From a virus (Duplodnaviria; Caudoviricetes), in IMG/VR virus record IMGVR_UViG_3300037067_017859, positions 45,284 through 109,283 of that record: a stretch of 64,000 nt of DNA, one strand, 5' to 3'. Of the stretch, positions 1 to 64,000 are shown piece by piece. How positions within the stretch are numbered: the first letter of the stretch is position 1; the number at the start of each line of letters is the position of its first letter. Position numbers and translations under genes: made by a program. The notes beneath the pieces are model-generated. The model saw only the letters and a program-made list of their open reading frames with translations. It ran no database searches and was not told where the DNA came from.

Positions 1-14
1 AACTCCTTCAATTT

Positions 15-287
15 ATGCCGTCTGGATTCGCGGCAGAACTCCGAACGGCCATTCTTAGCAATGAATTCCGTACTTTTACGATCGGCAGTCTATTGAGGAT
101 CGATTGCGTAGAATTAGAGGGGTTTCATCCTTCCTTGAAATACAGCAAGAAATTGATTGACCTTGAAAGTAGCGACCATGCCGAAGAAACAGCCGATGGT
201 TATAATTGGCTTGCGAGTTTATGTGAGAGTGATACGGCAGAAGCCAATGCCCTAACAATCAAATGGATCGAGGAATTCTTAAAATGA
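15..287 (+). CDS. hypothetical protein (start uncertain, near window edge)
   Basis: 90-aa ORF, co-oriented with the next small ORFs; no recognisable motif. Confidence 0.45.
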   Translation: MPSGFAAELRTAILSNEFRTFTIGSLLRIDCVELEGFHPSLKYSKKLIDLESSDHAEETADGYNWLASLCESDTAEANALTIKWIEEFLK

Positions 288-313
288 CCAAACTCGAACT
301 TGGGAGGAAGAAC

Positions 314-475
314 ATGCAGAAGGAAAAGCTATTCGACGATCGAAAGCAAACCAGGCGAAGAAGACCGAATTTCGGGAAACGATACATTCCAAAACATAAA
401 ACCCCGTTGCCCATCGAAGATTACATTGATGCATTTGGGAGGAAAGACAAGGCCGGGCGTGAAAACCAAAAATAA
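314..475 (+). CDS. small basic hypothetical protein
   Basis: GGAGG at 303-307 precedes ATG 314 within ORF 263..475. Confidence 0.5.
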   Translation: MQKEKLFDDRKQTRRRRPNFGKRYIPKHKTPLPIEDYIDAFGRKDKAGRENQK

Positions 476-486
476 AGGAGGGTTCT

Positions 487-624
487 ATGGGCAGAAATTG
501 GCAACCGAAGCTCAAATGCAAATGCAGCAATTGCGGGTGGACCGGAAAGCGTACTTTAAGAATGATGTCTAATTATTGCCCCAACTGTGGGAAATGGGGA
601 ACTATTCGTCAGGATCCGGAATGA
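487..624 (+). CDS. 45-aa zinc-ribbon protein (not in the ORF track)
   Basis: AAGGAGG SD, then MGRNWQPKLKCKCSNCGWTGKRTLRMMSNYCPNCGKWGTIRQDPE*; two CxxC pairs. Confidence 0.7.
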   Translation: MGRNWQPKLKCKCSNCGWTGKRTLRMMSNYCPNCGKWGTIRQDPE

Positions 625-1318
625 CATCTTCATCGTCTTCATCGGAGATTTCATCAACCGATGCAGTTTCTTCCTCTACCGGGGTTGCCTCTGCATCAAT
701 AACCATTTCACTATTTTGGGGGATTTGATCTTGAGTATTAGCAGCATTCATTCTATCCATTACAGTACGAAGAAGATCTTCAGAACTCCGGATTCCAGAC
801 TGCTGGCGGGATTCGCCTCCACCGATGTTCAAACTCTGCTGATTGACGCTGACATTGATGGCTCCCGGCTTCTCCGTCATTCCAACCGCTTCGCGGTATT
901 CTTTCAATGGGCTCGTGGGAGTCAGGCCGGCCGCCAAGAATTGCTTGGCTTCAATATCCAGGGATTCACCCAAGAGGCGCCGGTACTTTTGACCCTCGGT
1001 ACGCTGAATCAGCAAACGGTTTCTGTCATTCTCATGCGCAATAAGCGTTCTGGTTTGGTGAAGGCTCTTGACATGCTGGAGGTCACACTCAATGTCTGCA
1101 AGATTGCACTCTTCGCCATTCCTATTAAGAAAAGCGACGATCTCCTCTTCAGTAAATCCGGAAATATAATGGCTGTAGACCGTGACAGCCCGATCGTGAG
1201 AAGGATAACCATTTTTAGCGCCACGCTTACTCTGCGGCGGGACATCGCTTTTGGTGATGGCCCATTCATAACCTTGTTTCATAACGTGATGATACAACAT
1301 CAAAGATAAAATTAACAA
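602..1318 (-). CDS. hypothetical protein, possible HTH or terminase-small-subunit-like
   Basis: 238-aa ORF with helical N-terminal half (GFTEEEIVAFL), INVSVNQQ segment and acidic tail; probable start is ATG 1282. Confidence 0.6.
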   Translation of the reverse strand: MLILSLMLYHHVMKQGYEWAITKSDVPPQSKRGAKNGYPSHDRAVTVYSHYISGFTEEEIVAFLNRNGEECNLADIECDLQHVKSLHQTRTLIAHENDRNRLLIQRTEGQKYRRLLGESLDIEAKQFLAAGLTPTSPLKEYREAVGMTEKPGAINVSVNQQSLNIGGGESRQQSGIRSSEDLLRTVMDRMNAANTQDQIPQNSEMVIDAEATPVEEETASVDEISDEDDEDVIPDPDE

Positions 1319-1337
1319 AGGATCTTTAAGGAGGCCA

Positions 1338-2156
1338 ATGATCTATCCTCACGACCATAAAGAGGAATTTATAGAGTTGGAATCTGGCCTTATCGTGCCA
1401 CGGGATGCCATTCCTAAACGGCGTCCAACCTGTGTCGATTTGTTTTGCGGATGCGGCGGCATGAGTTTGGGCGTAATTCAGGCCGGAATGGAAGTAGTTG
1501 CAGCCGTCGAATGGGACTATGCGGCCGCGCAAACTTATCTCGTAAACCTTGGAGAGTATCCCTGCGAGATCATCGGAATCGATCCTGGAGATCGAGAAGG
1601 TTTTTCAGATTATTTGGAAAAACAATTCAATAAGCAAAAGCCCCAAAATGGCGTAGTGCAATTAGACGTATGCGGAAGCGGGTGGAGAGCGCACAACCCG
1701 GAAATTCCTGGGGTTAAGCATTTCTTTATAGGCAACATACGCAATCTGACCGGCAAGCGCATCCTCGAAGCTGTGGGCCTTGAGCAAGGAGAACTCGATT
1801 TAGTTTGCGGTGGTCCTCCTTGTCAGGGCTTCTCACTCTCCAATTCTAAGCGTAGCGCCGATGATCCTCGGAATAGCCTTGTTTTTGAATTTGTGCGTCT
1901 GATTCTTGAAATGATGCCCAAAACCATGGTGATGGAGAACGTCCCTCAAATGGCGAAAATGGTTACGCCATGGGGAACCAATATAATAGACGAAATTGCT
2001 CTTCGGCTGGAAGCTGGAGGATGGGGAGTTGCTGAAGGCGTCAGGCAAACACTTTTAGGTGGGAAGGATCGAGGAGGGGCAATCAAACGGCCTAAAGAGA
2101 CAAAAACTATAAAAACAAATAAGCAAAAGAAACTAAGTTTTAAGAAAGGAAGTTAA
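1338..2156 (+). CDS. C5 DNA cytosine methyltransferase, N-terminal half only
   Basis: AAGGAGG SD; motif I DLFCGCGG, motif IV GGPPCQGFS, motif VI ENV; motifs VIII-X and TRD absent. Confidence 0.85.
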   Translation: MIYPHDHKEEFIELESGLIVPRDAIPKRRPTCVDLFCGCGGMSLGVIQAGMEVVAAVEWDYAAAQTYLVNLGEYPCEIIGIDPGDREGFSDYLEKQFNKQKPQNGVVQLDVCGSGWRAHNPEIPGVKHFFIGNIRNLTGKRILEAVGLEQGELDLVCGGPPCQGFSLSNSKRSADDPRNSLVFEFVRLILEMMPKTMVMENVPQMAKMVTPWGTNIIDEIALRLEAGGWGVAEGVRQTLLGGKDRGGAIKRPKETKTIKTNKQKKLSFKKGS

Positions 2157-2159
2157 CCG

Positions 2160-2747
2160 ATGAGCCACCTATTTCTCACTGAAGAGAAAATTCACATCCT
2201 CCTGGAGTCGGCAAAGGCTAATCTTCGTGACTATGCTTTACTGCACATGGCGGCAAGCACAGCGTTGCGAGGATCCGACCTTCTCAGAATCACCCTCGAG
2301 GACATGGTTGATAGGAACGGCGAAATCATCAGGCTGCTCCGATTAAAGATGAAGAAGACCGCCCAATGGATCGAACGGCCGCTCCGGGACGATTGCCGGC
2401 AAGCTGTTTTTACCTGGATCAATAGCCGGAGAGACAAAAACCCTTATCTCTTCATTTGCCTTGGGAATGAAGGGAAAAACAGAAAAAAACCATTAAGCAG
2501 AATGGGTTATGATCGAATTATCAAAAAATACCTGGCTTTGCAATATCATGAATCCGTTTTGCAGGGATGCTCGACACATACGCTGCGGCGATCCGTGGCG
2601 AAGCTCGTCTATAAGAAGACCGGCGAAATTGCCGCGGCGCAATCGCTTCTTGGGCATCATTCCCCCATCAATACCATAAAATATATCGATCCAAACGAAA
2701 TCAAGGAGAAGGCTAATAAAGTGGTTTTGGAGGATCTTCAATGGTAG
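2160..2747 (+). CDS. tyrosine recombinase, catalytic domain only (195 aa)
   Basis: LRGSD (catalytic R), K in MKKT, HTLRR, LLGH, and TIKY (catalytic Y). Confidence 0.9.
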   Translation: MSHLFLTEEKIHILLESAKANLRDYALLHMAASTALRGSDLLRITLEDMVDRNGEIIRLLRLKMKKTAQWIERPLRDDCRQAVFTWINSRRDKNPYLFICLGNEGKNRKKPLSRMGYDRIIKKYLALQYHESVLQGCSTHTLRRSVAKLVYKKTGEIAAAQSLLGHHSPINTIKYIDPNEIKEKANKVVLEDLQW

Positions 2748-3280
2748 AAAACGATGATCCTACCAAATTCGAGGTTGCCTGCGTTCATGGCACATCTATT
2801 ATCAGGCGTAAGGTCGTAAATGAAAAGGGATTTGAAATTCTACAAAGGATGGCGGAAAGAGCAACAAATGGACAATATCACTGGATTAGAGTAAATTATC
2901 CCGATTCGACAACAGAGCGGGTGCTTGGGGAAGTACCTGGGGCTCATAACCCTGGTAAAGGCGGTCCGACTCCGCCACCCGCTACCAAATTAAAATTAAA
3001 AGAACCAAGTCCTTTTAAAGGAGACCCTGGCGATTCAACAACCAAATGTCTTGGTTGTGATAAGGATTTGGGATACCCAACAAGCAGAAAAAAACCATCT
3101 GCATGGTGCCGGTCCTGCTATCCAAAATATAGAGCTTATCTCAAAGATGAAGTTAATCCTTATAACTATGATTTTCCGATTTATAATTATGCGTCAGGCC
3201 ATAATTCAATAAATTTAAGAATAAAACAAAAAATGCAATATGGGTTCAGGATTCTTTATGCTTCATATAACGAAGGATAG
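2741..3280 (+). CDS. hypothetical protein with C-terminal CxxC/CxxC zinc finger
   Basis: CLGC...CRSC; start overlaps the recombinase stop. Confidence 0.6.
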   Translation: MVENDDPTKFEVACVHGTSIIRRKVVNEKGFEILQRMAERATNGQYHWIRVNYPDSTTERVLGEVPGAHNPGKGGPTPPPATKLKLKEPSPFKGDPGDSTTKCLGCDKDLGYPTSRKKPSAWCRSCYPKYRAYLKDEVNPYNYDFPIYNYASGHNSINLRIKQKMQYGFRILYASYNEG

Positions 3281-3284
3281 AGTC

Positions 3285-3314
3285 TTGACACTCGAATCGT
3301 AATCCGGTTAGAAT
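3285..3314 (+). promoter_or_regulatory. sigma70-like promoter
   Basis: TTGACA (3285-3290), 18 nt, TAGAAT (3309-3314). Confidence 0.55.
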
Positions 3315-3334
3315 CATTTTGCTTGGTTTCTCTC

Positions 3335-3376
3335 GGGGGGTTCGCTTGATCGGGGCAGCCCCCCACTCCTTTATTT
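3335..3376. terminator. GC-rich hairpin between convergent units
   Basis: GGGGGGTT...AGCCCCCC stem followed by ACTCCTTTATTT. Confidence 0.5.
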
Positions 3377-3580
3377 GCCAGTCAATTCAAGAAATATTCC
3401 AATAAAACCTCGAGACATAGCCCAGGATTGTGCAGCCGAGAATCCATTGTTTTTGAGTATGCGACGGATTTTATGCCGAGGGTAAGTACGTTCGTAATAA
3501 CGGGCAATCTGAGACTTCCTTCGTCCAAGATGACGAACCTTTGCCGCGCCTTTTTTGGGTTTCTTAGAGAGATCTCCCAT
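3371..3580 (-). CDS. small basic hypothetical protein
   Basis: AAGGAG SD; 69 aa, Arg/Lys rich; has its own upstream promoter. Confidence 0.7.
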   Translation of the reverse strand: MGDLSKKPKKGAAKVRHLGRRKSQIARYYERTYPRHKIRRILKNNGFSAAQSWAMSRGFIGIFLELTGK

Positions 3581-3683
3581 GATTTAAGCTCCTTTGAAAA
3601 TCTAAAGTGCTGTCGTCATGGAAGACCTCCTTATGCCTGAGAGTGATGTGCGAATGATCACCACGTTTACTTCAACAACCTTC

Positions 3684-3728
3684 ATCATAATATTTTTATT
3701 ACTGGTGTCAATATGATTTTGCTATACT
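3684..3728. promoter_or_regulatory. divergent promoter pair
   Basis: minus strand TTGACA-16-TATGAT (3711 to 3684); plus strand extended -10 TGcTATACT (3720-3728). Confidence 0.5.
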
Positions 3729-3759
3729 CTGTCCGTTAAAGGAACCTCAGAAAGACCCC

Positions 3760-3951
3760 ATGGCCAAGCGTTGCGATCACGATGATAATTATGTTTGTCA
3801 GAAATGCGGCGAGTGCTACCAATGCCAGCATGAGCAAGAAGAATTTGATGGTTATATATGGTGGAAATGCCGTTTTCAGGATCGAGTTCATAGAACCAAT
3901 ACCGCAGGTAAAATCGTTGAAATTGTAGGGAATAATTTCGGACAGGATTAA
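3760..3951 (+). CDS. small Cys/His-rich zinc-finger protein
   Basis: CDH...CQKCGECYQCQH...C. Confidence 0.65.
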   Translation: MAKRCDHDDNYVCQKCGECYQCQHEQEEFDGYIWWKCRFQDRVHRTNTAGKIVEIVGNNFGQD

Positions 3952-3959
3952 AACAAGTT

Positions 3960-5843
3960 ATGCATCCAAGTGTAATGGACTTCTTGAGAAAAAATATAAT
4001 TGGCGAAGAATTCGAGGGAAAACGAGTTCTGGAGATCGGAAGCATATACTGGGACGTCAGCCCTCGAGACATCATCATTCCATTAAAGCCTGCCCTATAT
4101 ATTGGGATTGACGAACGGCCAGGTAAAGGCGTCGACGAAGTAAGATCCGCTAATGAACTGTCCAACAGATTCGAGCCCGGCTGGTTTGACGCCGTTGTTT
4201 GCACCGAAGTTCTTGAACATGCAAAAAACTGGCGTCTGCTAATCGAACAGATCAAATATGTCCTCAAACCTGGAGGGGTTCTTTACTTAACATGCCGCGG
4301 TGAGGGTTATCCTTACCATGAAGAACCGAACGACTTCTGGAGATTTTCCGTTAAGAACATGGAGGGAATCCTTTCCGATATGATCTGCTTCATTGAACCA
4401 GATCCGCAATTCCCTGGAGTATTCGCTAAAGCTTTTTTAAGCCAGGAAGCTTTGAGGCCGGCGAAGCTTTATTCCATTTTCCCAAAACCTATATATCCCC
4501 CGACGCATCATCTTTCACATAAGGGTCCGCCAGTAGACCAATCTATAAAATTCACTGTCATCACAGCCACAATACTTAGACCTTCACTAAAAACCGCCTG
4601 TCGGCGCCTGGAGGCCCAAACGTATAAAAACTGGGAGCACATTGTCATGATTGACACTCCCGGCGCAGATATCCCTGAATGGCTGCCACATCCACAAAGG
4701 AAAATCAGGGTTTGCCCAATACCTCACAATAACGTGGGAAATAGCTGCCGATCTAACGCTTGGCCCCTGATAACCGGAGATTACGTCATTTATTTGGACG
4801 ATGACAATCACTACCACAGCCGCAGTTTAGCTCTCCTTGCAGAGGCTATTATGCGAATGTCTCCGCATCCGGAATGGGGAGTGTTCCCAATGGCAAGGAT
4901 GGGCAAGATATTTTTTAATGTCCCACCAGGTAAGAACAAGACTGATACTGGTCAATTCTTTCATAAGCCGATCGTCCGCGGGATTGAGATCCGATATCTT
5001 CCCATAAACGACTATGCCGCAGACGGAGAAATGGTCGAGAAGCTTTCCAGAATATGCAAACCGGCCATCATTAATCCGGAAATCCCTCTCATAAACATGC
5101 CAGTGAGAAGTTTCGGTCTGAGGTCTGACTATTTTGCCAAGACCGAGGCAAGTAATTTCTCAGTAATTATTCCTAATCGATTCGAGGATATAATCCGACC
5201 GCTTATTCATTCGATCAAATTGCACGAACAGGATCCATGCCTGAACGTCCTTATTGTCGGAGATTGTCATAGTAGGGATTACGGATTTTCAAACCTAAGA
5301 CTGGATTATGAAAAATTCATCTTTTCCCGAAACGTCAATGCCGGAATCAGGTATGTGGATCCAGATGACGTAATTCTTGTGAATGATGATATTCGTCTAA
5401 TAATGCCTACCTTCCAAATCCTTCACCGGATTATGCAGGAAAATCCAAAAATAGGGATACTCACGCCTTTAGTCGATGGAGGAGTGGGAAACCCTAAACA
5501 AGTCGCTGAAAATGTGCTGACTGGAAACACCATGCCTCCTGAATTAACCTATTCAGCTTGCACTAAAGACGATTATCTTACCTTCCCTATTGTCTGCCTG
5601 AAGAGAAAACTCCTCAATGAGATGCTTTTCAATGAGGATTTTGTGTCTTACGGGAAAGATGACGCTGACTTTTGCATTCGCGCCGGCCGGCTTGGATGGA
5701 AAGCAGCGGTTTACAACTGGATTGTCTGCCAACATGGCTCGGGCGGAAGTGAGAACCTCCGCGGAAAGAATTGGAATACGTCTTTCATGCGGCGCCCGGA
5801 ACTTTTGGTAGGAGAAGATGTTTTTTCCAAAATTCACAAGTAA
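3960..5843 (+). CDS. class I SAM methyltransferase fused to two GT2-like glycosyltransferase domains
   Basis: VLEIGS and FDAVVCTEVLEH/LKPGG (methyltransferase); FTVITAT...QTYKNWEHIV...YLDDDN (GT-A 1); FSVIIP...LVNDDI...YGKDDADFC (GT-A 2). Confidence 0.85.
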   Translation: MHPSVMDFLRKNIIGEEFEGKRVLEIGSIYWDVSPRDIIIPLKPALYIGIDERPGKGVDEVRSANELSNRFEPGWFDAVVCTEVLEHAKNWRLLIEQIKYVLKPGGVLYLTCRGEGYPYHEEPNDFWRFSVKNMEGILSDMICFIEPDPQFPGVFAKAFLSQEALRPAKLYSIFPKPIYPPTHHLSHKGPPVDQSIKFTVITATILRPSLKTACRRLEAQTYKNWEHIVMIDTPGADIPEWLPHPQRKIRVCPIPHNNVGNSCRSNAWPLITGDYVIYLDDDNHYHSRSLALLAEAIMRMSPHPEWGVFPMARMGKIFFNVPPGKNKTDTGQFFHKPIVRGIEIRYLPINDYAADGEMVEKLSRICKPAIINPEIPLINMPVRSFGLRSDYFAKTEASNFSVIIPNRFEDIIRPLIHSIKLHEQDPCLNVLIVGDCHSRDYGFSNLRLDYEKFIFSRNVNAGIRYVDPDDVILVNDDIRLIMPTFQILHRIMQENPKIGILTPLVDGGVGNPKQVAENVLTGNTMPPELTYSACTKDDYLTFPIVCLKRKLLNEMLFNEDFVSYGKDDADFCIRAGRLGWKAAVYNWIVCQHGSGGSENLRGKNWNTSFMRRPELLVGEDVFSKIHK

Positions 5844-5854
5844 ACCCGGTTTAC
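5840..5854. repeat. palindrome GTAAACCCGGTTTAC, copy 1
   Basis: identical 15-mer at 36025 and 59459. Confidence 0.9.
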
Positions 5855-6007
5855 ATCCAACTTTCACTTTTTTCACCCTCGTATAATGCCCCAGGATCAA
5901 CAATCATCCTTCCACTGCCATACGAATACCTTGTCGGGTGGATTAATTAGGCTGTTCATGGAATGCCAAGCCAGGCGGGGTGTTTTAGTAATTAGTCAAA
6001 CCCTGGT

Positions 6008-6382
6008 TTACGAGAATAAAAGAGCTTGTTGTTTCTTTTTCTCTTTTTTCTGGAAAAAAGCAGCGGCGGCGGCACGGGCTTCTTCTTTGTGACGGTTAAT
6101 TTCTGCTTCTAATCTTTTCATTTCTATTCGTTCCTGCGCTGCGTCATAAAGCCATTTACTGAATAGGCCGGGAATTCTCTCAATTGCCTTTTCCATGTCC
6201 CGGCGCCTCCCGGACTTAATCCCGGTTTTCCCATTGCAGAAACAACCAGGATCATATCCGAGAGATCCATCGCGGAAGAAAAAGAATCCCCGAATCCAAT
6301 GGCACCTTCTACATTCCAAAAGTTTGAGTTTATGGCCATTGGAATAAGCGGACTTCAGCTTTTCATAATCTTCATCGGTCAT
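6008..6382 (-). CDS. hypothetical protein with Cys motifs
   Basis: GGAG SD before MTDEDY; CRRCH...CFC; overlaps the dnaB stop. Confidence 0.6.
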   Translation of the reverse strand: MTDEDYEKLKSAYSNGHKLKLLECRRCHWIRGFFFFRDGSLGYDPGCFCNGKTGIKSGRRRDMEKAIERIPGLFSKWLYDAAQERIEMKRLEAEINRHKEEARAAAAAFFQKKEKKKQQALLFS

Positions 6383-7724
6383 ACCATCTCTCCGGGGAAC
6401 TGTTCGGTTCCTGATACAGATCGTCGAATGATGTATATTCTCCGACATAATTCATTTGGAAGCTGCCAGTCGCTCCGTTTCGTTGTTTGCCGATGATTAC
6501 TTCTGCTATTCCTTGAGATTCCTCGTTATTATTTTCTGCGTGACGATGTAGAAGCACAATCAAATCCGCATCTTGCTCGATCTGACCGGACTGCCTGAGA
6601 TCTGAAATCTTTGGGCTGGAGTCTTTGCGATTTTCAGTGCCACGATTAAGCTGCGCGGCTGCCACGACAGCAACATCCATGGATTTAGCCATACCCTTCA
6701 GACTCATGGAAATATTGCTGATTTTCTCCACGTCATTGCGGCTGATGAGATGTTTTGGTGGAGCGACGAGTTGTAAATAATCTATCAAAATAATGGAAAT
6801 AGGGCTGCGAAGGCGCCGGACTCGGGAACGGATATCGGAAACCATCAAGGAAGAACTGTCGTCAATCCAGATGGGCATTTGGGAGAGTTCACCGGCTGCG
6901 CGGGAAATCTTATTCCAATCTTCCTTGTTCAGATATCCAGTATTCATCCTGGCAAGAGGCACCCTGCCGAATTCAGCAATCATTCGCATAATAAGCTGAG
7001 GAGCCGCCATTTCCAGAGAAAAGACAGCCTGGGGAACGCCTTTTCCTCCCATGCGCCTGCACATTCCCATCAGCAACGAGGTCTTACCGGATCCCGGCCG
7101 GCCAGCGATGATATCCAATTCTTTTTTCTGGAATCCGCGGTGAACAATACGATCGAAATCAGCATATCCAGTATGGAATCCTCCTGTTTCCTTCCGATCG
7201 CTTATTTCTTCGATCGTTTTAAAGGTTTCGGTAACTAACTCTGAAATATGGGTTAACCCTGATTTTCGATTTATCCTCCCTAATTCTTCATCAATCCCCG
7301 AAAAGGTATCCGAAACGATTTCCGTGAATTTTTCCTGAGCCTCATAACACCTGCCCATTAGTTCTGAACCTATTTTAACGCCTACTCGCAGAGCTCTCTG
7401 TTCTCTGAGAATGTCTATATATTGCTGCGCCAAAGCCTCGTTATATGAAGGGAACCAATCTGTTAGGTTGGCAAGATAGGCGGCGCCGCCACAAGCATCC
7501 AATTCATTTTTTTGCCGCAATTTATCTTTTACTGTGATGAGATCTGGACCGACTCCTTCTTCAACTAGATCTTTTATGGCTCTCCAAATTCTCCGGTTTG
7601 CTTCTAAGTAAAAATTATCAGCCTCGAGATCGGCTTCAAGGCGGCCACTCGCAAGAGTAAATCCCAAAACGAAGCGTTCCACTTCTAAATTATTTGGAAG
7701 AACCTTTTCAAGAGTTATGTCCAT
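6372..7724 (-). CDS. dnaB: replicative DNA helicase
   Basis: N-terminal LPNNLEVERFVLG; Walker A GRPGSGKT; FSLEM; IDYLQL; QLNR; DLRQSGQIEQDAD; KQRNG. Confidence 0.97.
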   Translation of the reverse strand: MDITLEKVLPNNLEVERFVLGFTLASGRLEADLEADNFYLEANRRIWRAIKDLVEEGVGPDLITVKDKLRQKNELDACGGAAYLANLTDWFPSYNEALAQQYIDILREQRALRVGVKIGSELMGRCYEAQEKFTEIVSDTFSGIDEELGRINRKSGLTHISELVTETFKTIEEISDRKETGGFHTGYADFDRIVHRGFQKKELDIIAGRPGSGKTSLLMGMCRRMGGKGVPQAVFSLEMAAPQLIMRMIAEFGRVPLARMNTGYLNKEDWNKISRAAGELSQMPIWIDDSSSLMVSDIRSRVRRLRSPISIILIDYLQLVAPPKHLISRNDVEKISNISMSLKGMAKSMDVAVVAAAQLNRGTENRKDSSPKISDLRQSGQIEQDADLIVLLHRHAENNNEESQGIAEVIIGKQRNGATGSFQMNYVGEYTSFDDLYQEPNSSPERWYDR

Positions 7725-8488
7725 TAGCGCTCTCCTATAACATCACAGATTTCTTCCAATCTGCGCGTAAGAGCTTCGCCATAGGATTCCCTAAAAAATT
7801 CCAGATTATAATTTGTCGCTACGCTGAGACGAACAATATCCGGGTTCATGTAGCAAAAATCTATTACTTCGAAAAATTTAGAGAAGGAATATTCCGTATC
7901 GCCAAGTTTGCCACATTCATCAATGAACAAATGCGCAGGGTTATTACTATTTTTCTCGAAATCAGAGACGCTAAACCCTTCAGGGCAGTTTGGTTTGAAT
8001 TCATCAAGCTTCATTTTGCGAATCATTTCCGAACACGTCATATAAAACGCATTACGGCCGGCGTAAAGAGATTCCTTGAAGAGCGCCCACATAAGATAGG
8101 TTTTACCTGTGGAAGTATTTCCACAAAATAAATAACCTCCAAGAGGATTTTTATTCAGAGCTTTAATAATCTCCGTCTGAGTATTCACATCAAGAGCAAC
8201 GAATTTACTTGGCTTTATATCTTTCAGTCTTGGCTCTAATCGGTATCTCCCGGGAACTAATTCTTTAATCAGTTTTTCCACTCTCAGGATCTCGCGGCAC
8301 CAGCAGGTCCGGCACCTGGTCCTTTCCGGGTTCCAAATCACTCCCTCGTCCTGGCACTTTTCGCATTTTGGCGGGGGTGATGGTAAAAGAAGTTCCGGAT
8401 GTTCCGCCCAATTCTTTTCCATCCTTTCCCGGATACCCGCCAGAACCTCCCCTATTTTTCCGCTTACGGGCTTCAGATCGTTCGTCAT
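7724..8488 (-). CDS. DnaC/IstB-like helicase loader ATPase
   Basis: CEKC...CRTCWC zinc site, Walker A GNTSTGKT, Walker B LFIDE, ATN, RRL; GGAG SD before MTND. Confidence 0.85.
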   Translation of the reverse strand: MTNDLKPVSGKIGEVLAGIRERMEKNWAEHPELLLPSPPPKCEKCQDEGVIWNPERTRCRTCWCREILRVEKLIKELVPGRYRLEPRLKDIKPSKFVALDVNTQTEIIKALNKNPLGGYLFCGNTSTGKTYLMWALFKESLYAGRNAFYMTCSEMIRKMKLDEFKPNCPEGFSVSDFEKNSNNPAHLFIDECGKLGDTEYSFSKFFEVIDFCYMNPDIVRLSVATNYNLEFFRESYGEALTRRLEEICDVIGER

Positions 8489-9356
8489 ATTGGCTTCTCC
8501 CAAAGTCATGTTGATAAGTTCCTGCCAGCACGGAGTTAATTCGGCCAAGATCTTTAGCCAACCATACCGGCGACATATAATGCCTGTTTGTATGATGCGT
8601 TGTTGATCCAAGGGTACGAACGAATTCCGCCCATTTCTCTTCTGGCCCTATGCCGTTCGCTTTCCCAATTTTATTAAACGCTTCGACTAATTCTGTGACT
8701 TTCTCATATTCTTTTATTATCGCTGTAGGAAGAGGTCCTTTATTTTCTTCCCAAATTTCAAAGAGTCTTTCTGGTGTTAAGGGGGTTTGGGGGTTATTAA
8801 TAACAGATTGTTTTATATCTGTTATTAATATAGAGGAAGTAGAAGAAGAAGAGGAAGTAGAAGTGGTGGGGATAGGGGTAAGGTTAAGCAAATCCTCTAA
8901 TGCTTTTCTTTTCTTAATTTGTAGAAGCGATGGATTTCCTCCCAATGACCCGCTAACCCTTCGGATCTGTGACAGTTTTTGGTCACGAATCATGCGCCGG
9001 CTGTAAATAATTCCTGTTTTTGGATCCTTGCTGGCTACTCCTAATTCAAGAATTTTGTCTATTATTTTTTGGGCCTTTTCCTCGCTAACGGCAAGAATAT
9101 TTGCTATCCCATTTATTGGCATTGGACGTCCATTAATGATCAACCGTCCGATATTTTCGGACTCATGCATGGTTAACATAAGTTCGATCCAGGCTCCTTT
9201 ATGTTCCAAATCTAAGCATTGAACTCCAGGGTCCTTTTTCCAGTCTCCTGGATAAAGTTGGAACGCAGGTTTTTTAGATGAGCGATGACCCTTTTTCTCA
9301 TTTTCTGTCGTTTCTCGAAGAATAGTCCTAATTGGCATTTTACTTTTTCCCATCAC
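8265..9356 (-). CDS. phage replication initiator (YdaU/DUF1376-like N-terminus)
   Basis: PAFQLYPGDW...LDLEHKGAWIELM, SRRMIRD...GSLGGNP, Ser/Thr linker; lies upstream of loader and helicase. Confidence 0.8.
   Translation of the reverse strand: MMGKSKMPIRTILRETTENEKKGHRSSKKPAFQLYPGDWKKDPGVQCLDLEHKGAWIELMLTMHESENIGRLIINGRPMPINGIANILAVSEEKAQKIIDKILELGVASKDPKTGIIYSRRMIRDQKLSQIRRVSGSLGGNPSLLQIKKRKALEDLLNLTPIPTTSTSSSSSTSSILITDIKQSVINNPQTPLTPERLFEIWEENKGPLPTAIIKEYEKVTELVEAFNKIGKANGIGPEEKWAEFVRTLGSTTHHTNRHYMSPVWLAKDLGRINSVLAGTYQHDFGRSQYDERSEARKRKNRGGSGGYPGKDGKELGGTSGTSFTITPAKMRKVPGRGSDLEPGKDQVPDLLVPRDPESGKTD
8795..8863. other. candidate replication origin inside the initiator gene
   Basis: 14-bp inverted repeat TATTAATAACAGAT (8795-8808 / 8817-8830) and direct repeat AGAGGAAGTAGAAG (8832, 8850). 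Confidence 0.45.
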
Positions 9357-10341
9357 ACAACCTCTCTATAAATGCCAGCAATTCTTCTTCAGGATTAAAC
9401 CACTCTCCACCAATTCCAAGATGTGAGAAAACTTTATGACAAAATTTCTCTATCTCTTGAGTTCCCGGGAAAATTCCTATTATTTTTAGCTTAACAGGAC
9501 TTGCAGTTTGTAGCGTTTTAAGGCGATCTTTAGGATTATTCGCCCACCCGATTTTAATAGGAGAGCCTTCAGTCCCTTGAACGAAATAAACATACCCATT
9601 TAAATAATCTTTTTTCCGGTTTCTTTTCTCTTCTTTTTCTAATTCTCCTTTACAATTTCCATCGCTAATTCTTTGAATCATTGATATTTGAGCGCATATC
9701 TCATCATGATCCATGTCTTTAGGCCACCGCGGCCAATATACTTGGTCCTCTCCGATTATTAATGGTGTCGTAAGGCCAACGGGTTTTTCAAAATTAGGAT
9801 GGCAACCTCTACAGGGATGATATTTATATCCAGTGATTGCGAGAATAGCAGGGATTCCCAAAACCATAAGCTCAATCCCTTTTCCGTGACATAAACGGCA
9901 TTGGGGATTTGCTGTCGGATCCGACTGAAGGCTTAAGAGGAAGCTTTCGATTATTTGGTTTGTGAAATCTATTTGTGAATCGTTTTCGAAGGGAGGGATT
10001 GTGTTTCCCTCCCCCGGTTTTTCGCCATTTTTTTCGCGTATAGAAATCTTTGCAGACGAGTCAACCTCTTTTGTATCACTTCTATTTGAAGTCTTCAAGC
10101 ACGAAAGAAGAAACTTATAGCCAGTGCGTTTTTTGAATGTGGCTTCAAGAGCCTCAATAATTGTATCCGGATCTCTACCAGCTTTTTCCCATGCTTGGTC
10201 TGCTATATTATGCAGATCAGGATCATCCTTTTTATTGTGATGGAATAATCCTGATTTGAGAGCTTTTTTTAAAGCATCACTGATATCACGAGATCCTTTA
10301 GGGTGTAATTTTCCCGTAAGGCTATCCCAAGTTTCTCCCAT
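9340..10341 (-). CDS. protein with C-terminal GIY-YIG (T5orf172/MUG113-like) nuclease domain
   Basis: YVYFVQ...IKIGWANNPKDRLKTLQT...EKFCHKVF...GEWF; central CRLC/CRGC. Confidence 0.8.
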   Translation of the reverse strand: MGETWDSLTGKLHPKGSRDISDALKKALKSGLFHHNKKDDPDLHNIADQAWEKAGRDPDTIIEALEATFKKRTGYKFLLSCLKTSNRSDTKEVDSSAKISIREKNGEKPGEGNTIPPFENDSQIDFTNQIIESFLLSLQSDPTANPQCRLCHGKGIELMVLGIPAILAITGYKYHPCRGCHPNFEKPVGLTTPLIIGEDQVYWPRWPKDMDHDEICAQISMIQRISDGNCKGELEKEEKRNRKKDYLNGYVYFVQGTEGSPIKIGWANNPKDRLKTLQTASPVKLKIIGIFPGTQEIEKFCHKVFSHLGIGGEWFNPEEELLAFIERLCDGKK

Positions 10342-10347
10342 AAAATC

Positions 10348-10596
10348 CTACTTTTTGTGAATCCGATCGGTATATTCATCTTTGCGCCGGTGACAATCAA
10401 AGCAAAGACCTTGAGCGTTTAGACGTTCATCTCCCCCTAATTGTGACCTTTTCTTTCTATGATCCCGAGTGAGCGGCTTTATATGCCCACATCCAATACA
10501 ATAGCCATCCTGGGAATCAAAAATATCCTGGCGCTGAGAATTATAATCAGGCTTCGATAATTTGATCCTCTTGACCTTCCAATTTGGGTTTGGCAT
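10348..10596 (-). CDS. small HNH endonuclease
   Basis: CIGC...DH...GGD...NAQGLCFDCH. Confidence 0.85.
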   Translation of the reverse strand: MPNPNWKVKRIKLSKPDYNSQRQDIFDSQDGYCIGCGHIKPLTRDHRKKRSQLGGDERLNAQGLCFDCHRRKDEYTDRIHKK

Positions 10597-11359
10597 CGCG
10601 CCCTGCTTCCACCCACGTTGCCAATTGAGCTATTAGACGATCATAAATGTGGGCCTGGTTTCTGTCTATTTGTTCGTAGCACCTTTGGATCACTCCCATC
10701 AAAAAGGAGTTCCGATTCTGCAATCGCCCGGCGCCATCGTCTCTGTAACCGGAAAGAAATTCCCGGAAGATCATGCATAAAGCTTCAGTTTTCTTTTCAA
10801 TGCCGGTTTCCATCTGGACAATACGGAGAGCTTCAGTAAAGTCAAAATACTGGCTGCCGACAAAAGAAAGCATTTCGACAATGACTTCTTCTCTTGGATC
10901 CCTTGTCGTGGCGACGCCTTCCGTAATAGCTGCTTTCACCCGCCGATGGAAGGTGTCTCTGTCTTCTTCCATGGCATGTGCAAAGTAATTATTGGGAATT
11001 ACGCCGAAATGATTGTGGATTTTAACCAGGTCCCGGCATTTCGTGGGGCCGATCTCGCTTAAAACTTTATGATCGCAATGTCCAAGAGTCTGACCAATTC
11101 GGATCAGATCGTAATAATATTGCCTGGAGTGAGAAAATGTAGCCTCAACATATTGGCTTTCATCCTCAAATCCTCTGACCTTCCAATACCGATTCCGATG
11201 AGCTTCAAGAAGATTCAGGCAGAGAAGCATCATGTTTTTTTCTACTGTCTGTTCTGCTTTATTTTTCCATTCAAGGAGACGATCAATTTCTTGAAGGACT
11301 TGGTTGGCTCTGACTGGATCTATTACTTCGACTAGGGATTGTTCTTGAGCTTCTTCCAT
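10547..11359 (-). CDS. hypothetical DNA-binding protein
   Basis: 270 aa; GF...QYVEATFSHSRQYYYDLIRI HTH-like segment. Confidence 0.7.
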   Translation of the reverse strand: MEEAQEQSLVEVIDPVRANQVLQEIDRLLEWKNKAEQTVEKNMMLLCLNLLEAHRNRYWKVRGFEDESQYVEATFSHSRQYYYDLIRIGQTLGHCDHKVLSEIGPTKCRDLVKIHNHFGVIPNNYFAHAMEEDRDTFHRRVKAAITEGVATTRDPREEVIVEMLSFVGSQYFDFTEALRIVQMETGIEKKTEALCMIFREFLSGYRDDGAGRLQNRNSFLMGVIQRCYEQIDRNQAHIYDRLIAQLATWVEAGRDAKPKLEGQEDQIIEA

Positions 11360-11684
11360 CGACGGCCATCCCTTTCAGTAATTGTTCTAAATTTGGCAAT
11401 GATAGCTTTTTTTTAAGTATATATCGCTCATAAGCTCTGGCTTCACTTAAAAATCCAAAAACCGGATCTCCCACTTTTCCCCTACTGCGCCAGCTTATTA
11501 TATGCAATCGGGCGAGTTCGCAATCTATCCCTATTTTATTACATAGAACCCGAAACCATTGCTCTCCAAAGAGAACCCTTTTGGCATCCATCCGATGCTT
11601 GGCAGGAGTGTCTTTGAAGAGATAGTCCTTCTCTGCCCTTCTTACGATATCGATCAAGATCCGCACTCGCTGCGGAGTATCCAA
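11283..11684 (-). CDS. hypothetical protein (start uncertain)
   Basis: part of ORF 11283..11885 that does not overlap ssb; ILIDIVRRAEKDY...WFRVLCNKIGID. Confidence 0.55.
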   Translation of the reverse strand: MDTPQRVRILIDIVRRAEKDYLFKDTPAKHRMDAKRVLFGEQWFRVLCNKIGIDCELARLHIISWRSRGKVGDPVFGFLSEARAYERYILKKKLSLPNLEQLLKGMAVDGRSSRTIPSRSNRSSQSQPSPSRN

Positions 11685-11703
11685 ATCAAGATCGAATGGC
11701 CAA

Positions 11704-12234
11704 CTAAAAGGGGATGTCGTCGTCTGTAATAATTGGGCTTCCGGTCGCCTTGTCGTAAAGTTCTTCTTGGGTTCTGGTATCGGGTTTGATAGGAGAAGAT
11801 TCCCTTGGGGCTTCTCGATAACCGCCGGCTGGCGGTGAATTGTACTGGCTTGGCGCTCCATAACCTTCGTTTGCAGGTTGGGCATCTTGTGATGGCCTTG
11901 CTCCGCCAGGGGCGGTGATTTCTCTTACGACAATCTCCGTAGATGTTTTTTCGGCTCCATCCCTTCCGGTGTATTTCCGTACTTGGATTTCACCTTGCAC
12001 CACAACGAACTGACCTTTTTTAAGATACTGATAGCAGAATTCCGCTACTCTGTCAAAGGCTACGCAATTTATCCAAGTCGCGCTTTCCTTCGTTTCACCA
12101 TCAGCATTCGCATAATTACGGTTTACCGCAATACTGAATGTCGATCGAGCTTTCTTCCCGGGCGCCGCCGCGGACCCTTCCGGATCCCGGCCGAGATGTC
12201 CTGTACCAAACCACCGATTCTGATCGTTTGCCAT
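11704..12234 (-). CDS. ssb: single-stranded DNA-binding protein
   Basis: GHLGRDPE, FSIAVNR, YLKKGQFVVVQG, C-terminal DDDIPF. Confidence 0.97.
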   Translation of the reverse strand: MANDQNRWFGTGHLGRDPEGSAAAPGKKARSTFSIAVNRNYANADGETKESATWINCVAFDRVAEFCYQYLKKGQFVVVQGEIQVRKYTGRDGAEKTSTEIVVREITAPGGARPSQDAQPANEGYGAPSQYNSPPAGGYREAPRESSPIKPDTRTQEELYDKATGSPIITDDDIPF

Positions 12235-12243
12235 TTTATCCTC

Positions 12244-14430
12244 CTATAAAATTTCCACAGTTCCATTCACAATGTTAATTCTGCTATCGGCAAGATCTTT
12301 CAACCTATCCTGATGCGCAATGAAGAAAACTTTTAAGAAATGTCCGATCTCTCGGGCGCGGCGAAGCATTTGGATATACCGCGGCGCATTGTCATCATCC
12401 AATGGCCCGGTAGTCTCATCTCGGAAAAGAGTCTGCCAGGCAATGCCTGATTTCATTTTATTGAAAATGGCGATTGCAAGGCTCACTGCCTCAGCGACAA
12501 TGACTTGTTCTCCTCCTGAAAGTCCGTCAATGCTTCCTTCGCGGCCTTTTTCGGAATCAATAACGAAGATATCGAACTCGTCTTTATAACCACTTCCATC
12601 AGCCTTGGGAAGCTGAGTAAGGAATTTAATACTGAATCTCGGACCAAAGCAGGAGAACAAAAGATCATTGGTAATGCTACTGACAGTCGGTCCGGCCGCA
12701 TCGATCTCGAGAGATTGAATGCCATTAGGGCCAAAGGCTTCAATGAGTAAATTCCAATCCTTCTGATCTGCCTCGAGATCGCAAATGGTTGCTTTCAATG
12801 GAAGCAATTTCTTTTGGCTTTCCTCTATTGATTTTTTGAGAGATTCCGCCCGGACAATATCCTTGTTAACATCATACATATTGCCTTCCAGTAAGTTTTT
12901 GTTGCCATTACAACCAATAAGATCTTGTTGAGCCTTATTGAGTTCATCTTGGGCAACTGCAACCTTCCTACCTTCATCTTTGGCGGCGGAAATTTCCTGT
13001 TCGGCCAAACGCAAACCTTCTTCTGCTGTAATTATCTGTTCTTTTATTTCTCCTACTTTTGCTTTTGCCTGTTCGATTTGAGCGGCAATTGTAGGAGAGG
13101 CGATCGCCTCGAGGGATTTGATCCGGGATTCTATGGCTTTATTAGTTTCTTCCCATTCCTTTATTTGATTATCATAGTTGTTAAGACTCTCAATGTTAGG
13201 TTTGTGAATAAGCTTTTGATCGTCCTGGATCTTGAGCATCCCCTGAGTGGTATTGAGATATTCCACATTCAAGTTCTCAAGGTTGTTCTTTGCTTCGATC
13301 GCCCGAATAAGGAATTGACATTGCGCAAAATCCCCCTCTGCCTTGCAGGGAACTTCATCAATAGTAGCCGAATCTCGTTTGGCGTCATCAATTGATTTCT
13401 CGCAAAGCTTTCTTTTTGTTTGGAGCCTCAACCATTGCTCACGAAGAGAATTAACCTGTTTGTCGTACTCTTCTTTTTCCAATTGGAGAGTCCGGCGCTG
13501 GAGATTAAGTTGAGATAATGTCTTACGACTCTGTAATTGATCCTCACGTTTTAATGATAGTTCCTGTATCGCATCTGAGATTTTGTCTTCATTTTCGAGG
13601 AGTTTCTGGTTCGCTTCCAATCGGGATTTTAGAGCCGTTGCCTTCTTTGCAAACCCGGTATACTTCTCCGATTCTTGTAAAATCCGGTCCTGAATAAATG
13701 TCCGGTTGGCCACTTTTGTCTTGAGGATCCCGATTAATTCAACGAGTCTGGTAGATTCATTGGAACATTGGAGATGTTTAGCCTCATACTCCTGCAAGAT
13801 TTCTTTCAAGTGTTCTATATCGGGAACTTTTACTTTGAGTTGTTCCTCAATTATGGCCGCCTCAGCCCGTTTGGCAGTAAGGTCAGTACTGCATTTCTGA
13901 TATTCTTTCCGGAATTCCTCTGTTGCAGTCTGGAGGAGAGCTAAATTAAGCATTTTTATAAACAAACTCTTGCGATCGATTTTGGCCAGTTTAATAAAAC
14001 TGCCGCGCTTATTCTGCGCCGCGAAAGAACTGGCCATAACCATTTCAGCATTGCCGAACAGATTAGCCGCCACGGCATCAAAATCTTTGGTCTTTCCGGT
14101 TATCCCGGGGAGGGGATTATGTTGGCCGTCATAAAGGAACGCTTCCATCTTTGAATAAACCGCATCAATATTGACCACGACTTCATAAGGCTGGTTGTGC
14201 CAATCAAATTTAAAATCAACCATGGCATCCCGGCCACTACAGAATTCATAAACGGCGGGGCGCGAGGGGAAAATCCGGTAGAGGGAAAGGAATATTGATT
14301 CCATAAGAGAAGTTTTCCCTTGCCCGTTCTTTCCAGAAATGGCAATCAGATTGCCGGGGATTGCCTTAAAATCCACAGAAACATCTTTCAGGACGGTGAC
14401 GCCCCTAACTTTCAATTCCATTGGTATCAT
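12244..14430 (-). CDS. sbcC: SbcC/Rad50-like SMC ATPase
   Basis: GKNGQGKT, long coiled coil with central Cys pair, LSGGE, FRDE, IAH. Confidence 0.92.
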   Translation of the reverse strand: MIPMELKVRGVTVLKDVSVDFKAIPGNLIAISGKNGQGKTSLMESIFLSLYRIFPSRPAVYEFCSGRDAMVDFKFDWHNQPYEVVVNIDAVYSKMEAFLYDGQHNPLPGITGKTKDFDAVAANLFGNAEMVMASSFAAQNKRGSFIKLAKIDRKSLFIKMLNLALLQTATEEFRKEYQKCSTDLTAKRAEAAIIEEQLKVKVPDIEHLKEILQEYEAKHLQCSNESTRLVELIGILKTKVANRTFIQDRILQESEKYTGFAKKATALKSRLEANQKLLENEDKISDAIQELSLKREDQLQSRKTLSQLNLQRRTLQLEKEEYDKQVNSLREQWLRLQTKRKLCEKSIDDAKRDSATIDEVPCKAEGDFAQCQFLIRAIEAKNNLENLNVEYLNTTQGMLKIQDDQKLIHKPNIESLNNYDNQIKEWEETNKAIESRIKSLEAIASPTIAAQIEQAKAKVGEIKEQIITAEEGLRLAEQEISAAKDEGRKVAVAQDELNKAQQDLIGCNGNKNLLEGNMYDVNKDIVRAESLKKSIEESQKKLLPLKATICDLEADQKDWNLLIEAFGPNGIQSLEIDAAGPTVSSITNDLLFSCFGPRFSIKFLTQLPKADGSGYKDEFDIFVIDSEKGREGSIDGLSGGEQVIVAEAVSLAIAIFNKMKSGIAWQTLFRDETTGPLDDDNAPRYIQMLRRAREIGHFLKVFFIAHQDRLKDLADSRINIVNGTVEIL

Positions 14431-14708
14431 TGGTCTCTCCTTGTAACTTTCCCATTATCTTCCGGATACCAGAAGACAAAATCCGTGCCTATAACTTCTT
14501 GGATTTGTTCCATATGTTTCATAAAGAAGCCATTCTTTAATCCAATTAGTCTGGCGTATCCCCATATAACAACCTTGTCTCCGTCTGCTTCATAATAACC
14601 TCCAGACATACCACAATCGCAATATCGTGGATCAGGTTTCCCATCGAGAAAACCACGGAGTTTTATAACGTCATGGCATCCTTGGCAGAATATGAGTTTC
14701 ATCGGCAT
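14427..14708 (-). CDS. small zinc-binding hypothetical protein
   Basis: CQGC...CDCG; coupled between sbcD and sbcC. Confidence 0.7.
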   Translation of the reverse strand: MPMKLIFCQGCHDVIKLRGFLDGKPDPRYCDCGMSGGYYEADGDKVVIWGYARLIGLKNGFFMKHMEQIQEVIGTDFVFWYPEDNGKVTRRDQ

Positions 14709-15847
14709 CTCAACTCAAAAATTGCTAATTTGGTTTTCATTCCGAGAACTGTGGCTTCATCCGGGCGCTTGTTTGTGGCAGTCCAGAAGACTTCAAGCTT
14801 CTCCTCGAGGGATTCCGCCTTGGAGATCTCCACAGCCCGGACCAATTCTTTAGGGCGAACCTGCGGATCAATCTTTACCTCGATAGCGCCGGCCTCCAGT
14901 AAAATCTTTTCGAGTTCTTCTTTTGCATGCGCAAGGTTGGCTCCCTCTTCAATCTGCAAGAGAGCCCGGACCCGGGCGCCTTTCGCCCGTGCCTTCATTT
15001 CCCCGTATTGCTCCGGCGTCATTGATAGCTGGAGAGGCCAAATACATTCGACGCTGAACCTGTCGACAGTTTGCAGCTTATACCATTCGGTACATCCGGA
15101 CATAGTATCGAGAACCGCGCAGAACTTATCTGGAGTTTCCCCATAATCCATAGCGGCCGGCGATCCAGGATAGAAGAACCTGTTTGTCTCATTGAGGTTT
15201 TGACCAAGATGAATATGGCCAAAAATACCAGCGTAAAGGCCGGATTCAGTGAGATCATATTGTCCAAAACTGATTCCTTCTCCTATAAGAGGCTGATGGT
15301 TTTGAGCTAATGCACCCTCAACTAGGAGATGGCTTATCAGAATATTCTTTACGTTCGGGTTTTTGGCATTTTCCAGAATTACGTTGTTTTTCACATACTG
15401 CAAGGCCATTTGGGAAACGGTTTTGTCTCCCTCTTCCTTCGACGCTCCAATATGCTGGCTCTGCCAGGTTGCTTTCGTGAACCATGGCAAAATGTGGAAG
15501 GTAATTTGCTCATATTGTGGATCTTGAACCGGCCAGAGAATATAAGGCCGATCCACCAGGGTTATCCCATGTTTCAGATCGAGATGACTAAAAATGTCGA
15601 GGTCGCCCGGCTGATCGTGATTCCCATAGCAGGCGACCACTGGCGCAACAGAACACATTTCCTGCATAAGCCTACGCAGTAGGTTGCGTCCATCCGCGGA
15701 GCTTTTATGATCGAAGAAATCACCGGGGAGGGCGATATAATCCACCTTTTGTTCCCGGAAGATCTTTACAATTTGCAAAACCGAGTTTTCAATATCGGCA
15801 TCCATGCCGTCATCAATATGCCAATCGGCCGTCGAACCAATTCTCAT
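14699..15847 (-). CDS. sbcD: SbcD/Mre11-like metallophosphoesterase nuclease
   Basis: ADWH, GDFFD, GNHD, GHIH, YPGSP. Confidence 0.93.
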   Translation of the reverse strand: MRIGSTADWHIDDGMDADIENSVLQIVKIFREQKVDYIALPGDFFDHKSSADGRNLLRRLMQEMCSVAPVVACYGNHDQPGDLDIFSHLDLKHGITLVDRPYILWPVQDPQYEQITFHILPWFTKATWQSQHIGASKEEGDKTVSQMALQYVKNNVILENAKNPNVKNILISHLLVEGALAQNHQPLIGEGISFGQYDLTESGLYAGIFGHIHLGQNLNETNRFFYPGSPAAMDYGETPDKFCAVLDTMSGCTEWYKLQTVDRFSVECIWPLQLSMTPEQYGEMKARAKGARVRALLQIEEGANLAHAKEELEKILLEAGAIEVKIDPQVRPKELVRAVEISKAESLEEKLEVFWTATNKRPDEATVLGMKTKLAIFELRCR

Positions 15848-15870
15848 TGCTTAATTTCTCCTTTTATATA

Positions 15871-16389
15871 CTAACTTCCTAATTGCTCTTCTGTTCCTTC
15901 CCATACGAATTGATCAAGAGGAAAGTGAGACTTACAATTAACGCAGAAGGTTCCGCTGTAGAATCCGGGATCTCGGGCATAGGTTTCTGCAAGAGGTATG
16001 CCCATGGTAGTCATAGTATTACAGGTCTTGTGCCTGTAGGATCTTCGGAGTGGTCGCACGAATCCTTTGCCTCTCTCTTCGGCGCTGAGAACAACATAAT
16101 CCTTCTGTTGGCCTGAAGACAGGATCTCCCGGTGATCTTCTGTAACCGGAGAGCCGTCAAGAAGCACTCGGGCCGTACGGTCTACCGGAGGGATTGATTT
16201 AATTCTGAGTTCTTCCTCAACCATGCCCACTCGTTCCAATAACAATAGAGCAAAAAGACGCGCTTGCTGGCGGGAAAAAATAATATGTCCAACCCCGTTT
16301 TCATCGGGATGAAGATCGGGATGATTGACAACAATCTCACCATTTTCGTTGTGACCAACTTTCAAAACACCTTTATGTTTATTGACCAT
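15871..16389 (-). CDS. hypothetical phage protein with C-terminal zinc motif
   Basis: HKTC...TFCVNC; GGAGG SD. Confidence 0.7.
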   Translation of the reverse strand: MVNKHKGVLKVGHNENGEIVVNHPDLHPDENGVGHIIFSRQQARLFALLLLERVGMVEEELRIKSIPPVDRTARVLLDGSPVTEDHREILSSGQQKDYVVLSAEERGKGFVRPLRRSYRHKTCNTMTTMGIPLAETYARDPGFYSGTFCVNCKSHFPLDQFVWEGTEEQLGS

Positions 16390-17314
16390 TTATTCCTCCA
16401 ATTTGGGAGACACTCAAAAATGCCGAATTAACCACCTGTTTAAAAAGCGTCCCGCCTATTCTTTCGGCTGCCAATTCCTGATACGCCAGGTCAAGTCCAA
16501 TACCGACACGTCCGAGATCCTGCGCGACCATAACCGTTGTTCCGCTCCCCACAAACGGATCGAATATTACATCCCCTGGACGACTGCCGGCTTTGATGCA
16601 GCGCTCCGGGATCTCTCGTGGGAATGTGGCAAAATGGGCGCCAGAATATTTTTGCGTCGAGAAGCGCCATACAGATCTGATATTGCGATCTTCTGTTATC
16701 GCTCTGAATGCGTTTCGCCCCGTTATGGCCATCTCTTCAGTCTTGCCGTTGAACGAGCCTTTTCTAGCAGAGGATCTCAACCCCGCACAAATAGCCGGTT
16801 CTTTCATTTCATTGGTGTTGTAAAAATATTTGAGAGACTTAGAGAATAGAAAAATGTATTCATGGGACGTTAGCGGCCGATCAATAGTAGCGCCTGGTTG
16901 AGCGTTCGGTTTTTCCCAAATAATATCAGACCTGAGATTCCATCCCTGAGCCTGCATTGCCAACGCTATCCTCCAGGGAATGCCAATAAGGTTTTTAGGC
17001 TGCAATCCAGTATTCTCACTTATCCTTGGAACGCATACAGGGGCCTTATCGCGTCGAAAGCTGTTATAATTTCTAGTTCCAGATGAATACGAATCCCCTA
17101 AATTCATCCAAAGAGTTCCGTCATCTTTCAGCACTCGGTACAATTCTTTCGACACGTCAAGGATGGAAGCCAGGTATTCCTCCGGGGTGGGTTCTAACCC
17201 TATCTGTTTTGGATCTCTGTAATCCCTTAAACGCCAATAGGGCGGACTCGTCACCACACATTGAACTGATTTATCTTTGAGCGGTATATGCCGGGCATCA
17301 GCTTTAATAAGCAT
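16379..17314 (-). CDS. N4-cytosine/N6-adenine DNA methyltransferase (beta class)
   Basis: TSPPY precedes HFATFP and DPFVGSGTT. Confidence 0.93.
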   Translation of the reverse strand: MLIKADARHIPLKDKSVQCVVTSPPYWRLRDYRDPKQIGLEPTPEEYLASILDVSKELYRVLKDDGTLWMNLGDSYSSGTRNYNSFRRDKAPVCVPRISENTGLQPKNLIGIPWRIALAMQAQGWNLRSDIIWEKPNAQPGATIDRPLTSHEYIFLFSKSLKYFYNTNEMKEPAICAGLRSSARKGSFNGKTEEMAITGRNAFRAITEDRNIRSVWRFSTQKYSGAHFATFPREIPERCIKAGSRPGDVIFDPFVGSGTTVMVAQDLGRVGIGLDLAYQELAAERIGGTLFKQVVNSAFLSVSQIGGINGQ

Positions 17315-17338
17315 ATCTTTTTTAAAGAATCTAAAATA

Positions 17339-18379
17339 TTACTGAAGATCAGGAAGCTTGGAGAAAGAGTCTTCGATGGCTTTCAATTCTCCATCATTAA
17401 GCTCTGAGAGTCCTGGGCGCCCGGGAGACAGTTCCTCACGGGTTTTGCCTTTTTTGGAAAGGTAATACTTGGTGATTCTCTCAATTTGAGCATCACGCTG
17501 TTTCCAGTATTCCCTCTCTGCTATTTCATCGGGGTCTAATTCTTCAAGTGGGGTTGTATTTGGTGGGGGAAGAGCCACTGGAGGCATCGGTTCCGGGAAT
17601 TGAGGATTCTGCGCTGCTTCAATGGCGCTGGCGGTATCGGCTTCCAGCCTCATGACTTTGAACAATTCATTCTCGATACCCATTTGTTTTGCAGCCATAA
17701 TGGTAAGCAATTTGTTCTTGTTAGCGGGATCGATCGAATCGATATTGAAGGCCATGCGTAAAACTACGAAGGGCTTATCCATTTCCTCTGGATAATAGCT
17801 GGTTTGGACTCCGAGAAGCGCCCGGAGCACCCGAAGTTTTGCTTTTGTAATGGTTTGTTGTTCAATATTTTGGCGCAGCTTGGCTAATTGCTCTGGATGT
17901 CCGGCCATGCCCAAGGCTTGGGGTGAGTCTTCGCGGAGATCATAACCAAACCCATCGCTTTGAGACCGGATCTGTCCGTCGATGTCACGAATATAACCAG
18001 TAGCCTGATACCGGCAAACATGAGAATCTTTTCCATCATCCACTCGATGAATGGTAGAGGCTCCGGTTTTGGGATCTTCCCAGGAAACGCCGGCAAGCTG
18101 TTCCAGGCGCCATAACCCAATTTTCGTCAGACCAACTTTTCTGGTCCCTTTAATAGGGTAAAGCTCCTGGTCTATATATTCTCCCTTGTCGTTTTGTTTT
18201 CTGCTGATTGTGTATTGATGAATAAAAACATTCCATCCCTGCGGGAGATAAGGGACAGCCGAACGGCAGAACGGCGTTAAGATGTGGGCTTTGTCCCGGG
18301 CTGCCATGAGTTCGTTTTGAATTGTTTCTAAATCGTGAGTAACCATACTGCGGAGTGCTAATGCTTGATTTGACGCCAT
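17339..18379 (-). CDS. putative ssDNA-annealing recombinase (Rad52/RecT-like)
   Basis: LTKIGLWRL...TKAKLRVLRALLG...YYPEEM; first gene of the sbcCD/ssb operon; GGAGG SD. Confidence 0.55.
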   Translation of the reverse strand: MASNQALALRSMVTHDLETIQNELMAARDKAHILTPFCRSAVPYLPQGWNVFIHQYTISRKQNDKGEYIDQELYPIKGTRKVGLTKIGLWRLEQLAGVSWEDPKTGASTIHRVDDGKDSHVCRYQATGYIRDIDGQIRSQSDGFGYDLREDSPQALGMAGHPEQLAKLRQNIEQQTITKAKLRVLRALLGVQTSYYPEEMDKPFVVLRMAFNIDSIDPANKNKLLTIMAAKQMGIENELFKVMRLEADTASAIEAAQNPQFPEPMPPVALPPPNTTPLEELDPDEIAEREYWKQRDAQIERITKYYLSKKGKTREELSPGRPGLSELNDGELKAIEDSFSKLPDLQ

Positions 18380-18449
18380 GATACCCTCCAATTAATACTT
18401 CTATTGTTCTCTAGGGACTTCCATAATCTCCAGAGGGTTTGACTGAGCC

Positions 18450-18479
18450 ACTATAGATTTCGAGTTATAATAATGTCAA
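18450..18479 (-). promoter_or_regulatory. sigma70-like early promoter of the replication operon
   Basis: TTGACA-18-TATAGT on the minus strand. Confidence 0.65.
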
Positions 18480-18482
18480 TGC

Positions 18483-18530
18483 AAAAAAATACCGCTCTCC
18501 GGATCGGGCGAGATTCCGAAGAGCGGTATT
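18483..18530 (-). terminator. intrinsic terminator ending the late/lysis unit
   Basis: AATACCGCTC...GAGCGGTATT stem followed by a T tract on the minus strand. Confidence 0.75.
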
Positions 18531-18556
18531 ACGGGCACAGAGGTTCCAACCAAATA

Positions 18557-18889
18557 TTATAGTGGTTCCTCTATGGGTGGTTCTACAGCCGGATTATCGA
18601 TCGCGGCGATGGCTTTTGCTGTATCGGCCAAAGCGGCAACCTTGTTCTGGATTTCAGTCATTCCCGCCAATACTTCGGGCGGAGTTTGATTGCTGGCGCT
18701 TTTGAGGCGTTCAATGTCTGCTTGAATCTCTGTCAGCACCGGATCCAGAGAGGAAAGTTTTTCGGTAATATCGGTTTTGAAAGCTGCAAAGTCTTCTTGT
18801 AAGCTCATTACTTGCTCCTTAATTTTGTGAATTTCTGGTTGATCCATTCTACCAGAAAAAAATCTGATAATCTTATTTAAAAATCCCAT
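18557..18889 (-). CDS. small coiled-coil protein
   Basis: amphipathic helices; last gene of the lysis block. Confidence 0.7.
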   Translation of the reverse strand: MGFLNKIIRFFSGRMDQPEIHKIKEQVMSLQEDFAAFKTDITEKLSSLDPVLTEIQADIERLKSASNQTPPEVLAGMTEIQNKVAALADTAKAIAAIDNPAVEPPIEEPL

Positions 18890-18895
18890 GTATCC

Positions 18896-19486
18896 CTACT
18901 TTGTATTAAAACTTCGAATTGGACTCTCGAGTGGTTTTTCACCACAAACGCTGTGTGCTTTATAAAAATAATGAGTCCGGGGTGTTAATCCAGTGATAAC
19001 AACCAGATGATCGGTCGTCCCCAAGTTATTGGCCTTCACTGCTAAAAGGCGCGATGGATCGGTCCCATATAGAACCGTCCCGCTGCAATCGGCCGTCGTC
19101 GCCCAAACGATCGTGGCGGCCGTAGATGACACGGAAGAAACATTCAGTTGAACAATATCGGGTCCGGTTTGGATCGCTAAATTGACGGATTGGACCCAAC
19201 CAGTGAGGGTTGTATTCACTTCATTGGAAAAATCACTTTCGTCTCCTGCGGCATTAAACGCAGTTACCGCAAAGTAGTAAGTTCCGGGCCCAAGCCCCGT
19301 TACCGTATACGTTGTTTGGTTGCCTATGACAATGGGTGCGCCATAGGTACGGGTGACGGTCCCAACGTAAACCTTATAGCCGGCGATATTGGGGGAGACG
19401 CTGGCATCCCAGGCAAGATTGACATCGGAAGGGAAAGCCATGGGAACAAATAATAACAGGAATAAAAGAAAGAATATTGCTCTCAT
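18896..19486 (-). CDS. secreted fibronectin type III protein (two FN3-like domains)
   Basis: signal peptide MRAIFFLLFLLLFVPMAF; LAWDAS...GYKVY...YTVTGL...YYFAVTA...ES; second domain ATIVW...YGT...HLVVITGLTPRTHYFY. Confidence 0.85.
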   Translation of the reverse strand: MRAIFFLLFLLLFVPMAFPSDVNLAWDASVSPNIAGYKVYVGTVTRTYGAPIVIGNQTTYTVTGLGPGTYYFAVTAFNAAGDESDFSNEVNTTLTGWVQSVNLAIQTGPDIVQLNVSSVSSTAATIVWATTADCSGTVLYGTDPSRLLAVKANNLGTTDHLVVITGLTPRTHYFYKAHSVCGEKPLESPIRSFNTK

Positions 19487-19502
19487 GGCCTTCCCCATAT
19501 GT

Positions 19503-19715
19503 TTATAACCCAGGATGTTCTTTCCGCCACTCTTCGATTTCCTTGATATTTTCGGCATAGATCATGTTTGACTGTTCAAGGAAATCTCCAATGGTCATAC
19601 TGGGATCCGCATCTTTGATCGCACTGATGATCCTAAAGATGCTTAGAAGCACATTATCGGCGTAGTTAAGCACATCCAGGGTCGTTTGGATCGATTTATT
19701 GGCATCAGTGGCCAT
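19503..19715 (-). CDS. hypothetical protein in lysis block
   Basis: 70 aa; GGAGG SD. Confidence 0.7.
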   Translation of the reverse strand: MATDANKSIQTTLDVLNYADNVLLSIFRIISAIKDADPSMTIGDFLEQSNMIYAENIKEIEEWRKEHPGL

Positions 19716-19717
19716 TG

Positions 19718-20170
19718 TTAGCCTCCCGATACCTGAGATATAACAATAATTGAGGAGATCGTAGTTCTCAGGAGAATAAATCCACCTTCGACCTTTTGTT
19801 TTAGGACCGGATCTTTAATGGCCAAAACAAATTCAATCTTAGTCGGATCCAACGAATCGCTTATTGGCACAAGTAATGCCAGGATTTTCTTGCGACTGTC
19901 GGGATCTAATTTTTGGACCGCATTAAGGACATTCACTATTTGCTGGCCGGCGACATTGGCCCGTTCGCATATTTCCAAAGCCTTGCCGGTATTTTCCACC
20001 GACAGGAATCCAGCCTTCTCCGCGGCAATTATATTTTTCTGAACCTCCGTCAATGTCGTTCCATAGACCGCCATCGACTTGGAAACCTTCATAAGATCAT
20101 TGTCGCTGCATGCCGTCATGCACAAGACAAGACTCAAAATCAAAAAAGACATCACAAAATTACGCTTCAT
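19718..20170 (-). CDS. lipoprotein (spanin candidate)
   Basis: MKRNFVMSFLILSLVLCMTA-C lipobox; AAGGAG SD. Confidence 0.7.
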   Translation of the reverse strand: MKRNFVMSFLILSLVLCMTACSDNDLMKVSKSMAVYGTTLTEVQKNIIAAEKAGFLSVENTGKALEICERANVAGQQIVNVLNAVQKLDPDSRKKILALLVPISDSLDPTKIEFVLAIKDPVLKQKVEGGFILLRTTISSIIVISQVSGG

Positions 20171-20180
20171 GCTTTCTCCT

Positions 20181-20465
20181 TTATTGTTTTGGTTCAACAT
20201 CCGGTTTACTGGATTCTACCACAGGAGGGATTGGATTTCTCGTGGCGGGATCCGATTCATTCGTAACACCAGTCCCAAGCAATCCAATATTTTTGATCAT
20301 ATTGGCAAACACGTTGTTCCCCAAGCCAAGGAGCAATCCACCGATTGCAGCCGGCGCAAGAGCATCACTCCACGAAGTGAGAGTCAAAATCCAGGCTCCT
20401 ACTGTTATGCAAAGCACCATAATAAAAAGAAGTTTCCGCCTATCACTAAGAATCTGAGTTGTCAT
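20181..20465 (-). CDS. holin-like membrane protein
   Basis: two hydrophobic segments; AAGGAGG SD; adjacent to the putative lysin. Confidence 0.6.
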   Translation of the reverse strand: MTTQILSDRRKLLFIMVLCITVGAWILTLTSWSDALAPAAIGGLLLGLGNNVFANMIKNIGLLGTGVTNESDPATRNPIPPVVESSKPDVEPKQ

Positions 20466-20475
20466 CGTTCCCTCC

Positions 20476-20880
20476 TTATTCCTCAATGGTCAGATAGAAC
20501 TGATCCAGTTTCCCGAACTTTAACATGAACTCGTCAAACCCGCCGCCGTTGCCGCAATGAAGGATTGCCGGAACGCCATCCAACACTCCGAATTCTTCTC
20601 CCACAGCAATGCATCCATCAAGCTGCATTTCCTTGTTGGCCTTGTGGAAAAGGATGCGATCATGGCCTTCTACTTGAATTTCAAAGGTCGGGTAGCCACC
20701 CTTATTGTAAAAGTCTTTCTTGCAGAGAAGCCGAACTCCTGCCGGGATTTTGGTGATTTGCCTTCCATCCACCAAATAGGTGCGTTCCAGCGTGAGAGCG
20801 AAGGGAATGTGGTCTTCTCCCATCATGACGCCAAAGGCTCCCGGATCCACCTTTGAAACACGTTTAATAAAGAGGTCCAT
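20476..20880 (-). CDS. DUF5675-family protein, putative endolysin
   Basis: TLE...IPAG...RILFHKAN...GCIAVG (His/Cys motif). Confidence 0.75.
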   Translation of the reverse strand: MDLFIKRVSKVDPGAFGVMMGEDHIPFALTLERTYLVDGRQITKIPAGVRLLCKKDFYNKGGYPTFEIQVEGHDRILFHKANKEMQLDGCIAVGEEFGVLDGVPAILHCGNGGGFDEFMLKFGKLDQFYLTIEE

Positions 20881-20891
20881 GATATAAAATC

Positions 20892-21398
20892 CTATTTTAT
20901 TAATTTATCTGAATGTAAAAGAAGTAGATTCCCGAGTGTACTTAATGCCAGTCCAACGGCGATCCAAATTAGCGGTCGGATTATTCCCCACCATTTTTCG
21001 GAATTCTTTTTCTCAACTTCTTGGCTTCTGATTTCAATCTGCATCTTTTCCAATTCTTGCCTGACTGTTAATGGAACAGGAAAATTCCCTGATGCTAAGG
21101 AAGTAGAAAACTCCTGAATTTTTTCTTTTACCGGGCAATCAATTTTATGATTTCTTATTTCATCTTTGTTTTGCTCGGTGCGGAAATACAATTCCTTAAC
21201 CGAACCATTCAGTTTAGCCAAATGATCGATTACGTGCTTTTGTCCAACATCGAGCGTATTGGTTGAAATCTTAATTTCTACCTGTCCTGCGTTCAAAGTT
21301 ACAATAGAAGATCTTAATTCGTTTAATTCAGCGCACACGTGTACTTGAAATTCTTCAGGAGTCATACGTAAAGATCCTATGTAATAAGCATATTGCAT
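20892..21398 (-). CDS. coiled-coil protein with C-terminal TM helix (holin/antiholin-like)
   Basis: HLAKLNGSV coiled coil; LIWIAVGLALSTLGNLLLL; start may be 21365. Confidence 0.65.
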   Translation of the reverse strand: MQYAYYIGSLRMTPEEFQVHVCAELNELRSSIVTLNAGQVEIKISTNTLDVGQKHVIDHLAKLNGSVKELYFRTEQNKDEIRNHKIDCPVKEKIQEFSTSLASGNFPVPLTVRQELEKMQIEIRSQEVEKKNSEKWWGIIRPLIWIAVGLALSTLGNLLLLHSDKLIK

Positions 21399-21470
21399 GG
21401 GAAGATCCCCAAAACCGCTTCACCCTATCTTCTAACATCTTTTAAGCTCCACACACCGGGTCCGGTATCA

Positions 21471-24400
21471 TTACTCTTCCGGAGGTTCCGGCAGACTTCC
21501 GCTATTATTATCAGGTGGAGACTGCAATTCGTTAGTCTTCTTTTTAAATTTACGGATACCTAACTTTTTTAGGGACTTTTGCGCTGTTGCCAGCATTTTC
21601 ATGTAAGCATTATCTATCCTCCTTCTTTTTTCTTCAGAATCGTATTCTCTATCCTGGATCACCCTATGGATTTCCCGATTAATGCTGTTGAACTTCTCAA
21701 CGGCATATTTTAATTCAAAATACCTATCTTTTTCTTCTCGAGTCAACGGGGGGATATCGAACCGATTGTTTTCCTTTAAACTTTGTTTCCGGCTTCTGTA
21801 CCGAAGATTAATTTCATTCCACAATTCATGAACCTTAGAGATGCTTCTTAGGCTTGCATGTGGGAAGCGCACCGCTATCGATCGAATCAGCGGCGTATCC
21901 GCCAACTGAGCAGTTGGCAGAGCCCCGCCCTTTGGAGGAGAAATGATTTTTGAGACTGGATCCAAAAGAAGCTTAGTTGCTAACCTGGCGCTTCCTCCAA
22001 AAGTGGAAAACATAGCATGCTCAATTTTAACCGGACTCACATGAATGCCTGATTTGGCCAGCAATAAAGCCGTTTGATTCGCAAAATGGCTTGTATACCA
22101 GTTTGATCTGTATTCCGGGAGGTAGTTTTTCTGCATCCACGCGCTTTCGATTTCCCTATTGGTGAAGAAATTCTGATTGCGCCATAGTTCGATTGGAGTC
22201 TTAATAATCGTTGGCAACAAGCTTGGTGTAATGTTAGAAAGAAAATTACGGACAAAATCATCAAACGCCGAAGGATCTTTCGTATCTAAATATTCTGCAA
22301 TTCTCTCAGCCGGCGTTGCATAAAACATTCCCCAACTAAACGGTTTTGGAATTGGTATCCATGGAGTCAATCCACTCAAGCCAGGTATCCCTTTGGTTGG
22401 AAACAACCAGAAGAGATCGCGGAGCCACCAAGGAGCTTCGTGGTATCTTTCATCATCTTTATTCAGATAATAAATAATCAGTGATACCAATTGGAACGCG
22501 GCGCCCTTCAGTAAAGCTTTTTTGGGGTTTCTTTTATGGACGCGCACGAATTTGTCCACATCCTGGATGGCTGCATTAAAAAATGGGATGGTTAGATTCA
22601 TGCCTCTCATCCAGGCGCCAATTCTTTGAAAATCAAGATTTGCTTCTCGAGATGCAAATCCGGCAGCCCGAATGGATTCACCCTTTTCTCTTGATTTAGC
22701 GTAGACGGATACTCGAGTCATTGCCTCGGATATTTCACTTAATATTCTCAAAGTATCTATGGGATGACGAACCGCATATTTGAGTTTCCCTGACATCAGA
22801 TCGCGTAAAGCCAGCTTCATTTCATTCCGGTCCATGGAGGACATAGCCGAATGCGGACCTCCGGATCTCATCCATTCCTTGTACGTGGCGTCTTTCATCA
22901 GAACATGAGCAAGCCCCTTGGCTGTATCCCATCCGGGAACATAGCCAATTTCGGTTTGGGCCCATGCGGTAAGCATATCTCGAGCAATATTACGGGAGGC
23001 GAATTCCGGGTTAATCCCGGTCGCGCCGGTTCTGAGAATTGACGCTGGAATAGCAGCAATTCTCATAAGGATGCCGATGGAATCTTTATCTAATCCTTTT
23101 ACAGCTTCATAAAGGTTTGGCTCAAGCTGATATAAGGTCGGTTTCCCTTTAAAATAGACCGTTATGATATTTTCCTTGGGCGAAGGCACGGCATTGTAAA
23201 CAAATATTGTCGCAAGCTGGTCCAGATTAAGATTCGGATCCGCAATATCAACTCCGGCCGCGGAAAGAGCATTTTTGATTCTCTCTAAAGCAAAGGTCTG
23301 TGGAATAGCTTTTGCCGTTAATGGTCCTGAAATCCATCGGCCGGCGCCATCTTCTTTAGACAAATTTGCGAGAGCCTGGCCGACTAGATTACGTTCCGCG
23401 ACATTGATAAGCGTATATGTGTTTTTAATGATTGATTCCAGCGGATCTATAATCGGGCGCCAGGAACCCGTCATTCCCTTGACTGGTTGCCACAAATCTA
23501 CGGCGCTGGATCCTGATTTTAGCCGACTTTCCGTGGATTTCTCGCCGGCTCCTGCTTCATACATTCTATGGAATGGCACAAAGAACTGGTTGAGAAGTTT
23601 AATATTGATATATTGATCAACTGAGAGCATCCCACAATCTCGGAAATATGTCAGAAGATCATCCTGATATTTATAAAGCTTCATCAGGGTGTCTTTTGTT
23701 ATTTGAGCTTCCGGAGTCATTGCCCTCAATGAATTCACATCAAATGCCAATATAGAAGGATGGCCGGGCATTGCTGGAGTTGTTGCCACGGAGAGAGCGC
23801 TTGGATCAAAACCTTGCTCTATCAAAGATTCCCTGGCTTCCTGGACAGTTATCCCGACTTCGATACCTTTGAGTCCTTTCTTTTCTAATGTTCTCAAAGA
23901 AATGGCCGTAATGCGCAGATCGTCTAATCGATCCTTCATTGGTGCAAGAATCTGCTTCAATCCAGGTCCGAGAATACTATCCAGATCTTTACCAAAAGTC
24001 CCTACTTGAAGGAAATGTTCAGCCCTGGCAGCCCACCCGCTTAAAGCTTGGGCAAGCTTGCTTGGATCCTCTTCCATCCTAATATTACGGCCTTTGGTAA
24101 TAATTTTTACCGCTACATCAATCGGATTAAGATGATTGACTATCCCCGTATAAAGTTTTTCAAACCATCCCAGTTGGTCGTATTGTGGTTCTTGTACCGA
24201 GATATGGGATAGAATTTTTGCTGAACTTGTTTGATCCAACCAGCGTTTATAATCTCTCTGAGCTTCCTTTAAAATTTCCGCGAGATCCTGGTTATGGGCC
24301 AGTTCACCTTCAAACATCAGATGAACGCCAGGGCATAATTGCGCCGCCTGCGCCGGATCAGTAATCCAGTACCGGATATATTCAGCAAATCCTTCCGGAA

Positions 24401-27400
24401 GTTTTGATTGGCCGGCCAGTGGCTTTGTGGCGATCGCCTCGAGTTCCGCCCTATGAGCGACAAGAGGCTGCCAATTGAGTTGTTGTCCGCGTTTCCCCCA
24501 CAAAATCTTATTAATAGCATGCCCGACTTCATGAGCCGCAACGGAAACATCTTGGGCTTTTTTAATCCGAATGGCTGTACTATTTATCTTAAAAATGCCC
24601 AAAGCTCTTTGCCGGAATCGTCCATACCTGATAGGCACCTGGAGCTTTTTCGCCAAATTAGTAAGAATGGTATTCCGACTCACCAAATCTTTCTTATCTA
24701 TTACAGGAGGCAGAGCATATTGTCTCGTTCCTGACGTCTGCGGCGGAGCCGGCAGTATCGGAGCTCCCGGAAGACTGGCCATTGGAGATGTAGGCTCTTC
24801 CTCCACTTTCGGCAGTTCTTCGCCTTCTTGGCTGCGCTTTAATTCATCCATCATTTCCTCAACATAAGGGAAATAATGGATTGCTTCTGCCTGGGATTGT
24901 TCCTTATTAAAATCGGCTTCGCTGTTCACATAATCAGTCACTTCTTCTATAACCTGGTCGACATAGATTCTTTCACTCAACCAACCAGAACTATCTTGCG
25001 TGTTAATCCAATTGAGCAGATGTTTCGCTATCACCGGGTTTTGATGAACAATCATTTGATCATTCACTGTCCCCTGGCCATTTAAAATTCTGTCGATGGA
25101 CTCTTGAGCTTGTTTGAGCCAGAAATCCGCCGCCTGTCGCGCCTGTTCAATAGACTGAGGAACATCTCCGCGGCCAACTTCTATTGACCGGGATCCGTCA
25201 TCACCGACATTGAGACCCATTGAAGCAGAACTTGTCGGCCCTCCACCGCTTGGCGCACCAGGAGTCCCTGTTGGGATAACTCGTACCGGCTTATTTCTTT
25301 CAAAGATTTTGTCGAGGAGTTTTGGCCCTTCAATCTCGTCCAATGGAACAAAAGCCCGGGGACGTCTGGATTCGCCTCCAACAATGATTTCGGTAATAGC
25401 GCCTTGTTCGTGGAGCGTCTTAACCGCGGCTTCACGATATGCCCGAGCAAGGTTGATTTCCATTCGACGCTCCCCATGGATTGGGGGTGTCATTTGGATG
25501 CGCCAATTATTATCCAGTTCTATAGTTGCGCCATCACGAACCATAGTAAATATCGAAAGACCTGATTCTTTAGTGAAATCATTGCCCATCCCAAGTCTGC
25601 TTTTAAGCGGCCCAATCTCATTGGTCCTAACCTGAATTCCAATTATTGGGGAACCATCAGCCAGAACCGCTCGAACAATTCTTAAACTATGGAGCTGTCC
25701 GTCTCCTATAATTTTGTCGTGGATTGGGAAAACTGCGCCAGTGACCATATAAACTGGCTTCCTGGTAGTCTCCGGAATTGCAGCAAATTCTTTTTCCCAT
25801 AAATCCTTTGCTTGTTCCAAGCTTGTCACTGGAGGTCCGGGGAGTCTTTCAGGAGTTACTAATTTTTCCTTCGGGGTTCCTTCGACACGTTCATAATTCT
25901 CATTGAAGTCTGAAACCTCAATTCTATTCTTTGTGAATCGAACAGTCCTAAGATCAATTTTCAAAGCGCCTGTTAAAGGATCGACATAATTATAAGCAGC
26001 CGATATTTTCCCGCTACGCTTATTGGTTACAAACCCAATAAGATCTACGCTTCGAGGAATATTATCCCATTTGAGTTTTTCAGTTTTAAAATCCCCTTCC
26101 ATCTCAAGGAATTTTGTTTCCATATGAGAATTGGGATCTTTATAAATAACCTCTTCTTTTGTGATAACAATATTGCTTCCACGGATTTTTGAAATCCCGG
26201 TATCAAAAGTTCCTTGTTCCTTTGCAACTGCGAGATTGGCCTGATAACGGCTGTAAAAGTTATTAAAAATATCGTTTTGAACGTCGACAGGAAGAACCAT
26301 TATGCGATTCAGAAATCCTTCAACATTTGTGTCGACGCCAGGCTTTAATGATCCATTCGGCGTAAGCCAACCCATAGCATCCAAAATATCCATGCTATTG
26401 CCGAAATCTCCTCTCACTTCATAATTATTATGCGCTAAATCGTGAGTGAGAGACATTAAGGCGGTGCGACCATAACCATCTGTAAGATCTTCAATATCAA
26501 ACAGACTGCCGCCAAGAGATTCCCGGTTTCCTTGTGTCACAGCCCCAAGGCTTGCCAGCCGGCGCGAAACAGCATTTATTAATCTTTGCTGACCCATGAC
26601 ATTGGTTTTAACCAGCATAATCACGGGAGGAGTTACTTGATTGGATCTGTGAGCCCGGCCAAAGAACTGCATTTGTTGATCAGCAGACCAGGACAATTGG
26701 GCGCAATACATTATCCGGCGCTTGCCTTCGGTGGGAATGCCCCTTTCAGATTGAGCCGAAATTCCGGCGCTGCCGGCTCCGGTGATGATCAGAACATCGG
26801 CTTCACCGTTCTGGAATCGGCGCAGTTCTGCATTATTGATTGTTTCCCCGGGTTTCTTCCCGGCCGGCTTGCGGCGCACAAGTTTATTGCCTTCAATTCT
26901 TTCAGTACGACCGGATATTTCGGCTACTTTTCCCCATCCTCCAAGATGATTCGCAATCATATCGATAGGATTATCCGGGAGGTTCAGATACTCGAGTTCA
27001 TTCAGAAGATCTTCTTGCATGCGAAGGTTCTCCTGATTGATTTCTCCAGTTGGCACTTTAATTGTTGATTGCGGGTTGTCCGGGTCCGGGACGTCTTCAT
27101 ATTCATCGAGAGGAAAATAGTTTTCAATATAGGACCGGATCATTTGACGTGGCCCAATATCAATATCTTCAATGCTTTTTCCGGCCGCCTCTGCTTTAGC
27201 GACTTCCTTCCGCATTAATGTTTCGTTTGTGCTGAGAATATTGACAATCGGAGCCATACCCTTTTTAAGGGATTCATCCAAATGAGTTAAAACAGATTGC
27301 ATCTGGTAAGTCGTCATCAGCATCAGGAAAAATCTTTGTTGAGTGCTGTAAAACTGAGAATATCGCGTCCCCCCATGACTCTGATTGGCGTTAGCCTCAG

Positions 27401-30400
27401 CTTCCTCCATTCTCTTTATCAGGGCAGACCATAATTTTGCAGATTTATTGTATTGCTCAAGTTGATATTCATTGAGATCGTGGTTCACATAATCGTAGTT
27501 CACCCCACGGTAACTGATCTGCCGACTTATAAATGATCCAAGGGATTTCAGATCTCGAGAGAGCATCTCCATGGCTCCCAATCCCCCGGCATTCATTGCA
27601 TTCATAAAAGCGTCGAAGTCTGCAAATGCCGTTCCTTGGCCCCATAATCCAAGCCTATTCATGTACCCCATGTTATGGGCGAGAGTGGCCCCGGTAGCAC
27701 TCACATAGAGTATCTTGGCCTTTGGGAACGTCTCAGCAAGCAATAGACCCATCTCGCCGCGGTCGGTGCCGGTTGCGCTCGTTGAAGCTCCACCCTGATT
27801 ACTGCCAACGGCATTTTTCATCGCGTGACATTCGTCAAAGATAATAACGCCTTCGAACTCTTTATCGGCTTCTGTAGGCTGTAGCCAATTGACAATCTGA
27901 TTGAACCGTTCTCTTTTTCCCTTCCAGTCCGCTGCTGCGGTCATATATTGGGTGAAGAGAACTCCTTCGGTATTGTCGATAGGAACGCCCTTTGCAAATC
28001 TGGATTCATTCTGGTGAATAACAGACAAAGGTACGCCTACTCCTCCGATATCTCTTTTGGCATCCTCAAATAATTGTTGAGTGGCTGAAATCCAGACAGC
28101 TTTCTTCTGCCCGGTTTCTCGAAGGTAATGATAAATAATCCCTGCTCCTTCTCTTCCTTTGCCAACTCCAGTCCCATCGCCAATCCAGAAACCGGCAGTT
28201 TTACCATCCGGTAAAGTGGTTCCGAATCTTTGAATTGCATAGGTGATTGCCTCTAATTGGGCAGAACTCAATTGCCCGGTTGATATGACTTCTGCCGGCA
28301 GGTTGAGTTTCACCGTAATATCTGGCGCTTCCACGCTGCCCAAAGTTGCACTTTCAATAAGGTCGGCAGGGTGAGGTTGAGCACCTTTGTAGATAGCCTT
28401 CCTGGGCTGATATTTCACATAAGCATCTGTTTCCTCTTCTCCGAGAACTTTATTCTGCGCATCGAGTGCTATCTCGATGGGAGCCACGTCCCCCGGGCCT
28501 CCAGAAACAGGAGCACCATGTTCTCCGCCCAATCCGGGAGCTTTTTCAATTCGTTCGGCATCGGAAGGTTTTCCTTCAATATGAGTTGGTGGAGGTCCCG
28601 GGATACTCGGTCCGGGTCCTCGCTCTCCGCTTTCAGGAATGTGTCCCAATTCACCGGGTCGAGACTCATTCCCGGTCGGTACGCCAGGTCGCCCTCCGGT
28701 AACGCCAGGCATTCCACCACCAGTTCCGACAGGGGGTTCTGCCGGTCCAATGACTGGCCCCGCAATCGGAGGAGGAGCTTGGATGCTTTCGATTGGCTTT
28801 GGTCTAGTGATTCGTTCATGGATATCCTCTGCTGCAATGGTGCTTAACTTCTCCAAGGCTTCCCCAGGAGTAAGCTGGTGATCCATTAAAACTTTTAAAC
28901 TTCTTTCTGCCCCTGTATCTCCCGGGGTAGGACCAGTTTTATCAATAACGATCAGCCGATTGTCATAGGTGGTTCCCATCTTCTGATAGTAACTACCCTT
29001 TAATCCAAGATCTGCCCGGACGTTGTAATGAGCCTGAACTTGATTCCACCATTTGTTGAATTTTGATCTGTGATGCCCCATCCCTTCACCGACAATAGCA
29101 ACCAGGCGGCCGCCTGGCGCGAGTTTTTGCAGGGCATTCATTACATGCCGGGCGCCAAACTCCATGCCATGCAACTTACCAGGTCCGGCCGAGAATGGAG
29201 GATTCATGAGGATTACATCTGGAGTGTAATCCGATAAGGACGTTCCTGTGGTCGTAAGATGCAATGCATCCACGGTAGTCGTCGGGAAGTTTCTGAGTTT
29301 CAAGACAGTGACGCGGCGTTCATCTATCTCGTTCGCCCTGACTTGGTATCCGTGGATTCTCATCATCGTCGCCAGCATTCCAGTGCCAGCGCTTGGCTCT
29401 AAGCCCAAAAGAGGAGAGCTTGAATTTCCCAAAGCGTATGCGGCTAAGAAAGCTTGCATAGGCGGCGTTGAGAATTGTTGCAAATCAATCTGTTCGGTTG
29501 TCCGATCGGATTGGACGGCAAGACGATTCTGAAGCTCTTCCAGCCGGGTCATGGTTGCTAATGGATCATTAAAATCAACAATGCCGCTTTCTTCGATGTA
29601 TTCCGAAACGGCGCCTTCGAAGACATCATACATATCCCGAAGAGTGTATTTGCCTTGCCCTCGTTCTCCGCCGAAAGCTTCATTGGCCATAGCCTGAAGT
29701 TTTGGATTATTGAACTTTTCTCCATTCACTAAAGCTGTTTTGACCTTATCGAGAAAAACCCTGAATTGCGCATTTCTGGTAATCTCTTCCGGTTGCGCAG
29801 GTTCTTTCTCAACTGGAGGCTCTGGTAAAACATCGAGAATAGTAGGCGGCGTTACTGGAGGAGGCGGTGCAACGAGTTCTTCAGGAACGGGAGGTTTTCC
29901 CGGGGGAGTTACGACTTCCTCTGGTTTCTGTCCTTCGGCCGGAGGAGGCGCAAGAGCTTCTGCTTGTCTGACAACAGATGCCTTTTCTGGATTCAGTACA
30001 ATAATCTGATCAGCCAAAGCTTGACGGAAAAATTTATTATCAGTTTTATCCGCAATCTCTTTTACATTCTTTAAAACGACTGCATCATATTTCTTGGCAA
30101 CCGCCTTCCAGAATTCCGGATTATCACGATAAAAAGCTTGTCCTACCTTAGAGGCAAGAGACTTGATTGCTTGTTCTGAATCCACAACAATTATTTTGGC
30201 CCCGGGATCCAGTCTAAACTCAACCGATTCGAGTTGAGTTTTTTTGACTTGAGCTCCTACCTTTGCTTTCCATTTTTGCGCCTCATAATCATAGAAAAAC
30301 TCAGCGCCTTTTGATTTCAACTCCTTTTCATTTTCAAGAGTTATATCAACGGTTACATCTTCTCCTTCCCGGCTTAATACCGATGACCATGTATCATCAT

Positions 30401-33400
30401 CAAGTGACAGATAGATGCTTTCACCGGCGAAGCGGCTGGTTTTCGGTCCTGCACCTAAATCACCAGTACCATGGATAGGTATCTGTTTGAAATCAAAGGG
30501 AACGCCTGATTCCAATGCCTTCTTGGCTTCCTTGGAAGTGAAATGCTTAAATATCTGTCCTCCATACTGAGTTGGTGCTTCTGGAGTCGGCTCTGGTTTT
30601 GGAGTTGTTTCAGGGGCAGGCAGAGTTTCCACTGGAGGCGGCGCAAGTTCCTGACGTTGATCGACAGTCCCTTTGGCAATCTCTTCGGCTGATCCAGTAA
30701 GGAAACGGAATTTCCCCTTGCCTTCAACCTGTCTTTTGAGAAGTTGCAATTGAGCTCTTAAATGCTCAGGCTTGGTAACTACAGTCAGAAATTCTTCCCA
30801 GGCGTTCGTTTCTGGATTCCACTTTTCCGCTCTCAACCCTATCGAGGTTGCCGCGGATTTTGGATCCAGGATCCCCATGAGCTTATGTTCTTCCCCATTT
30901 TCGATTGCCAGAAGAATATCGTCTTCTGTAATCATGTTGGGATGATAAAAGAAGGTGCCCTTGCCTGGAACGTCGACGTTCTGTAATTGTGGGATTTCGG
31001 CGACTATTGAGAGGAAATCATTTATCAGATCGCGCTTTTGCCAATCTTGCAACGTCGATTCTGGAACAAACACAACCCGACGCTCTCCACTTCCAATCGT
31101 TTCTATTTGAGACAGAACTGTAGAAGGTTTTTCTGGAACAGTTACCTCGGGCGCTGCCGGCTCCGTGATTGTTTCTGGTCCCGTGATCGATTCAGGAGTA
31201 GGAGGAAGTGATTCAGGTTTTTCATACCGCGGTTCAAGCTTTCCTTCAGCCTCAGCCGCCGCTTTCCTGCCCTTCATTGTCTTGAAAGCTGCCTCTGGAG
31301 ATTCTTCGATCCCATAGGAAAAACCAACTTTCATTTGATCATCGCCAACGATGAAGGGGTTTTCGTCAAACCACTTCTGAGCCTTCTCCATCGCCGCATC
31401 AATTTCTTCCTTCGTATCAGCTTTGGTAACGAAGTCATCTCCACCCAGGCGATATACGGATATTCCAGACTGAATAAATCCTTGGGCTGCATGCTGTAGG
31501 TATCTATCACCCTCATCTTGACCATAGACATCATTGATTTTCTTCATTTTGTCTAAGTCAAGAGAAGCCACGTACTTTTTGAAGGGAGCTCGTTCCCAGG
31601 CGGATCTATTACGAAGCTGAGTGAGTTCATCCGTAAGGAGTTCTTTCTCAATTTCCTCCCGGCTCATCTGAGAAACTTGTTTTCTCCGTGGCCAGTTTTG
31701 CCGGCGATCGGTCTTATCTTCCCTCGCAACTTCTCTTCTATCTACATCAGTTCTGCCGATAGGGAGTTCTTCCGTTGGAGTCGTAGGAGCGCCTGGTGTG
31801 GTTGGCGCTTCGGGTGTGGTAGTCCACTTGCTAGGATCGTAAACCTTATAAGGCCATGAAGGTTCTGTTTTAAGATCTTTTTTTGCCTTTTCAGCCTCCG
31901 TTACATTCCTGATGGCAATGACTCCACCAGCTTCCGGAATGCTATCAAGTTCTGCCTGGATTTTATTTACTTGATCGGCCGCATAAGCAAAACCAGTGTC
32001 ATCTCCTTTTGTTTGCGCCTCGTCCCGGCGCTTAATCATCTCAAAAAGCTGTCTTCCAAGAGAATCTACCCGAGGATCTCTTGTACGCATAACCATGACT
32101 GCTTTTGATCCAGTAAGCTTTTCAAATTCCGCTACCTTCTTTTTGGCATTCGATTCGGCTGCATCAATCTCGTTTTCCAATTGCTGGACTAAGAAGTTTT
32201 CATTTTCTTTAGAAGATTTAAGAAGCCCGGCTATAACATCTGGAGGAATATCTGTTTTACTTAAATAATCAACATACTCTTGATGCCGTTGGCTCACCGT
32301 ATTTCTGAGATAAACCCTAGCCCTGGATGCACCGATTGCAGAGGTAAAAGCAGAGAAGACGGCTCCTGAAACACCACCAGCGATGCCTTGGCGATTGTCT
32401 TCCTTCATATTCATTGGTTCGCCAGAAATACTACTGACAACCCAATCTTGACCGATATTTTGCATCCACTCTTGCCCGAACTCCTCGAGATAGCCTTTAG
32501 CGGATCCGGTCAACATCCCGCGCTTTATCCGGTCTTTAATCCATCTTGTGGCCCATCCTCCACTAATTTTGTCAAGCCTCGAAAGTCCACGTTCAATTGG
32601 CAATGCTTCCGTTGCACCCAATCCAACACCGGCAATAAATGCTGCAAACAATTGGGTAGGATTCGCGCCGGCTTTGTAAGCCTCTTCATAAGTTGATCCT
32701 GCCTGGACAAGAGCACCAGACGCCATAGTAGTGGCCGCTACTGGTAAGCCTGCTTCTCCACCAACTAATCCCATCGCAATGAATCCGATAGTGGACCCGA
32801 GCCCTTGGGGAATCATCGACGCCCAATATTCTTCTTGGAATTTTGGATTTACTGGAAGGCGATCTTCAATCTTCCGTTGGACATCATTTGCCATCTTGTA
32901 AAGTATTGAATTTTCCAGTTTAGGCAAAGGTTCAGGCTCGAGCCCTTTTTCTATCCGGCCGACACCTTCTATCTGTTGCCCGGAAATTTCAGCCAAATGG
33001 GGTATAGCACTAATGCTTTTTATTGCCATTGGCACTTGATCTGCAATGCCTTGGAAGAAAGAATTCACAGCATTTGACATGCGATCGGTAGGAATAGGAA
33101 TTTTACTTTCCTTTATCCTTTGCAGATTCAATTTCGTCATCTGCTCCGGTTTAAGTTCCTCCGTTTTTGTCTTAACATGTTCTAATTTAAAATAAGGATG
33201 CCCGTTGATTATGGTGACTGAAGGTATCGGCTTCCGCGCTTCTTGTAATGCCCTCTCCTTAATCTCTCCTTCGGATACAATTGACTCAGGCAAGGATGGG
33301 ACATTTGGCAATTGCCCCGGAGTGGGCATTTCAACCTTGGCTTCCTCTATTTTCTGAGGTTCAAAAGCCTTACTTACTTTCTGTTCACGCCCCTTTATGA

Positions 33401-34166
33401 TCTTGCCTTTTTGTTCTGGAGTGAGTGTCTGTAATTCCGTTGGTAATTGAAAAGTCTTTGCCCTTTCAACTTCCGCAGGAAGATCAATCGCAATATTTCC
33501 CATCGATGGAGTTCTGAGTCCCGGAGTATCTTCCTTTTTGGTATCCACTCCATTTACAAACCGATTAGGATGATCTTCATCCTTCCACCGACTAGGCCAA
33601 TGATATAAACCATCCTCGGCAAGAATCGGTTGTTGTTTGGCTTTAAATGCCCCTCGATAATCATATTTATGAAGGGGGTTATCTGGATCAGGATCAATCC
33701 CCGCCTTCTGTGCCCATTGGCTATACCATTTTTGGAATGCCTTCTCTTGGTTGGGCTGCAATTGAGTTCTTGGCCTTACTATTTCAGGTTCTTTCTTTCC
33801 CTTTCCCTGTGGGGTTGGCTGTCCCTTAACTCCTTCAGGAGGAGGCGGCAAGCTCGGAGCAAAGAATTTTCCAATAGCGCCGGTAACTTTTTCAATTATG
33901 CCGGGTTCTTTTGGCTTTGCAGCTTCATCTTTGTCAGCGAAGTACTTCTGCCAGTATTTGTGATTTTGCTGGAGGGTTAAATCCTGAGATTCCTTATCCA
34001 GATTAACCAATTCAGGATCGATAGTTTGAAGCAGATTCCTCCGTACCTCTATATCGTCGATACCATGGAAATTGGGATCGAGAAGCAGATCACGCGGAGT
34101 TTTATACTTCTTCTTAAAATTATTCTGCCAGTCAAGATTGGTTGCAGGAGAGGCCCCGGTAGACAT
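21471..34166 (-). CDS. giant polyvalent virion/ejection protein (GGDEF, ART-like, DNA methyltransferase, strawberry-notch helicase, HExxH peptidase, LPD38-like)
   Basis: 4231 aa; TDELT..RNR/DLDK..KIND/RLGGDDF; EPSAGTG and NPPF; GDGTGVGKGRE, DECH, SATG, QFFGRAHRSNQ; HEVGH; C-terminal IPIPKPF. Confidence 0.9.
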   Translation of the reverse strand: MSTGASPATNLDWQNNFKKKYKTPRDLLLDPNFHGIDDIEVRRNLLQTIDPELVNLDKESQDLTLQQNHKYWQKYFADKDEAAKPKEPGIIEKVTGAIGKFFAPSLPPPPEGVKGQPTPQGKGKKEPEIVRPRTQLQPNQEKAFQKWYSQWAQKAGIDPDPDNPLHKYDYRGAFKAKQQPILAEDGLYHWPSRWKDEDHPNRFVNGVDTKKEDTPGLRTPSMGNIAIDLPAEVERAKTFQLPTELQTLTPEQKGKIIKGREQKVSKAFEPQKIEEAKVEMPTPGQLPNVPSLPESIVSEGEIKERALQEARKPIPSVTIINGHPYFKLEHVKTKTEELKPEQMTKLNLQRIKESKIPIPTDRMSNAVNSFFQGIADQVPMAIKSISAIPHLAEISGQQIEGVGRIEKGLEPEPLPKLENSILYKMANDVQRKIEDRLPVNPKFQEEYWASMIPQGLGSTIGFIAMGLVGGEAGLPVAATTMASGALVQAGSTYEEAYKAGANPTQLFAAFIAGVGLGATEALPIERGLSRLDKISGGWATRWIKDRIKRGMLTGSAKGYLEEFGQEWMQNIGQDWVVSSISGEPMNMKEDNRQGIAGGVSGAVFSAFTSAIGASRARVYLRNTVSQRHQEYVDYLSKTDIPPDVIAGLLKSSKENENFLVQQLENEIDAAESNAKKKVAEFEKLTGSKAVMVMRTRDPRVDSLGRQLFEMIKRRDEAQTKGDDTGFAYAADQVNKIQAELDSIPEAGGVIAIRNVTEAEKAKKDLKTEPSWPYKVYDPSKWTTTPEAPTTPGAPTTPTEELPIGRTDVDRREVAREDKTDRRQNWPRRKQVSQMSREEIEKELLTDELTQLRNRSAWERAPFKKYVASLDLDKMKKINDVYGQDEGDRYLQHAAQGFIQSGISVYRLGGDDFVTKADTKEEIDAAMEKAQKWFDENPFIVGDDQMKVGFSYGIEESPEAAFKTMKGRKAAAEAEGKLEPRYEKPESLPPTPESITGPETITEPAAPEVTVPEKPSTVLSQIETIGSGERRVVFVPESTLQDWQKRDLINDFLSIVAEIPQLQNVDVPGKGTFFYHPNMITEDDILLAIENGEEHKLMGILDPKSAATSIGLRAEKWNPETNAWEEFLTVVTKPEHLRAQLQLLKRQVEGKGKFRFLTGSAEEIAKGTVDQRQELAPPPVETLPAPETTPKPEPTPEAPTQYGGQIFKHFTSKEAKKALESGVPFDFKQIPIHGTGDLGAGPKTSRFAGESIYLSLDDDTWSSVLSREGEDVTVDITLENEKELKSKGAEFFYDYEAQKWKAKVGAQVKKTQLESVEFRLDPGAKIIVVDSEQAIKSLASKVGQAFYRDNPEFWKAVAKKYDAVVLKNVKEIADKTDNKFFRQALADQIIVLNPEKASVVRQAEALAPPPAEGQKPEEVVTPPGKPPVPEELVAPPPPVTPPTILDVLPEPPVEKEPAQPEEITRNAQFRVFLDKVKTALVNGEKFNNPKLQAMANEAFGGERGQGKYTLRDMYDVFEGAVSEYIEESGIVDFNDPLATMTRLEELQNRLAVQSDRTTEQIDLQQFSTPPMQAFLAAYALGNSSSPLLGLEPSAGTGMLATMMRIHGYQVRANEIDERRVTVLKLRNFPTTTVDALHLTTTGTSLSDYTPDVILMNPPFSAGPGKLHGMEFGARHVMNALQKLAPGGRLVAIVGEGMGHHRSKFNKWWNQVQAHYNVRADLGLKGSYYQKMGTTYDNRLIVIDKTGPTPGDTGAERSLKVLMDHQLTPGEALEKLSTIAAEDIHERITRPKPIESIQAPPPIAGPVIGPAEPPVGTGGGMPGVTGGRPGVPTGNESRPGELGHIPESGERGPGPSIPGPPPTHIEGKPSDAERIEKAPGLGGEHGAPVSGGPGDVAPIEIALDAQNKVLGEEETDAYVKYQPRKAIYKGAQPHPADLIESATLGSVEAPDITVKLNLPAEVISTGQLSSAQLEAITYAIQRFGTTLPDGKTAGFWIGDGTGVGKGREGAGIIYHYLRETGQKKAVWISATQQLFEDAKRDIGGVGVPLSVIHQNESRFAKGVPIDNTEGVLFTQYMTAAADWKGKRERFNQIVNWLQPTEADKEFEGVIIFDECHAMKNAVGSNQGGASTSATGTDRGEMGLLLAETFPKAKILYVSATGATLAHNMGYMNRLGLWGQGTAFADFDAFMNAMNAGGLGAMEMLSRDLKSLGSFISRQISYRGVNYDYVNHDLNEYQLEQYNKSAKLWSALIKRMEEAEANANQSHGGTRYSQFYSTQQRFFLMLMTTYQMQSVLTHLDESLKKGMAPIVNILSTNETLMRKEVAKAEAAGKSIEDIDIGPRQMIRSYIENYFPLDEYEDVPDPDNPQSTIKVPTGEINQENLRMQEDLLNELEYLNLPDNPIDMIANHLGGWGKVAEISGRTERIEGNKLVRRKPAGKKPGETINNAELRRFQNGEADVLIITGAGSAGISAQSERGIPTEGKRRIMYCAQLSWSADQQMQFFGRAHRSNQVTPPVIMLVKTNVMGQQRLINAVSRRLASLGAVTQGNRESLGGSLFDIEDLTDGYGRTALMSLTHDLAHNNYEVRGDFGNSMDILDAMGWLTPNGSLKPGVDTNVEGFLNRIMVLPVDVQNDIFNNFYSRYQANLAVAKEQGTFDTGISKIRGSNIVITKEEVIYKDPNSHMETKFLEMEGDFKTEKLKWDNIPRSVDLIGFVTNKRSGKISAAYNYVDPLTGALKIDLRTVRFTKNRIEVSDFNENYERVEGTPKEKLVTPERLPGPPVTSLEQAKDLWEKEFAAIPETTRKPVYMVTGAVFPIHDKIIGDGQLHSLRIVRAVLADGSPIIGIQVRTNEIGPLKSRLGMGNDFTKESGLSIFTMVRDGATIELDNNWRIQMTPPIHGERRMEINLARAYREAAVKTLHEQGAITEIIVGGESRRPRAFVPLDEIEGPKLLDKIFERNKPVRVIPTGTPGAPSGGGPTSSASMGLNVGDDGSRSIEVGRGDVPQSIEQARQAADFWLKQAQESIDRILNGQGTVNDQMIVHQNPVIAKHLLNWINTQDSSGWLSERIYVDQVIEEVTDYVNSEADFNKEQSQAEAIHYFPYVEEMMDELKRSQEGEELPKVEEEPTSPMASLPGAPILPAPPQTSGTRQYALPPVIDKKDLVSRNTILTNLAKKLQVPIRYGRFRQRALGIFKINSTAIRIKKAQDVSVAAHEVGHAINKILWGKRGQQLNWQPLVAHRAELEAIATKPLAGQSKLPEGFAEYIRYWITDPAQAAQLCPGVHLMFEGELAHNQDLAEILKEAQRDYKRWLDQTSSAKILSHISVQEPQYDQLGWFEKLYTGIVNHLNPIDVAVKIITKGRNIRMEEDPSKLAQALSGWAARAEHFLQVGTFGKDLDSILGPGLKQILAPMKDRLDDLRITAISLRTLEKKGLKGIEVGITVQEARESLIEQGFDPSALSVATTPAMPGHPSILAFDVNSLRAMTPEAQITKDTLMKLYKYQDDLLTYFRDCGMLSVDQYINIKLLNQFFVPFHRMYEAGAGEKSTESRLKSGSSAVDLWQPVKGMTGSWRPIIDPLESIIKNTYTLINVAERNLVGQALANLSKEDGAGRWISGPLTAKAIPQTFALERIKNALSAAGVDIADPNLNLDQLATIFVYNAVPSPKENIITVYFKGKPTLYQLEPNLYEAVKGLDKDSIGILMRIAAIPASILRTGATGINPEFASRNIARDMLTAWAQTEIGYVPGWDTAKGLAHVLMKDATYKEWMRSGGPHSAMSSMDRNEMKLALRDLMSGKLKYAVRHPIDTLRILSEISEAMTRVSVYAKSREKGESIRAAGFASREANLDFQRIGAWMRGMNLTIPFFNAAIQDVDKFVRVHKRNPKKALLKGAAFQLVSLIIYYLNKDDERYHEAPWWLRDLFWLFPTKGIPGLSGLTPWIPIPKPFSWGMFYATPAERIAEYLDTKDPSAFDDFVRNFLSNITPSLLPTIIKTPIELWRNQNFFTNREIESAWMQKNYLPEYRSNWYTSHFANQTALLLAKSGIHVSPVKIEHAMFSTFGGSARLATKLLLDPVSKIISPPKGGALPTAQLADTPLIRSIAVRFPHASLRSISKVHELWNEINLRYRSRKQSLKENNRFDIPPLTREEKDRYFELKYAVEKFNSINREIHRVIQDREYDSEEKRRRIDNAYMKMLATAQKSLKKLGIRKFKKKTNELQSPPDNNSGSLPEPPEE

Positions 34167-34176
34167 GAATTGTCCT

Positions 34177-35664
34177 CTAATATTTTTTCACAGAAGGCTT
34201 AGGTTTTGTTTCAGGTGGATTCAGTAGATTCCTTGCCGCGGCCGCTGTTCTCTCCGCTGGCTTTTGAGTACTAGCCGGCTTTCTTTTGATTATCTCCCGC
34301 AATTCATTTCGGCTTAATCCAACATTATTTTGCAGCCAAAGGTTAGATTGAGCCAATAGAGCCATATGGGCTTCATCCGCCTCCATGCCGTCCAAATCCG
34401 ATCCTAAATCAACCCGCGCCATTGCATCCGCATGGTTAAGAACGCTCATGGCTTGTTGCGGCGTCATATCCTTGCCGGCCGCTTTTGCCACCTGAGCTTC
34501 TTTCAAAAACTTTGTACGATCGGTACGGTATTCGGCAAGCGCGGAATCACTGACAACTTTGAAATTCGAAGACTTCAATTTGTTATCGAGAATCTTTTGC
34601 TCATTTTTTCTAATAGCCAGGATTACCGCATCCGTATCGGTAACTTCTGGATGAGCCGCCATATAGTTTTTAACCTTTTCATCCATTTTGGCGCTGAGAG
34701 TTGAGACCGTTGTTGGAGGTCCAGTTTCAATCGGAGTTCCCGGAACATATTGCCCGGTATCTTCATCGTAATTATAGACATGCTTCCGCCATTTGCCGTC
34801 TGGACCCTTGAAAGGCTGTTGGTCAATAATCGGCTTTATGGGAGTCCCAAAGGCGTTTTTCATGCCGGTCATATAGGCAAGTCTGACTTCTGCAATCTTC
34901 TCATCGGATTTACCGGCTGCTTTTAATGCTGGAATATATTTATTGAATTCTTCCTCTCTCAACTTTTGAGTTTGTTCATAGACTTGCTTGGATTCAGCCA
35001 ATTTTTGATTTAATTGGATAGGTCCAAGAGTCTCTATTTTTCGCTTTTCAGCATCGAGATCTATTTGCTGTTTCGCAGTAATTGCCGGATTAATAAACTG
35101 CCCCGGGCGCAGTCCTGGCATTGTGGCAGTTGGAGCCGCCGCGGGGGCATTCATTGGTGATGGAGGGGCCGGCAGTCCAGAAGGATTTTCCGCAGTCATC
35201 GTAGAGACTGGACCTGGTACAGGAATCGTATTAGGCGGTGGAGTCGTCTCTGAAGCTGCCCCAAGGGATGGAGGCGGTCCCTCTTGCGCCGGGCTCTGAA
35301 TATTTGATTCCCCACCCGCCGCAGGGGTTTGGCCTTCGCCGCCTGGTTGTTGTCCGGCCGCCGCCTGCTTATTTTTGATCAACCCTTGGATGAGACCGCC
35401 AAGCTTAGTAAGGCCGCCGATCTTCTGGTTCATAGCCTTTTCGGCGTCCATAACAGCTTTATGGGCATTTGTCTCAGCTTCAGTAATGACAGTTTGGGAA
35501 TTCGGATTCCATATAGGTTTTGCCCTTTCATTTTCAGCAACTTCACGCCACTTTTGAGCAACATCCATAAGATTTTTAAATTGCTCTTCACGTTGCCCAT
35601 GGCGTTGAGCCATAGTTTTCTGATAGCCGTTAAAAAATTCGCCAAATGCTGCTCCCCAACCCAT
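34177..35664 (-). CDS. putative ejection/internal virion protein
   Basis: 495 aa, helical with Pro/Gln linker, MGWGAAFG N-terminus; directly upstream of the giant protein. Confidence 0.65.
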   Translation of the reverse strand: MGWGAAFGEFFNGYQKTMAQRHGQREEQFKNLMDVAQKWREVAENERAKPIWNPNSQTVITEAETNAHKAVMDAEKAMNQKIGGLTKLGGLIQGLIKNKQAAAGQQPGGEGQTPAAGGESNIQSPAQEGPPPSLGAASETTPPPNTIPVPGPVSTMTAENPSGLPAPPSPMNAPAAAPTATMPGLRPGQFINPAITAKQQIDLDAEKRKIETLGPIQLNQKLAESKQVYEQTQKLREEEFNKYIPALKAAGKSDEKIAEVRLAYMTGMKNAFGTPIKPIIDQQPFKGPDGKWRKHVYNYDEDTGQYVPGTPIETGPPTTVSTLSAKMDEKVKNYMAAHPEVTDTDAVILAIRKNEQKILDNKLKSSNFKVVSDSALAEYRTDRTKFLKEAQVAKAAGKDMTPQQAMSVLNHADAMARVDLGSDLDGMEADEAHMALLAQSNLWLQNNVGLSRNELREIIKRKPASTQKPAERTAAAARNLLNPPETKPKPSVKKY

Positions 35665-35666
35665 GG

Positions 35667-36014
35667 CTACCTCCTGCTGCTTCTGCGTCCGGCCTTCCGA
35701 GCTCCGGTGCGTTTTCCTTTAACTCTCTTTTCAATCGCCCTGGCCAAGTCCGCTGGCACCACAATTTCCCCGCGCTTCATTCGGTAGATCCCGGTCTTGG
35801 GGACTCTCCCGCCTTTATGCATAGCTGGAGGTTTGACAGTATTGGAAGAAGTGTCAGTATTGGCTTCAGCGGTTGTGTCCTTCACATCAGATGAATTGTC
35901 CGATTCTTCCCGGCTAAAAGCCTTTTTAAACCGAGTAATAAGACTTCCGCCTTTTTCTTTTTCTTTTAATCCACCCGAAATACCGCCTAACAACCCGCCA
36001 AGGAATGAACCCAT
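35667..36014 (-). CDS. small internal virion protein candidate with basic C-terminal tail
   Basis: MGSFLGGLLGG; MHKGGRVPKTG...GEIVVP; ends RKAGRRSSRR. Confidence 0.7.
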   Translation of the reverse strand: MGSFLGGLLGGISGGLKEKEKGGSLITRFKKAFSREESDNSSDVKDTTAEANTDTSSNTVKPPAMHKGGRVPKTGIYRMKRGEIVVPADLARAIEKRVKGKRTGARKAGRRSSRR

Positions 36015-36024
36015 AAATCCTCCA

Positions 36025-36039
36025 GTAAACCCGGTTTAC
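36025..36039. repeat. palindrome GTAAACCCGGTTTAC, copy 2
   Basis: intergenic, immediately before the GGAGG SD of 35667..36014. Confidence 0.9.
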
Positions 36040-36040
36040 A

Positions 36041-36553
36041 TTAGATCATGCCCACTAATGAACCGAGTCCCGAACCTAGACCCATAGCATTTTGCTGACC
36101 CATTTGAGCCAAGCCCATATATGTTCCACCAGCTTGACCATATGAAGAACTTCCGCTTCCCATGCCACTCAAACCTGCTTGCGTTCCTAAATTGGCTTGG
36201 TTCGCCAGTCTGGCTAAAGCTTCGTTAATTCCGCCAGAATAAATTGAAGCTTTTTGTCCGGCCTGCGCAATACCGGCATTCCTCATTGAGATATCACGCA
36301 GGCCCCCCGGAGGTAATTCACCGATGCCCTTCTTGGCCAGGCCATACTGCTGAGTCACCGCATTTATTTGAGGAGCTACGGCGGCCTCAAGCGGGCGCCC
36401 TCCCTTCAAAATATTTGACCAATATTGAGAAGTTTGCTGTCTATATGGCGCCGATTCTCGCCATTGTCCTTGGGCGAAATCAACAAGCTTCCCTCCAATT
36501 TCACCCTGCGTTTTGGCTGTTTGCCGGGCGGCTGATTGGTCGTCTTTGCCCAT
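36041..36553 (-). CDS. Gly/Gln-rich ejection (pilot-like) protein
   Basis: composition and C-terminal GLGSGLGSLVG; position. Confidence 0.65.
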   Translation of the reverse strand: MGKDDQSAARQTAKTQGEIGGKLVDFAQGQWRESAPYRQQTSQYWSNILKGGRPLEAAVAPQINAVTQQYGLAKKGIGELPPGGLRDISMRNAGIAQAGQKASIYSGGINEALARLANQANLGTQAGLSGMGSGSSSYGQAGGTYMGLAQMGQQNAMGLGSGLGSLVGMI

Positions 36554-37170
36554 TACAATCTCCTTTTACTTTCGCGGTACTCCTCTTTCGACAGCCAAGA
36601 GACAATCCCTTCACATATTTTTCCATCGAAGGTGGTATATTGAGGAATCCGGAATAATTCCTTCATGCCCTGTCTTTTGATGAAAATAGAAGATAGTCTA
36701 TTGAGCGCCGGAGTAAGTCCCACAAGGGTATCAATTTTCAAACCTTCAAACCAATATTCCAGGATCATTTCCCCAAAAGATTCGGTATAAGCCGGCTTCT
36801 GGTAATCATTGAAGAATAAGAAACTTCCGGTTGCCTTAGTCATAATTCCACTACAGGAGATGATGTCGGCAAGCCAGGCCATTCCGCAAATATCTATCAG
36901 ATTATTTTGATCGTCCATAAGCCCGAAGATTTGCAGAAGACATTTCTGACCCGAAAAGAAATTCATAAATTCCAAAAGAGTAATATCCGGGTGTTCGTGA
37001 AAAACAATCTTATCTAATCCCTCTTTCTTCAATCGAAAGAACAAGTTAATGAGGGCTTCATGTTGTTCTGTGCCATTCTGAGGTTGGTAAAGGATTATAA
37101 GATATGGTCCCTTACGTGGCTTGAATTCGTATTCAGACTCTTCGATTTTCATAGTTTGTTCTTTTTCCAT
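36553..37170 (-). CDS. GNAT-fold acetyltransferase-like protein
   Basis: CGMAWL...LVGLTPALNRLSSIFIKRQGMK; sits between tail and ejection genes. Confidence 0.6.
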   Translation of the reverse strand: MEKEQTMKIEESEYEFKPRKGPYLIILYQPQNGTEQHEALINLFFRLKKEGLDKIVFHEHPDITLLEFMNFFSGQKCLLQIFGLMDDQNNLIDICGMAWLADIISCSGIMTKATGSFLFFNDYQKPAYTESFGEMILEYWFEGLKIDTLVGLTPALNRLSSIFIKRQGMKELFRIPQYTTFDGKICEGIVSWLSKEEYRESKRRL

Positions 37171-37198
37171 GACGGTTCTCCCTTTTTAATCCATTTTT

Positions 37199-37223
37199 AT
37201 TCTATCACTACACTGTCAAGCCC
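37199..37223 (-). promoter_or_regulatory. late-promoter-like motif, copy D
   Basis: GGGCTTGACA-GTGTAGTGA-TAGAAT. Confidence 0.7.
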
Positions 37224-37606
37224 TAGATATAGCCGAACATATCCTGATTTTCTCCTGTTATTGGAGGAGGTTCTCCGCCGGCGTCCGCCCCAATTAGAAT
37301 AATCCCGGGCCTTGCAATCGACACCGGATCGAGAAAGATATTGTCCGGCGCGGAAACGGTCTCAATTAAGGCCACAAATTCACATGCTTTTATGCTGGGC
37401 GCAGTCAATCTTGTGCGTTCGTCGAACCAAAGAAGTGATCCGCGACTAGAATCCTCCATCAAAAAAATAGTCCTCGGATTCAGGATCGACATCGGATCGA
37501 GAAGAACATTGTCCGGAGTGGAAGTGGTCTCGATAAGTTCGGGATCCGACTGCGCCTTTGTGGCTTCGTCTTTAATCAAACCGAATGCAAATGGATATAT
37601 GCCCAT
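37223..37606 (-). CDS. hypothetical virion-associated protein with internal duplication
   Basis: TPDNVLLDPMSILNP and APDNIFLDPVSIARP. Confidence 0.65.
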   Translation of the reverse strand: MGIYPFAFGLIKDEATKAQSDPELIETTSTPDNVLLDPMSILNPRTIFLMEDSSRGSLLWFDERTRLTAPSIKACEFVALIETVSAPDNIFLDPVSIARPGIILIGADAGGEPPPITGENQDMFGYI

Positions 37607-37609
37607 ATG

Positions 37610-38398
37610 TTAAGCTATTCTGATTGCTAATGTAAGGCCGTATCTAGACGTCATCCCACTGACCAAAAATGTCCCTAGAGTACTCCCATCAATCGGAATC
37701 TTAATTTTGGAATAACTATTAAATCTAGCCGTAACAAGCACTGATTGATAAGTTCTTCCGCAATATGCCATTGTGACCGTGGCGGTAGTACAGAAAACTT
37801 CTCTCGGGTGGAACATGTAATTTCCTGCTTTGGTATATATTAATGCACCACCTATGCCACTATTTTCATACTGTATAATTCTGGTTGTATTGGAAGCCGA
37901 ACCCGAACCATACATATTGAGATAGTGTGGGCCATCACCGTTAACCGTCCCGCCGTTAGCTCTCGTACCTCCACCGTAAGCCCATTTAGTGTGAGCATCC
38001 TGAGCTTCGGGAGAAAGATCAAGGATCCCTCCACATAAAAATTCACCTGTCCCGTTCGGCAACTGAAATTCTATGTGAACATGAAACTGCCCAGTAAAAA
38101 TATGCGCAAGATTGTTTACGCCTGCCGTAACATCAATCCGAGCTTCTCTTTGTAGAAGGGATTGTCCAAGTTGATCAAATACTTCAAGGCTAAGAGTTTG
38201 AGCACTTTCTCGGAGGAAATTGGCTGTAATAAATCTTCCAACGGCATCAACCGGACTTGTATATGAATTCCCCGTATTATCAGTCCACCCAGAGGCTACA
38301 AGTTCGGTTCCAATGGCCGTAAGCGCTGCCGCCACGTCGACTCCCGTAGGGGTACATAAATATCTGTAACTTGATCCTAAGTAATTAGGCACTGCCAT
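37610..38398 (-). CDS. tail appendage protein, paralog B
   Basis: beta-rich, Gly/Thr-rich; similar to 38400..39179. Confidence 0.65.
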   Translation of the reverse strand: MAVPNYLGSSYRYLCTPTGVDVAAALTAIGTELVASGWTDNTGNSYTSPVDAVGRFITANFLRESAQTLSLEVFDQLGQSLLQREARIDVTAGVNNLAHIFTGQFHVHIEFQLPNGTGEFLCGGILDLSPEAQDAHTKWAYGGGTRANGGTVNGDGPHYLNMYGSGSASNTTRIIQYENSGIGGALIYTKAGNYMFHPREVFCTTATVTMAYCGRTYQSVLVTARFNSYSKIKIPIDGSTLGTFLVSGMTSRYGLTLAIRIA

Positions 38399-38399
38399 A

Positions 38400-39179
38400 T
38401 TATGCCTTTCTTATAGCTATTCTTCTGGAACTCAGGGAGACAAAAGTGCAAACTTGGAAGACAGCCGTTACCCCACTATCAATGGTTAAGGTATATTCTG
38501 CGCCCCAAGCCAAACCCGAATCTAAGATAACAACTTGAGGAACACGTCCAAGATAAAAGTCGGAATCATCCGCAAAATCAAAAGGAGTGAATATTAAAGC
38601 TCCAGATGGACTTATAAGATGAGTGGTAACGCCATATGGGTCTCTATTAATTATGAAACCATTAGCGCCATAAGTTCTTGTCTGTGCCGGGCATGAATAC
38701 CATAAGTTCCAATATCTGTTGGTAGCTCCTCCCGCTGCTGTTAGCGGACCAGTGGTGCAAACAAAATTGGGGTTAACATTCCCGGGAGTTTCCGGCCAAT
38801 CCCTTAATCGGCAACACATAAAAGCAGTTGGCGTAGCAGTGCCCGACTCGACATAGACGTAATCCGGGCCACTGGCGATTATCACATTAACCCCACCCGC
38901 ATCAATCACCTGCCTTGGGTTATAAACCAGAATGCCAGTCCAATCGTTCACGGTATATTGAATTTCCGTCGCAGAAAGCCTCGCTACCGTCAATGTAAAA
39001 AAAGTGCCATCGACGCCAACCTCACTCTTAAAGGGACCTACCCCTGTTCCGCCTGTGTCCGTCCATGTTCCATTTGTGACCAATTCGGTATTTAATCCTG
39101 CGATAATGGTGTTCACATCCGTCACTGCCGCGAGAGTGGTGAATCTGAATGCGCTTGATAGAAAATCTGGTACGGCCAT
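38400..39179 (-). CDS. tail appendage protein, paralog A
   Basis: MAVPDFLSSAFRF versus MAVPNYLGSSYRY; TELV..GWTD; ends IAIRKA versus LAIRIA. Confidence 0.65.
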   Translation of the reverse strand: MAVPDFLSSAFRFTTLAAVTDVNTIIAGLNTELVTNGTWTDTGGTGVGPFKSEVGVDGTFFTLTVARLSATEIQYTVNDWTGILVYNPRQVIDAGGVNVIIASGPDYVYVESGTATPTAFMCCRLRDWPETPGNVNPNFVCTTGPLTAAGGATNRYWNLWYSCPAQTRTYGANGFIINRDPYGVTTHLISPSGALIFTPFDFADDSDFYLGRVPQVVILDSGLAWGAEYTLTIDSGVTAVFQVCTFVSLSSRRIAIRKA

Positions 39180-39180
39180 A

Positions 39181-40578
39181 TTAAACTCCGTAAATATTTG
39201 TCAAAACTCCAGTTATCACATATTTATCCTGGACACTGTTGTAAACCAGTTGGATCATATCGACAGCAGTAGGAGTTGTCGTCAAAATGATAGTAGGAAC
39301 ATTTGAAGGTTTAATAATCTTATTCCCGAAAGAAATCGTCCTGCCTCCCGTGCCATCTTGCGCTAATTCAATCCGCAAAATCTGTCCATCATAAGCTCCT
39401 GTTGGGTTTCCTAAAGTTCTATTTCCTCCAAGAGTTACTCTGAAATGATTCCCGAGGGTAGCGTCAGTAGCAATTATGGCTGCGTCAGACAAAGTTACGA
39501 CTTTCGGCCCCAATTGCCCATCCATCGCCCTGTTCCCGCTAATAGGAAGATATTGAGTATGGTCATCAGCCGGCGCGACCAGATTAGATAATTGAGAATG
39601 ATCGGTCGTTCCGATGGATTGGATATCGTGGCAATTTACTAAAATGGCTCCTTGGGTGGCGTGTTTGTACTCAACCGTAGCCACCAATTGCGCAAAAAGA
39701 GGGAAGCCGGGCTTGACGTTCGTCAATTCTCCCGCAGTTGTGGAACTGACATACAGAGAATCTCCTTCATTCCACATAGTCGTGTCAAATCCTGCCAGCC
39801 GGCCCGTTACCATAAGTCTAGTGAAATTGTTATCATTTACGGCGGCAGTCGTAACTCCTATAGCCTGCATGGTAGTCAATGAATCGGATTTTGCCGGAGA
39901 AAAATTGGGTTTCTGTCCGGTTGAACCAGTAAAATAAACAGCCTTAGCCTTGCCAATGGGGGAGCCACTCGTATTACGAGCTATTCTGAAGGTATCCTGC
40001 AAAAGTCTGCCTGTGAGCCCGGTAGGATCCATGGCCTCCATTGCATTTATTCCGGCGTCGGTAGCCGCATAAATTCGAAGATGCCCGGCAGCCGGGGCGC
40101 TAGGCGCTGCGCCACCTTCGTAATCGGTATAGAGAGTATGCATATTAGCTGCGTCTAGGATGGCTTCCGGACTTGGTTCAGCGATGCCTATCTTGCCGGC
40201 ATTTTCATAGATAATTGAATCTCCTATAGTGTCTGCGGCTGTAAACTTGGAGATTCTTCCAATCGTGCCGCTGCCCCCAATAAATCCCGTATGACCACTG
40301 GAAGCAAAATCAAGGTTACTTAAAGTTGGATGAGAATGAGTGTGCGCGGTCGGAGCGAATCCCGTATGCCCTGAAGTCGCATAAGACAAATGCGTTAATG
40401 CAGCATGGTCAGATGTACCACCCCCGCTACCAGAACTCTGGAGAGTAGCCACAGCTTTAGCAGTCGAACCTATCCCATTCTGGATTTGGCGCAGAATAAA
40501 ATTGAGTTTTTCATGTTTTGCGCGGTCATCCAGTCCAGAATCAATCTGATATATCTTTGGTTCGCTTGATTCGGTCAT
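39181..40578 (-). CDS. tail fibre protein
   Basis: His repeats DHAALTHL..SGHTGF, HPTLSNL..SGHTGF, DHSQLSNL..DDHTQY; C-terminal VTLGGNRTLGNPT...QDGTGGRT. Confidence 0.75.
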   Translation of the reverse strand: MTESSEPKIYQIDSGLDDRAKHEKLNFILRQIQNGIGSTAKAVATLQSSGSGGGTSDHAALTHLSYATSGHTGFAPTAHTHSHPTLSNLDFASSGHTGFIGGSGTIGRISKFTAADTIGDSIIYENAGKIGIAEPSPEAILDAANMHTLYTDYEGGAAPSAPAAGHLRIYAATDAGINAMEAMDPTGLTGRLLQDTFRIARNTSGSPIGKAKAVYFTGSTGQKPNFSPAKSDSLTTMQAIGVTTAAVNDNNFTRLMVTGRLAGFDTTMWNEGDSLYVSSTTAGELTNVKPGFPLFAQLVATVEYKHATQGAILVNCHDIQSIGTTDHSQLSNLVAPADDHTQYLPISGNRAMDGQLGPKVVTLSDAAIIATDATLGNHFRVTLGGNRTLGNPTGAYDGQILRIELAQDGTGGRTISFGNKIIKPSNVPTIILTTTPTAVDMIQLVYNSVQDKYVITGVLTNIYGV

Positions 40579-40581
40579 GGT

Positions 40582-43500
40582 CTAAAAACTCTGAGGGGGA
40601 ACAAGTTTTATTCTGGCGTATCCATCTTCCCCATTCATGGTTTTGATTTCGACTTCGCTCTTTTCCCAATAAAGCTGGAAGGCAAAGGATGATGTGAAAA
40701 TAAGTCTAAAAAGTCTTCCGCGAATGGCGCTCTCCAGATCTACTCGTATTTTGGAATGTCCTGTTGCTCTTCGATCTGCCACGATAGTTTTTGTCGAAGC
40801 CAGGACATCATCAGCATAGAGTTCCATCGTTACATCAGAATCCGGATTTTTCATGGCAATCCAGAAACGACGAATTATCTTTGTCCGATCGTAATTCATC
40901 AACTGTTCGTAAGTATCCGAAAAGGTCACATCGGCCGGATCCTTATCGATTACAAACCTCGCGCTATAAACTCTGACTCCTTGTGGCAGACAACAGAAAG
41001 GATCGAGGTAATCTTCGTCGACGGTGAGGCGTCCAAGTTTTCCGAAGGAATCCTTCTCAATAGAATGAGTCACCAATTGCCTGGTCGCACATTGAACGTC
41101 GAAGCTTTCCTTGATTGCGCCATCAAGCCAGAAGTCAAAGGTTATAGGTACATTGTTGGTATCGATATCCAGGACTACTTCTTTCCATAGCTTTGGATAA
41201 GGCCATTGTTCTTCTGACCAGGGCATCTGGAAACTATTAATCAGCGCCGGCTCTTCGATCACAGTAAATTTGTGGGCATAAACCTTAACTTCATTTTCTC
41301 CGGTCGGAACAATTTTCAATCTAACCAGAGTTCCTCTGATATCAGGAGGAAGCCCATAAAAGAATCTTTGCCGGCCCGTACTGGTTGTGTTTGCCCGGAT
41401 CGTAGTGGCTAAAGCTTGATCGACCTGAACCTGGATCTCCTCGAGAGGGGCTCCAAAGGTATCCAATTCAATCATCAATTCTCTGAAATATTTTTGAGTC
41501 GGGACACCGCAATCATCCCACTGTGTAACAAAGGTTCGGTGTCGAATTGGCTCAATCAATATCCGGTGAATGATCTTGTAGAATCTGGTTAGACCTGTGG
41601 CCGTTATTAAGGTCGTCGCCATCATCCTGATACGGGTTCTCCGGCAGAATTTACCTTCTGACACACCGACAAGAATTGGAAGGATCTTTTGCTCTCTCCC
41701 CGAAGTGATTACGCTGCCCATCGGATCTGGTTCAGCGCCGTCGAAAGAAAGCTGGACTGCAATTGCGTATCCCTGAGTATCCACGTCAAAGACATAATCT
41801 ATAAATTGCTTTTCTTGGTCGGGCATGCCAAGGTCATAATCTTTGGTATCCACAACCCAAGATATTCCCTGAGCGCCGTCTGCGCAGTAATCGACAAAAC
41901 CCTCCTCGAGTTGAAGAGGCCAATTACCGCCATAAAGATAGGAGACAGGTCCATCGAGGATGGAGGCCCCCATCGCCACATTGCAACCGACTAGAATGTT
42001 AGTATTGGGTTCACTAAATAGACATTGAGCGCCGTATCCATAAAAATGCCAGCGTTCATAGAGCATGTCCCAAACGTACATTCCATCATTTTTAATTGAG
42101 GTATCAGAGGACATTGGGAAACTGAAATACATCTTTGAATCCCAAAAGGCCATTGCAGCAAGGTATTCCCGGCCTTTTATCATCCCTGGCATGCTATTCA
42201 TGGTCTCATTTTTAAAGACCTGGTTTATGGGTTCGCTAATTTTACGACCAGATGGAAACTCATAAATTCCATCATATGCCTGCATATAAAGTCCGCGAGT
42301 CCCCCGCGCCAGGCCATGAGGATTGATCAAACCTTGGTTGACGGCTGTCGACGGCGCCGAATAATCGCTAAGGGTGGAACCTGTGATTCTATAGACTCGA
42401 GTCAGAGTAAAAACAAAGAGTTCTCCGTCATGTTCCATTACTCTTTGAATTTGCTCTGATCCGGCGCCAACATAGATATAATTCTCAGCCGGGAAGAGTT
42501 CTATTCTAACCCTCTTTGAAAATCTCAAACGATTAGGCGGCTCAGGGATTACATTTCCATCGGAATCTGTATAAGTTCCGCCCCATGTCCAAAGTCGATT
42601 ATCGTAAACCTCAATTCCCAATACGTTGTCTACAGGCAACTGGTTATCCAGTTCTGCGGGATCTCCTAATTCAGAATCAGGAATATTGTCTAAGAAGGCC
42701 GCCGGCGTTCCTCCTGAAACATAGTCTATCTCCGCAACGAATTGGAATTGCGTAATAGTGCCGCCCATCCTATATATTCTGATTTTGTCCGGATTTGCCA
42801 ATGGAGGAGTGGTGAACGGAGAAGGCGGAAAATACAAATTCACCTGTTCGTCGGTCAGGGGCCCGAGATTGTTAATAAATATATCAGACAGATCACTTTC
42901 GGTATCCGTCTTGCTGTCATAATAAGTGTAGGCCCATTGAAGATCGCTCCCGATTAATTTGCCAGTGGGAGAATAAGTTACACTATCGAAACTGACACTG
43001 TTGGTTTTCCCGCCTGTGGCTGGATCAATGTTGTCAATTTCAAGGCTGATCCCGCTAATCGTGTTCCATCCGAGGGCTGATTGAGTTTCCCCGCTATTAT
43101 TCTGAAAAACAAAATCAGTTTTAGCAATTTGAATTTCTGTCCAAGTGCCAACAACGAAGGTGTCAAAATCTGAAAATGTTCCCGTAGCGAAATACTGATA
43201 GTTTGATCCTGTATCTCCCGGGATATCGCTAACAACCAGAATGATTTTAATCGCCGCAGCATTGGCAATTGCCTCAGCACTGTTAAACTTCACCCAAACT
43301 TTTATATATTCTCCGGGGTCGGACGATCCCATATCAACGATGATGAAATTGCCATATTCATTGGTAAAAGCTTTTGTCGCTCTTCCCATGACTCCATCTC
43401 CGGTAATGTCTATCTGAATAGCATTCCCGGTTTTCCCGACCGCATCATTAGAAACGGTCCCTTTATTGCACAGAGGAACACCCAAAGAAGAAGGGTCAAT

Positions 43501-44880
43501 CCCTTCAGAGGGCTCGTCGTAAATGTCGGTTAGAGCCATCGGAGCGGCGTTTACCAATCTCAGGTTATCCGGATCCGTACCAACATAAAGATTCCAGGAA
43601 ACTGCGCCTACGGGAGCCGTGTCGGCTGCATCGTAAGTGTTGACAACATAAGCCAATCCAATTTTATCAATATACCTATGAGCGCGTCCCTTAAACCCCA
43701 TGAGAAGATGAGAAGCAGTAGCAGTCCCGGCCGGAACGTCTATGCTATAGGCGGTTGTCGTTATGGCGCCAGCACCGGAACCACCGTAGGAAACGGTTCT
43801 TTTATTGGTCGTGAGGATCATGGAATAGACGTAAGTTCCGGACAGGAAAACCCCATATCCTCCATGGATATTTGTTATATATTCATCGATATCCAGCGTA
43901 AGAGTGCTAACCGATCCTCCCTCGCCGCCATGCTGACCACCGTGCGCTGGACCATCAGTGATCGTACCATCCGGAGATTGATACACCAATTGAACCATGT
44001 CGATGTAATCACCCGCCAGGACTTTGATCTGATAAACCCTGGATCCGGCAGGAAACATCGTCAGATCATCAGTAAAGGCGTCTCCTCCAGCGCCGCCATA
44101 TTCAGAAGTATAGGCCATGGTAATGTCAGGCTTTTTCCAGAAAATTCGTGCGGATTTTTCTGGTGGAATCCAGACGTAAGGATTAGATATTCCGCTCGGA
44201 CAGCTTTCAACTGCGCTGCCATCAATAAAAGTATGTTTGGCGTAATACCATCGAGGTCCTAAAACTCCAGGACTATTTCCCCACCAAATCGTAGGACAAT
44301 AAGGCGCTGCGACTGCGGCGGCGTCTCCACCTGTCCATTTGGTGTAATCTTCGCAGGCTTCAATTACCGTATCTGTAGTTGGGACAACAGCTATCGATTC
44401 CAGAGGTTTTTCTGGTCGAGGGATTCCAATTCTTCTTAAAGCGTCGGCATTCCCTGAATGCTTCAAGAAAACAGTCCCATCCGCCATAATCATGTAGGGT
44501 TTTGTTTCTATGCCGCTCAAGGTATAGTTAGCAAAGAACGCCCGTGGGTCCACCCCAGTAGATAAATTAGAACCGCCTGATACTGGTACAAAATCTGATG
44601 GGATTGGAGAAACTTGAGCGATATATAATTGCCCACCGGCAATCACATATCGCCAAACATTTCCGTCATAATCTTTCATTAAGTAAGACGAACAAGGGAT
44701 TGAGGTCAAACCTGCATTTAAACGAGCGAAACCTTTTCTCACTGCAAGGGAATTCTCACGATCAGTGAAAACATTCACAAGCGCGGTGTAGGCGTCAATC
44801 GGAATCTCATCCGGAGCAGCCTTTAGAATAATGCCTTTATTGGCAAAAGTTATAGGGATACTCTTAATTTCCTCAGCCAT
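40582..44880 (-). CDS. tail nozzle/hub protein (P22 gp10 or tubular-B-like) with jacalin-like lectin insertion
   Basis: 1432 aa; N-terminal LVNV...LAVRKG; NRLW...RLRFS propeller segments; repeated C-terminal modules. Confidence 0.7.
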   Translation of the reverse strand: MAEEIKSIPITFANKGIILKAAPDEIPIDAYTALVNVFTDRENSLAVRKGFARLNAGLTSIPCSSYLMKDYDGNVWRYVIAGGQLYIAQVSPIPSDFVPVSGGSNLSTGVDPRAFFANYTLSGIETKPYMIMADGTVFLKHSGNADALRRIGIPRPEKPLESIAVVPTTDTVIEACEDYTKWTGGDAAAVAAPYCPTIWWGNSPGVLGPRWYYAKHTFIDGSAVESCPSGISNPYVWIPPEKSARIFWKKPDITMAYTSEYGGAGGDAFTDDLTMFPAGSRVYQIKVLAGDYIDMVQLVYQSPDGTITDGPAHGGQHGGEGGSVSTLTLDIDEYITNIHGGYGVFLSGTYVYSMILTTNKRTVSYGGSGAGAITTTAYSIDVPAGTATASHLLMGFKGRAHRYIDKIGLAYVVNTYDAADTAPVGAVSWNLYVGTDPDNLRLVNAAPMALTDIYDEPSEGIDPSSLGVPLCNKGTVSNDAVGKTGNAIQIDITGDGVMGRATKAFTNEYGNFIIVDMGSSDPGEYIKVWVKFNSAEAIANAAAIKIILVVSDIPGDTGSNYQYFATGTFSDFDTFVVGTWTEIQIAKTDFVFQNNSGETQSALGWNTISGISLEIDNIDPATGGKTNSVSFDSVTYSPTGKLIGSDLQWAYTYYDSKTDTESDLSDIFINNLGPLTDEQVNLYFPPSPFTTPPLANPDKIRIYRMGGTITQFQFVAEIDYVSGGTPAAFLDNIPDSELGDPAELDNQLPVDNVLGIEVYDNRLWTWGGTYTDSDGNVIPEPPNRLRFSKRVRIELFPAENYIYVGAGSEQIQRVMEHDGELFVFTLTRVYRITGSTLSDYSAPSTAVNQGLINPHGLARGTRGLYMQAYDGIYEFPSGRKISEPINQVFKNETMNSMPGMIKGREYLAAMAFWDSKMYFSFPMSSDTSIKNDGMYVWDMLYERWHFYGYGAQCLFSEPNTNILVGCNVAMGASILDGPVSYLYGGNWPLQLEEGFVDYCADGAQGISWVVDTKDYDLGMPDQEKQFIDYVFDVDTQGYAIAVQLSFDGAEPDPMGSVITSGREQKILPILVGVSEGKFCRRTRIRMMATTLITATGLTRFYKIIHRILIEPIRHRTFVTQWDDCGVPTQKYFRELMIELDTFGAPLEEIQVQVDQALATTIRANTTSTGRQRFFYGLPPDIRGTLVRLKIVPTGENEVKVYAHKFTVIEEPALINSFQMPWSEEQWPYPKLWKEVVLDIDTNNVPITFDFWLDGAIKESFDVQCATRQLVTHSIEKDSFGKLGRLTVDEDYLDPFCCLPQGVRVYSARFVIDKDPADVTFSDTYEQLMNYDRTKIIRRFWIAMKNPDSDVTMELYADDVLASTKTIVADRRATGHSKIRVDLESAIRGRLFRLIFTSSFAFQLYWEKSEVEIKTMNGEDGYARIKLVPPQSF

Positions 44881-44882
44881 AA

Positions 44883-45542
44883 TTAACCCGCCGCATTCAT
44901 TTGCAAGGCTGTTCCAAAAACCAACCTATTAGCCAGAGCAACTCCAAGCAGATATCTTTGCTGACAATATGCACTCCGGGCAATATCCTGCATGTCACCA
45001 TCTTTCCCGAGCGCCAGTGAAAGAACATTCCAACGAATATAGGGTTCCCAGGCATCTATAAAGGGGATGTCTTCCAAGTACCCGGCCGGATAAGCCACAT
45101 GCTCCACTGGAATAACCGTACAAAAGAATCTGAATGTTCCACCTGCTACCGGGCGCCGATCGACCTCGAGATCGTTCACATTCAAATGGTCCTCATGCCA
45201 ATAGCGCGGAGCTCCAGGAGAATTATTCCTCCAGTTTTGGTTTTCCCTGCTTAAATCCCAAGTCGTTTGCCGGCGCATTCTTTTTCCATTAAAACTAATT
45301 CTTTCAATATCCATTGCACCAGAGGGCTTTTGAAACAGTATGGCATTTCCAGCCGGTAGAATTATAGGGAGGTCTGAAACTACGATAGCAGTTCTCCGAA
45401 GGAAATCCTTCTCTGTGTAATTGATATAGCTAATCATTTCATCGGGGGTCCAGTAGGGCGCATGAGTCCCGAGCGCAAAAGTGTTATCTTTTTCGTGAAG
45501 ATCCTTTGCCACTTTAGATAAAACCTGGCCAACCGTTGTCAT
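44883..45542 (-). CDS. head-tail adaptor (tubular-A-like), paralog 3
   Basis: YWTPDEMISYINYTEKDF...PRYW...ALGKDGD. Confidence 0.65.
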   Translation of the reverse strand: MTTVGQVLSKVAKDLHEKDNTFALGTHAPYWTPDEMISYINYTEKDFLRRTAIVVSDLPIILPAGNAILFQKPSGAMDIERISFNGKRMRRQTTWDLSRENQNWRNNSPGAPRYWHEDHLNVNDLEVDRRPVAGGTFRFFCTVIPVEHVAYPAGYLEDIPFIDAWEPYIRWNVLSLALGKDGDMQDIARSAYCQQRYLLGVALANRLVFGTALQMNAAG

Positions 45543-46228
45543 TATGACTTGCTCCCCGGCGTAACATTCCCAATCATCGTAACCTCAGAAGATTTTGTTT
45601 CTGGCGCCACATCCCAAGATGGGTATCTTCTAATCACATTACGGCCACTTAATTCTTGAACTGCCGTAAGGAATCTTCCATAGAAAGCTTCCAATTGATT
45701 TAACTCCGGTCCTCCTTCACGAAACATTGCTCGATGCACCATGTAATCCTCAATCGCCGGTTCATACTCAGGACGAATTGAAAGAATCATAGATCCATCA
45801 GTGATTATTGGATGCTGGATCAATTCTTCAACCTGCATAAAGGTCGGATTTGTCAGAGGCCGGGGGGCAATAATAAATTTATTAGAACCAAGACCGCACC
45901 AGGTAGCGATATTCATTCTTACCGCCGAAGGACTCTCCCACTGAATTTCATTATCCAGATCTTCTATAAATTCCTTTTGAAGATATTTCCCGTTCACTCT
46001 TATCGCCAAAGGAGCAATGGCAGTTGACGAAATTGCATAGAGATTTACATTGACCTGGCTGGTGATTGATTCTGTTCCCTGAATTTCGGCAGATATGAGA
46101 TTCAGTTCATTGACCGCTTCTGTGAGATATTCGAGCATATCCGCTCGAGTCCAATGAACTGGATTCGTAATGCTCAATTCGGAAAGGCGCCGAATCGCCT
46201 GATCTATTATTTGACTTGTCGTTGCCAT
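45542..46228 (-). CDS. head-tail adaptor (tubular-A-like), paralog 2
   Basis: HWTRADMLEYLTEAVNEL...IAPRP...YEPAIEDYMVHRA. Confidence 0.65.
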   Translation of the reverse strand: MATTSQIIDQAIRRLSELSITNPVHWTRADMLEYLTEAVNELNLISAEIQGTESITSQVNVNLYAISSTAIAPLAIRVNGKYLQKEFIEDLDNEIQWESPSAVRMNIATWCGLGSNKFIIAPRPLTNPTFMQVEELIQHPIITDGSMILSIRPEYEPAIEDYMVHRAMFREGGPELNQLEAFYGRFLTAVQELSGRNVIRRYPSWDVAPETKSSEVTMIGNVTPGSKS

Positions 46229-46242
46229 TGGCGCTCACAGTG

Positions 46243-46599
46243 TTAAGTTGTCCTTGTTACTTCCGGCAACACGATCAGTCGACCGGATGCTATTGTGTAA
46301 ATATTCCCCTGAGAATCCTTGATCTGAGCATCCCAAACTAAAATCGTTTTTAAATTTGGCACCAGCAAGGTATCTGCGCTTGCAATCGTCACTTGAGCAA
46401 TACCTTGCGTTGGATTAGTGATAACGATCCCGCCATTTAATGTGGATTTCTGAAAAACGGCAGCCGCATCAAGATCTGAATATTGGTTTTTTGCCGTAAA
46501 CCATATAGAACTTCCAGTGAGATTATAAATAGATCCACCCGACGTAACCGCCAGGTTGAGTTTCACTGTATCGCTGCGGTATATCGTTAGATCTGACAT
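46243..46599 (-). CDS. BppU-like Ig-fold virion protein
   Basis: IYRSDT...YNLTGSSIWFTAK...WDAQI...TIASGRLIV.PEVTR. Confidence 0.65.
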   Translation of the reverse strand: MSDLTIYRSDTVKLNLAVTSGGSIYNLTGSSIWFTAKNQYSDLDAAAVFQKSTLNGGIVITNPTQGIAQVTIASADTLLVPNLKTILVWDAQIKDSQGNIYTIASGRLIVLPEVTRTT

Positions 46600-46606
46600 T
46601 TTAGCC

Positions 46607-46918
46607 TCATTGTGCGCATCTCACGATCGCTGTAGGGGAAGCAACTTGGGTTACAACAGCTTGCGGGACGCAGTAAAGATTAGTGGTCGAAGTGCATGTT
46701 ACAATCGCTCCCGCGCCACCTTGATCGTCAGGAGTGACTTGGATAATAAATCTTTGGAGAATAAAACCAATTTGATAGGTTGTCTCAATAGTGCTTTGAG
46801 TCCCTACGCCTATGACAAATGGCAGAGGCGAATTCCTATCCGTTTGACCTGTAGCAATCGGGTCTACTGGAAAAACTCTATTCGGATTAGGAATCGGGAA
46901 TATGCGGCCAATCGTCAT
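46607..46918 (-). CDS. hypothetical virion protein
   Basis: 103 aa; coupled to the upstream gene. Confidence 0.55.
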   Translation of the reverse strand: MTIGRIFPIPNPNRVFPVDPIATGQTDRNSPLPFVIGVGTQSTIETTYQIGFILQRFIIQVTPDDQGGAGAIVTCTSTTNLYCVPQAVVTQVASPTAIVRCAQ

Positions 46919-49140
46919 TAAATTGCATCTCCAATGATTATCCCTTTATTCACAGAGAAAGTGCTTAAAATGCCAGTATGGTCATGCATCCTGTTATTTT
47001 GACAAAAAACTATAACTGGCTTTAAACCGCTTATTATGCCTCCTGGGACATAAGTGTTCATTGTGGTGTAAGCTATTGGCGTCCATGTCCCTCCGCTATC
47101 GAGGCTATACTCAAAAGTATAGAACCCAAAAACTTTTGCAGTCGGAGACTCTTGAATTGTCAATCGCAGATCAAGAGTAAAAGGGGCTGCCGGCATAGCA
47201 ATGGTTGTCAGAACCTCTGGACCTAGTGTAATAGTCCCGCCGCCGTCAATCGCAACTTCTCCAATCTCTAGTTTTGCCCCACTGGAATATGTAGCCCGGG
47301 CTGCGATCCCCCTTATATAATGTGACGCTCCGCCCAGGGCCGCCAGTGAGTTTATGGTTTCCATAAATAAACACATGCTGGTAGTGGTAACTGTATGGGA
47401 ACCATCATCATCAAGGGTAAGAGCGGTAAATCCAGCCGTCACCTGGATTAATCCGGCTTCATCTGGAACAATTCTCGATCTATGAGCAACCCCCCAAAAT
47501 CCATATTTATTAGTTCCGGTTGCTAAAGGAGTAGTGAAAGTCAATGTTCCATTTGCGTTGAGCGTCAGTGTACCTTGAGTCCCTCCTACCAGGCGGACCC
47601 ACCATTTTGGATCTGTAAATGAAGTATAATCTGTTGGCCCTAAAAGGCCATCTCCTCCAACGTACCCCGTACTATGAGCATTGCTATTGTCATTTCGGCT
47701 ATAAGCATTTTCAAACCAAACCCTGGCCTCAACCTGAGTTACAGCGGCAGGGACAGCAATTGGAGCACTGACAAATTCTCTCGATGAAACATCATCAAGA
47801 AATCCTTCAGGAGAGAAATCAAAAAAAGTGGGAGACCAAAACCCTCCATTGGGTTGGGCTCCGAGAAATCCTTCAGTTGTCCAGGTCCAGGGAGCTTTGA
47901 CAATCTTCATTCTTACCTGATCATAAACTCCGCCTCCCATATGGGCGCTTAGAAGCGGTCGCCATTTTCCAACTGTTGTTATATTTACGCCGGAAATGGA
48001 TTTGACGACAAGCCATTGGCATTTAGAAAGAGTCCAGGTTCCATTTCCAAGAACGTCAACAAGAATTAAATCTCCAACCGCAGCCGTTCCCCATGCCGCA
48101 GGAGTAACAAATTGGAGTGTCGCAGGATCAAACTGATGGTCTGCTCCAGATCCATCGTAATGGGTTGCAGCGGCGCCTGCATTATCATCCAGTTCGCGCC
48201 AGCTTCCAGTAGAAGCATCTTTAACTTGGACGCACCAATATTGGATTATATTGCCATTTGTCGCCGGCCTGGTCACATGGGCAATATAAGTTCCTGGGAT
48301 TGCTCCCTTTTCGAGCGTTACCGCCCATCCTGAAGGAGCTCCAGAATCATAAGTCGTATTTGTAACTACGGTCTGCGTAACTGTCTGAGGACTTAAATTC
48401 CCATCCGTCCACCGAGACCAGCCAGATACGTTATGTATTTTCCAAGCAAAATACCAAGTTCCTTGAGCAGAACTCGTCCATTGATAAAGAGCCCCTTCTT
48501 GGTTAGCTACTATCCCTGTAATGATAAGTTTTGTGGTCCCATCATGAGCAAAAGTACCACCTTCTGCGGCCGTCCTTAAATCCTCAAATTCTGGAAGTGC
48601 ATCTCCCGGGGCAACCAGCATCGCTCGGAATTCAGCTTCATCTATTCCAACATAATTTTTCCCTGCCAGTACCGTAGCTGTAATATCCAATCCTCTTGCA
48701 ACCGATTGAGCAACAAGTTGGTCAGGGGTGGATTGGACATTAGCGGAAAATGCCGATACTGCATATGTGATCTCAATCGCATATGTTTGCGCAGAAGCAT
48801 CATTATTGGTCAATCGACAAAAAAGACTGAGGGCGGAAGTGTCGTCATAATACCTGGCAACAAACCCTTCATTGCGTTCTGCGTATGATCCGGCATTATC
48901 CTCTACTGGATCATAAAAAACCGCTCCCGCGAAAGCGCCAGAATCATAGAGAAGTTCGGCCGGCAATCGCGTAGAATTAGAAAATATTTGTAATTGACTT
49001 GTCGTTCCTCCGCCAGAGGGAGTGATTTTGATTTTAAAAATGTCCACAAAGTTATTGGTGAGAGTCCGAGCGAAATCGAGTACTCCTCCGCTACCAGCTA
49101 CGGATGCTGATGTAAATGAATCAACAAGATACCTGCCCAT
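46918..49140 (-). CDS. large beta-rich virion appendage protein, paralog 3
   Basis: shares DLRT.AEGGT, GWS.WTDGN and EARVWF.N motifs with its neighbours. Confidence 0.75.
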   Translation of the reverse strand: MGRYLVDSFTSASVAGSGGVLDFARTLTNNFVDIFKIKITPSGGGTTSQLQIFSNSTRLPAELLYDSGAFAGAVFYDPVEDNAGSYAERNEGFVARYYDDTSALSLFCRLTNNDASAQTYAIEITYAVSAFSANVQSTPDQLVAQSVARGLDITATVLAGKNYVGIDEAEFRAMLVAPGDALPEFEDLRTAAEGGTFAHDGTTKLIITGIVANQEGALYQWTSSAQGTWYFAWKIHNVSGWSRWTDGNLSPQTVTQTVVTNTTYDSGAPSGWAVTLEKGAIPGTYIAHVTRPATNGNIIQYWCVQVKDASTGSWRELDDNAGAAATHYDGSGADHQFDPATLQFVTPAAWGTAAVGDLILVDVLGNGTWTLSKCQWLVVKSISGVNITTVGKWRPLLSAHMGGGVYDQVRMKIVKAPWTWTTEGFLGAQPNGGFWSPTFFDFSPEGFLDDVSSREFVSAPIAVPAAVTQVEARVWFENAYSRNDNSNAHSTGYVGGDGLLGPTDYTSFTDPKWWVRLVGGTQGTLTLNANGTLTFTTPLATGTNKYGFWGVAHRSRIVPDEAGLIQVTAGFTALTLDDDGSHTVTTTSMCLFMETINSLAALGGASHYIRGIAARATYSSGAKLEIGEVAIDGGGTITLGPEVLTTIAMPAAPFTLDLRLTIQESPTAKVFGFYTFEYSLDSGGTWTPIAYTTMNTYVPGGIISGLKPVIVFCQNNRMHDHTGILSTFSVNKGIIIGDAI

Positions 49141-51354
49141 TTAAAATACCTCTCCGAGGCCAGTAATAATTTCAGCTTCAACTAAAGTGGCAGTCGCCCC
49201 ATTCAACCGGCAGTTCCCAAACCATCCAATGAACACATCTGCGCCTTTAATCGAAGGACTAAAATCCCTCCCTATCAACCCATAAGTGCTAGAAGAATAG
49301 ATCCCTGATCCGCCAAGCCGCCATTCAATTTTCTGTTCAGAAAAATTACCACTGTATGACCATGCCCCCCAATTAGCTATTATCTCAATTGTTGATCCGG
49401 GAACAGGTCGATCTACGCTGGTGCTGGTATAAGCATTATATCCTTTAGAATATGGGTCTGCGAGGTCTCCACCAATGCCAGCGTCGTAATTTTTAGCAGG
49501 AGAAGTTGAACCACCCATTTTTACTTTTGCATTTGTACCAATTATGAAAAGTGCTAATGGGAACAGACCCCCATAACCGTGAAACCCATCCGTAAGCCAT
49601 ATTCCTAAACCAAGTCTATCCGCAGAGGCAAGGCCAACAGGCAAGGTCACATTGGTAAATTTTGCACGTACTCTAATAGTAAAATCAGGAGCAGGCCACA
49701 TCCGAAATCTTCCACGCACACCCACAACTCCGGCATGACTGCTTTCTGATGCCCCAACAACAGACATTATGGCAGACCCATTAGAGAAGGTGAGAGTTCC
49801 ATAATTCGCCGGTGGATATATCGGAACCCAAAGAGATCGATCGCTGAAATCTGTCATTATCCCCGGTATTATTATTGCCGGCCCTGCCGTCCCTTGAGTA
49901 TAAACACTATGATTCAAAGTGTCGTCTGACCTGCTGTAACAATTTTCGAACCAAACTCGCGCCTCAACCTGAGTGGTTCCAGCAGGTATTGGAATCGGAG
50001 CCGAAACAAATTGCTTCGTTGAATAATCTCCGGCGATCCATCCAATTCCCTTCTCTTGATTTATGTCTGATCCAATATTGCCCTCTGGCCAGTAGCCTAA
50101 ACCCGGTTGAGCGCCAAAATATCCATCAGTGCTCCAGGTCCAGGGAGGCTTTACAATCTTTATTCTAAGATCGGCAGTTACTCCTCCACGGAGATTGGGA
50201 CCAATATACAGAGTTGTGGTCCCAAGATCATTTTCTCCAATAATAAACCACATGCAATAATTGACATCAAAATTCCCGCCGCGCACGTCGACAAGAACCA
50301 AATCACCAACAACGGCCGTTCCCCAACCAGATGTTGGTTTTGTGAGATATCCCGTTGCATAGGAATGAGAAACTAAGGATCCATCATAATGAGTTTCCGC
50401 GGCCCCGGCATTGGCATCCAGAGTTCTCCAACTTCCAGTGGAAACATCTTTAACTTGGACGCACCAGGACAAAAGATTATTACCATTTGTTCTCGGACGA
50501 CAGGCCCGAACAATAACCGTATTAGCGGCTGGTCCAGTCTCGAGAGAAATATCCCAATCCGCTGGCGGTCCAGTATCAGAGAAATTCTGTGTATCGACAT
50601 ACTGAACCACAAAAGAGGGAGTCGAATTTCCGTCAGTCCAGAGAGACCAACCCACGGCATTTTTTATCCTGGCTGTCACATACCATCGTCCCTGCGCTGC
50701 CGACGCCCATTGCCATTGGGCCCCTTCCGCAGTGGCCGAAATCACAAGTTGTAAATCTGTTGTTATATTGGGAACCCACGTGCCGCCTTCTGCGACAGTT
50801 CTCAGGTCGACCACTCCGGAATAATTCTGGTCAGCAACATACTTCGCCCGAAGTTCAGCTTGAATGCACCCATCTTTGAAAGATTCCGCAGTCAGTCCGG
50901 CGAGAAGATTCAATCCATTTGCGATTGTCGACAAATAAATACCATCTGGAGATCCAAGAATCCCACTAAGATCAGTATTCAGAGCTTCATATTCAATGGT
51001 AATCGTATAAGTTTTGGCAACAGTATGGTTGTTTGTAATCCTCAAATGAAGCTGTAATGCTTCATCGACATCGTAATAAGGAAGGACTGCCCCTTGATTG
51101 AGTTCGGCTCCAGCGCTTGTTTCGGGATCCACTGAGAGAACGCCTGTGAATGCAGTAGAAGAGTAAAGAATATCACCAAAAAATCTGGCGGCTTTCTTGA
51201 ATATTTGGAAGATATTTGTCCCTGTGCCGATACTTGGAACAATCTTAATCTTTGCAATATCAAGCGAATTGACAGGAATCGTCCTTTCAATATCCAAACT
51301 GGATGTTGCTGGAACAGAAGCCGTTACAAAAGTGTCAGTCGTATATCTAGTCAT
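49141..51354 (-). CDS. large beta-rich virion appendage protein, paralog 2
   Basis: same shared motifs as 46918..49140. Confidence 0.75.
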   Translation of the reverse strand: MTRYTTDTFVTASVPATSSLDIERTIPVNSLDIAKIKIVPSIGTGTNIFQIFKKAARFFGDILYSSTAFTGVLSVDPETSAGAELNQGAVLPYYDVDEALQLHLRITNNHTVAKTYTITIEYEALNTDLSGILGSPDGIYLSTIANGLNLLAGLTAESFKDGCIQAELRAKYVADQNYSGVVDLRTVAEGGTWVPNITTDLQLVISATAEGAQWQWASAAQGRWYVTARIKNAVGWSLWTDGNSTPSFVVQYVDTQNFSDTGPPADWDISLETGPAANTVIVRACRPRTNGNNLLSWCVQVKDVSTGSWRTLDANAGAAETHYDGSLVSHSYATGYLTKPTSGWGTAVVGDLVLVDVRGGNFDVNYCMWFIIGENDLGTTTLYIGPNLRGGVTADLRIKIVKPPWTWSTDGYFGAQPGLGYWPEGNIGSDINQEKGIGWIAGDYSTKQFVSAPIPIPAGTTQVEARVWFENCYSRSDDTLNHSVYTQGTAGPAIIIPGIMTDFSDRSLWVPIYPPANYGTLTFSNGSAIMSVVGASESSHAGVVGVRGRFRMWPAPDFTIRVRAKFTNVTLPVGLASADRLGLGIWLTDGFHGYGGLFPLALFIIGTNAKVKMGGSTSPAKNYDAGIGGDLADPYSKGYNAYTSTSVDRPVPGSTIEIIANWGAWSYSGNFSEQKIEWRLGGSGIYSSSTYGLIGRDFSPSIKGADVFIGWFGNCRLNGATATLVEAEIITGLGEVF

Positions 51355-53660
51355 TTCGCATGTATCTTAAATAAATAATATGTTCGAATCGGTTTATTAG
51401 ATGGAGGTTTAGGAACAAATGGCGTATATCCTTCACTCGTATCAGGGTTTCCACTTCCTTGAATTCTGTTTTGAGCTATGGTCCCTTGGATTATTTCAAT
51501 CTCACTCAGAGTCGCTCCCCATGGAGGAGGATACGCTCCAGTAGATGTGCTATATGCTTGGGACGCCAACCCAATAATAAATTCAGCCCCCGCCATTGGT
51601 TGGGTAACAAACTCGCCATCGTCTACTGCTGGAGGACTAATATATGCTCCACCATTTAGAGAATATTGAGATAGGATGTGACTATAGCGGTATGAACCAC
51701 TGGATTTTTCTCCAAATCCCATAATGAGATCAACAGTGTAACCTGGCGCTGGCCTTATAATGTCAAGGTAATAGGTAGAATCCCCCAGGCCAAGATATCC
51801 GTCATATGCAGTAAATTTACCCTGATCGAATCTTATTAATGCATTAGTTCCACGATTCTTCCATTGAACGCAGGCAGGATCAAAGATGTCATACCAATCC
51901 CCTCTCCTAAAACAGCATCCGATAAAAAGCCCAAAATAATGACGAGAGATTGTCCCAATTGGAAGAGTGACATCTGTGAATCGAGCTCTGATTTTTATTA
52001 TGCCATTTGCATCAGGATAAAGTAGAAAACGAGATTTGACTCCCCAAATACAACTTTGATTCCTATAAGCAGGTTGCGGATTGACTCCTGCAATTACGCA
52101 TTTGCCTGCTGAATTAAAGGATACAGTTGCAAAATCTCCTTTCCCATAAATAGGGACGAACCAGTTTGGATCATTAATATTTATCCATTTGCGTACGCTT
52201 GGAAGCCCGAGAAGACCTGTACTATGGGTAAGCGTATTGTCTGATCGACAATATGGGTTCGAGAACCAAACCCTGGCTTCTGGATTGGTTACAGTATTGG
52301 GAATCATCATTGCAGAAGATACGAATTCTTTGGTTTCTTTATCTCCGTAATAATTCAATTGGTTTTGATTCGGTTTTGGCCAGAAACCCTTTCCAGCCGT
52401 GCCTCCAAGATATCCTCCGGTCGTCCAATTCCAAGGAGGTTTTATAATTATAATTCTTAAATCCGAAGTTACTTGAGGGTCCAAATAATCACTCAAATAA
52501 ACTATATTTCCGATGATTGTATTAATTCTTGCCCATTGGCAATACTGTTCATCCCACACGCTGCCGCGCACGTCGACAAGAACTAAATCACCTGCTACCG
52601 CGGTGCCCCATCCGGAGGAAGATGGATCAATGAGAGCTTTTTTGTTTGCAGACAAACTATAACTTATAGCTCGACCGTCCAATCTCATATGATCGACGTC
52701 AGAACCTTCAAATAAGGTTTTCCAGGATCCTGTATCTGCATCGAGAAGTTGAACTGCAAAGAAGTCAATTTGATTCGCATAATAATCGGGTCTGGTTGCC
52801 CGGCATATGACTGTGTTTGAAGATGGACCATATTCAAGAGTTACCGACCAACTTGAGGGAGGCGCAACGTCAGCAGCGATTCCAGTTCTAAAAAAGCTTC
52901 TTACATCTGATGGAGTTTCGTTCCCATCCGTCCACCGAGACCAGCCGAAAGTATTATGCAATTTCCAGGTAAAAAACCATGTCCCTATATTGGCGTCGAT
53001 CCAAATATTTTGGGCGCCATTCATATCGGCTAAAACGCCTGTAAAAATTAGTTGAGTGGTTCCATTGTCGACGAAAGTCCCACCTTCCGCTACTGTCCTC
53101 ATGTCATAAGCGCCGGCTTGCGGCGATCCGGCCGCAATGAATTTAGCGCGGAATTCTGCATCGTCGATCGTTGCATTATTTTCCGAGGCAAAAACAGTCG
53201 ATTTTTGGTTTGAACCCAATGAACTTCCAACGGCTATTAGTCCAGAAGGCACACCAGAAACCAATTCAGAACCTTGAACGTGGATATCGTAGGTTATGAC
53301 AACAGTGTAAATCACTTGAGCGGAATGGCCATTAATGATCTTGAAATATATGGCATTTGTCATCTGCTTATCCTCATAAGCACAGACAAATCCTTCATTC
53401 CGTTCAATTGGAGCAACTCCGTCATCCTCTACTGGATCCACCAAAAACCCGGTATATTGCTTGGTCGCATAGACAATATCCGCGGCCGCATACGTGAGGT
53501 CTTTATAGATGAAAAATTCCGTTGGCGCCACAGGTATTGAAGGAGACACTTTGATTTTAACAATATTGCATGAACTGACACTGAGGGCTTGGGCGAAGGT
53601 ATCAGTGACTCCAGCGCCTATGGTTCTCTGAAATACGAGGGTTGAATATCTATTTGCCAT
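51351..53660 (-). CDS. large beta-rich virion appendage protein, paralog 1
   Basis: same shared motifs as 46918..49140. Confidence 0.75.
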   Translation of the reverse strand: MANRYSTLVFQRTIGAGVTDTFAQALSVSSCNIVKIKVSPSIPVAPTEFFIYKDLTYAAADIVYATKQYTGFLVDPVEDDGVAPIERNEGFVCAYEDKQMTNAIYFKIINGHSAQVIYTVVITYDIHVQGSELVSGVPSGLIAVGSSLGSNQKSTVFASENNATIDDAEFRAKFIAAGSPQAGAYDMRTVAEGGTFVDNGTTQLIFTGVLADMNGAQNIWIDANIGTWFFTWKLHNTFGWSRWTDGNETPSDVRSFFRTGIAADVAPPSSWSVTLEYGPSSNTVICRATRPDYYANQIDFFAVQLLDADTGSWKTLFEGSDVDHMRLDGRAISYSLSANKKALIDPSSSGWGTAVAGDLVLVDVRGSVWDEQYCQWARINTIIGNIVYLSDYLDPQVTSDLRIIIIKPPWNWTTGGYLGGTAGKGFWPKPNQNQLNYYGDKETKEFVSSAMMIPNTVTNPEARVWFSNPYCRSDNTLTHSTGLLGLPSVRKWININDPNWFVPIYGKGDFATVSFNSAGKCVIAGVNPQPAYRNQSCIWGVKSRFLLYPDANGIIKIRARFTDVTLPIGTISRHYFGLFIGCCFRRGDWYDIFDPACVQWKNRGTNALIRFDQGKFTAYDGYLGLGDSTYYLDIIRPAPGYTVDLIMGFGEKSSGSYRYSHILSQYSLNGGAYISPPAVDDGEFVTQPMAGAEFIIGLASQAYSTSTGAYPPPWGATLSEIEIIQGTIAQNRIQGSGNPDTSEGYTPFVPKPPSNKPIRTYYLFKIHAK

Positions 53661-54050
53661 TTACAAGCACCGCGCCTCTTGTAATTTAAAAATGAAATTG
53701 AGCATTGCGCCGGCCGCCAAAGTATATGGAATCGCAGAATCCTCATGCACAAGAAGATTGCCCCCCACGGCAGCATCAAAAAGGCCCCAATTGGTTATAC
53801 TCAAAGCTGCCAGGGCGGTGAGAGCTCCAGATACCTGCCAAGTATCGTTAGCAACTCCAACGGTCACAATGGCGCTCACCCCTATCGCTCGAGTGTAGCC
53901 GCCAGTCGTATCCTCAGTAAACAGAATCGTATCTGTAATAGCAGCCGTCCCAACTCCGGTGCCCCATCCAATATAGACAGGCTCGGTGCCTAATCCTTTG
54001 ATTCTTTTGGCAAGAATTTCTAAACCCTTGTCTGTTATTACAAAGGCCAT
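53661..54050 (-). CDS. virion structural protein (tail-collar/fibre N-terminal-like)
   Basis: ITDKG...IGWGTG...DTILFTE...WGLFDAAVGGNLL. Confidence 0.65.
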   Translation of the reverse strand: MAFVITDKGLEILAKRIKGLGTEPVYIGWGTGVGTAAITDTILFTEDTTGGYTRAIGVSAIVTVGVANDTWQVSGALTALAALSITNWGLFDAAVGGNLLVHEDSAIPYTLAAGAMLNFIFKLQEARCL

Positions 54051-54059
54051 GTTGTCTCC

Positions 54060-54362
54060 CTAGAACTCTTCATATGCTCCTTGGACGCCTTCTCCTGTTG
54101 TGCCAATCACATAAAGAGATGCTAAATCCAAGCCATTGCCATAATCTCCCGTCAGGGGTTGTTTATCCAAGTCGCTGCCGGCCCCCGCAGGAAAATTCAA
54201 TTCCAAGCCATTTGTAGCTGTCACTCCGGATCCACCAACATAAATGACATGGGAATTGCCGCGTTTGGGAGCGATAATCACCTGTTTTGCTTTTGCTGTG
54301 GTCGCAGAAAGAGGTTCTGCCGAAGCACTTCCCAGGACTTTACTAAAATTTTTCCACGCCAT
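54060..54362 (-). CDS. small beta-rich virion protein
   Basis: N...IYVGGSGVTATNGLEL...LASLYV. Confidence 0.65.
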   Translation of the reverse strand: MAWKNFSKVLGSASAEPLSATTAKAKQVIIAPKRGNSHVIYVGGSGVTATNGLELNFPAGAGSDLDKQPLTGDYGNGLDLASLYVIGTTGEGVQGAYEEF

Positions 54363-54372
54363 TTCGATCTCC

Positions 54373-54600
54373 TTAATAGCCTTGTCTGGTTTTCATATCA
54401 TCGGTAGAAGGAAGATCATCGGTATCAAGATCGAATGGAGTAATAAACTGCCCACCAGCCTTCACTCCACAATCAGGAACCCTAAAGGCCATTGCCGGAT
54501 CATCGGCTGATCTTCCATCCGGGATTTTGTGTCCTGTTGGCGCCTGATTGAATGTTGGGCATGGGCGCTGTGAATTTTCAGGAATTTCTTTGCGAGTCAT
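54373..54600 (-). CDS. hypothetical protein
   Basis: GGAGG SD; follows promoter motif C. Confidence 0.65.
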   Translation of the reverse strand: MTRKEIPENSQRPCPTFNQAPTGHKIPDGRSADDPAMAFRVPDCGVKAGGQFITPFDLDTDDLPSTDDMKTRQGY

Positions 54601-54615
54601 AAACCCTCCACATCT

Positions 54616-55287
54616 CTATTTTACATTGTTGCTGTCAAGTCTCACTGAAAGCTTGGGAAGTGCTTCGATAAAATTGGCCTCTCCTATTGGTTGAGCCATG
54701 CCCATCTGTTTCACGATTAGACTGGTATCACACCAAACCTGGAATCCCTTTTTAATCGCCCTCATGCAAAAGTGAAGATCTGCACTACGAGTCGAATTTT
54801 CAGGATAGAAGAAATAAGGCTCTCCTATTGCCTCGAGGACTTCCCGTTTTATGAGCATGACCCCGGTGCCCACTCCTCCAGTGACTTGGAATAACTCATT
54901 ATGAGGATAATCAAGAATTGGATGCGGTTCTCCCTTATCATCGATATCAAATACCAGGGGATCGAAGTTACCGGACGATCGGAAGAACAGCGGCGCAATT
55001 ATGTCCTTATCTCTCGCCAGGAGCCTCCCAATGATGTTGGGTGGACTGATAAGCATATCGTCATCGGCAAAGAGCAAATGAGTCGCTCCACCTTTCAGGG
55101 CAGTGTCACAGGATATATTACGGACCTTCTGTGTTGGAACTTTAGGTCCACCAACCAGCCAGCGGACAGAATATTCACCACGAGTCTCCGCCCGGCCGGA
55201 GTCCTGCGAAGCAAGAAGGAAATTCATTAAGGGTTCTGGATCCATTGCATGATAACAAGGCACAGAGGCTAAAACTCTTGGCAGCAT
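54616..55287 (-). CDS. GT-A fold glycosyltransferase inside the structural module
   Basis: RN...THLLFADDDM, GVGTGVMLIKREV, DLHFC...GFQVWCDT. Confidence 0.8.
   Translation of the reverse strand: MLPRVLASVPCYHAMDPEPLMNFLLASQDSGRAETRGEYSVRWLVGGPKVPTQKVRNISCDTALKGGATHLLFADDDMLISPPNIIGRLLARDKDIIAPLFFRSSGNFDPLVFDIDDKGEPHPILDYPHNELFQVTGGVGTGVMLIKREVLEAIGEPYFFYPENSTRSADLHFCMRAIKKGFQVWCDTSLIVKQMGMAQPIGEANFIEALPKLSVRLDSNNVK
54618..54640 (-). promoter_or_regulatory. late-promoter-like motif, copy C
   Basis: ACTTGACA-GCAACAATG-TAAAAT, overlapping the end of the glycosyltransferase gene. Confidence 0.65.
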
Positions 55288-55295
55288 AAAACTCC

Positions 55296-56507
55296 TTACA
55301 CATAGCCGAAAACACTATCAACGTCATGGGACTGCCAATAATTTGCGCCGTGCTGTGTGAATGGGTATCGGCTATACGCCCATTGTAAATTCTGCATATA
55401 AATGGAATCGTCCGCCAGCATGGCAGCCGCCAAGTCTTCTTGGTACTGATTGTAAAATTCCCGAGCTACCGCAGGATCATAATAGGGGCTCTTCGGATTC
55501 CATTTGAGAACATCAGAAATTGCGCCATTAACCAGGACGTGGCTTGGAATGGCAGGCGGTGGCGTGTCCTCTGGTTCTGTCAAATTAGGAGGAGTCCGGT
55601 ATGCAATGTAAGGGAATCCTTGTTCCATGGATGGCGAAGGATAGAGTTCGTACTGGAACCGTCCAATTTCATCAGGAACAAAGTCTGCCAACATATAAAC
55701 GAATCCGGTTGTCTGCCTCCAGGTGTCATAAGTATTGAGAACTTCTTGAGGCATATTTAATCGAAGGCGCCAACCCTGCTTGTTATTGACAATACTCCAA
55801 ACCATCCTAAGATTTTGTTCAAGGGTTACATACGCTTTCATGATCTGGTAGGCTGATGTCAGAAAATTGGCATGCCCCCAAACTAAATCCAATTTCAAAT
55901 AAAGAGAATTGACAAGCGGATCCAGGGAAGAAGGAGCGGTGTAGACTCCTTTGATGCAATAGAAGCTTGTGGTAGTTCCCACTCGAAACTGCCGGCGCAC
56001 CAAAGAACTCTTGGTGATGGTTTCGCCTGCGTCGTGCGTTGCTGTGGGTTTTGCTTTAAAACTGTTTACCCCCACGGATATGACAAGCATAAATTCTGGA
56101 GTGCCAGCCTGGTCAAAAGTCAGCCAGTCTCCCGCTTCGATCCCGACCATGCTTGTGGGATAAACATCCTGATATTCATTTGTTATGGTAATCGCTTGGC
56201 TTAGAGTGGTATTAACAAGGTCATTAGTAGGCCATAAGGTTAAAAGCCCTTCAACCCCATCGGACCCTTGAACGACATTCACTGTCCCTGTGCAATAGAC
56301 GGCCGGAATGACAATCTGCCCACGCACAAGAAGCCCGGCCCACATTCGTTTATCAAGTATTTCTCGCAAACGAGTATTAATTCGTCTTTTAGCTAACTGT
56401 GGCGGACAATCAGGATTGTAAGTAAGGACATGATTTACCATGTCCTCAAAGTTCTCCTGTACCGCCCCTGCACCAGCATAGGGCTGGATCGGACCAACAA
56501 CGGACAT
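55296..56507 (-). CDS. head-tail adaptor, paralog 1, with a beta-rich insertion
   Basis: KRRINTRLREI...W; YELYPSP...YRTP..L...DTP; VLVNGAISD. Confidence 0.6.
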   Translation of the reverse strand: MSVVGPIQPYAGAGAVQENFEDMVNHVLTYNPDCPPQLAKRRINTRLREILDKRMWAGLLVRGQIVIPAVYCTGTVNVVQGSDGVEGLLTLWPTNDLVNTTLSQAITITNEYQDVYPTSMVGIEAGDWLTFDQAGTPEFMLVISVGVNSFKAKPTATHDAGETITKSSLVRRQFRVGTTTSFYCIKGVYTAPSSLDPLVNSLYLKLDLVWGHANFLTSAYQIMKAYVTLEQNLRMVWSIVNNKQGWRLRLNMPQEVLNTYDTWRQTTGFVYMLADFVPDEIGRFQYELYPSPSMEQGFPYIAYRTPPNLTEPEDTPPPAIPSHVLVNGAISDVLKWNPKSPYYDPAVAREFYNQYQEDLAAAMLADDSIYMQNLQWAYSRYPFTQHGANYWQSHDVDSVFGYV

Positions 56508-56522
56508 GGCATGCTCCAGGGT

Positions 56523-56559
56523 AAAACGGGAGTCCAGAAAGTTTCCCTCCTGGACTCCC
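56523..56559 (-). terminator. intrinsic terminator after the capsid/decoration genes
   Basis: GGGAGTCCAG / CTGGACTCCC stem followed by GTTTT on the minus strand. Confidence 0.75.
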
Positions 56560-56565
56560 TACTTT

Positions 56566-56814
56566 TTAGGCATTGCCTATAGCGAGAACCTTGCAATTTG
56601 CCAAGGATCCACTCAAGGCAAAAGTCACAGTCCCCGCTGAATAGGTTGCTCCTGTCGTCACGCCGGATACACTATTCTGAATGAAAACAGCCTCAACCTT
56701 TCCCAATCCACTGACCCACGTATCTCCATTATCAATGGCGGTAAAGGTTGCCAGAACTGCCATCCGGTTGCCAAAGTTCAATTGAATTTTGGCGCTTGGA
56801 GTTTGTGCTGGCAT
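56566..56814 (-). CDS. small capsid decoration-like protein
   Basis: 82 aa, beta-rich; strong GAGGAGG SD; in the capsid unit. Confidence 0.6.
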   Translation of the reverse strand: MPAQTPSAKIQLNFGNRMAVLATFTAIDNGDTWVSGLGKVEAVFIQNSVSGVTTGATYSAGTVTFALSGSLANCKVLAIGNA

Positions 56815-56826
56815 GGATCCTCCTCA

Positions 56827-57348
56827 TTACCAGATTAAGTTCTGGAGCAGGACCGAATTGGTTCCCGCCGTTGTATTTCGCGCCGTCAATGCAACACCAT
56901 AATTTGCATTGATGAAAACGCCGGCTGCTTGTCGACCGAAAGTGTTATCCGTTCCGTAGCAGCAACCATCACCAGCCGCAGTTGAAGCCGCGGTAAGAGC
57001 AGTGACGACGCCACCCACTTGAATCCAGCTATAATGTTGATCCGTAATAACACAACCAGCAACACCCGCGACCAGATTTACGCCGGCGGCGATCGCTGAA
57101 CTGATATCGCCTGTAGCAATAAAACTTCCCGCGGTCGGAGCCAGAGTTTTCCAGTAAAGGACTCCACCAGCTACCGCGGCAATATTATCGGAGCCATTAT
57201 CAAATTGGACATACCGATAGACATTGCCATTATGACGATACAGTACGCCAAGGGGAGGCTTAGCAACTAAATCGTCTGCATATCCCGGACCTGCCGAAGG
57301 TATCTCGACAGTTTCCAGGGTTCCAAATGTGAAAAGACCGTCTACCAT
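56827..57348 (-). CDS. capsid cement/decoration protein
   Basis: LG...GNVYRYV...WIQVGG; directly after the major capsid gene. Confidence 0.65.
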   Translation of the reverse strand: MVDGLFTFGTLETVEIPSAGPGYADDLVAKPPLGVLYRHNGNVYRYVQFDNGSDNIAAVAGGVLYWKTLAPTAGSFIATGDISSAIAAGVNLVAGVAGCVITDQHYSWIQVGGVVTALTAASTAAGDGCCYGTDNTFGRQAAGVFINANYGVALTARNTTAGTNSVLLQNLIW

Positions 57349-57372
57349 GGAATTACTCCTTTCGAGACCCTA

Positions 57373-58347
57373 TTACAGGGTATTTACTCCGGTGAGCATG
57401 AAGAACAGCCTTGGCGCCGGAATCAAAAGATTCCCGGAGAAAAGGTATTGGCCAGCGACGTCATCCGTGTTCTGCGCTTCCTTGAAACCTGTGAATCCGA
57501 ATTGATACTTCGGCAGGGTGGAAATCCAGAACTGGATGTATTTGGTATTCAGGCCGAAAATATATCCGGCAGGGGCATATTGATCGACGGTGATCGAAGA
57601 CCCATTCCATCTCAATGATTGGAAGCCGATCTTGGCAACATCGGTGTTCTCTTCGAGAAACCGTTGTTGTGGCTGGATCTTGTTCCAGATCATGTCCCAA
57701 ATTAACTGGCTGGTAACGATGAGATCGATATGTTCATTACCGAACCATGAGGCGCCATACGCAGCTTGCAGGCCAAGCATTGTGAATGGATTGAGGGTGT
57801 TGACGTATCCGTTGATGCCTTGGTTGTTGGTGCCGGCAACGATCCCGAGATCCGTACGGGTTATCCCGCCATAAGACGGATAGGTATTGCCGTTATCCAA
57901 AGCTTGTTGGAAACCGTCGAGGTTGATGGTCGCCGAATTAACTCCGGTTCCATCCAGGAAAATGTCCGTGCCAAGCAATTTGGCCATCTTGCCGGAAGCG
58001 TTTACCATCTTGCTTTCGACATAATTCATTGCGGCGTCCGGTCCACGAGCCAACACGTTATCAGTTCCGAACAATGTCACGTTGACATAGTAAAACTTCG
58101 GATTGACCTCGAGGGCAGTGTCGGTTTGCACGTACGTAATATTGAAGGTGCCACCGCGTTGGAATGCTCCGCCGTTCAATTCAGCGTACGCTATTGGGTG
58201 CCGAATAGTCGTACCACCTTCAAAGCGTTCTGCATTCCTCGTACGAAGCCGGGTGAAGACAGGAGATGATTTATACACGTTGTCCACGAGCCGTGGAACG
58301 ATATGTTTGTTCACCTTACCTGTTATGTCATCCCAAGTAAGAGCCAT
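57373..58347 (-). CDS. major capsid protein
   Basis: 324 aa; LVDNVYKSSP...GGTTIRHP...LDGFQ...YGGITR...GFQSL...YIFGLNTKY; follows the scaffold gene. Confidence 0.88.
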   Translation of the reverse strand: MALTWDDITGKVNKHIVPRLVDNVYKSSPVFTRLRTRNAERFEGGTTIRHPIAYAELNGGAFQRGGTFNITYVQTDTALEVNPKFYYVNVTLFGTDNVLARGPDAAMNYVESKMVNASGKMAKLLGTDIFLDGTGVNSATINLDGFQQALDNGNTYPSYGGITRTDLGIVAGTNNQGINGYVNTLNPFTMLGLQAAYGASWFGNEHIDLIVTSQLIWDMIWNKIQPQQRFLEENTDVAKIGFQSLRWNGSSITVDQYAPAGYIFGLNTKYIQFWISTLPKYQFGFTGFKEAQNTDDVAGQYLFSGNLLIPAPRLFFMLTGVNTL

Positions 58348-58564
58348 AACATTTACTCCATCAATAAAAGGTTACAAGTTTCCGCTTATGCGGATCTTCC
58401 GGCTAACGCTTGCTAGTCGGCTAATCTGCACTTGCCTCTGTCTTGCTGCCTTCCATCCATGGCTCCCCGGGATGCTCCCCGGTTCCACTTCTGGCTCGGG
58501 CGCCGCCATTGGGGCTCGTGCCTTAAAGGGGCCAGACTGCCTGGCCCCACCATCTCAGGGCCGC

Positions 58565-59404
58565 TTATACGCCCTTTCCTTCTGCCCGGAGTTCTGCCCC
58601 TATTAAATTCGAAAGCCTTGGATCTCCAAGGGGAATGTCATCAGGGATTCCGGTGTCCTTCTTTGCGATCCTGGATTGCAGAGGTCCGAGATTCGGTTCC
58701 CCCCCACTCCCCTGATCCAAAGGAAGGTTTGCAGCTTTTATACGATCATTGTATTTCTTCTCGTAATCCGCCTCGAGTGTAGCTTTGAGTTTCTCAATCG
58801 AGAAATCTTTAGTAAGAAACTCGTAGGCTGCCTCTATGTCACCGCCTCGCTTTTGCGCTTCCGCAATCAGTTGAATACGATCTAAAGGCTTTCCGTATTC
58901 AGCTTGGCATTTCTGCTGCAAGTCGATGACTTGAAAAATGGCCGCGCCGAGGTTATCTCCCCGCTTGGTCACTTCTTCTTCAAACTTTGCGGCTGTAATG
59001 AGTTCACCCTTTTCTATTTTTTGGGTAAAACCCTGAACTGCTTGTTCAAGGGTAGCTGTTTTCTCTCTGGCTTGAGATAGTTCCGCTCGAGCCTCTTTGA
59101 GAGCTTTTGTTATAGCAGCGTCCTCATCTCCCGATAGTCCATCATCGATCGAAGTTGCCTTTGCCGCTTCAAGCGCCGCAATCGTTTCTTTCAGCGTCTT
59201 GGATTCGGCTAAAGCTTCCTTGTACTGCTTATCCGCGCTAGAGTGCCAATCCTTCCACTCTTTTTCCTTAGCGGTAAGTTCGTTCATCTTGCGCGAATAA
59301 TCCGCCTGACGAAGTTGGCCTTCTTCAAGCATTTTGCGCGTTCCTTCTCTTTCAGCTTCCGGAAGTAAATCCACAAGCTTCTGGAGTTCCGGTGTTAACG
59401 CCAT
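58565..59404 (-). CDS. capsid scaffolding protein
   Basis: LRQADYSRKMNEL motif, acidic coiled coil; upstream of the capsid gene. Confidence 0.75.
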   Translation of the reverse strand: MALTPELQKLVDLLPEAEREGTRKMLEEGQLRQADYSRKMNELTAKEKEWKDWHSSADKQYKEALAESKTLKETIAALEAAKATSIDDGLSGDEDAAITKALKEARAELSQAREKTATLEQAVQGFTQKIEKGELITAAKFEEEVTKRGDNLGAAIFQVIDLQQKCQAEYGKPLDRIQLIAEAQKRGGDIEAAYEFLTKDFSIEKLKATLEADYEKKYNDRIKAANLPLDQGSGGEPNLGPLQSRIAKKDTGIPDDIPLGDPRLSNLIGAELRAEGKGV

Positions 59405-59458
59405 ACTTTTAATCCATTACTATCTACCCTGATTCGACATTTTCCGAAGTCCGTCAGT

Positions 59459-59473
59459 GTAAACCCGGTTTAC
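59459..59473. repeat. palindrome GTAAACCCGGTTTAC, copy 3
   Basis: intergenic, upstream of the scaffold gene. Confidence 0.9.
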
Positions 59474-59474
59474 T

Positions 59475-59870
59475 TTAGGCTAATGCCGGCCCTTGGCCTG
59501 GTCCTCCACGACCTTGCGGTGGAGGATTGCCTTGTGCTCCGGCGCCTCCATCACCCCCACCCACTTCAGGAGTTTGAGGCGATGATCTGACGGCTGACAA
59601 TCCAGAATCCAATATCGCTGTAGCTCGAGCGGCGAAGGGAGCCATTAACGGCTCTGTCTTAGCCATCTCCTCTAAGACCTTTTTTATTGCTTCAACCTGA
59701 GTCGTTACCGCTCCATGAGGATCCGGGGCGCCTGGGGCTGGCATTCCGCCTGCCCTTCTAGCTGCAATCGCTCCAAGCCCACCCCCAGGTTCAGACGGCG
59801 CAGGTTGCCCTTGCTGGCTGCCTATTGAGGGATCCGGCAAAGGAGGCATATCCAACCCTGGCGCTGGCAT
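59475..59870 (-). CDS. Pro/Gly-rich head-module protein
   Basis: 131 aa, low complexity with a central helix pair. Confidence 0.7.
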   Translation of the reverse strand: MPAPGLDMPPLPDPSIGSQQGQPAPSEPGGGLGAIAARRAGGMPAPGAPDPHGAVTTQVEAIKKVLEEMAKTEPLMAPFAARATAILDSGLSAVRSSPQTPEVGGGDGGAGAQGNPPPQGRGGPGQGPALA

Positions 59871-59872
59871 AG

Positions 59873-60028
59873 TTATTCAACCTTGCCTTTCTTTCCCGAT
59901 TCAGACTTCTGATTCGCAGAATCCGGTGTCGTGGACAGAGGAACAAAAGTGGCCGGCGATTGGATTCCAGCCGGTTGAGTATTGTCTCCATGACCCTCGA
60001 AACTTCCTTCTTTCTTTTCTTCAGCCAT
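59873..60028 (-). CDS. small hypothetical protein
   Basis: AAGGAG SD before MAEEKKEG. Confidence 0.65.
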   Translation of the reverse strand: MAEEKKEGSFEGHGDNTQPAGIQSPATFVPLSTTPDSANQKSESGKKGKVE

Positions 60029-60056
60029 AATAAATGATCTCCTTTTGAAATACTGG

Positions 60057-60239
60057 CTACCTGCGGTTTGTACCCCGCATACTCTTTCGACCTTTAGCTT
60101 TCCGATATCCGGCAAGCTCTTTGGCCTGATCTGCCGCTTCTGATTTCAGTTCCTTTTTGGAACCTCTCCGAAGCTTTTTAACTAAGCTTGCGTGTTCATT
60201 AACAAGCTCTTTTTTATCCATGCAGATCTTGGGACTCAT
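60057..60239 (-). CDS. small basic protein
   Basis: ELVNEHASLVKKL...; ends KGRKSMRGTNRR; TAATG coupling. Confidence 0.7.
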   Translation of the reverse strand: MSPKICMDKKELVNEHASLVKKLRRGSKKELKSEAADQAKELAGYRKAKGRKSMRGTNRR

Positions 60240-60385
60240 TACTTTCTCCCGGATCCGCGGCCGCCCTTCCGAGTTTTCTTCCTTTTGGCAAACCGTTCCT
60301 GAGATTCTTCCTTCTCTTCGCCGGCATGTTCCGCGGCTTCATGTTTTGCAAATTCTTCCGATGATCGATCCCCTTTACCTGTCAT
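60239..60385 (-). CDS. 48-aa protein with basic tail (not in the ORF track)
   Basis: ATGA and TAATG overlaps with both neighbours; MTGKGDRSSEEFAKHEAAEH...KRKKTRKGGRGSGRK. Confidence 0.75.
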   Translation of the reverse strand: MTGKGDRSSEEFAKHEAAEHAGEEKEESQERFAKRKKTRKGGRGSGRK

Positions 60386-60606
60386 CTTCGCCCTCCTCGA
60401 CTCGATTTTCTTGCAACTTTGCGCCCTTTACGATTCTTCGATTGCCCGGAGACGTGCAAGCCAATTGCCACTGCCTGGCTCGGGCTCTCAACTACAGGTC
60501 CGGTTTTGGATCCGGAATGGAGTTCTCCGCGCTTAAACTTGCTCATTTCTTCATGCATCCGTTTGCACTTTGCTTCTTTAGAAGCGCTTTTAGGTAATGT
60601 CGGCAT
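60382..60606 (-). CDS. DUF6496-like small basic protein
   Basis: MSKFKRGELHSGSKTGPVV...QAVAIGL; GGAGG SD. Confidence 0.8.
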   Translation of the reverse strand: MPTLPKSASKEAKCKRMHEEMSKFKRGELHSGSKTGPVVESPSQAVAIGLHVSGQSKNRKGRKVARKSSRGGRR

Positions 60607-60608
60607 AA

Positions 60609-60887
60609 TTACCTCCGTGAAAATCTTCGGCCATTACGAGCGCCAAGCTTCCGGGATTTTCGCGGCATGCTTTCTTTCCGCGAAGATAATTCATCAAGTC
60701 CATCCACCTCGCTCCGCATATGTCCAATAGCCTTTTCATGCCTTCCAGAATCTTTTTTGAGATCGAGATAATCACGGATTGTTCTGGAATCATTTTCGAG
60801 TCGATATTTTTCTTCTTGGATCAAATCTGGAGGCGCAGCCGCAGTATTGAACTTTGGGCCTTTAAAACTTTTCTTTTTCCTTGTCAT
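60609..60887 (-). CDS. small basic protein
   Basis: GGAG SD before MTRKKK; YRLENDSRTI; ends RNGRRFSRR. Confidence 0.7.
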   Translation of the reverse strand: MTRKKKSFKGPKFNTAAAPPDLIQEEKYRLENDSRTIRDYLDLKKDSGRHEKAIGHMRSEVDGLDELSSRKESMPRKSRKLGARNGRRFSRR

Positions 60888-60970
60888 TTTAATCTCCGGG
60901 ATTGGCTGGCGTTTGGCGGGTAGATAATGCCAGGCGCCAGCCAATCAACTTCGGAATTGCCGTCACACCC

Positions 60971-60995
60971 ATCCTACTACACCGCTGTCAAGCCC
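60971..60995 (-). promoter_or_regulatory. late-promoter-like motif, copy B
   Basis: GGGCTTGACA-GCGGTGTAG-TAGGAT. Confidence 0.7.
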
Positions 60996-61000
60996 CCCCC

Positions 61001-61375
61001 CTATCGGCGGGCTGTTGAACGTCCTGTTTTACGGGCTTTTCTGGTCTTGGTAATAACCTTCTCACCCTCATGTAATTTGGCTGGACCAGACTTTTTGATT
61101 CTGCCGCCCTTACGATAGCCTTCGGCAGACATAGCCGATGTCTTGCCTGCGGCTTTATTTTCTTTTCTCAAAAGCTCCATACCCATCTTTCGCGCCTGAA
61201 GCGCATTGTTTGAAAGAAGCTTTGAGTAATCATCCCCTAAAGGTTGAGGGTTCTTTATTTGTCCAAGAATATTTCTTGCACTATGATGTTCTCTGAACTG
61301 TTTTTCCTTTTTATCGGCGTAATCAAGCCAGTCTTTCGATTTCCCTGTTTTGGGCAACAATTCATTTTCAGGCAT
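61001..61375 (-). CDS. small basic protein with KGG motif
   Basis: YRKGGRIKKSG...LHEGEKVI; ends RKTGRSTARR. Confidence 0.7.
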   Translation of the reverse strand: MPENELLPKTGKSKDWLDYADKKEKQFREHHSARNILGQIKNPQPLGDDYSKLLSNNALQARKMGMELLRKENKAAGKTSAMSAEGYRKGGRIKKSGPAKLHEGEKVITKTRKARKTGRSTARR

Positions 61376-61377
61376 AG

Positions 61378-61782
61378 TTATGCTCCGATCGGTCTTCCAT
61401 TAGGACCAAATAATGTTCCCGGTCTGAAACCTTCAGGAGAGGTTACAGGAGAGGGAGATTCAATATTTGCTATTGGGCGCTGGACTTCAATTTCCCGATA
61501 GCAACCAACGCACTTAAATGAAAGACGGCCATCCCCAGTTTGGGCTTTTGCTTCATAAACCGATTTTTTATTTCTGCGTTTACAATCCGGCGCCGGGCAG
61601 GTAAAGACAACGTAATCCGATCCCTTTGCTCGTACAATTGAAACCATCCGGTGCTTTATGACTTTTTTTCGAGACACTAAGCTTTGAATGCCATCAAGTT
61701 CTTTCCGAACAGTTGTTGTCGGGTATCCACCTGGTCTGTTGACGATTTTTTCAGCATTTGCTTGAAAAACAATTCCGGGCAT
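61378..61782 (-). CDS. zinc-ribbon protein
   Basis: CPAPDC...CVGC; AAGGAG SD before MPGIV. Confidence 0.7.
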   Translation of the reverse strand: MPGIVFQANAEKIVNRPGGYPTTTVRKELDGIQSLVSRKKVIKHRMVSIVRAKGSDYVVFTCPAPDCKRRNKKSVYEAKAQTGDGRLSFKCVGCYREIEVQRPIANIESPSPVTSPEGFRPGTLFGPNGRPIGA

Positions 61783-61792
61783 ATTGCTCCTT

Positions 61793-63685
61793 CTATATAG
61801 CGGCCGCATTCGACTGAGTGGCATTGCCGACTTTTTCCAAAGCTCCAGGAGTCAAGCCCCCGCCGCCGCCTGTCGCGCCCTGCTTTTGTCTCATAGCTTG
61901 GGCCAGAATATTGGCGCCTTCTTCATCGATGCCTTTTCTGACGGATTCATACAATCCACCGAGGTCAAGAGAATCGAGAAGATTTTTAAGGTCCATGTCT
62001 CCCATACTACGGAGTCGAATCATAAGGGCTTGCTGTGGCATTCGGGCTGATTTGAGAAGGGATCCGGGAACCATAAGGAAAGTAAACTTCTTCCAGTGTT
62101 CTTCGGCCTTATCTCCTGACGGCACCATTGTTCCGGGATCATAATCAAAATCCTCCCAGGTGAGACCGTCACTGCCAAGCAATTGCATCCGGCGCTTTAG
62201 GGTATAATATTGAAAAGCATTAGGAACCCATTGCTGGCCAACCTGCTTCATAAAATCTTCAATGTAGCGGACCTTTAACCTGACGAGAGTTTGTTGTCCT
62301 TCTTTCATTGACTCGATAGTGTCACTGGCCGGGACGATACCGCGGCGAGACATACTGCCCATATCCAGGAAGCCGCTTTGGCTATCCAATTCCTGTTGAG
62401 CATAGAGCATTGTCTGAAAGACAAATCCCGGAAGAACAGGAGAAGGGGCATAAGTCGGAGCAGCAATAGAACTCGGGCTATAGAAGATCTTGGCATTCGG
62501 CATATTCGGGTCAAGGCTTTTCTTTACCGCGGCTCCGAAGGCATTATCAGGAGCAAGTAGCATCGGGTTGACAGCCTTCTTGACCGCATCCAGAATGCCT
62601 GCAAGTACATTATTCATGACATCTTGCAATGGCATCTGGTTTCTAAATTCCGATATGCCTGGCCATTGCCATGGCACACGGTTTAGTCTAAGGCAGGAGA
62701 ATGGGAACATCCCATGATAGAATGGGTTGGGTCCGTCGAAAAGTACCACGGGTCCTCCCATAATAATAAGGCGTCCTCGAGGGTACAGTTTCTCTCCAGG
62801 ATGAACCATATATCCATAATCCCCACTTTGCTGTCCTCCATTGCCAACCCAAACTTCACGGTTTGATGTATTCCTTTGTGAATCCCGGACCCAAAATTCC
62901 CGATATAAAGCCATGGGAATAGCTGATTCCCGGATCTGAGTTGAGGACTGTCCAAATAGCCGGCGCATTTGCGGAGACATAACCTGCATGCCTCGAGTCC
63001 AAAGATTCTGATTCGGAGTACTCGTGTATTGTGAATATTCCTTGTCGACAGGGACGCGAAAGCCACGGAGAGGATATTTCTCTTTGAACCAACTTAGAGG
63101 TTTTGGGCAACGGTAAATGACACCCATTGCCCTTTGCAGAGTATGAGAAGGCCGGATTGGAATCAGATCCATAGCGCCAAGGGGAATAAGCTCCATTTCC
63201 CCATCGCCATTCCTTAGATCCGGGTTCCACATCAGCCGGCCATATCCGATTGTCAGAGCGGCATGAATGATGATCATTGCCAGACTCATATCGATATCTT
63301 CATTCGTGAACCAGGCCCCGATCATTTTATTCAGAACTTTGGCATGCTGATCGTAAAGCTTATTGTTCGATTTAATTTCGAATGAAGGTCGAATATCAGT
63401 GAGGTAGGATATCAATTGAACCAGATTGGTCCATAGCCGATTGGCGACCGGCGCGGCTTTATAGCTTGGCCGGCGCTCAACCCACTGTTTTCCCATCAAG
63501 TAATTGATTGCGCGATCAATTTGGACAATCTCATCATTGCGTTCGAGATCGTCTTTAGCCTCTTCAAAAACCGCCTCACACCATTTGCTGATAATTACAT
63601 CGTGGGCGTTTTCTTGAATTGGCCATGTTTTCCCCGAAGGGTCAAACGAGTACCAGCCCGGGAGATCCAAAGCATTATCCTCCAA
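61793..63685 (-). CDS. portal protein (P22/podovirus-like)
   Basis: 630 aa; YLMGKQW...P, RPSF, GYG, NPFYHGMFPF, WPGIS...PLQ..MN; first large gene of the head module. Confidence 0.88.
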   Translation of the reverse strand: MEDNALDLPGWYSFDPSGKTWPIQENAHDVIISKWCEAVFEEAKDDLERNDEIVQIDRAINYLMGKQWVERRPSYKAAPVANRLWTNLVQLISYLTDIRPSFEIKSNNKLYDQHAKVLNKMIGAWFTNEDIDMSLAMIIIHAALTIGYGRLMWNPDLRNGDGEMELIPLGAMDLIPIRPSHTLQRAMGVIYRCPKPLSWFKEKYPLRGFRVPVDKEYSQYTSTPNQNLWTRGMQVMSPQMRRLFGQSSTQIRESAIPMALYREFWVRDSQRNTSNREVWVGNGGQQSGDYGYMVHPGEKLYPRGRLIIMGGPVVLFDGPNPFYHGMFPFSCLRLNRVPWQWPGISEFRNQMPLQDVMNNVLAGILDAVKKAVNPMLLAPDNAFGAAVKKSLDPNMPNAKIFYSPSSIAAPTYAPSPVLPGFVFQTMLYAQQELDSQSGFLDMGSMSRRGIVPASDTIESMKEGQQTLVRLKVRYIEDFMKQVGQQWVPNAFQYYTLKRRMQLLGSDGLTWEDFDYDPGTMVPSGDKAEEHWKKFTFLMVPGSLLKSARMPQQALMIRLRSMGDMDLKNLLDSLDLGGLYESVRKGIDEEGANILAQAMRQKQGATGGGGGLTPGALEKVGNATQSNAAAI

Positions 63686-63689
63686 CTCC

Positions 63690-63714
63690 AGTGTAACTGA
63701 TCGCTGTCAAGCCC
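63690..63714 (-). promoter_or_regulatory. late-promoter-like motif, copy A
   Basis: GGGCTTGACA-GCGATCAGT-TACACT. Confidence 0.7.
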
Positions 63715-64000
63715 CTACCCCATCTGATTAAATTTGGTTTGAGGAGGATGAACATCTATTGCTGGAACAACGCCGAATTCATGACAGGCCCGAGTCAAGT
63801 CAGTCTTCCGGCCGATGTGGACTTCTTTGCCGTCCGGATCCAGATTACGGGTGCTGAATGACTGGAAAACGCTCACCGCGGCGAGAGAAAAGAGACGTTC
63901 CATTCGCGTACCACAGGTTGAACAATCTCTAGTCTCTTCAGTCATCCCCCACCGAAGATAGGATTCCTTTGCCCCACAAGCCGGGCAAAGGAATCCAATC
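63715..64000 (-). CDS. FmdB-like zinc-ribbon protein, 5' end outside the window
   Basis: frame is open to the edge: IGFLCPACG...CSTCGTRMERLFS. Confidence 0.7.
   Translation of the reverse strand, partial: IGFLCPACGAKESYLRWGMTEETRDCSTCGTRMERLFSLAAVSVFQSFSTRNLDPDGKEVHIGRKTDLTRACHEFGVVPAIDVHPPQTKFNQMG

Follow-up and report, generated by a model that had tools for sequence, protein, structure and literature searches.

Giant phage proteins that join a GGDEF domain to several unrelated modules were catalogued by Iyer, Burroughs, Anand, de Souza and Aravind in 2017, who described GGDEF domains in polyvalent proteins of phages and prophages and proposed that they interfere with nucleotide signalling in the host (PMC5512222). 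One of their examples carries GGDEF, SNF2 ATPase, methylase, peptidase and ART domains; the LPD38 domain is listed for phage-type polyvalent proteins only, and GGDEF in polyvalent proteins is called 'not very widespread' (PMC5512222). Our literature search found no experimental test of a virion-borne GGDEF domain or of the 2017 proposal. For cyclases with an aspartate in the fourth position of the signature, GSU1937 of Geobacter sulfurreducens, a Hypr GGDEF protein with a GGDDF motif, is active and makes cGAMP, and the GGDDF protein PA3258 has been reported to be inactive (PMC8835794).

The window analysed here, 64,000 nucleotides in length, makes up the final 64 kb of an IMG/VR virus record of 109,283 bp, complete by CheckV's rating, that derives from an uncultured phage. 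The stretch comes from groundwater, and most of it is also present in a landfill metagenome of a separate study; a sequencing-run search located the stretch in groundwater and landfill DNA runs only and listed no RNA runs. Megablast against 50,697 phage records gave no cultured phage that is near-identical at the gene described below. A pattern search of genome contigs returned 80 loci, which say little about hosts because the pattern also fits ordinary cellular GGDEF domains. All coordinates are given in the window, and every feature described lies on its minus strand.

The gene of interest (21471..34166; protein P0001) is a single open frame encoding a polyvalent protein of 4231 aa with Pfam matches to GGDEF, MTS, AAA_34, Helicase_C_4, ResIII and LPD38. 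Downstream of the GGDEF domain lies a small methyltransferase domain (aa 1593–1710; 29037..29390; Pfam MTS, 28.3 bits) that is also matched by PHROG DNA-methyltransferase families, followed by a Strawberry-notch-type helicase (26190..28376) composed of AAA_34 (aa 1931–2241, 326.8 bits) and Helicase_C_4 (aa 2399–2659, 197 bits). An HEVGH zincin-type motif (aa 3212–3216; 24519..24533) was found by motif search, with Pfam peptidase matches that are sub-threshold only. The C-terminal module (aa 3450–4231; 21474..23819) includes LPD38 (PF18857, 97.8 bits against a cut-off of 27), matches phrog_9854 (E 2e-88) and gives tblastn matches to HTVC034P gp44 and Page gp20. Pro-rich linkers set the modules apart, and nine unassigned pieces of the protein, including the candidate ART-like and HEVGH regions, gave nothing significant in Pfam.

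Because several unrelated enzymatic domains occur together with LPD38 and a portal-type virion gene context, we assign the protein, on its sequence features, to the phage-type polyvalent class sensu Iyer et al. 2017 (PMC5512222). Iyer-type proteins such as Acetonema longum WP_004096050.1 are likewise giant polypeptides, in which a GGDEF domain is joined to a DNA methylase, a helicase of the SWI2/SNF2 type and a zincin-type motif; they too are encoded with portal-type virion genes, and the prediction for them is that they enter the host by injection and disturb its nucleotide signalling. The protein in the window differs from them in its helicase, which is of the rarer Strawberry-notch type (AAA_34 plus Helicase_C_4), and in its signature, which reads GGDDF where theirs read GGDEF or SGDEF. 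The architecture was already catalogued in 2017 and the window supplies a further example, which varies in minor ways through its GGDDF clade and its Strawberry-notch partner. Nor is the idea that an injected GGDEF domain interferes with signalling new, since it is found in the same study (PMC5512222).

The region aa ~820–985 is confirmed as a genuine GGDEF domain, and both its identity and its polyvalent context are near certain. PF00990 matches aa 845–958 (31293..31634) over profile positions 3–135 of 161, at an E-value of 7.3e-11 and a score of 42.5 bits (cut-off 23.8), and TIGR00254 of NCBIfam reaches 46.4 bits (cut-off 37.4) on the excised segment aa 800–1000 (P0002). A phmmer search of PDB sequences returned diguanylate cyclases only, the best being 3icl (E 1e-8). 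In an AF2 model of aa 800–1000, built from a 15-row alignment with a mean pLDDT of 84.6, helices and strands follow one another as they do in the matched GGDEF structures. The top Foldseek matches are all GGDEF domains, with PleD 9g85 at E 5.5e-10 and probability 1.00 and Dcsbis, SiaD, SadC and DgcZ also at 1.00; 97 PDB chains fall at E≤0.001, and all matches listed are diguanylate-cyclase or GGDEF-domain structures. The viral library of Foldseek added matches to phage GGDEF proteins and to one segment of a large viral protein. A preliminary description of this DNA, made from the sequence alone, had placed a GGDEF domain at 31260–31750, corresponding to aa ~806–969 of the open frame, and had proposed a PF00990 profile search and a structure prediction as checks; both uphold the assignment.

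By subfamily alignment the domain extends over aa 820–985 (31212..31709), with D820–P984 conserved in a phmmer alignment of 163 copies and a pLDDT above 90 over most of its length. It is bounded upstream by a Pro/Thr-rich linker (aa 780–800; 31767..31829), just after which aa 800–819 (model residues 1–20) have a pLDDT below 50, and downstream by a Pro/Glu/Thr-rich linker (aa 984–1015; 31122..31217) that coincides with low pLDDT at the C-terminal tail of the model. The profile scores and the fold rule out a chance motif match. A Cas10/mCpol-type palm, hinted at by the letters 'GGDD', is also ruled out, as the family consensus is SGDEF and all matches are GGDEF proteins.

Active-site residues were mapped with the PleD sequence and HMMER alignments against PDB sequences, in which D870–D887 pairs without gaps with PleD D327–D344. 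We take D870 to be the equivalent of PleD D327, K875 of K332, N878 of N335, Q883 of H340, D887 of D344, R906 of R366, G908-G-D-D-F912 of GGEEF 368–372 and K968 of K442. The metal-binding aspartate D870, which occurs in 163 of 163 copies, and the acidic pair D910 and D911 are present, as are the guanine-reading residues N878 and D887 (PleD N335 and D344); K875, R906 and K968 are retained as well. The signature (aa 908–912; 31431..31445), read from the translation, is GGDDF as the preliminary description had it, and departs from [G/A/S]G[D/E]E[F/Y] in its fourth residue, which is D and not E. This mismatch lowers confidence in the predicted cyclase activity; it is not decisive against activity because GSU1937 provides an active GGDDF precedent. 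The position of PleD H340 is occupied by Q883. At the RxxD I-site position (−9 to −6 relative to the first G), the window domain reads Q-S-G-I and so has no I-site, in agreement with what had been claimed. Of the phosphate-binding positions in the C-terminal helix (PleD K442 and R446), the first is kept as K968; R971 of the subfamily, judged by spacing to be the likely counterpart of phosphate-binding R446, is Ala in the clade to which the window belongs.

The domain thus shares with canonical diguanylate cyclases (PleD, WspR, DgcZ; PF00990) the fold, the Mg-binding Asp, the equivalents of K332, N335, D344, R366 and K442 and an N-terminal LT.L.NR hairpin. It differs from them in having no I-site, sensor or receiver, in the D at the fourth signature position and in the apparent absence of an R446 equivalent, and it adds a conserved Arg-rich N-terminal extension within a 4231-aa phage protein. 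Like GSU1937, it has GGDDF in a domain without an EAL or HD-GYP partner, and that enzyme demonstrates that GGDDF can support cyclic-dinucleotide synthesis; GSU1937 is, in contrast, a cellular membrane-protein signalling enzyme with the Hypr Ser at the D344 position, where the window domain has Asp. Stand-alone phage GGDEF proteins (Bordetella CN1/MW2, Pseudomonas YuA-like, Bacillus phage G gp350 and SP-15) match the model and, with about 30% identity, the sequence as well, but are small separate proteins of ~150–250 aa and not modules of a polyvalent protein in a virion gene block.

Searched exhaustively with phmmer, 1.84 billion cluster representatives yielded 453 matches at E≤1e-10. From the best 150 of these 453, six further giants and the window protein, a set of 156 proteins was assembled and its 163 domain copies aligned. 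The proteins exceed 1000 aa in 119 of 156 cases and have a median length of 1870 aa. In contrast to the description 'not very widespread' (PMC5512222), the module is carried by hundreds of 50%-identity clusters, mostly giant proteins. Judged by the alignment, the 163 copies are a distinct GGDEF subfamily that resides mainly in giant proteins. It occurs in many otherwise unlike architectures, and methylase-helicase or LPD38 modules are common to only 10–20 of the 156 proteins at the phmmer level.

A hallmark of the subfamily is an N-terminal extension outside the Pfam model with the consensus [DE]RRx[DN]...RKRV.EM[ST]PEE, represented in the window by aa 820–844 (DRRQNWPRRKQVSQMSREEIEKELL; 31635..31709) and predicted by AF2 to form two short helices. 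Conservation reaches 80% or more of the 163 copies at each of R821, R822, R828, M834, E838 and L843. The Arg-rich segment previously noted ahead of the domain, DRREVAR..DRRQ..RRK at aa 809–829, is present and is not an incidental neighbour, as its distal half (D820-R-R..R828-K) is the conserved extension of the whole subfamily. The RRx[DN] of the extension resembles an RxxD motif, but one displaced to the N-terminus. The extension is followed by an LTGL.NRRA hairpin and by DxD[SG]LKW.ND..GH.AGD; the residue preceding the signature is more often H than R, and the C-terminal part comprises FSYG and a helix with A[DE]..L...K..RE..G.RA.RGE.P. The RxxD I-site is absent throughout the 163-copy alignment.

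All canonical catalytic residues are kept in 114 of the 163 copies, and the guanine-reading position 887 has N instead of D in 23. GGDEF chemistry requires dimerisation, and seven of the 156 proteins carry a tandem pair of domains, as expected if two domains must meet. The preliminary description had singled out GGD[DE]F as the motif to survey in homologous giants. Among the 163 copies, GGDEF is found in 30 and GGDDF in 5, SGDEF, the subfamily consensus, in 89 and KGDEF in 13.

GGDDF is confined to five representatives (P0001, P0003, P0004, P0005 and P0009), which form the clade of the window protein and which also share R855S, H883Q/L/E, D961F, R971A and R977L/I/V. Position 911 is E in 157 of the 163 copies and in the canonical enzymes, and E911D is for this reason most simply read as derived. 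The preliminary description had cautioned that the E-to-D and H-to-Q changes might signal an altered or binding-only domain; the caution was justified and indeed understated, as R855, D961, R971 and R977, conserved in the wider subfamily, have also been lost in this clade.

Despite these substitutions, the domain is under strong purifying selection. Against the ortholog in IMGVR_UViG_3300037067_015039 (L001), at a dS of ~1.1, dN/dS is 0.043 over the PF00990 core and 0.049 over aa 820–985, compared with 0.049 for the Strawberry-notch helicase, 0.060 for the methylase and 0.091 for the whole gene, so that the domain is about as constrained as the helicase and methylase of the same protein. When P0001 is compared with P0004, P0005 and P0009, giants to which it is otherwise largely unrelated, the GGDDF cassette stands out as the best-conserved segment at 54–66% identity, the remaining segments being 26–33% identical or undetectable. 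The low dN/dS and this level of identity across largely unrelated giants indicate that the GGDEF module is functional and acts like a transferable, conserved cassette.

The polyvalent gene lies in a virion gene block, as had been suggested. Upstream of it on the same strand are genes for a portal protein (61793..63685; phrog_156, E 7e-16), whose nearest cultured relative is in Bacillus phage PK1, a major head protein (57373..58347; phrog_9953, E 8e-34), a 1432-aa internal-virion-protein-like product with a Jacalin domain (40582..44880; phrog_511, E 6e-12; Pfam Jacalin, 68.6 bits) and a tail-assembly-like protein. The 1432-aa protein has zero tblastn matches among cultured phages. The block also contains an SU10-adaptor-like protein, a weak match under the Pfam cut-off, and the structural genes are followed by methylase, SbcCD and DnaB genes. 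A search of the phage genome for c-di-GMP partners found no EAL or PilZ domain.

The last 780 aa of the polyvalent protein are homologous to proteins of cultured podophages, with 25–28% identity over about 90% of the query (tblastn). In Pelagibacter podophage HTVC034P, the genes for tail tubular proteins A and B, an internal-virion-protein-B-like gene and gp45 are followed by the homolog, gp44, and then by the tail fibre. In Bacillus podophage Page the homolog is gp20, located after the tail-fibre genes, and the C-terminal module is present in Bacillus phage PK1 as well. HTVC034P gp44 sits in the slot of T7 gp16, an ejected internal core protein; this correspondence is one of gene position, the sequence comparison covering the podophage proteins and the window protein. 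These two proteins resemble the window protein in the C-terminal module but are shorter (1229–1679 aa) and have no recognised GGDEF domain as annotated. Synteny makes it plausible that the polyvalent protein is packaged and ejected, and packaging by itself appears somewhat more probable than its opposite.

We tentatively favour, at slightly less than an even chance, an explanation in which the domain is an injected, feedback-free cyclic-dinucleotide synthase module. The GGDEF domain would be one cargo module held between flexible Pro-rich linkers, and the C-terminal LPD38 module would be a conserved anchor of the kind used by podophage internal-core proteins. The giant protein would be made late, packed into the head and, together with the DNA, delivered to the next host, where its GGDEF module would pair with a second copy, the partner being supplied by the several copies in a virion, or dimerisation might be aided by the conserved N-terminal helices. 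From two GTP the paired modules would form c-di-GMP or some similar cyclic dinucleotide; as an I-site is lacking, synthesis would escape product feedback, and the second-messenger state of the host would be altered ahead of phage gene expression. Four points count against this explanation: D911, where 157 of 163 copies have E, together with the loss of R855, D961, R971 and R977 in the clade; the reported inactivity of the GGDDF protein PA3258; a phage genome whose lack of EAL and PilZ domains gives no pointer to a c-di-GMP circuit; and the late production of the protein, which would place it in the producing cell too.

Catalysis in the GGDDF clade seems to us evenly balanced between presence and absence. 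The coordinated changes E911D, R855S, H883Q, D961F, R971A and R977L at subfamily-conserved positions would fit a domain that is catalytically weak or dead and acts as a nucleotide-binding, regulatory or scaffold module, sensing GTP, retaining nucleotide or docking GGDEF or EAL partners of the host. Degenerate GGDEF motifs are usually inactive, PA3258 with its GGDDF gave no cyclase phenotype (PMC8835794), and strong purifying selection is as compatible with a binding role as with a catalytic one. Yet the domain keeps every residue that binds metal or base and the two acidic positions of the signature, the sole biochemically tested stand-alone GGDDF domain, GSU1937, is active (PMC8835794), an RxxD I-site that could bind c-di-GMP is lacking and the remainder of the subfamily looks catalytically intact, and we regard this reading of the domain as rather unlikely. 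An active cyclase might also make something other than c-di-GMP, such as 3'3'-cGAMP, c-di-AMP, a linear dinucleotide or a short oligonucleotide, perhaps as a decoy or competitor against cyclic-nucleotide immunity. GSU1937, whose motif is GGDDF, belongs to the Hypr-type cGAMP synthases (PMC8835794), the related palm enzymes mCpol/OptS and Cas10 make other cyclic nucleotides of phage defence (PMC12657218), the clade-specific changes in the phosphate-binding helix could alter the chemistry and some relatives have the D887N substitution. Set against this, guanine-specifying N878 and D887 are both kept in the window domain, the Ser that marks Hypr enzymes is absent and no sequence feature indicates a particular alternative product; a different product is accordingly a distinctly improbable outcome. 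The concerted substitutions in the catalytic motif and in the phosphate-binding helix have a bolder reading, to which we give equally little credence: the GGDDF clade might be a neofunctionalised offshoot of injected SGDEF cyclases, with a different product or a role as nucleotide trap, that jams or decoys cyclic-nucleotide immunity at entry.

Delivery itself might be questioned. The gene is taken to be transcribed with the late structural genes, and the protein, or its GGDEF part, might not be delivered by the virion at all and might act late in the producing cell, changing the envelope or matrix before lysis; alternatively, the HEVGH peptidase might cut away the GGDEF part, which would then stay behind. 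Iyer et al. note for P1 DdrB that processing precedes packaging (PMC5512222), and the window protein has both the HEVGH motif and Pro-rich linkers flanking its modules. We nevertheless consider this unlikely: a homologous C-terminal module occupies the ejected-core slot of a podophage, proteins with LPD38 belong to the phage-type polyvalent class, for which packaging is predicted, and the N4 virion RNA polymerase and similar large proteins are injected whole (PMC5512222).

Should the GGDEF module prove both active and delivered, as the synthase explanation holds, a central bacterial second messenger would be rewritten within seconds of entry and without gene expression. Such a host takeover would be comparable to those by T4 Alt and the N4 virion RNA polymerase, with signalling as its target. 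The subfamily, with its SGDEF consensus, Arg-rich extension and absent I-site and its nearly constant occurrence in giant phage proteins, yields concrete constructs that can be tested, and the GGDDF clade is a natural variant with which to ask which residues set activity and product.

The giant polyvalent protein (4231 aa; window 21471-34166, minus strand) has only four cysteines. Comparison with P0003, an ortholog of 83% identity, delineates a module at about aa 1230-1420 (window 29907-30479) that is almost wholly missing from P0003, with just 13 codons aligned. The near-absence of this module from P0003 marks it as a cassette that one of two closely related phages has acquired or the other has lost. 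A Pfam search with the module gave no significant match.

A Pro/Gly-rich linker leads from the methylase to the helicase (about aa 1790-1930; window 28377-28799). Codon comparison with L001, a related locus holding an ortholog of the giant gene, gives a dS of 0.28 and a dN/dS of 0.54 in the linker, whereas dS is about 1.1 in the remainder of the gene. These rates could reflect noise in the alignment of low-complexity sequence, or the segment could have been exchanged recently.

Within the GGDEF subfamily, seven proteins (P0011, P0012, P0013, P0035, P0045, P0078 and P0082) carry two tandem subfamily GGDEF domains in one polypeptide. Such a built-in pair could take the place of intermolecular dimerisation. 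The Arg-rich N-terminal extension (window 31635-31709) holds a [DE]RRx[DN] motif, conserved in the family alignment, which is formally an RxxD; it precedes the signature by about 85 residues.

The replication/accessory part of the window contains one tRNA gene, for tRNA-Met (CAT), at 2916-2987. In the 109,212-bp assembly containing L001 (IMGVR_UViG_3300037067_015039), a contig end is located 693 bases from the start of the giant gene; in the window's record, the gene is about 30-43 kb away from the contig end. By this distance the two assemblies are mutually permuted, which suggests that the phage genome is circularly permuted or terminally redundant.

Follow-up and report, generated by a model that had tools for sequence, protein, structure and literature searches.

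What does a perfect TTGACA hexamer do in front of phage late genes if a TAnnnT hexamer follows after only 9 nt? This question is raised by four sites in the window, i.e., the whole 64,000-nt stretch of viral DNA analysed here. A preliminary description had placed four copies of this compressed motif on the minus strand; all of them are located there and are the sole copies in the record:

37192..37224, minus strand: putative late promoter of the 205-aa gene (36553-37170); motif 37199-37219, with GGGC, TTGACA (37219-37214), a 9-nt spacer ending in TGA and TAGAAT (37204-37199); predicted start at the G of T-G at 37192
54611..54643, minus strand: putative late promoter of the 75-aa gene (54373-54600); motif 54618-54638, with GAGAC, TTGACA (54638-54633), a 9-nt spacer and TAAAAT (54623-54618); predicted start at 54611
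60964..60996, minus strand: putative late promoter of the basic-protein cluster; motif 60971-60991, with GGGGC, TTGACA (60991-60986), a 9-nt spacer and TAGGAT (60976-60971); predicted start at 60964
63683..63715, minus strand: putative late promoter of the portal gene; motif 63690-63710, with GGGGC, TTGACA (63710-63705), a 9-nt spacer and TACACT (63695-63690); predicted start at 63683

The pattern CTTGACAG-N8-TAnnnT is matched four times against 0.09 matches expected, and no shuffle reached four. In the whole 109,283-bp record, it has no match on the forward and four on the reverse strand, and the reversed-pattern control has none. All four copies lie on the late-gene strand and at gene boundaries, three of them in short gaps between co-directional genes and the 54638 site overlapping the final bases and stop codon of the upstream 223-aa gene. 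As described before, GGGC precedes three of the sites, the fourth (54638) carrying GAGAC, and no -10-like hexamer is present 16-18 nt past TTGACA at any of the four. The statement that all motifs lie just upstream of a Shine-Dalgarno sequence and start codon is correct for three sites (hexamer to start codon 17, 19 and 28 nt, with Shine-Dalgarno), but not for the 60991 site, since here an 83-nt structured leader separates the hexamer from the start codon at 60887. In case of the portal gene, the predicted start at 63683 favours TTG at 63670 over TTG at 63685 as start codon.

The same two-block motif was found in ten related viral contigs. Five relatives harbour 24 copies on the late-gene strand and two on the opposite one (controls, 0-2 per record), and five further, partial relatives 2-5 copies each (controls, 0). 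Spacing and orthology were compared across five genomes, G002-G005 among them, with the G005 record being partial. In these, the spacer between TTGACA and TAnnnT peaks at 9 nt (17 sites) and 8 nt (6 sites) over a background of 1-2, with a second bump at 16-18 nt representing the canonical class; on the opposite strand the distribution is flat, the 8-9-nt peak being confined to the late strand. A change from 9 to 8 nt is observed in the G005 lineage. The short-spacer motif is present upstream of the 75-aa gene and of the 205-aa gene in all five genomes (the latter with TTGACT in G004 and TTGACC in G005), and upstream of the portal gene in four of the five as well as at 12 of 16 related loci, G002 lacking it directly upstream of portal; the 60991 site has orthologues in G004 and G005 with the same conserved leader box. 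Spacer sequences upstream of the portal, 75-aa and 205-aa genes have diverged. Of the checks proposed in the preliminary description, the two computational ones did not refute the idea: relatives retain a spacer of 8-9 nt in front of orthologous genes while its sequence changes, and neither random positions nor the opposite strand carry the motif at a comparable frequency. Upstream regions of the terminase, capsid and giant-protein genes carry no such motif in the five genomes. In the relatives, a few copies are intragenic and might be fortuitous. Among all viral contigs, GGGCTTGACAG-N8-TANNNT was found in at least 100 stretches and its N12 control in at least 118, lower bounds which do not discriminate between the two spacings.

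The spacing of the early-region promoters had been given as canonical, which is correct for all three:

3285..3314, plus strand: canonical promoter TTGACA-N18-TAGAAT between divergently oriented early genes
3684..3711, minus strand: canonical promoter TTGACA-N16-TATGAT, sharing its intergenic region with the 3285 site
18450..18479, minus strand: canonical promoter of the sigma-70 type, TTGACA-N18-TATAGT, heading the recombination/replication module

The Rad52-like gene heading the replication module is preceded by a canonical promoter with N16-18 in all five genomes. Since the start of this module keeps its 16-18-nt promoter throughout, two promoter classes coexist, and the separate retention of the canonical class points to a distinct recognition mode for the short-spacer class. 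Canonical promoters are not in excess in the late region (30 found, 29.8 expected). From about 37 kb onwards, across the junction of the record and as far as 51 kb, almost every gene is oriented in one direction, and this long co-directional array of late genes makes read-through from upstream promoters possible.

Further features of the sites resemble those of promoters. The TAnnnT hexamer is preceded by TGn at 10 of 23 sites (P about 5e-7), though at just one of the four window sites, and is followed by T-G at positions 6-7 past the hexamer (predicted -1/+1) at 11 of 23 sites including all four in the window. Start codons cluster 14-19 nt downstream of the hexamer, and at most sites the motif lies 6-8 nt upstream of the Shine-Dalgarno sequence; at one conserved site it is 83-89 nt away from the start codon. 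TGn, T-G and the adjacent Shine-Dalgarno sequence would agree with a genuine -10 element from which transcription starts about 7 nt further on. The overall consensus reads GGGGC-TTGACA-G-N5-T(G/A)n-TAnnnT. Judged from its sequence, and with fair confidence, the set of four sites may be assigned to late promoters of a class common to a clade of uncultured phages with genomes of about 100-110 kb. The phage-specific late promoter class suggested initially is thus supported by the spacing conserved in relatives and by the separately kept canonical class.

As for the mode of recognition, we infer that these promoters would be served by the host polymerase together with a phage factor, TTGACA at about -27 to -22 replacing the -35 element; this appears rather likely. 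The host RNA polymerase with its primary sigma factor would read TAnnnT as -10 element, extended by TGn at about half of the sites, and transcription would start at G about 7 nt downstream of the hexamer, directly before the Shine-Dalgarno sequence. By established promoter geometry, an 8-9-nt spacer would displace the upstream hexamer by about 27 Angstrom and rotate it by about 270 degrees relative to the position that flap-bound region 4 can reach. Accordingly placed, the TTGACA box (GGGGC-TTGACA-G) would be 8 bp too close for sigma region 4 bound to the beta-flap and would also lie on the other face of the helix. Since the box is misplaced for region 4 on the beta-flap, a phage-encoded protein would be needed in the middle. 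Such a protein could be (a) a DNA-binding activator which sits on the box and contacts the polymerase, comparable to MotA of T4 or Lpa of P1, or (b) a protein which frees region 4 from the flap, allowing it to bind the perfect -35 sequence at its new position. Both sub-mechanisms are about equally probable. A more specific form of (b), i.e., compressed sigma-70 promoters at which a small phage protein detaches region 4 for binding of TTGACA at about -27 to -22 during initiation, may be proposed only tentatively.

Comparison with known systems shows partial likeness in each case. Middle promoters of T4 combine a sigma-70 -10 element, with TGn in about half of them, with a MotA box 12 ± 1 bp upstream (PMC2988021). 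The present sites would likewise keep the host -10, TGn standing at 10 of 23 of them, and carry a box which is nearer to the -10 and would replace the -35 element, its asymmetry being expected of a monomeric reader. However, the MotA box is (a/t)(a/t)(a/t)TGCTTtA at 12 ± 1 bp, whereas here TTGACA(G) stands at 8-9 bp and, unlike the T4 box, is identical to the host -35 consensus; AsiA and MotA domains were absent from six-frame translations. Late promoters of P1, which depend on Lpa and host SspA, consist of a -10 element and a 9-bp box 4 bp upstream (PMC10695390; P1 record). They share the TAnnnT-type -10 and a promoter-proximal box replacing the -35 element, and about 4-11 copies head late operons (PMC10695390; P1 record). 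However, the P1 box (read from AF234172) is the palindrome AAGTGACTT, 9 bp long, 4 bp from the -10 and centred at -22, whereas the box described here is asymmetric, 8-9 bp from the -10, centred near -24.5 and preceded by a run of G; furthermore, no Lpa homologue was found here (see below). Sigma region 4 that has left the flap-tip helix is able to occupy a -35-like site beside a -10-like element with unchanged DNA contacts (PMC9388147). In the Q-lambda loading complex at PR', the distance of this site to region 2 at the -10-like element is indeed far below 17 bp (PMC9388147), but this is a paused elongation complex, formed at one promoter-proximal site with adjacent elements; here, 8-9 bp separate the elements, which are found at several gene boundaries without a canonical promoter upstream and appear initiation-like. 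Canonical sigma-70 promoters, finally, share TTGACA, TAnnnT and, at 10 of 23 sites, TGn, and are used in canonical form by the phage's own early region, but have a spacer of 17 ± 1 nt as opposed to 8-9 nt.

As noted initially, no factor is recognisable: the searches pointed to no sigma factor, no RNA polymerase of the phage and no appropriation protein of a known kind. Searches of six-frame translations for Sigma70 r2, r4_2 and r4 (E <= 1) yielded no match save one generic helix-turn-helix cross-hit. This Sigma70_r4 hit (genome 20397-20684, 16.8 bits, below cut-off) was considered as a mimic of sigma region 4 and rejected, as the Xre models HTH_31/HTH_3 score better; the Xre-type protein of 95 aa has orthologues in two of the four other genomes, with none found in G004 or the partial G005 record. 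Models for AsiA and MotA (PF09010, PF09158; six frames, E <= 1) gave no match, highly divergent analogues being possible, and a phmmer search with P1 Lpa against six-frame translations of the five genomes revealed no homologue (best E 0.09). The model for T7-type RNA polymerase (PF00940) provided no candidate, its control remaining without match too; the motif, consisting of two blocks with a non-conserved spacer, is unlike the continuous T7-like promoters of about 20 bp. The small conserved genes surrounding the terminase had no match in PHROGs or Pfam. A conserved 346-aa protein was discarded as factor, its fold being Rad52/Sak-like and fitting its neighbours SbcCD and SSB. Two conserved genes may be considered further:

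10547..11359, minus strand: 270-aa protein with a ParB/KorB/Noc-type helix-turn-helix (residues ~38-150), conserved in all five genomes
11283..11684, minus strand: orphan gene of ~133 aa, present in each of the five genomes; weak candidate for a partner of the late-promoter factor

The orphan, named as a possible factor in the preliminary description, is a real gene, and its role is that of a candidate only. It has no match in Pfam or among PDB sequences, and its family comprises about 30 clusters in 1.8 billion representatives, with distant members having neither a Pfam domain nor a PDB relative. In the distant relative P0031, the orphan is fused to the neighbouring ParB/KorB-like protein. 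Within IMG/VR it is found only in the motif-bearing clade, and due to this confinement its co-occurrence with the motif has no independent power. Fold matches of the 270-aa protein are 6y93_A (probability 0.90, target TM-score 0.66), 6s6h_B (Z 6.3) and KorB 8qa8_A (Z 5.8). It is a weak candidate for the reader of the TTGACA box, a role in replication or partition being equally likely; the only conserved DNA-binding candidates are located in the replication module and may serve replication there.

Other explanations have to be weighed against host polymerase with a phage factor. The motif could be the promoter of a phage sigma factor too divergent for domain models, either one protein whose two domains are joined by a short linker or two partners as in T4 gp55/gp33; the -35- and -10-reading modules would be only ~15 bp apart centre to centre. 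Phage-encoded sigma factors such as phiEco32 gp36 and SPO1 gp28 are diagnosed by a region 2 or 4 domain of the sigma-70 family. Two blocks at fixed spacing are typical of sigma factors, the shift from 9 to 8 nt in the G005 lineage looks as if co-evolving with a phage protein, and many phage genes here are without annotation. However, besides the negative six-frame search, no sigma domain is among the Pfam matches listed for 160 proteins, and both blocks (TTGACA, TGn, TAnnnT) keep the primary-sigma consensus, which would be unexpected; a divergent sigma factor is therefore unlikely. Still less probable are sigma-dependent pause or factor-loading sites on the long late array, comparable to lambdoid Q-loading rather than initiation. 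While the Q-lambda loading complex does use a -35-like box near a -10-like hexamer (PMC9388147) and the co-directional array allows read-through, lambda has adjacent elements at one promoter-proximal site, as opposed to 4-7 sites with elements 8-9 bp apart and far from canonical promoters. Moreover, no antiterminator family or domain is among the Pfam matches listed for the proteome, and T-G at the predicted -1/+1 together with the fixed Shine-Dalgarno distance fits initiation.

Very improbable is a role of TTGACA as binding site of a ParB/KorB-like or other protein in partition, condensation or packaging, with TAnnnT being incidental. A ParB/KorB-type protein is indeed conserved in every motif-bearing genome and a handful of sites per genome would resemble parS, but centromere-like sites are palindromic and orientation-independent, whereas the present sites are asymmetric, restricted to one strand, at fixed distance to a -10-like hexamer and start codons, and followed by the same genes. 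Action of the motif in RNA, as processing site or as translational operator upstream of ribosome-binding sites, is hardly to be expected either: strand specificity and the position 6-8 nt upstream of the Shine-Dalgarno sequence at most sites would agree with it, but the motif regions have no stable or shared fold (z -1.1 to +1.1), no Rfam family was matched in the window, one conserved site is 83-89 nt away from its start codon, and both blocks, including TGn, are consensus elements of DNA promoters.

The late region was found in DNA runs only, from groundwater and landfill metagenomes, and in no RNA run. Nucleotide and protein searches yielded no close cultured relative, the best matches being capsids of the Myxococcus phages Mx8 and Mx9 (~27-29% identity), and the sole hint at a host comes from a MAG of the Alphaproteobacteria to which a 6.4-kb contig was assigned by binning.

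Late-gene switches of phages (T4 AsiA/MotA, P1 Lpa, lambda Q) have taught much about the re-programming of RNA polymerase. In the present case, a whole clade has retained the host -35 sequence unaltered, in front of virion-gene blocks and beside ordinary promoters, at a position which the unmodified holoenzyme would be unable to use; probably, the host RNA polymerase is modified by the phage in a manner not yet described. If region 4 is repositioned, this would represent a new mode of sigma appropriation; compressed sigma-70 promoters would then mirror, at the stage of initiation, the repositioning known from the Q-lambda loading complex, and promoter class would be switched in a new way, without new DNA-binding specificity. 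If a phage activator reads the box, it would belong to a new activator family with a site mimicking the -35 element. In these uncultured phages, the consensus would mark late transcription units and correct gene starts, e.g., the portal start codon, and it would offer a compact, orthogonal promoter/factor pair to look for.

The pattern TTGACAG-N8-TANNNT, preliminarily described as present in four copies, matches the window four times, on the minus strand throughout:

37199-37219, minus strand, motif site (match to TTGACAG-N8-TANNNT)
54618-54638, minus strand, motif site (match to TTGACAG-N8-TANNNT)
60971-60991, minus strand, motif site (match to TTGACAG-N8-TANNNT)
63690-63710, minus strand, motif site (match to TTGACAG-N8-TANNNT)

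Dinucleotide-preserving shuffles contained 0.09 matches on average and none of them reached four, while the whole 109,283-bp IMG/VR record, whose final 64 kb make up the window, contains no copy beyond these and a reversed-pattern control yielded 0 matches. GGGC precedes three of the copies as originally noted, the fourth having GAGAC. Three sites lie in short gaps between co-directional genes; the remaining one overlaps the preceding gene at its stop codon. The proposed position just upstream of a Shine-Dalgarno sequence and start codon applies to three sites (start codons 17, 19 and 28 nt past the hexamer), but not to that at 60991, where a leader of 83 nt (60887-60970, minus strand) separates the putative late promoter from the gene that opens the basic-protein cluster. 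This leader consists of a conserved 5' box (GACGGCAA-CUCCCGA) followed by a long hairpin, the stem sequence of which differs among the phage under study (G000) and its relatives G004 and G005. Since the 5' box can pair with the ribosome-binding site, the leader may be a translational control element. In case of the portal gene (61793-63685, minus strand), TTG at 63670 rather than the codon at 63685 is most likely the start, yielding the conserved M-D-L-P-G-W; the predicted transcription start (63683) is located downstream of the start of the longer portal ORF.

Among 16 viral loci with portal proteins 62–98 % identical to that of this phage, 12 display, in the 40 nt that precede the portal start, (GGGG)C/A-TTGACA and TAnnnT separated by 8–9 nt unrelated in sequence, with a Shine-Dalgarno sequence following TAnnnT. 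Pattern counts over the whole records of five relatives gave 24 copies on the late-gene strand versus 2 on the other strand (controls 0–2 per record), and five more partial records contain 2–5 copies each (controls 0). A census of TTGACA...TAnnnT at each spacer from 0 to 30 nt, including the full records of four relatives (GC content 41–58 %), revealed 17 sites with spacer 9 and 6 sites with spacer 8 on the late strand versus a background of 1–2, and a second, lower bump at 16–18 nt on the same strand; the other strand was flat. A spacer of 8 nt is preferred in the G005 lineage and one of 9 nt in the others. The check for conserved spacing called for in the preliminary description therefore turned out positive, the 8–9-nt peak being kept in relatives on the late strand alone and over unrelated spacer sequence.

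Regions picked by orthology rather than by pattern, i.e., the 130 nt preceding orthologous genes in five genomes, contain the short-spacer motif (TTGACA, 8–9 nt, TAnnnT) before the portal gene in four of five genomes and before two further late genes, encoding proteins of 75 and 205 aa, in all five; the box before the 205-aa gene reads TTGACT in G004 and TTGACC in G005. No such motif was found upstream of the terminase, capsid and giant-protein genes. One-mismatch variants are rare, and the majority of them are actually canonical 17-nt promoters. A conserved non-coding sequence of ~100 nt with a small hairpin (58348-58450, minus strand), which immediately precedes the major capsid gene, is shared by G000 and the relatives G002 and G004; it contains no promoter motif and may be involved in processing or stabilisation of the capsid mRNA.

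The three promoters initially assigned to the early region are indeed canonical (spacers 18, 16 and 18 nt). Upstream of the Rad52-like gene, which opens the replication module, TTGACA-N16-18-TAnnnT is present in 5/5 genomes. Given the short spacer at the late genes and N16-18 at this gene, two promoter classes of differing geometry coexist, each conserved at a separate set of genes. The Rad52-like gene is separated from the canonical promoter at 18479 by a conserved leader of ~70 nt (18380-18450, minus strand), which has sequence blocks common to the five genomes. Canonical promoters/terminators are not in excess in the late 20 kb of the window (30 found vs 29.8 expected).

The fine anatomy of the motif, based on a matrix from the 17 spacer-9 sites and on counts from all 23 sites, begins with a G-rich stretch (GGGGC) ahead of TTGACA and a single G. 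After five variable positions come T(G/A)n and the hexamer TA(a/g)a(a/c)T, and a further five positions separate the hexamer from T-G, beyond which lies a G-rich ribosome-binding site. Of the 23 sites, 10 have TGn in front of the hexamer (P about 5e-7) and 11, including all four in the window, have T-G at positions 6–7 past it; start codons cluster 14–19 nt past the hexamer. A true -10 element carrying an extended -10, with a pyrimidine/purine start ~7 nt downstream, would be expected to show these features; since orthologous sites share ancestry, they do not constitute independent proof. In the window, the predicted starts are the G residues 7 ± 1 nt past TAnnnT at 37192, 54611, 60964 and 63683. 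RNA folds of the four motif regions are neither shared nor unusually stable (z -1.1 to +1.1), and an Rfam search of the window retrieved zero families.

Judged from these sequence patterns, the sites probably represent conserved, clade-wide, short-spacer late promoters. Unmodified holoenzyme cannot use them as -35/-10 promoter, thus implying a phage factor; to the extent that sequence analysis allows, the proposed late promoter class read via such a factor is supported. The box could be bound by an activator or, about equally likely, by a repositioned region 4. Because the box is the exact -35 consensus across lineages of 41–58 % GC, its composition suggests a sigma region 4-type module as putative reader. 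The Q-lambda loading complex has region 4 moved to a -35-like site beside region 2 with unchanged DNA contacts (PMC9388147), and by this precedent reading of the box would be physically possible for region 4 after leaving the flap. The same complex (PMC9388147) also raises the possibility that the motif sites serve pausing or loading instead of initiation, the probability of which is rated low on account of the 8–9-bp gap between the elements, the number of sites and the lack of a canonical promoter upstream.

The proposed recognition of late promoters by a phage factor resembles in its logic the T4 middle promoters, which keep the sigma-70 -10 (with TGn in about half) and have a MotA box, 12 ± 1 bp upstream, in place of the -35 (PMC2988021), as well as the 11 late promoters of P1, each of which carries a 9-bp inverted repeat for Lpa (PMC10695390). 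Six P1 late promoters taken from the annotated record read AAGTGACTT-N4-TAnnnT. However, box sequence, symmetry, spacing and proteins are all different here, and the phage sites therefore belong to neither family.

In agreement with the earlier statement that no such factor is recognisable, searches for sigma, AsiA, MotA and Lpa did not reveal a homologue. Six-frame searches of the genome gave no match to Sigma70 region 2, region 4_2, AsiA or the MotA C-terminal domain, and a search for a homologue of P1 Lpa was likewise negative. One for T7 RNA polymerase gave no match, but its control was unable to respond. Among the families listed in a Pfam screen covering 160 predicted proteins (25 of 41 in one of the two lists), there was no sigma factor, antiterminator or known late activator. 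A 95-aa protein (genome 20397-20684) with a sub-threshold match to Sigma70_r4 (16.8 bits) was rejected, an Xre-type HTH scoring better; its orthologue was not detected in G004 or the partial G005 record.

The set of unknown non-structural proteins shared by all five genomes is small. A member of 346 aa (17339-18379, minus strand; phrog_13782), of unknown family, was dismissed as candidate since its fold resembles a Rad52/Sak-type single-strand annealing protein; its gene adjoins those for SbcCD and SSB. The candidate named in the preliminary description (11283-11684) is a real gene for ~133 aa with 41–55 % identity across the five genomes. This orphan belongs to a tiny family (~30 clusters among 1.8 billion representatives) and has no relative in Pfam or PDB. 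Over 77 nt, its gene shares sequence, in a different frame, with the start of a ParB/KorB-like gene (10547-11684 for both, minus strand). The 270-aa product of the latter gene, likewise conserved in all five genomes, possesses a ParB/KorB/Noc-type DNA-binding domain according to Foldseek (6y93_A, probability 0.90) and VIA-align (6s6h_B, Z 6.3; 8qa8_A, Z 5.8; 1r71_A, Z 5.1), these scores being modest for a helical domain. In a distant member of the orphan family (P0031, 368 aa), the 133-aa protein is fused to a full-length ParB-like homologue (hhalign probability 100 %, E 6e-53), suggesting that the pair forms one functional unit, a predicted sequence-specific DNA binder; in this phage, both parts are perhaps joined in a frameshift product. 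The pair is located where a replication initiator would sit, and that it represents the late-promoter factor is considered rather unlikely.

The late block codes for an SU10/P22-type portal, adaptor proteins, the major head protein, an internal virion protein and a 4,231-aa polyvalent protein, and is followed by a recombination/replication module (Rad52-like annealing protein, SbcCD, SSB, DnaB, DnaC-like loader). No close cultured relative was found, the nearest capsids belonging to Myxococcus phages Mx8 and Mx9 (~27–29 % identity). DNA runs containing the phage originate from groundwater and landfill metagenomes. A short, low-coverage contig of 6.4 kb (JADFXL010000163.1) with a 92 % identical capsid gene was binned into an Alphaproteobacteria MAG, providing a weak hint at a host from this class. 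Both ends of the record (genome 1-147; window 63715-63945) match one and the same small gene of relatives. It seems that the linear record is either broken within this gene, which lies immediately before the portal promoter, or carries a duplication there, and the genome is therefore probably circularly permuted or terminally redundant.

Outside the window, a homologue of PurZ-like adenylosuccinate synthetase is encoded (genome 16604-17827, minus strand; phrog_1211, E 1e-56; Pfam Adenylsucc_synt, 2.5e-47), and HD-domain, dUTPase and dCTP-deaminase-like proteins are encoded elsewhere in this part of the genome. Adenine may be replaced by 2-aminoadenine in the phage DNA, which, if true, would affect promoter melting too.
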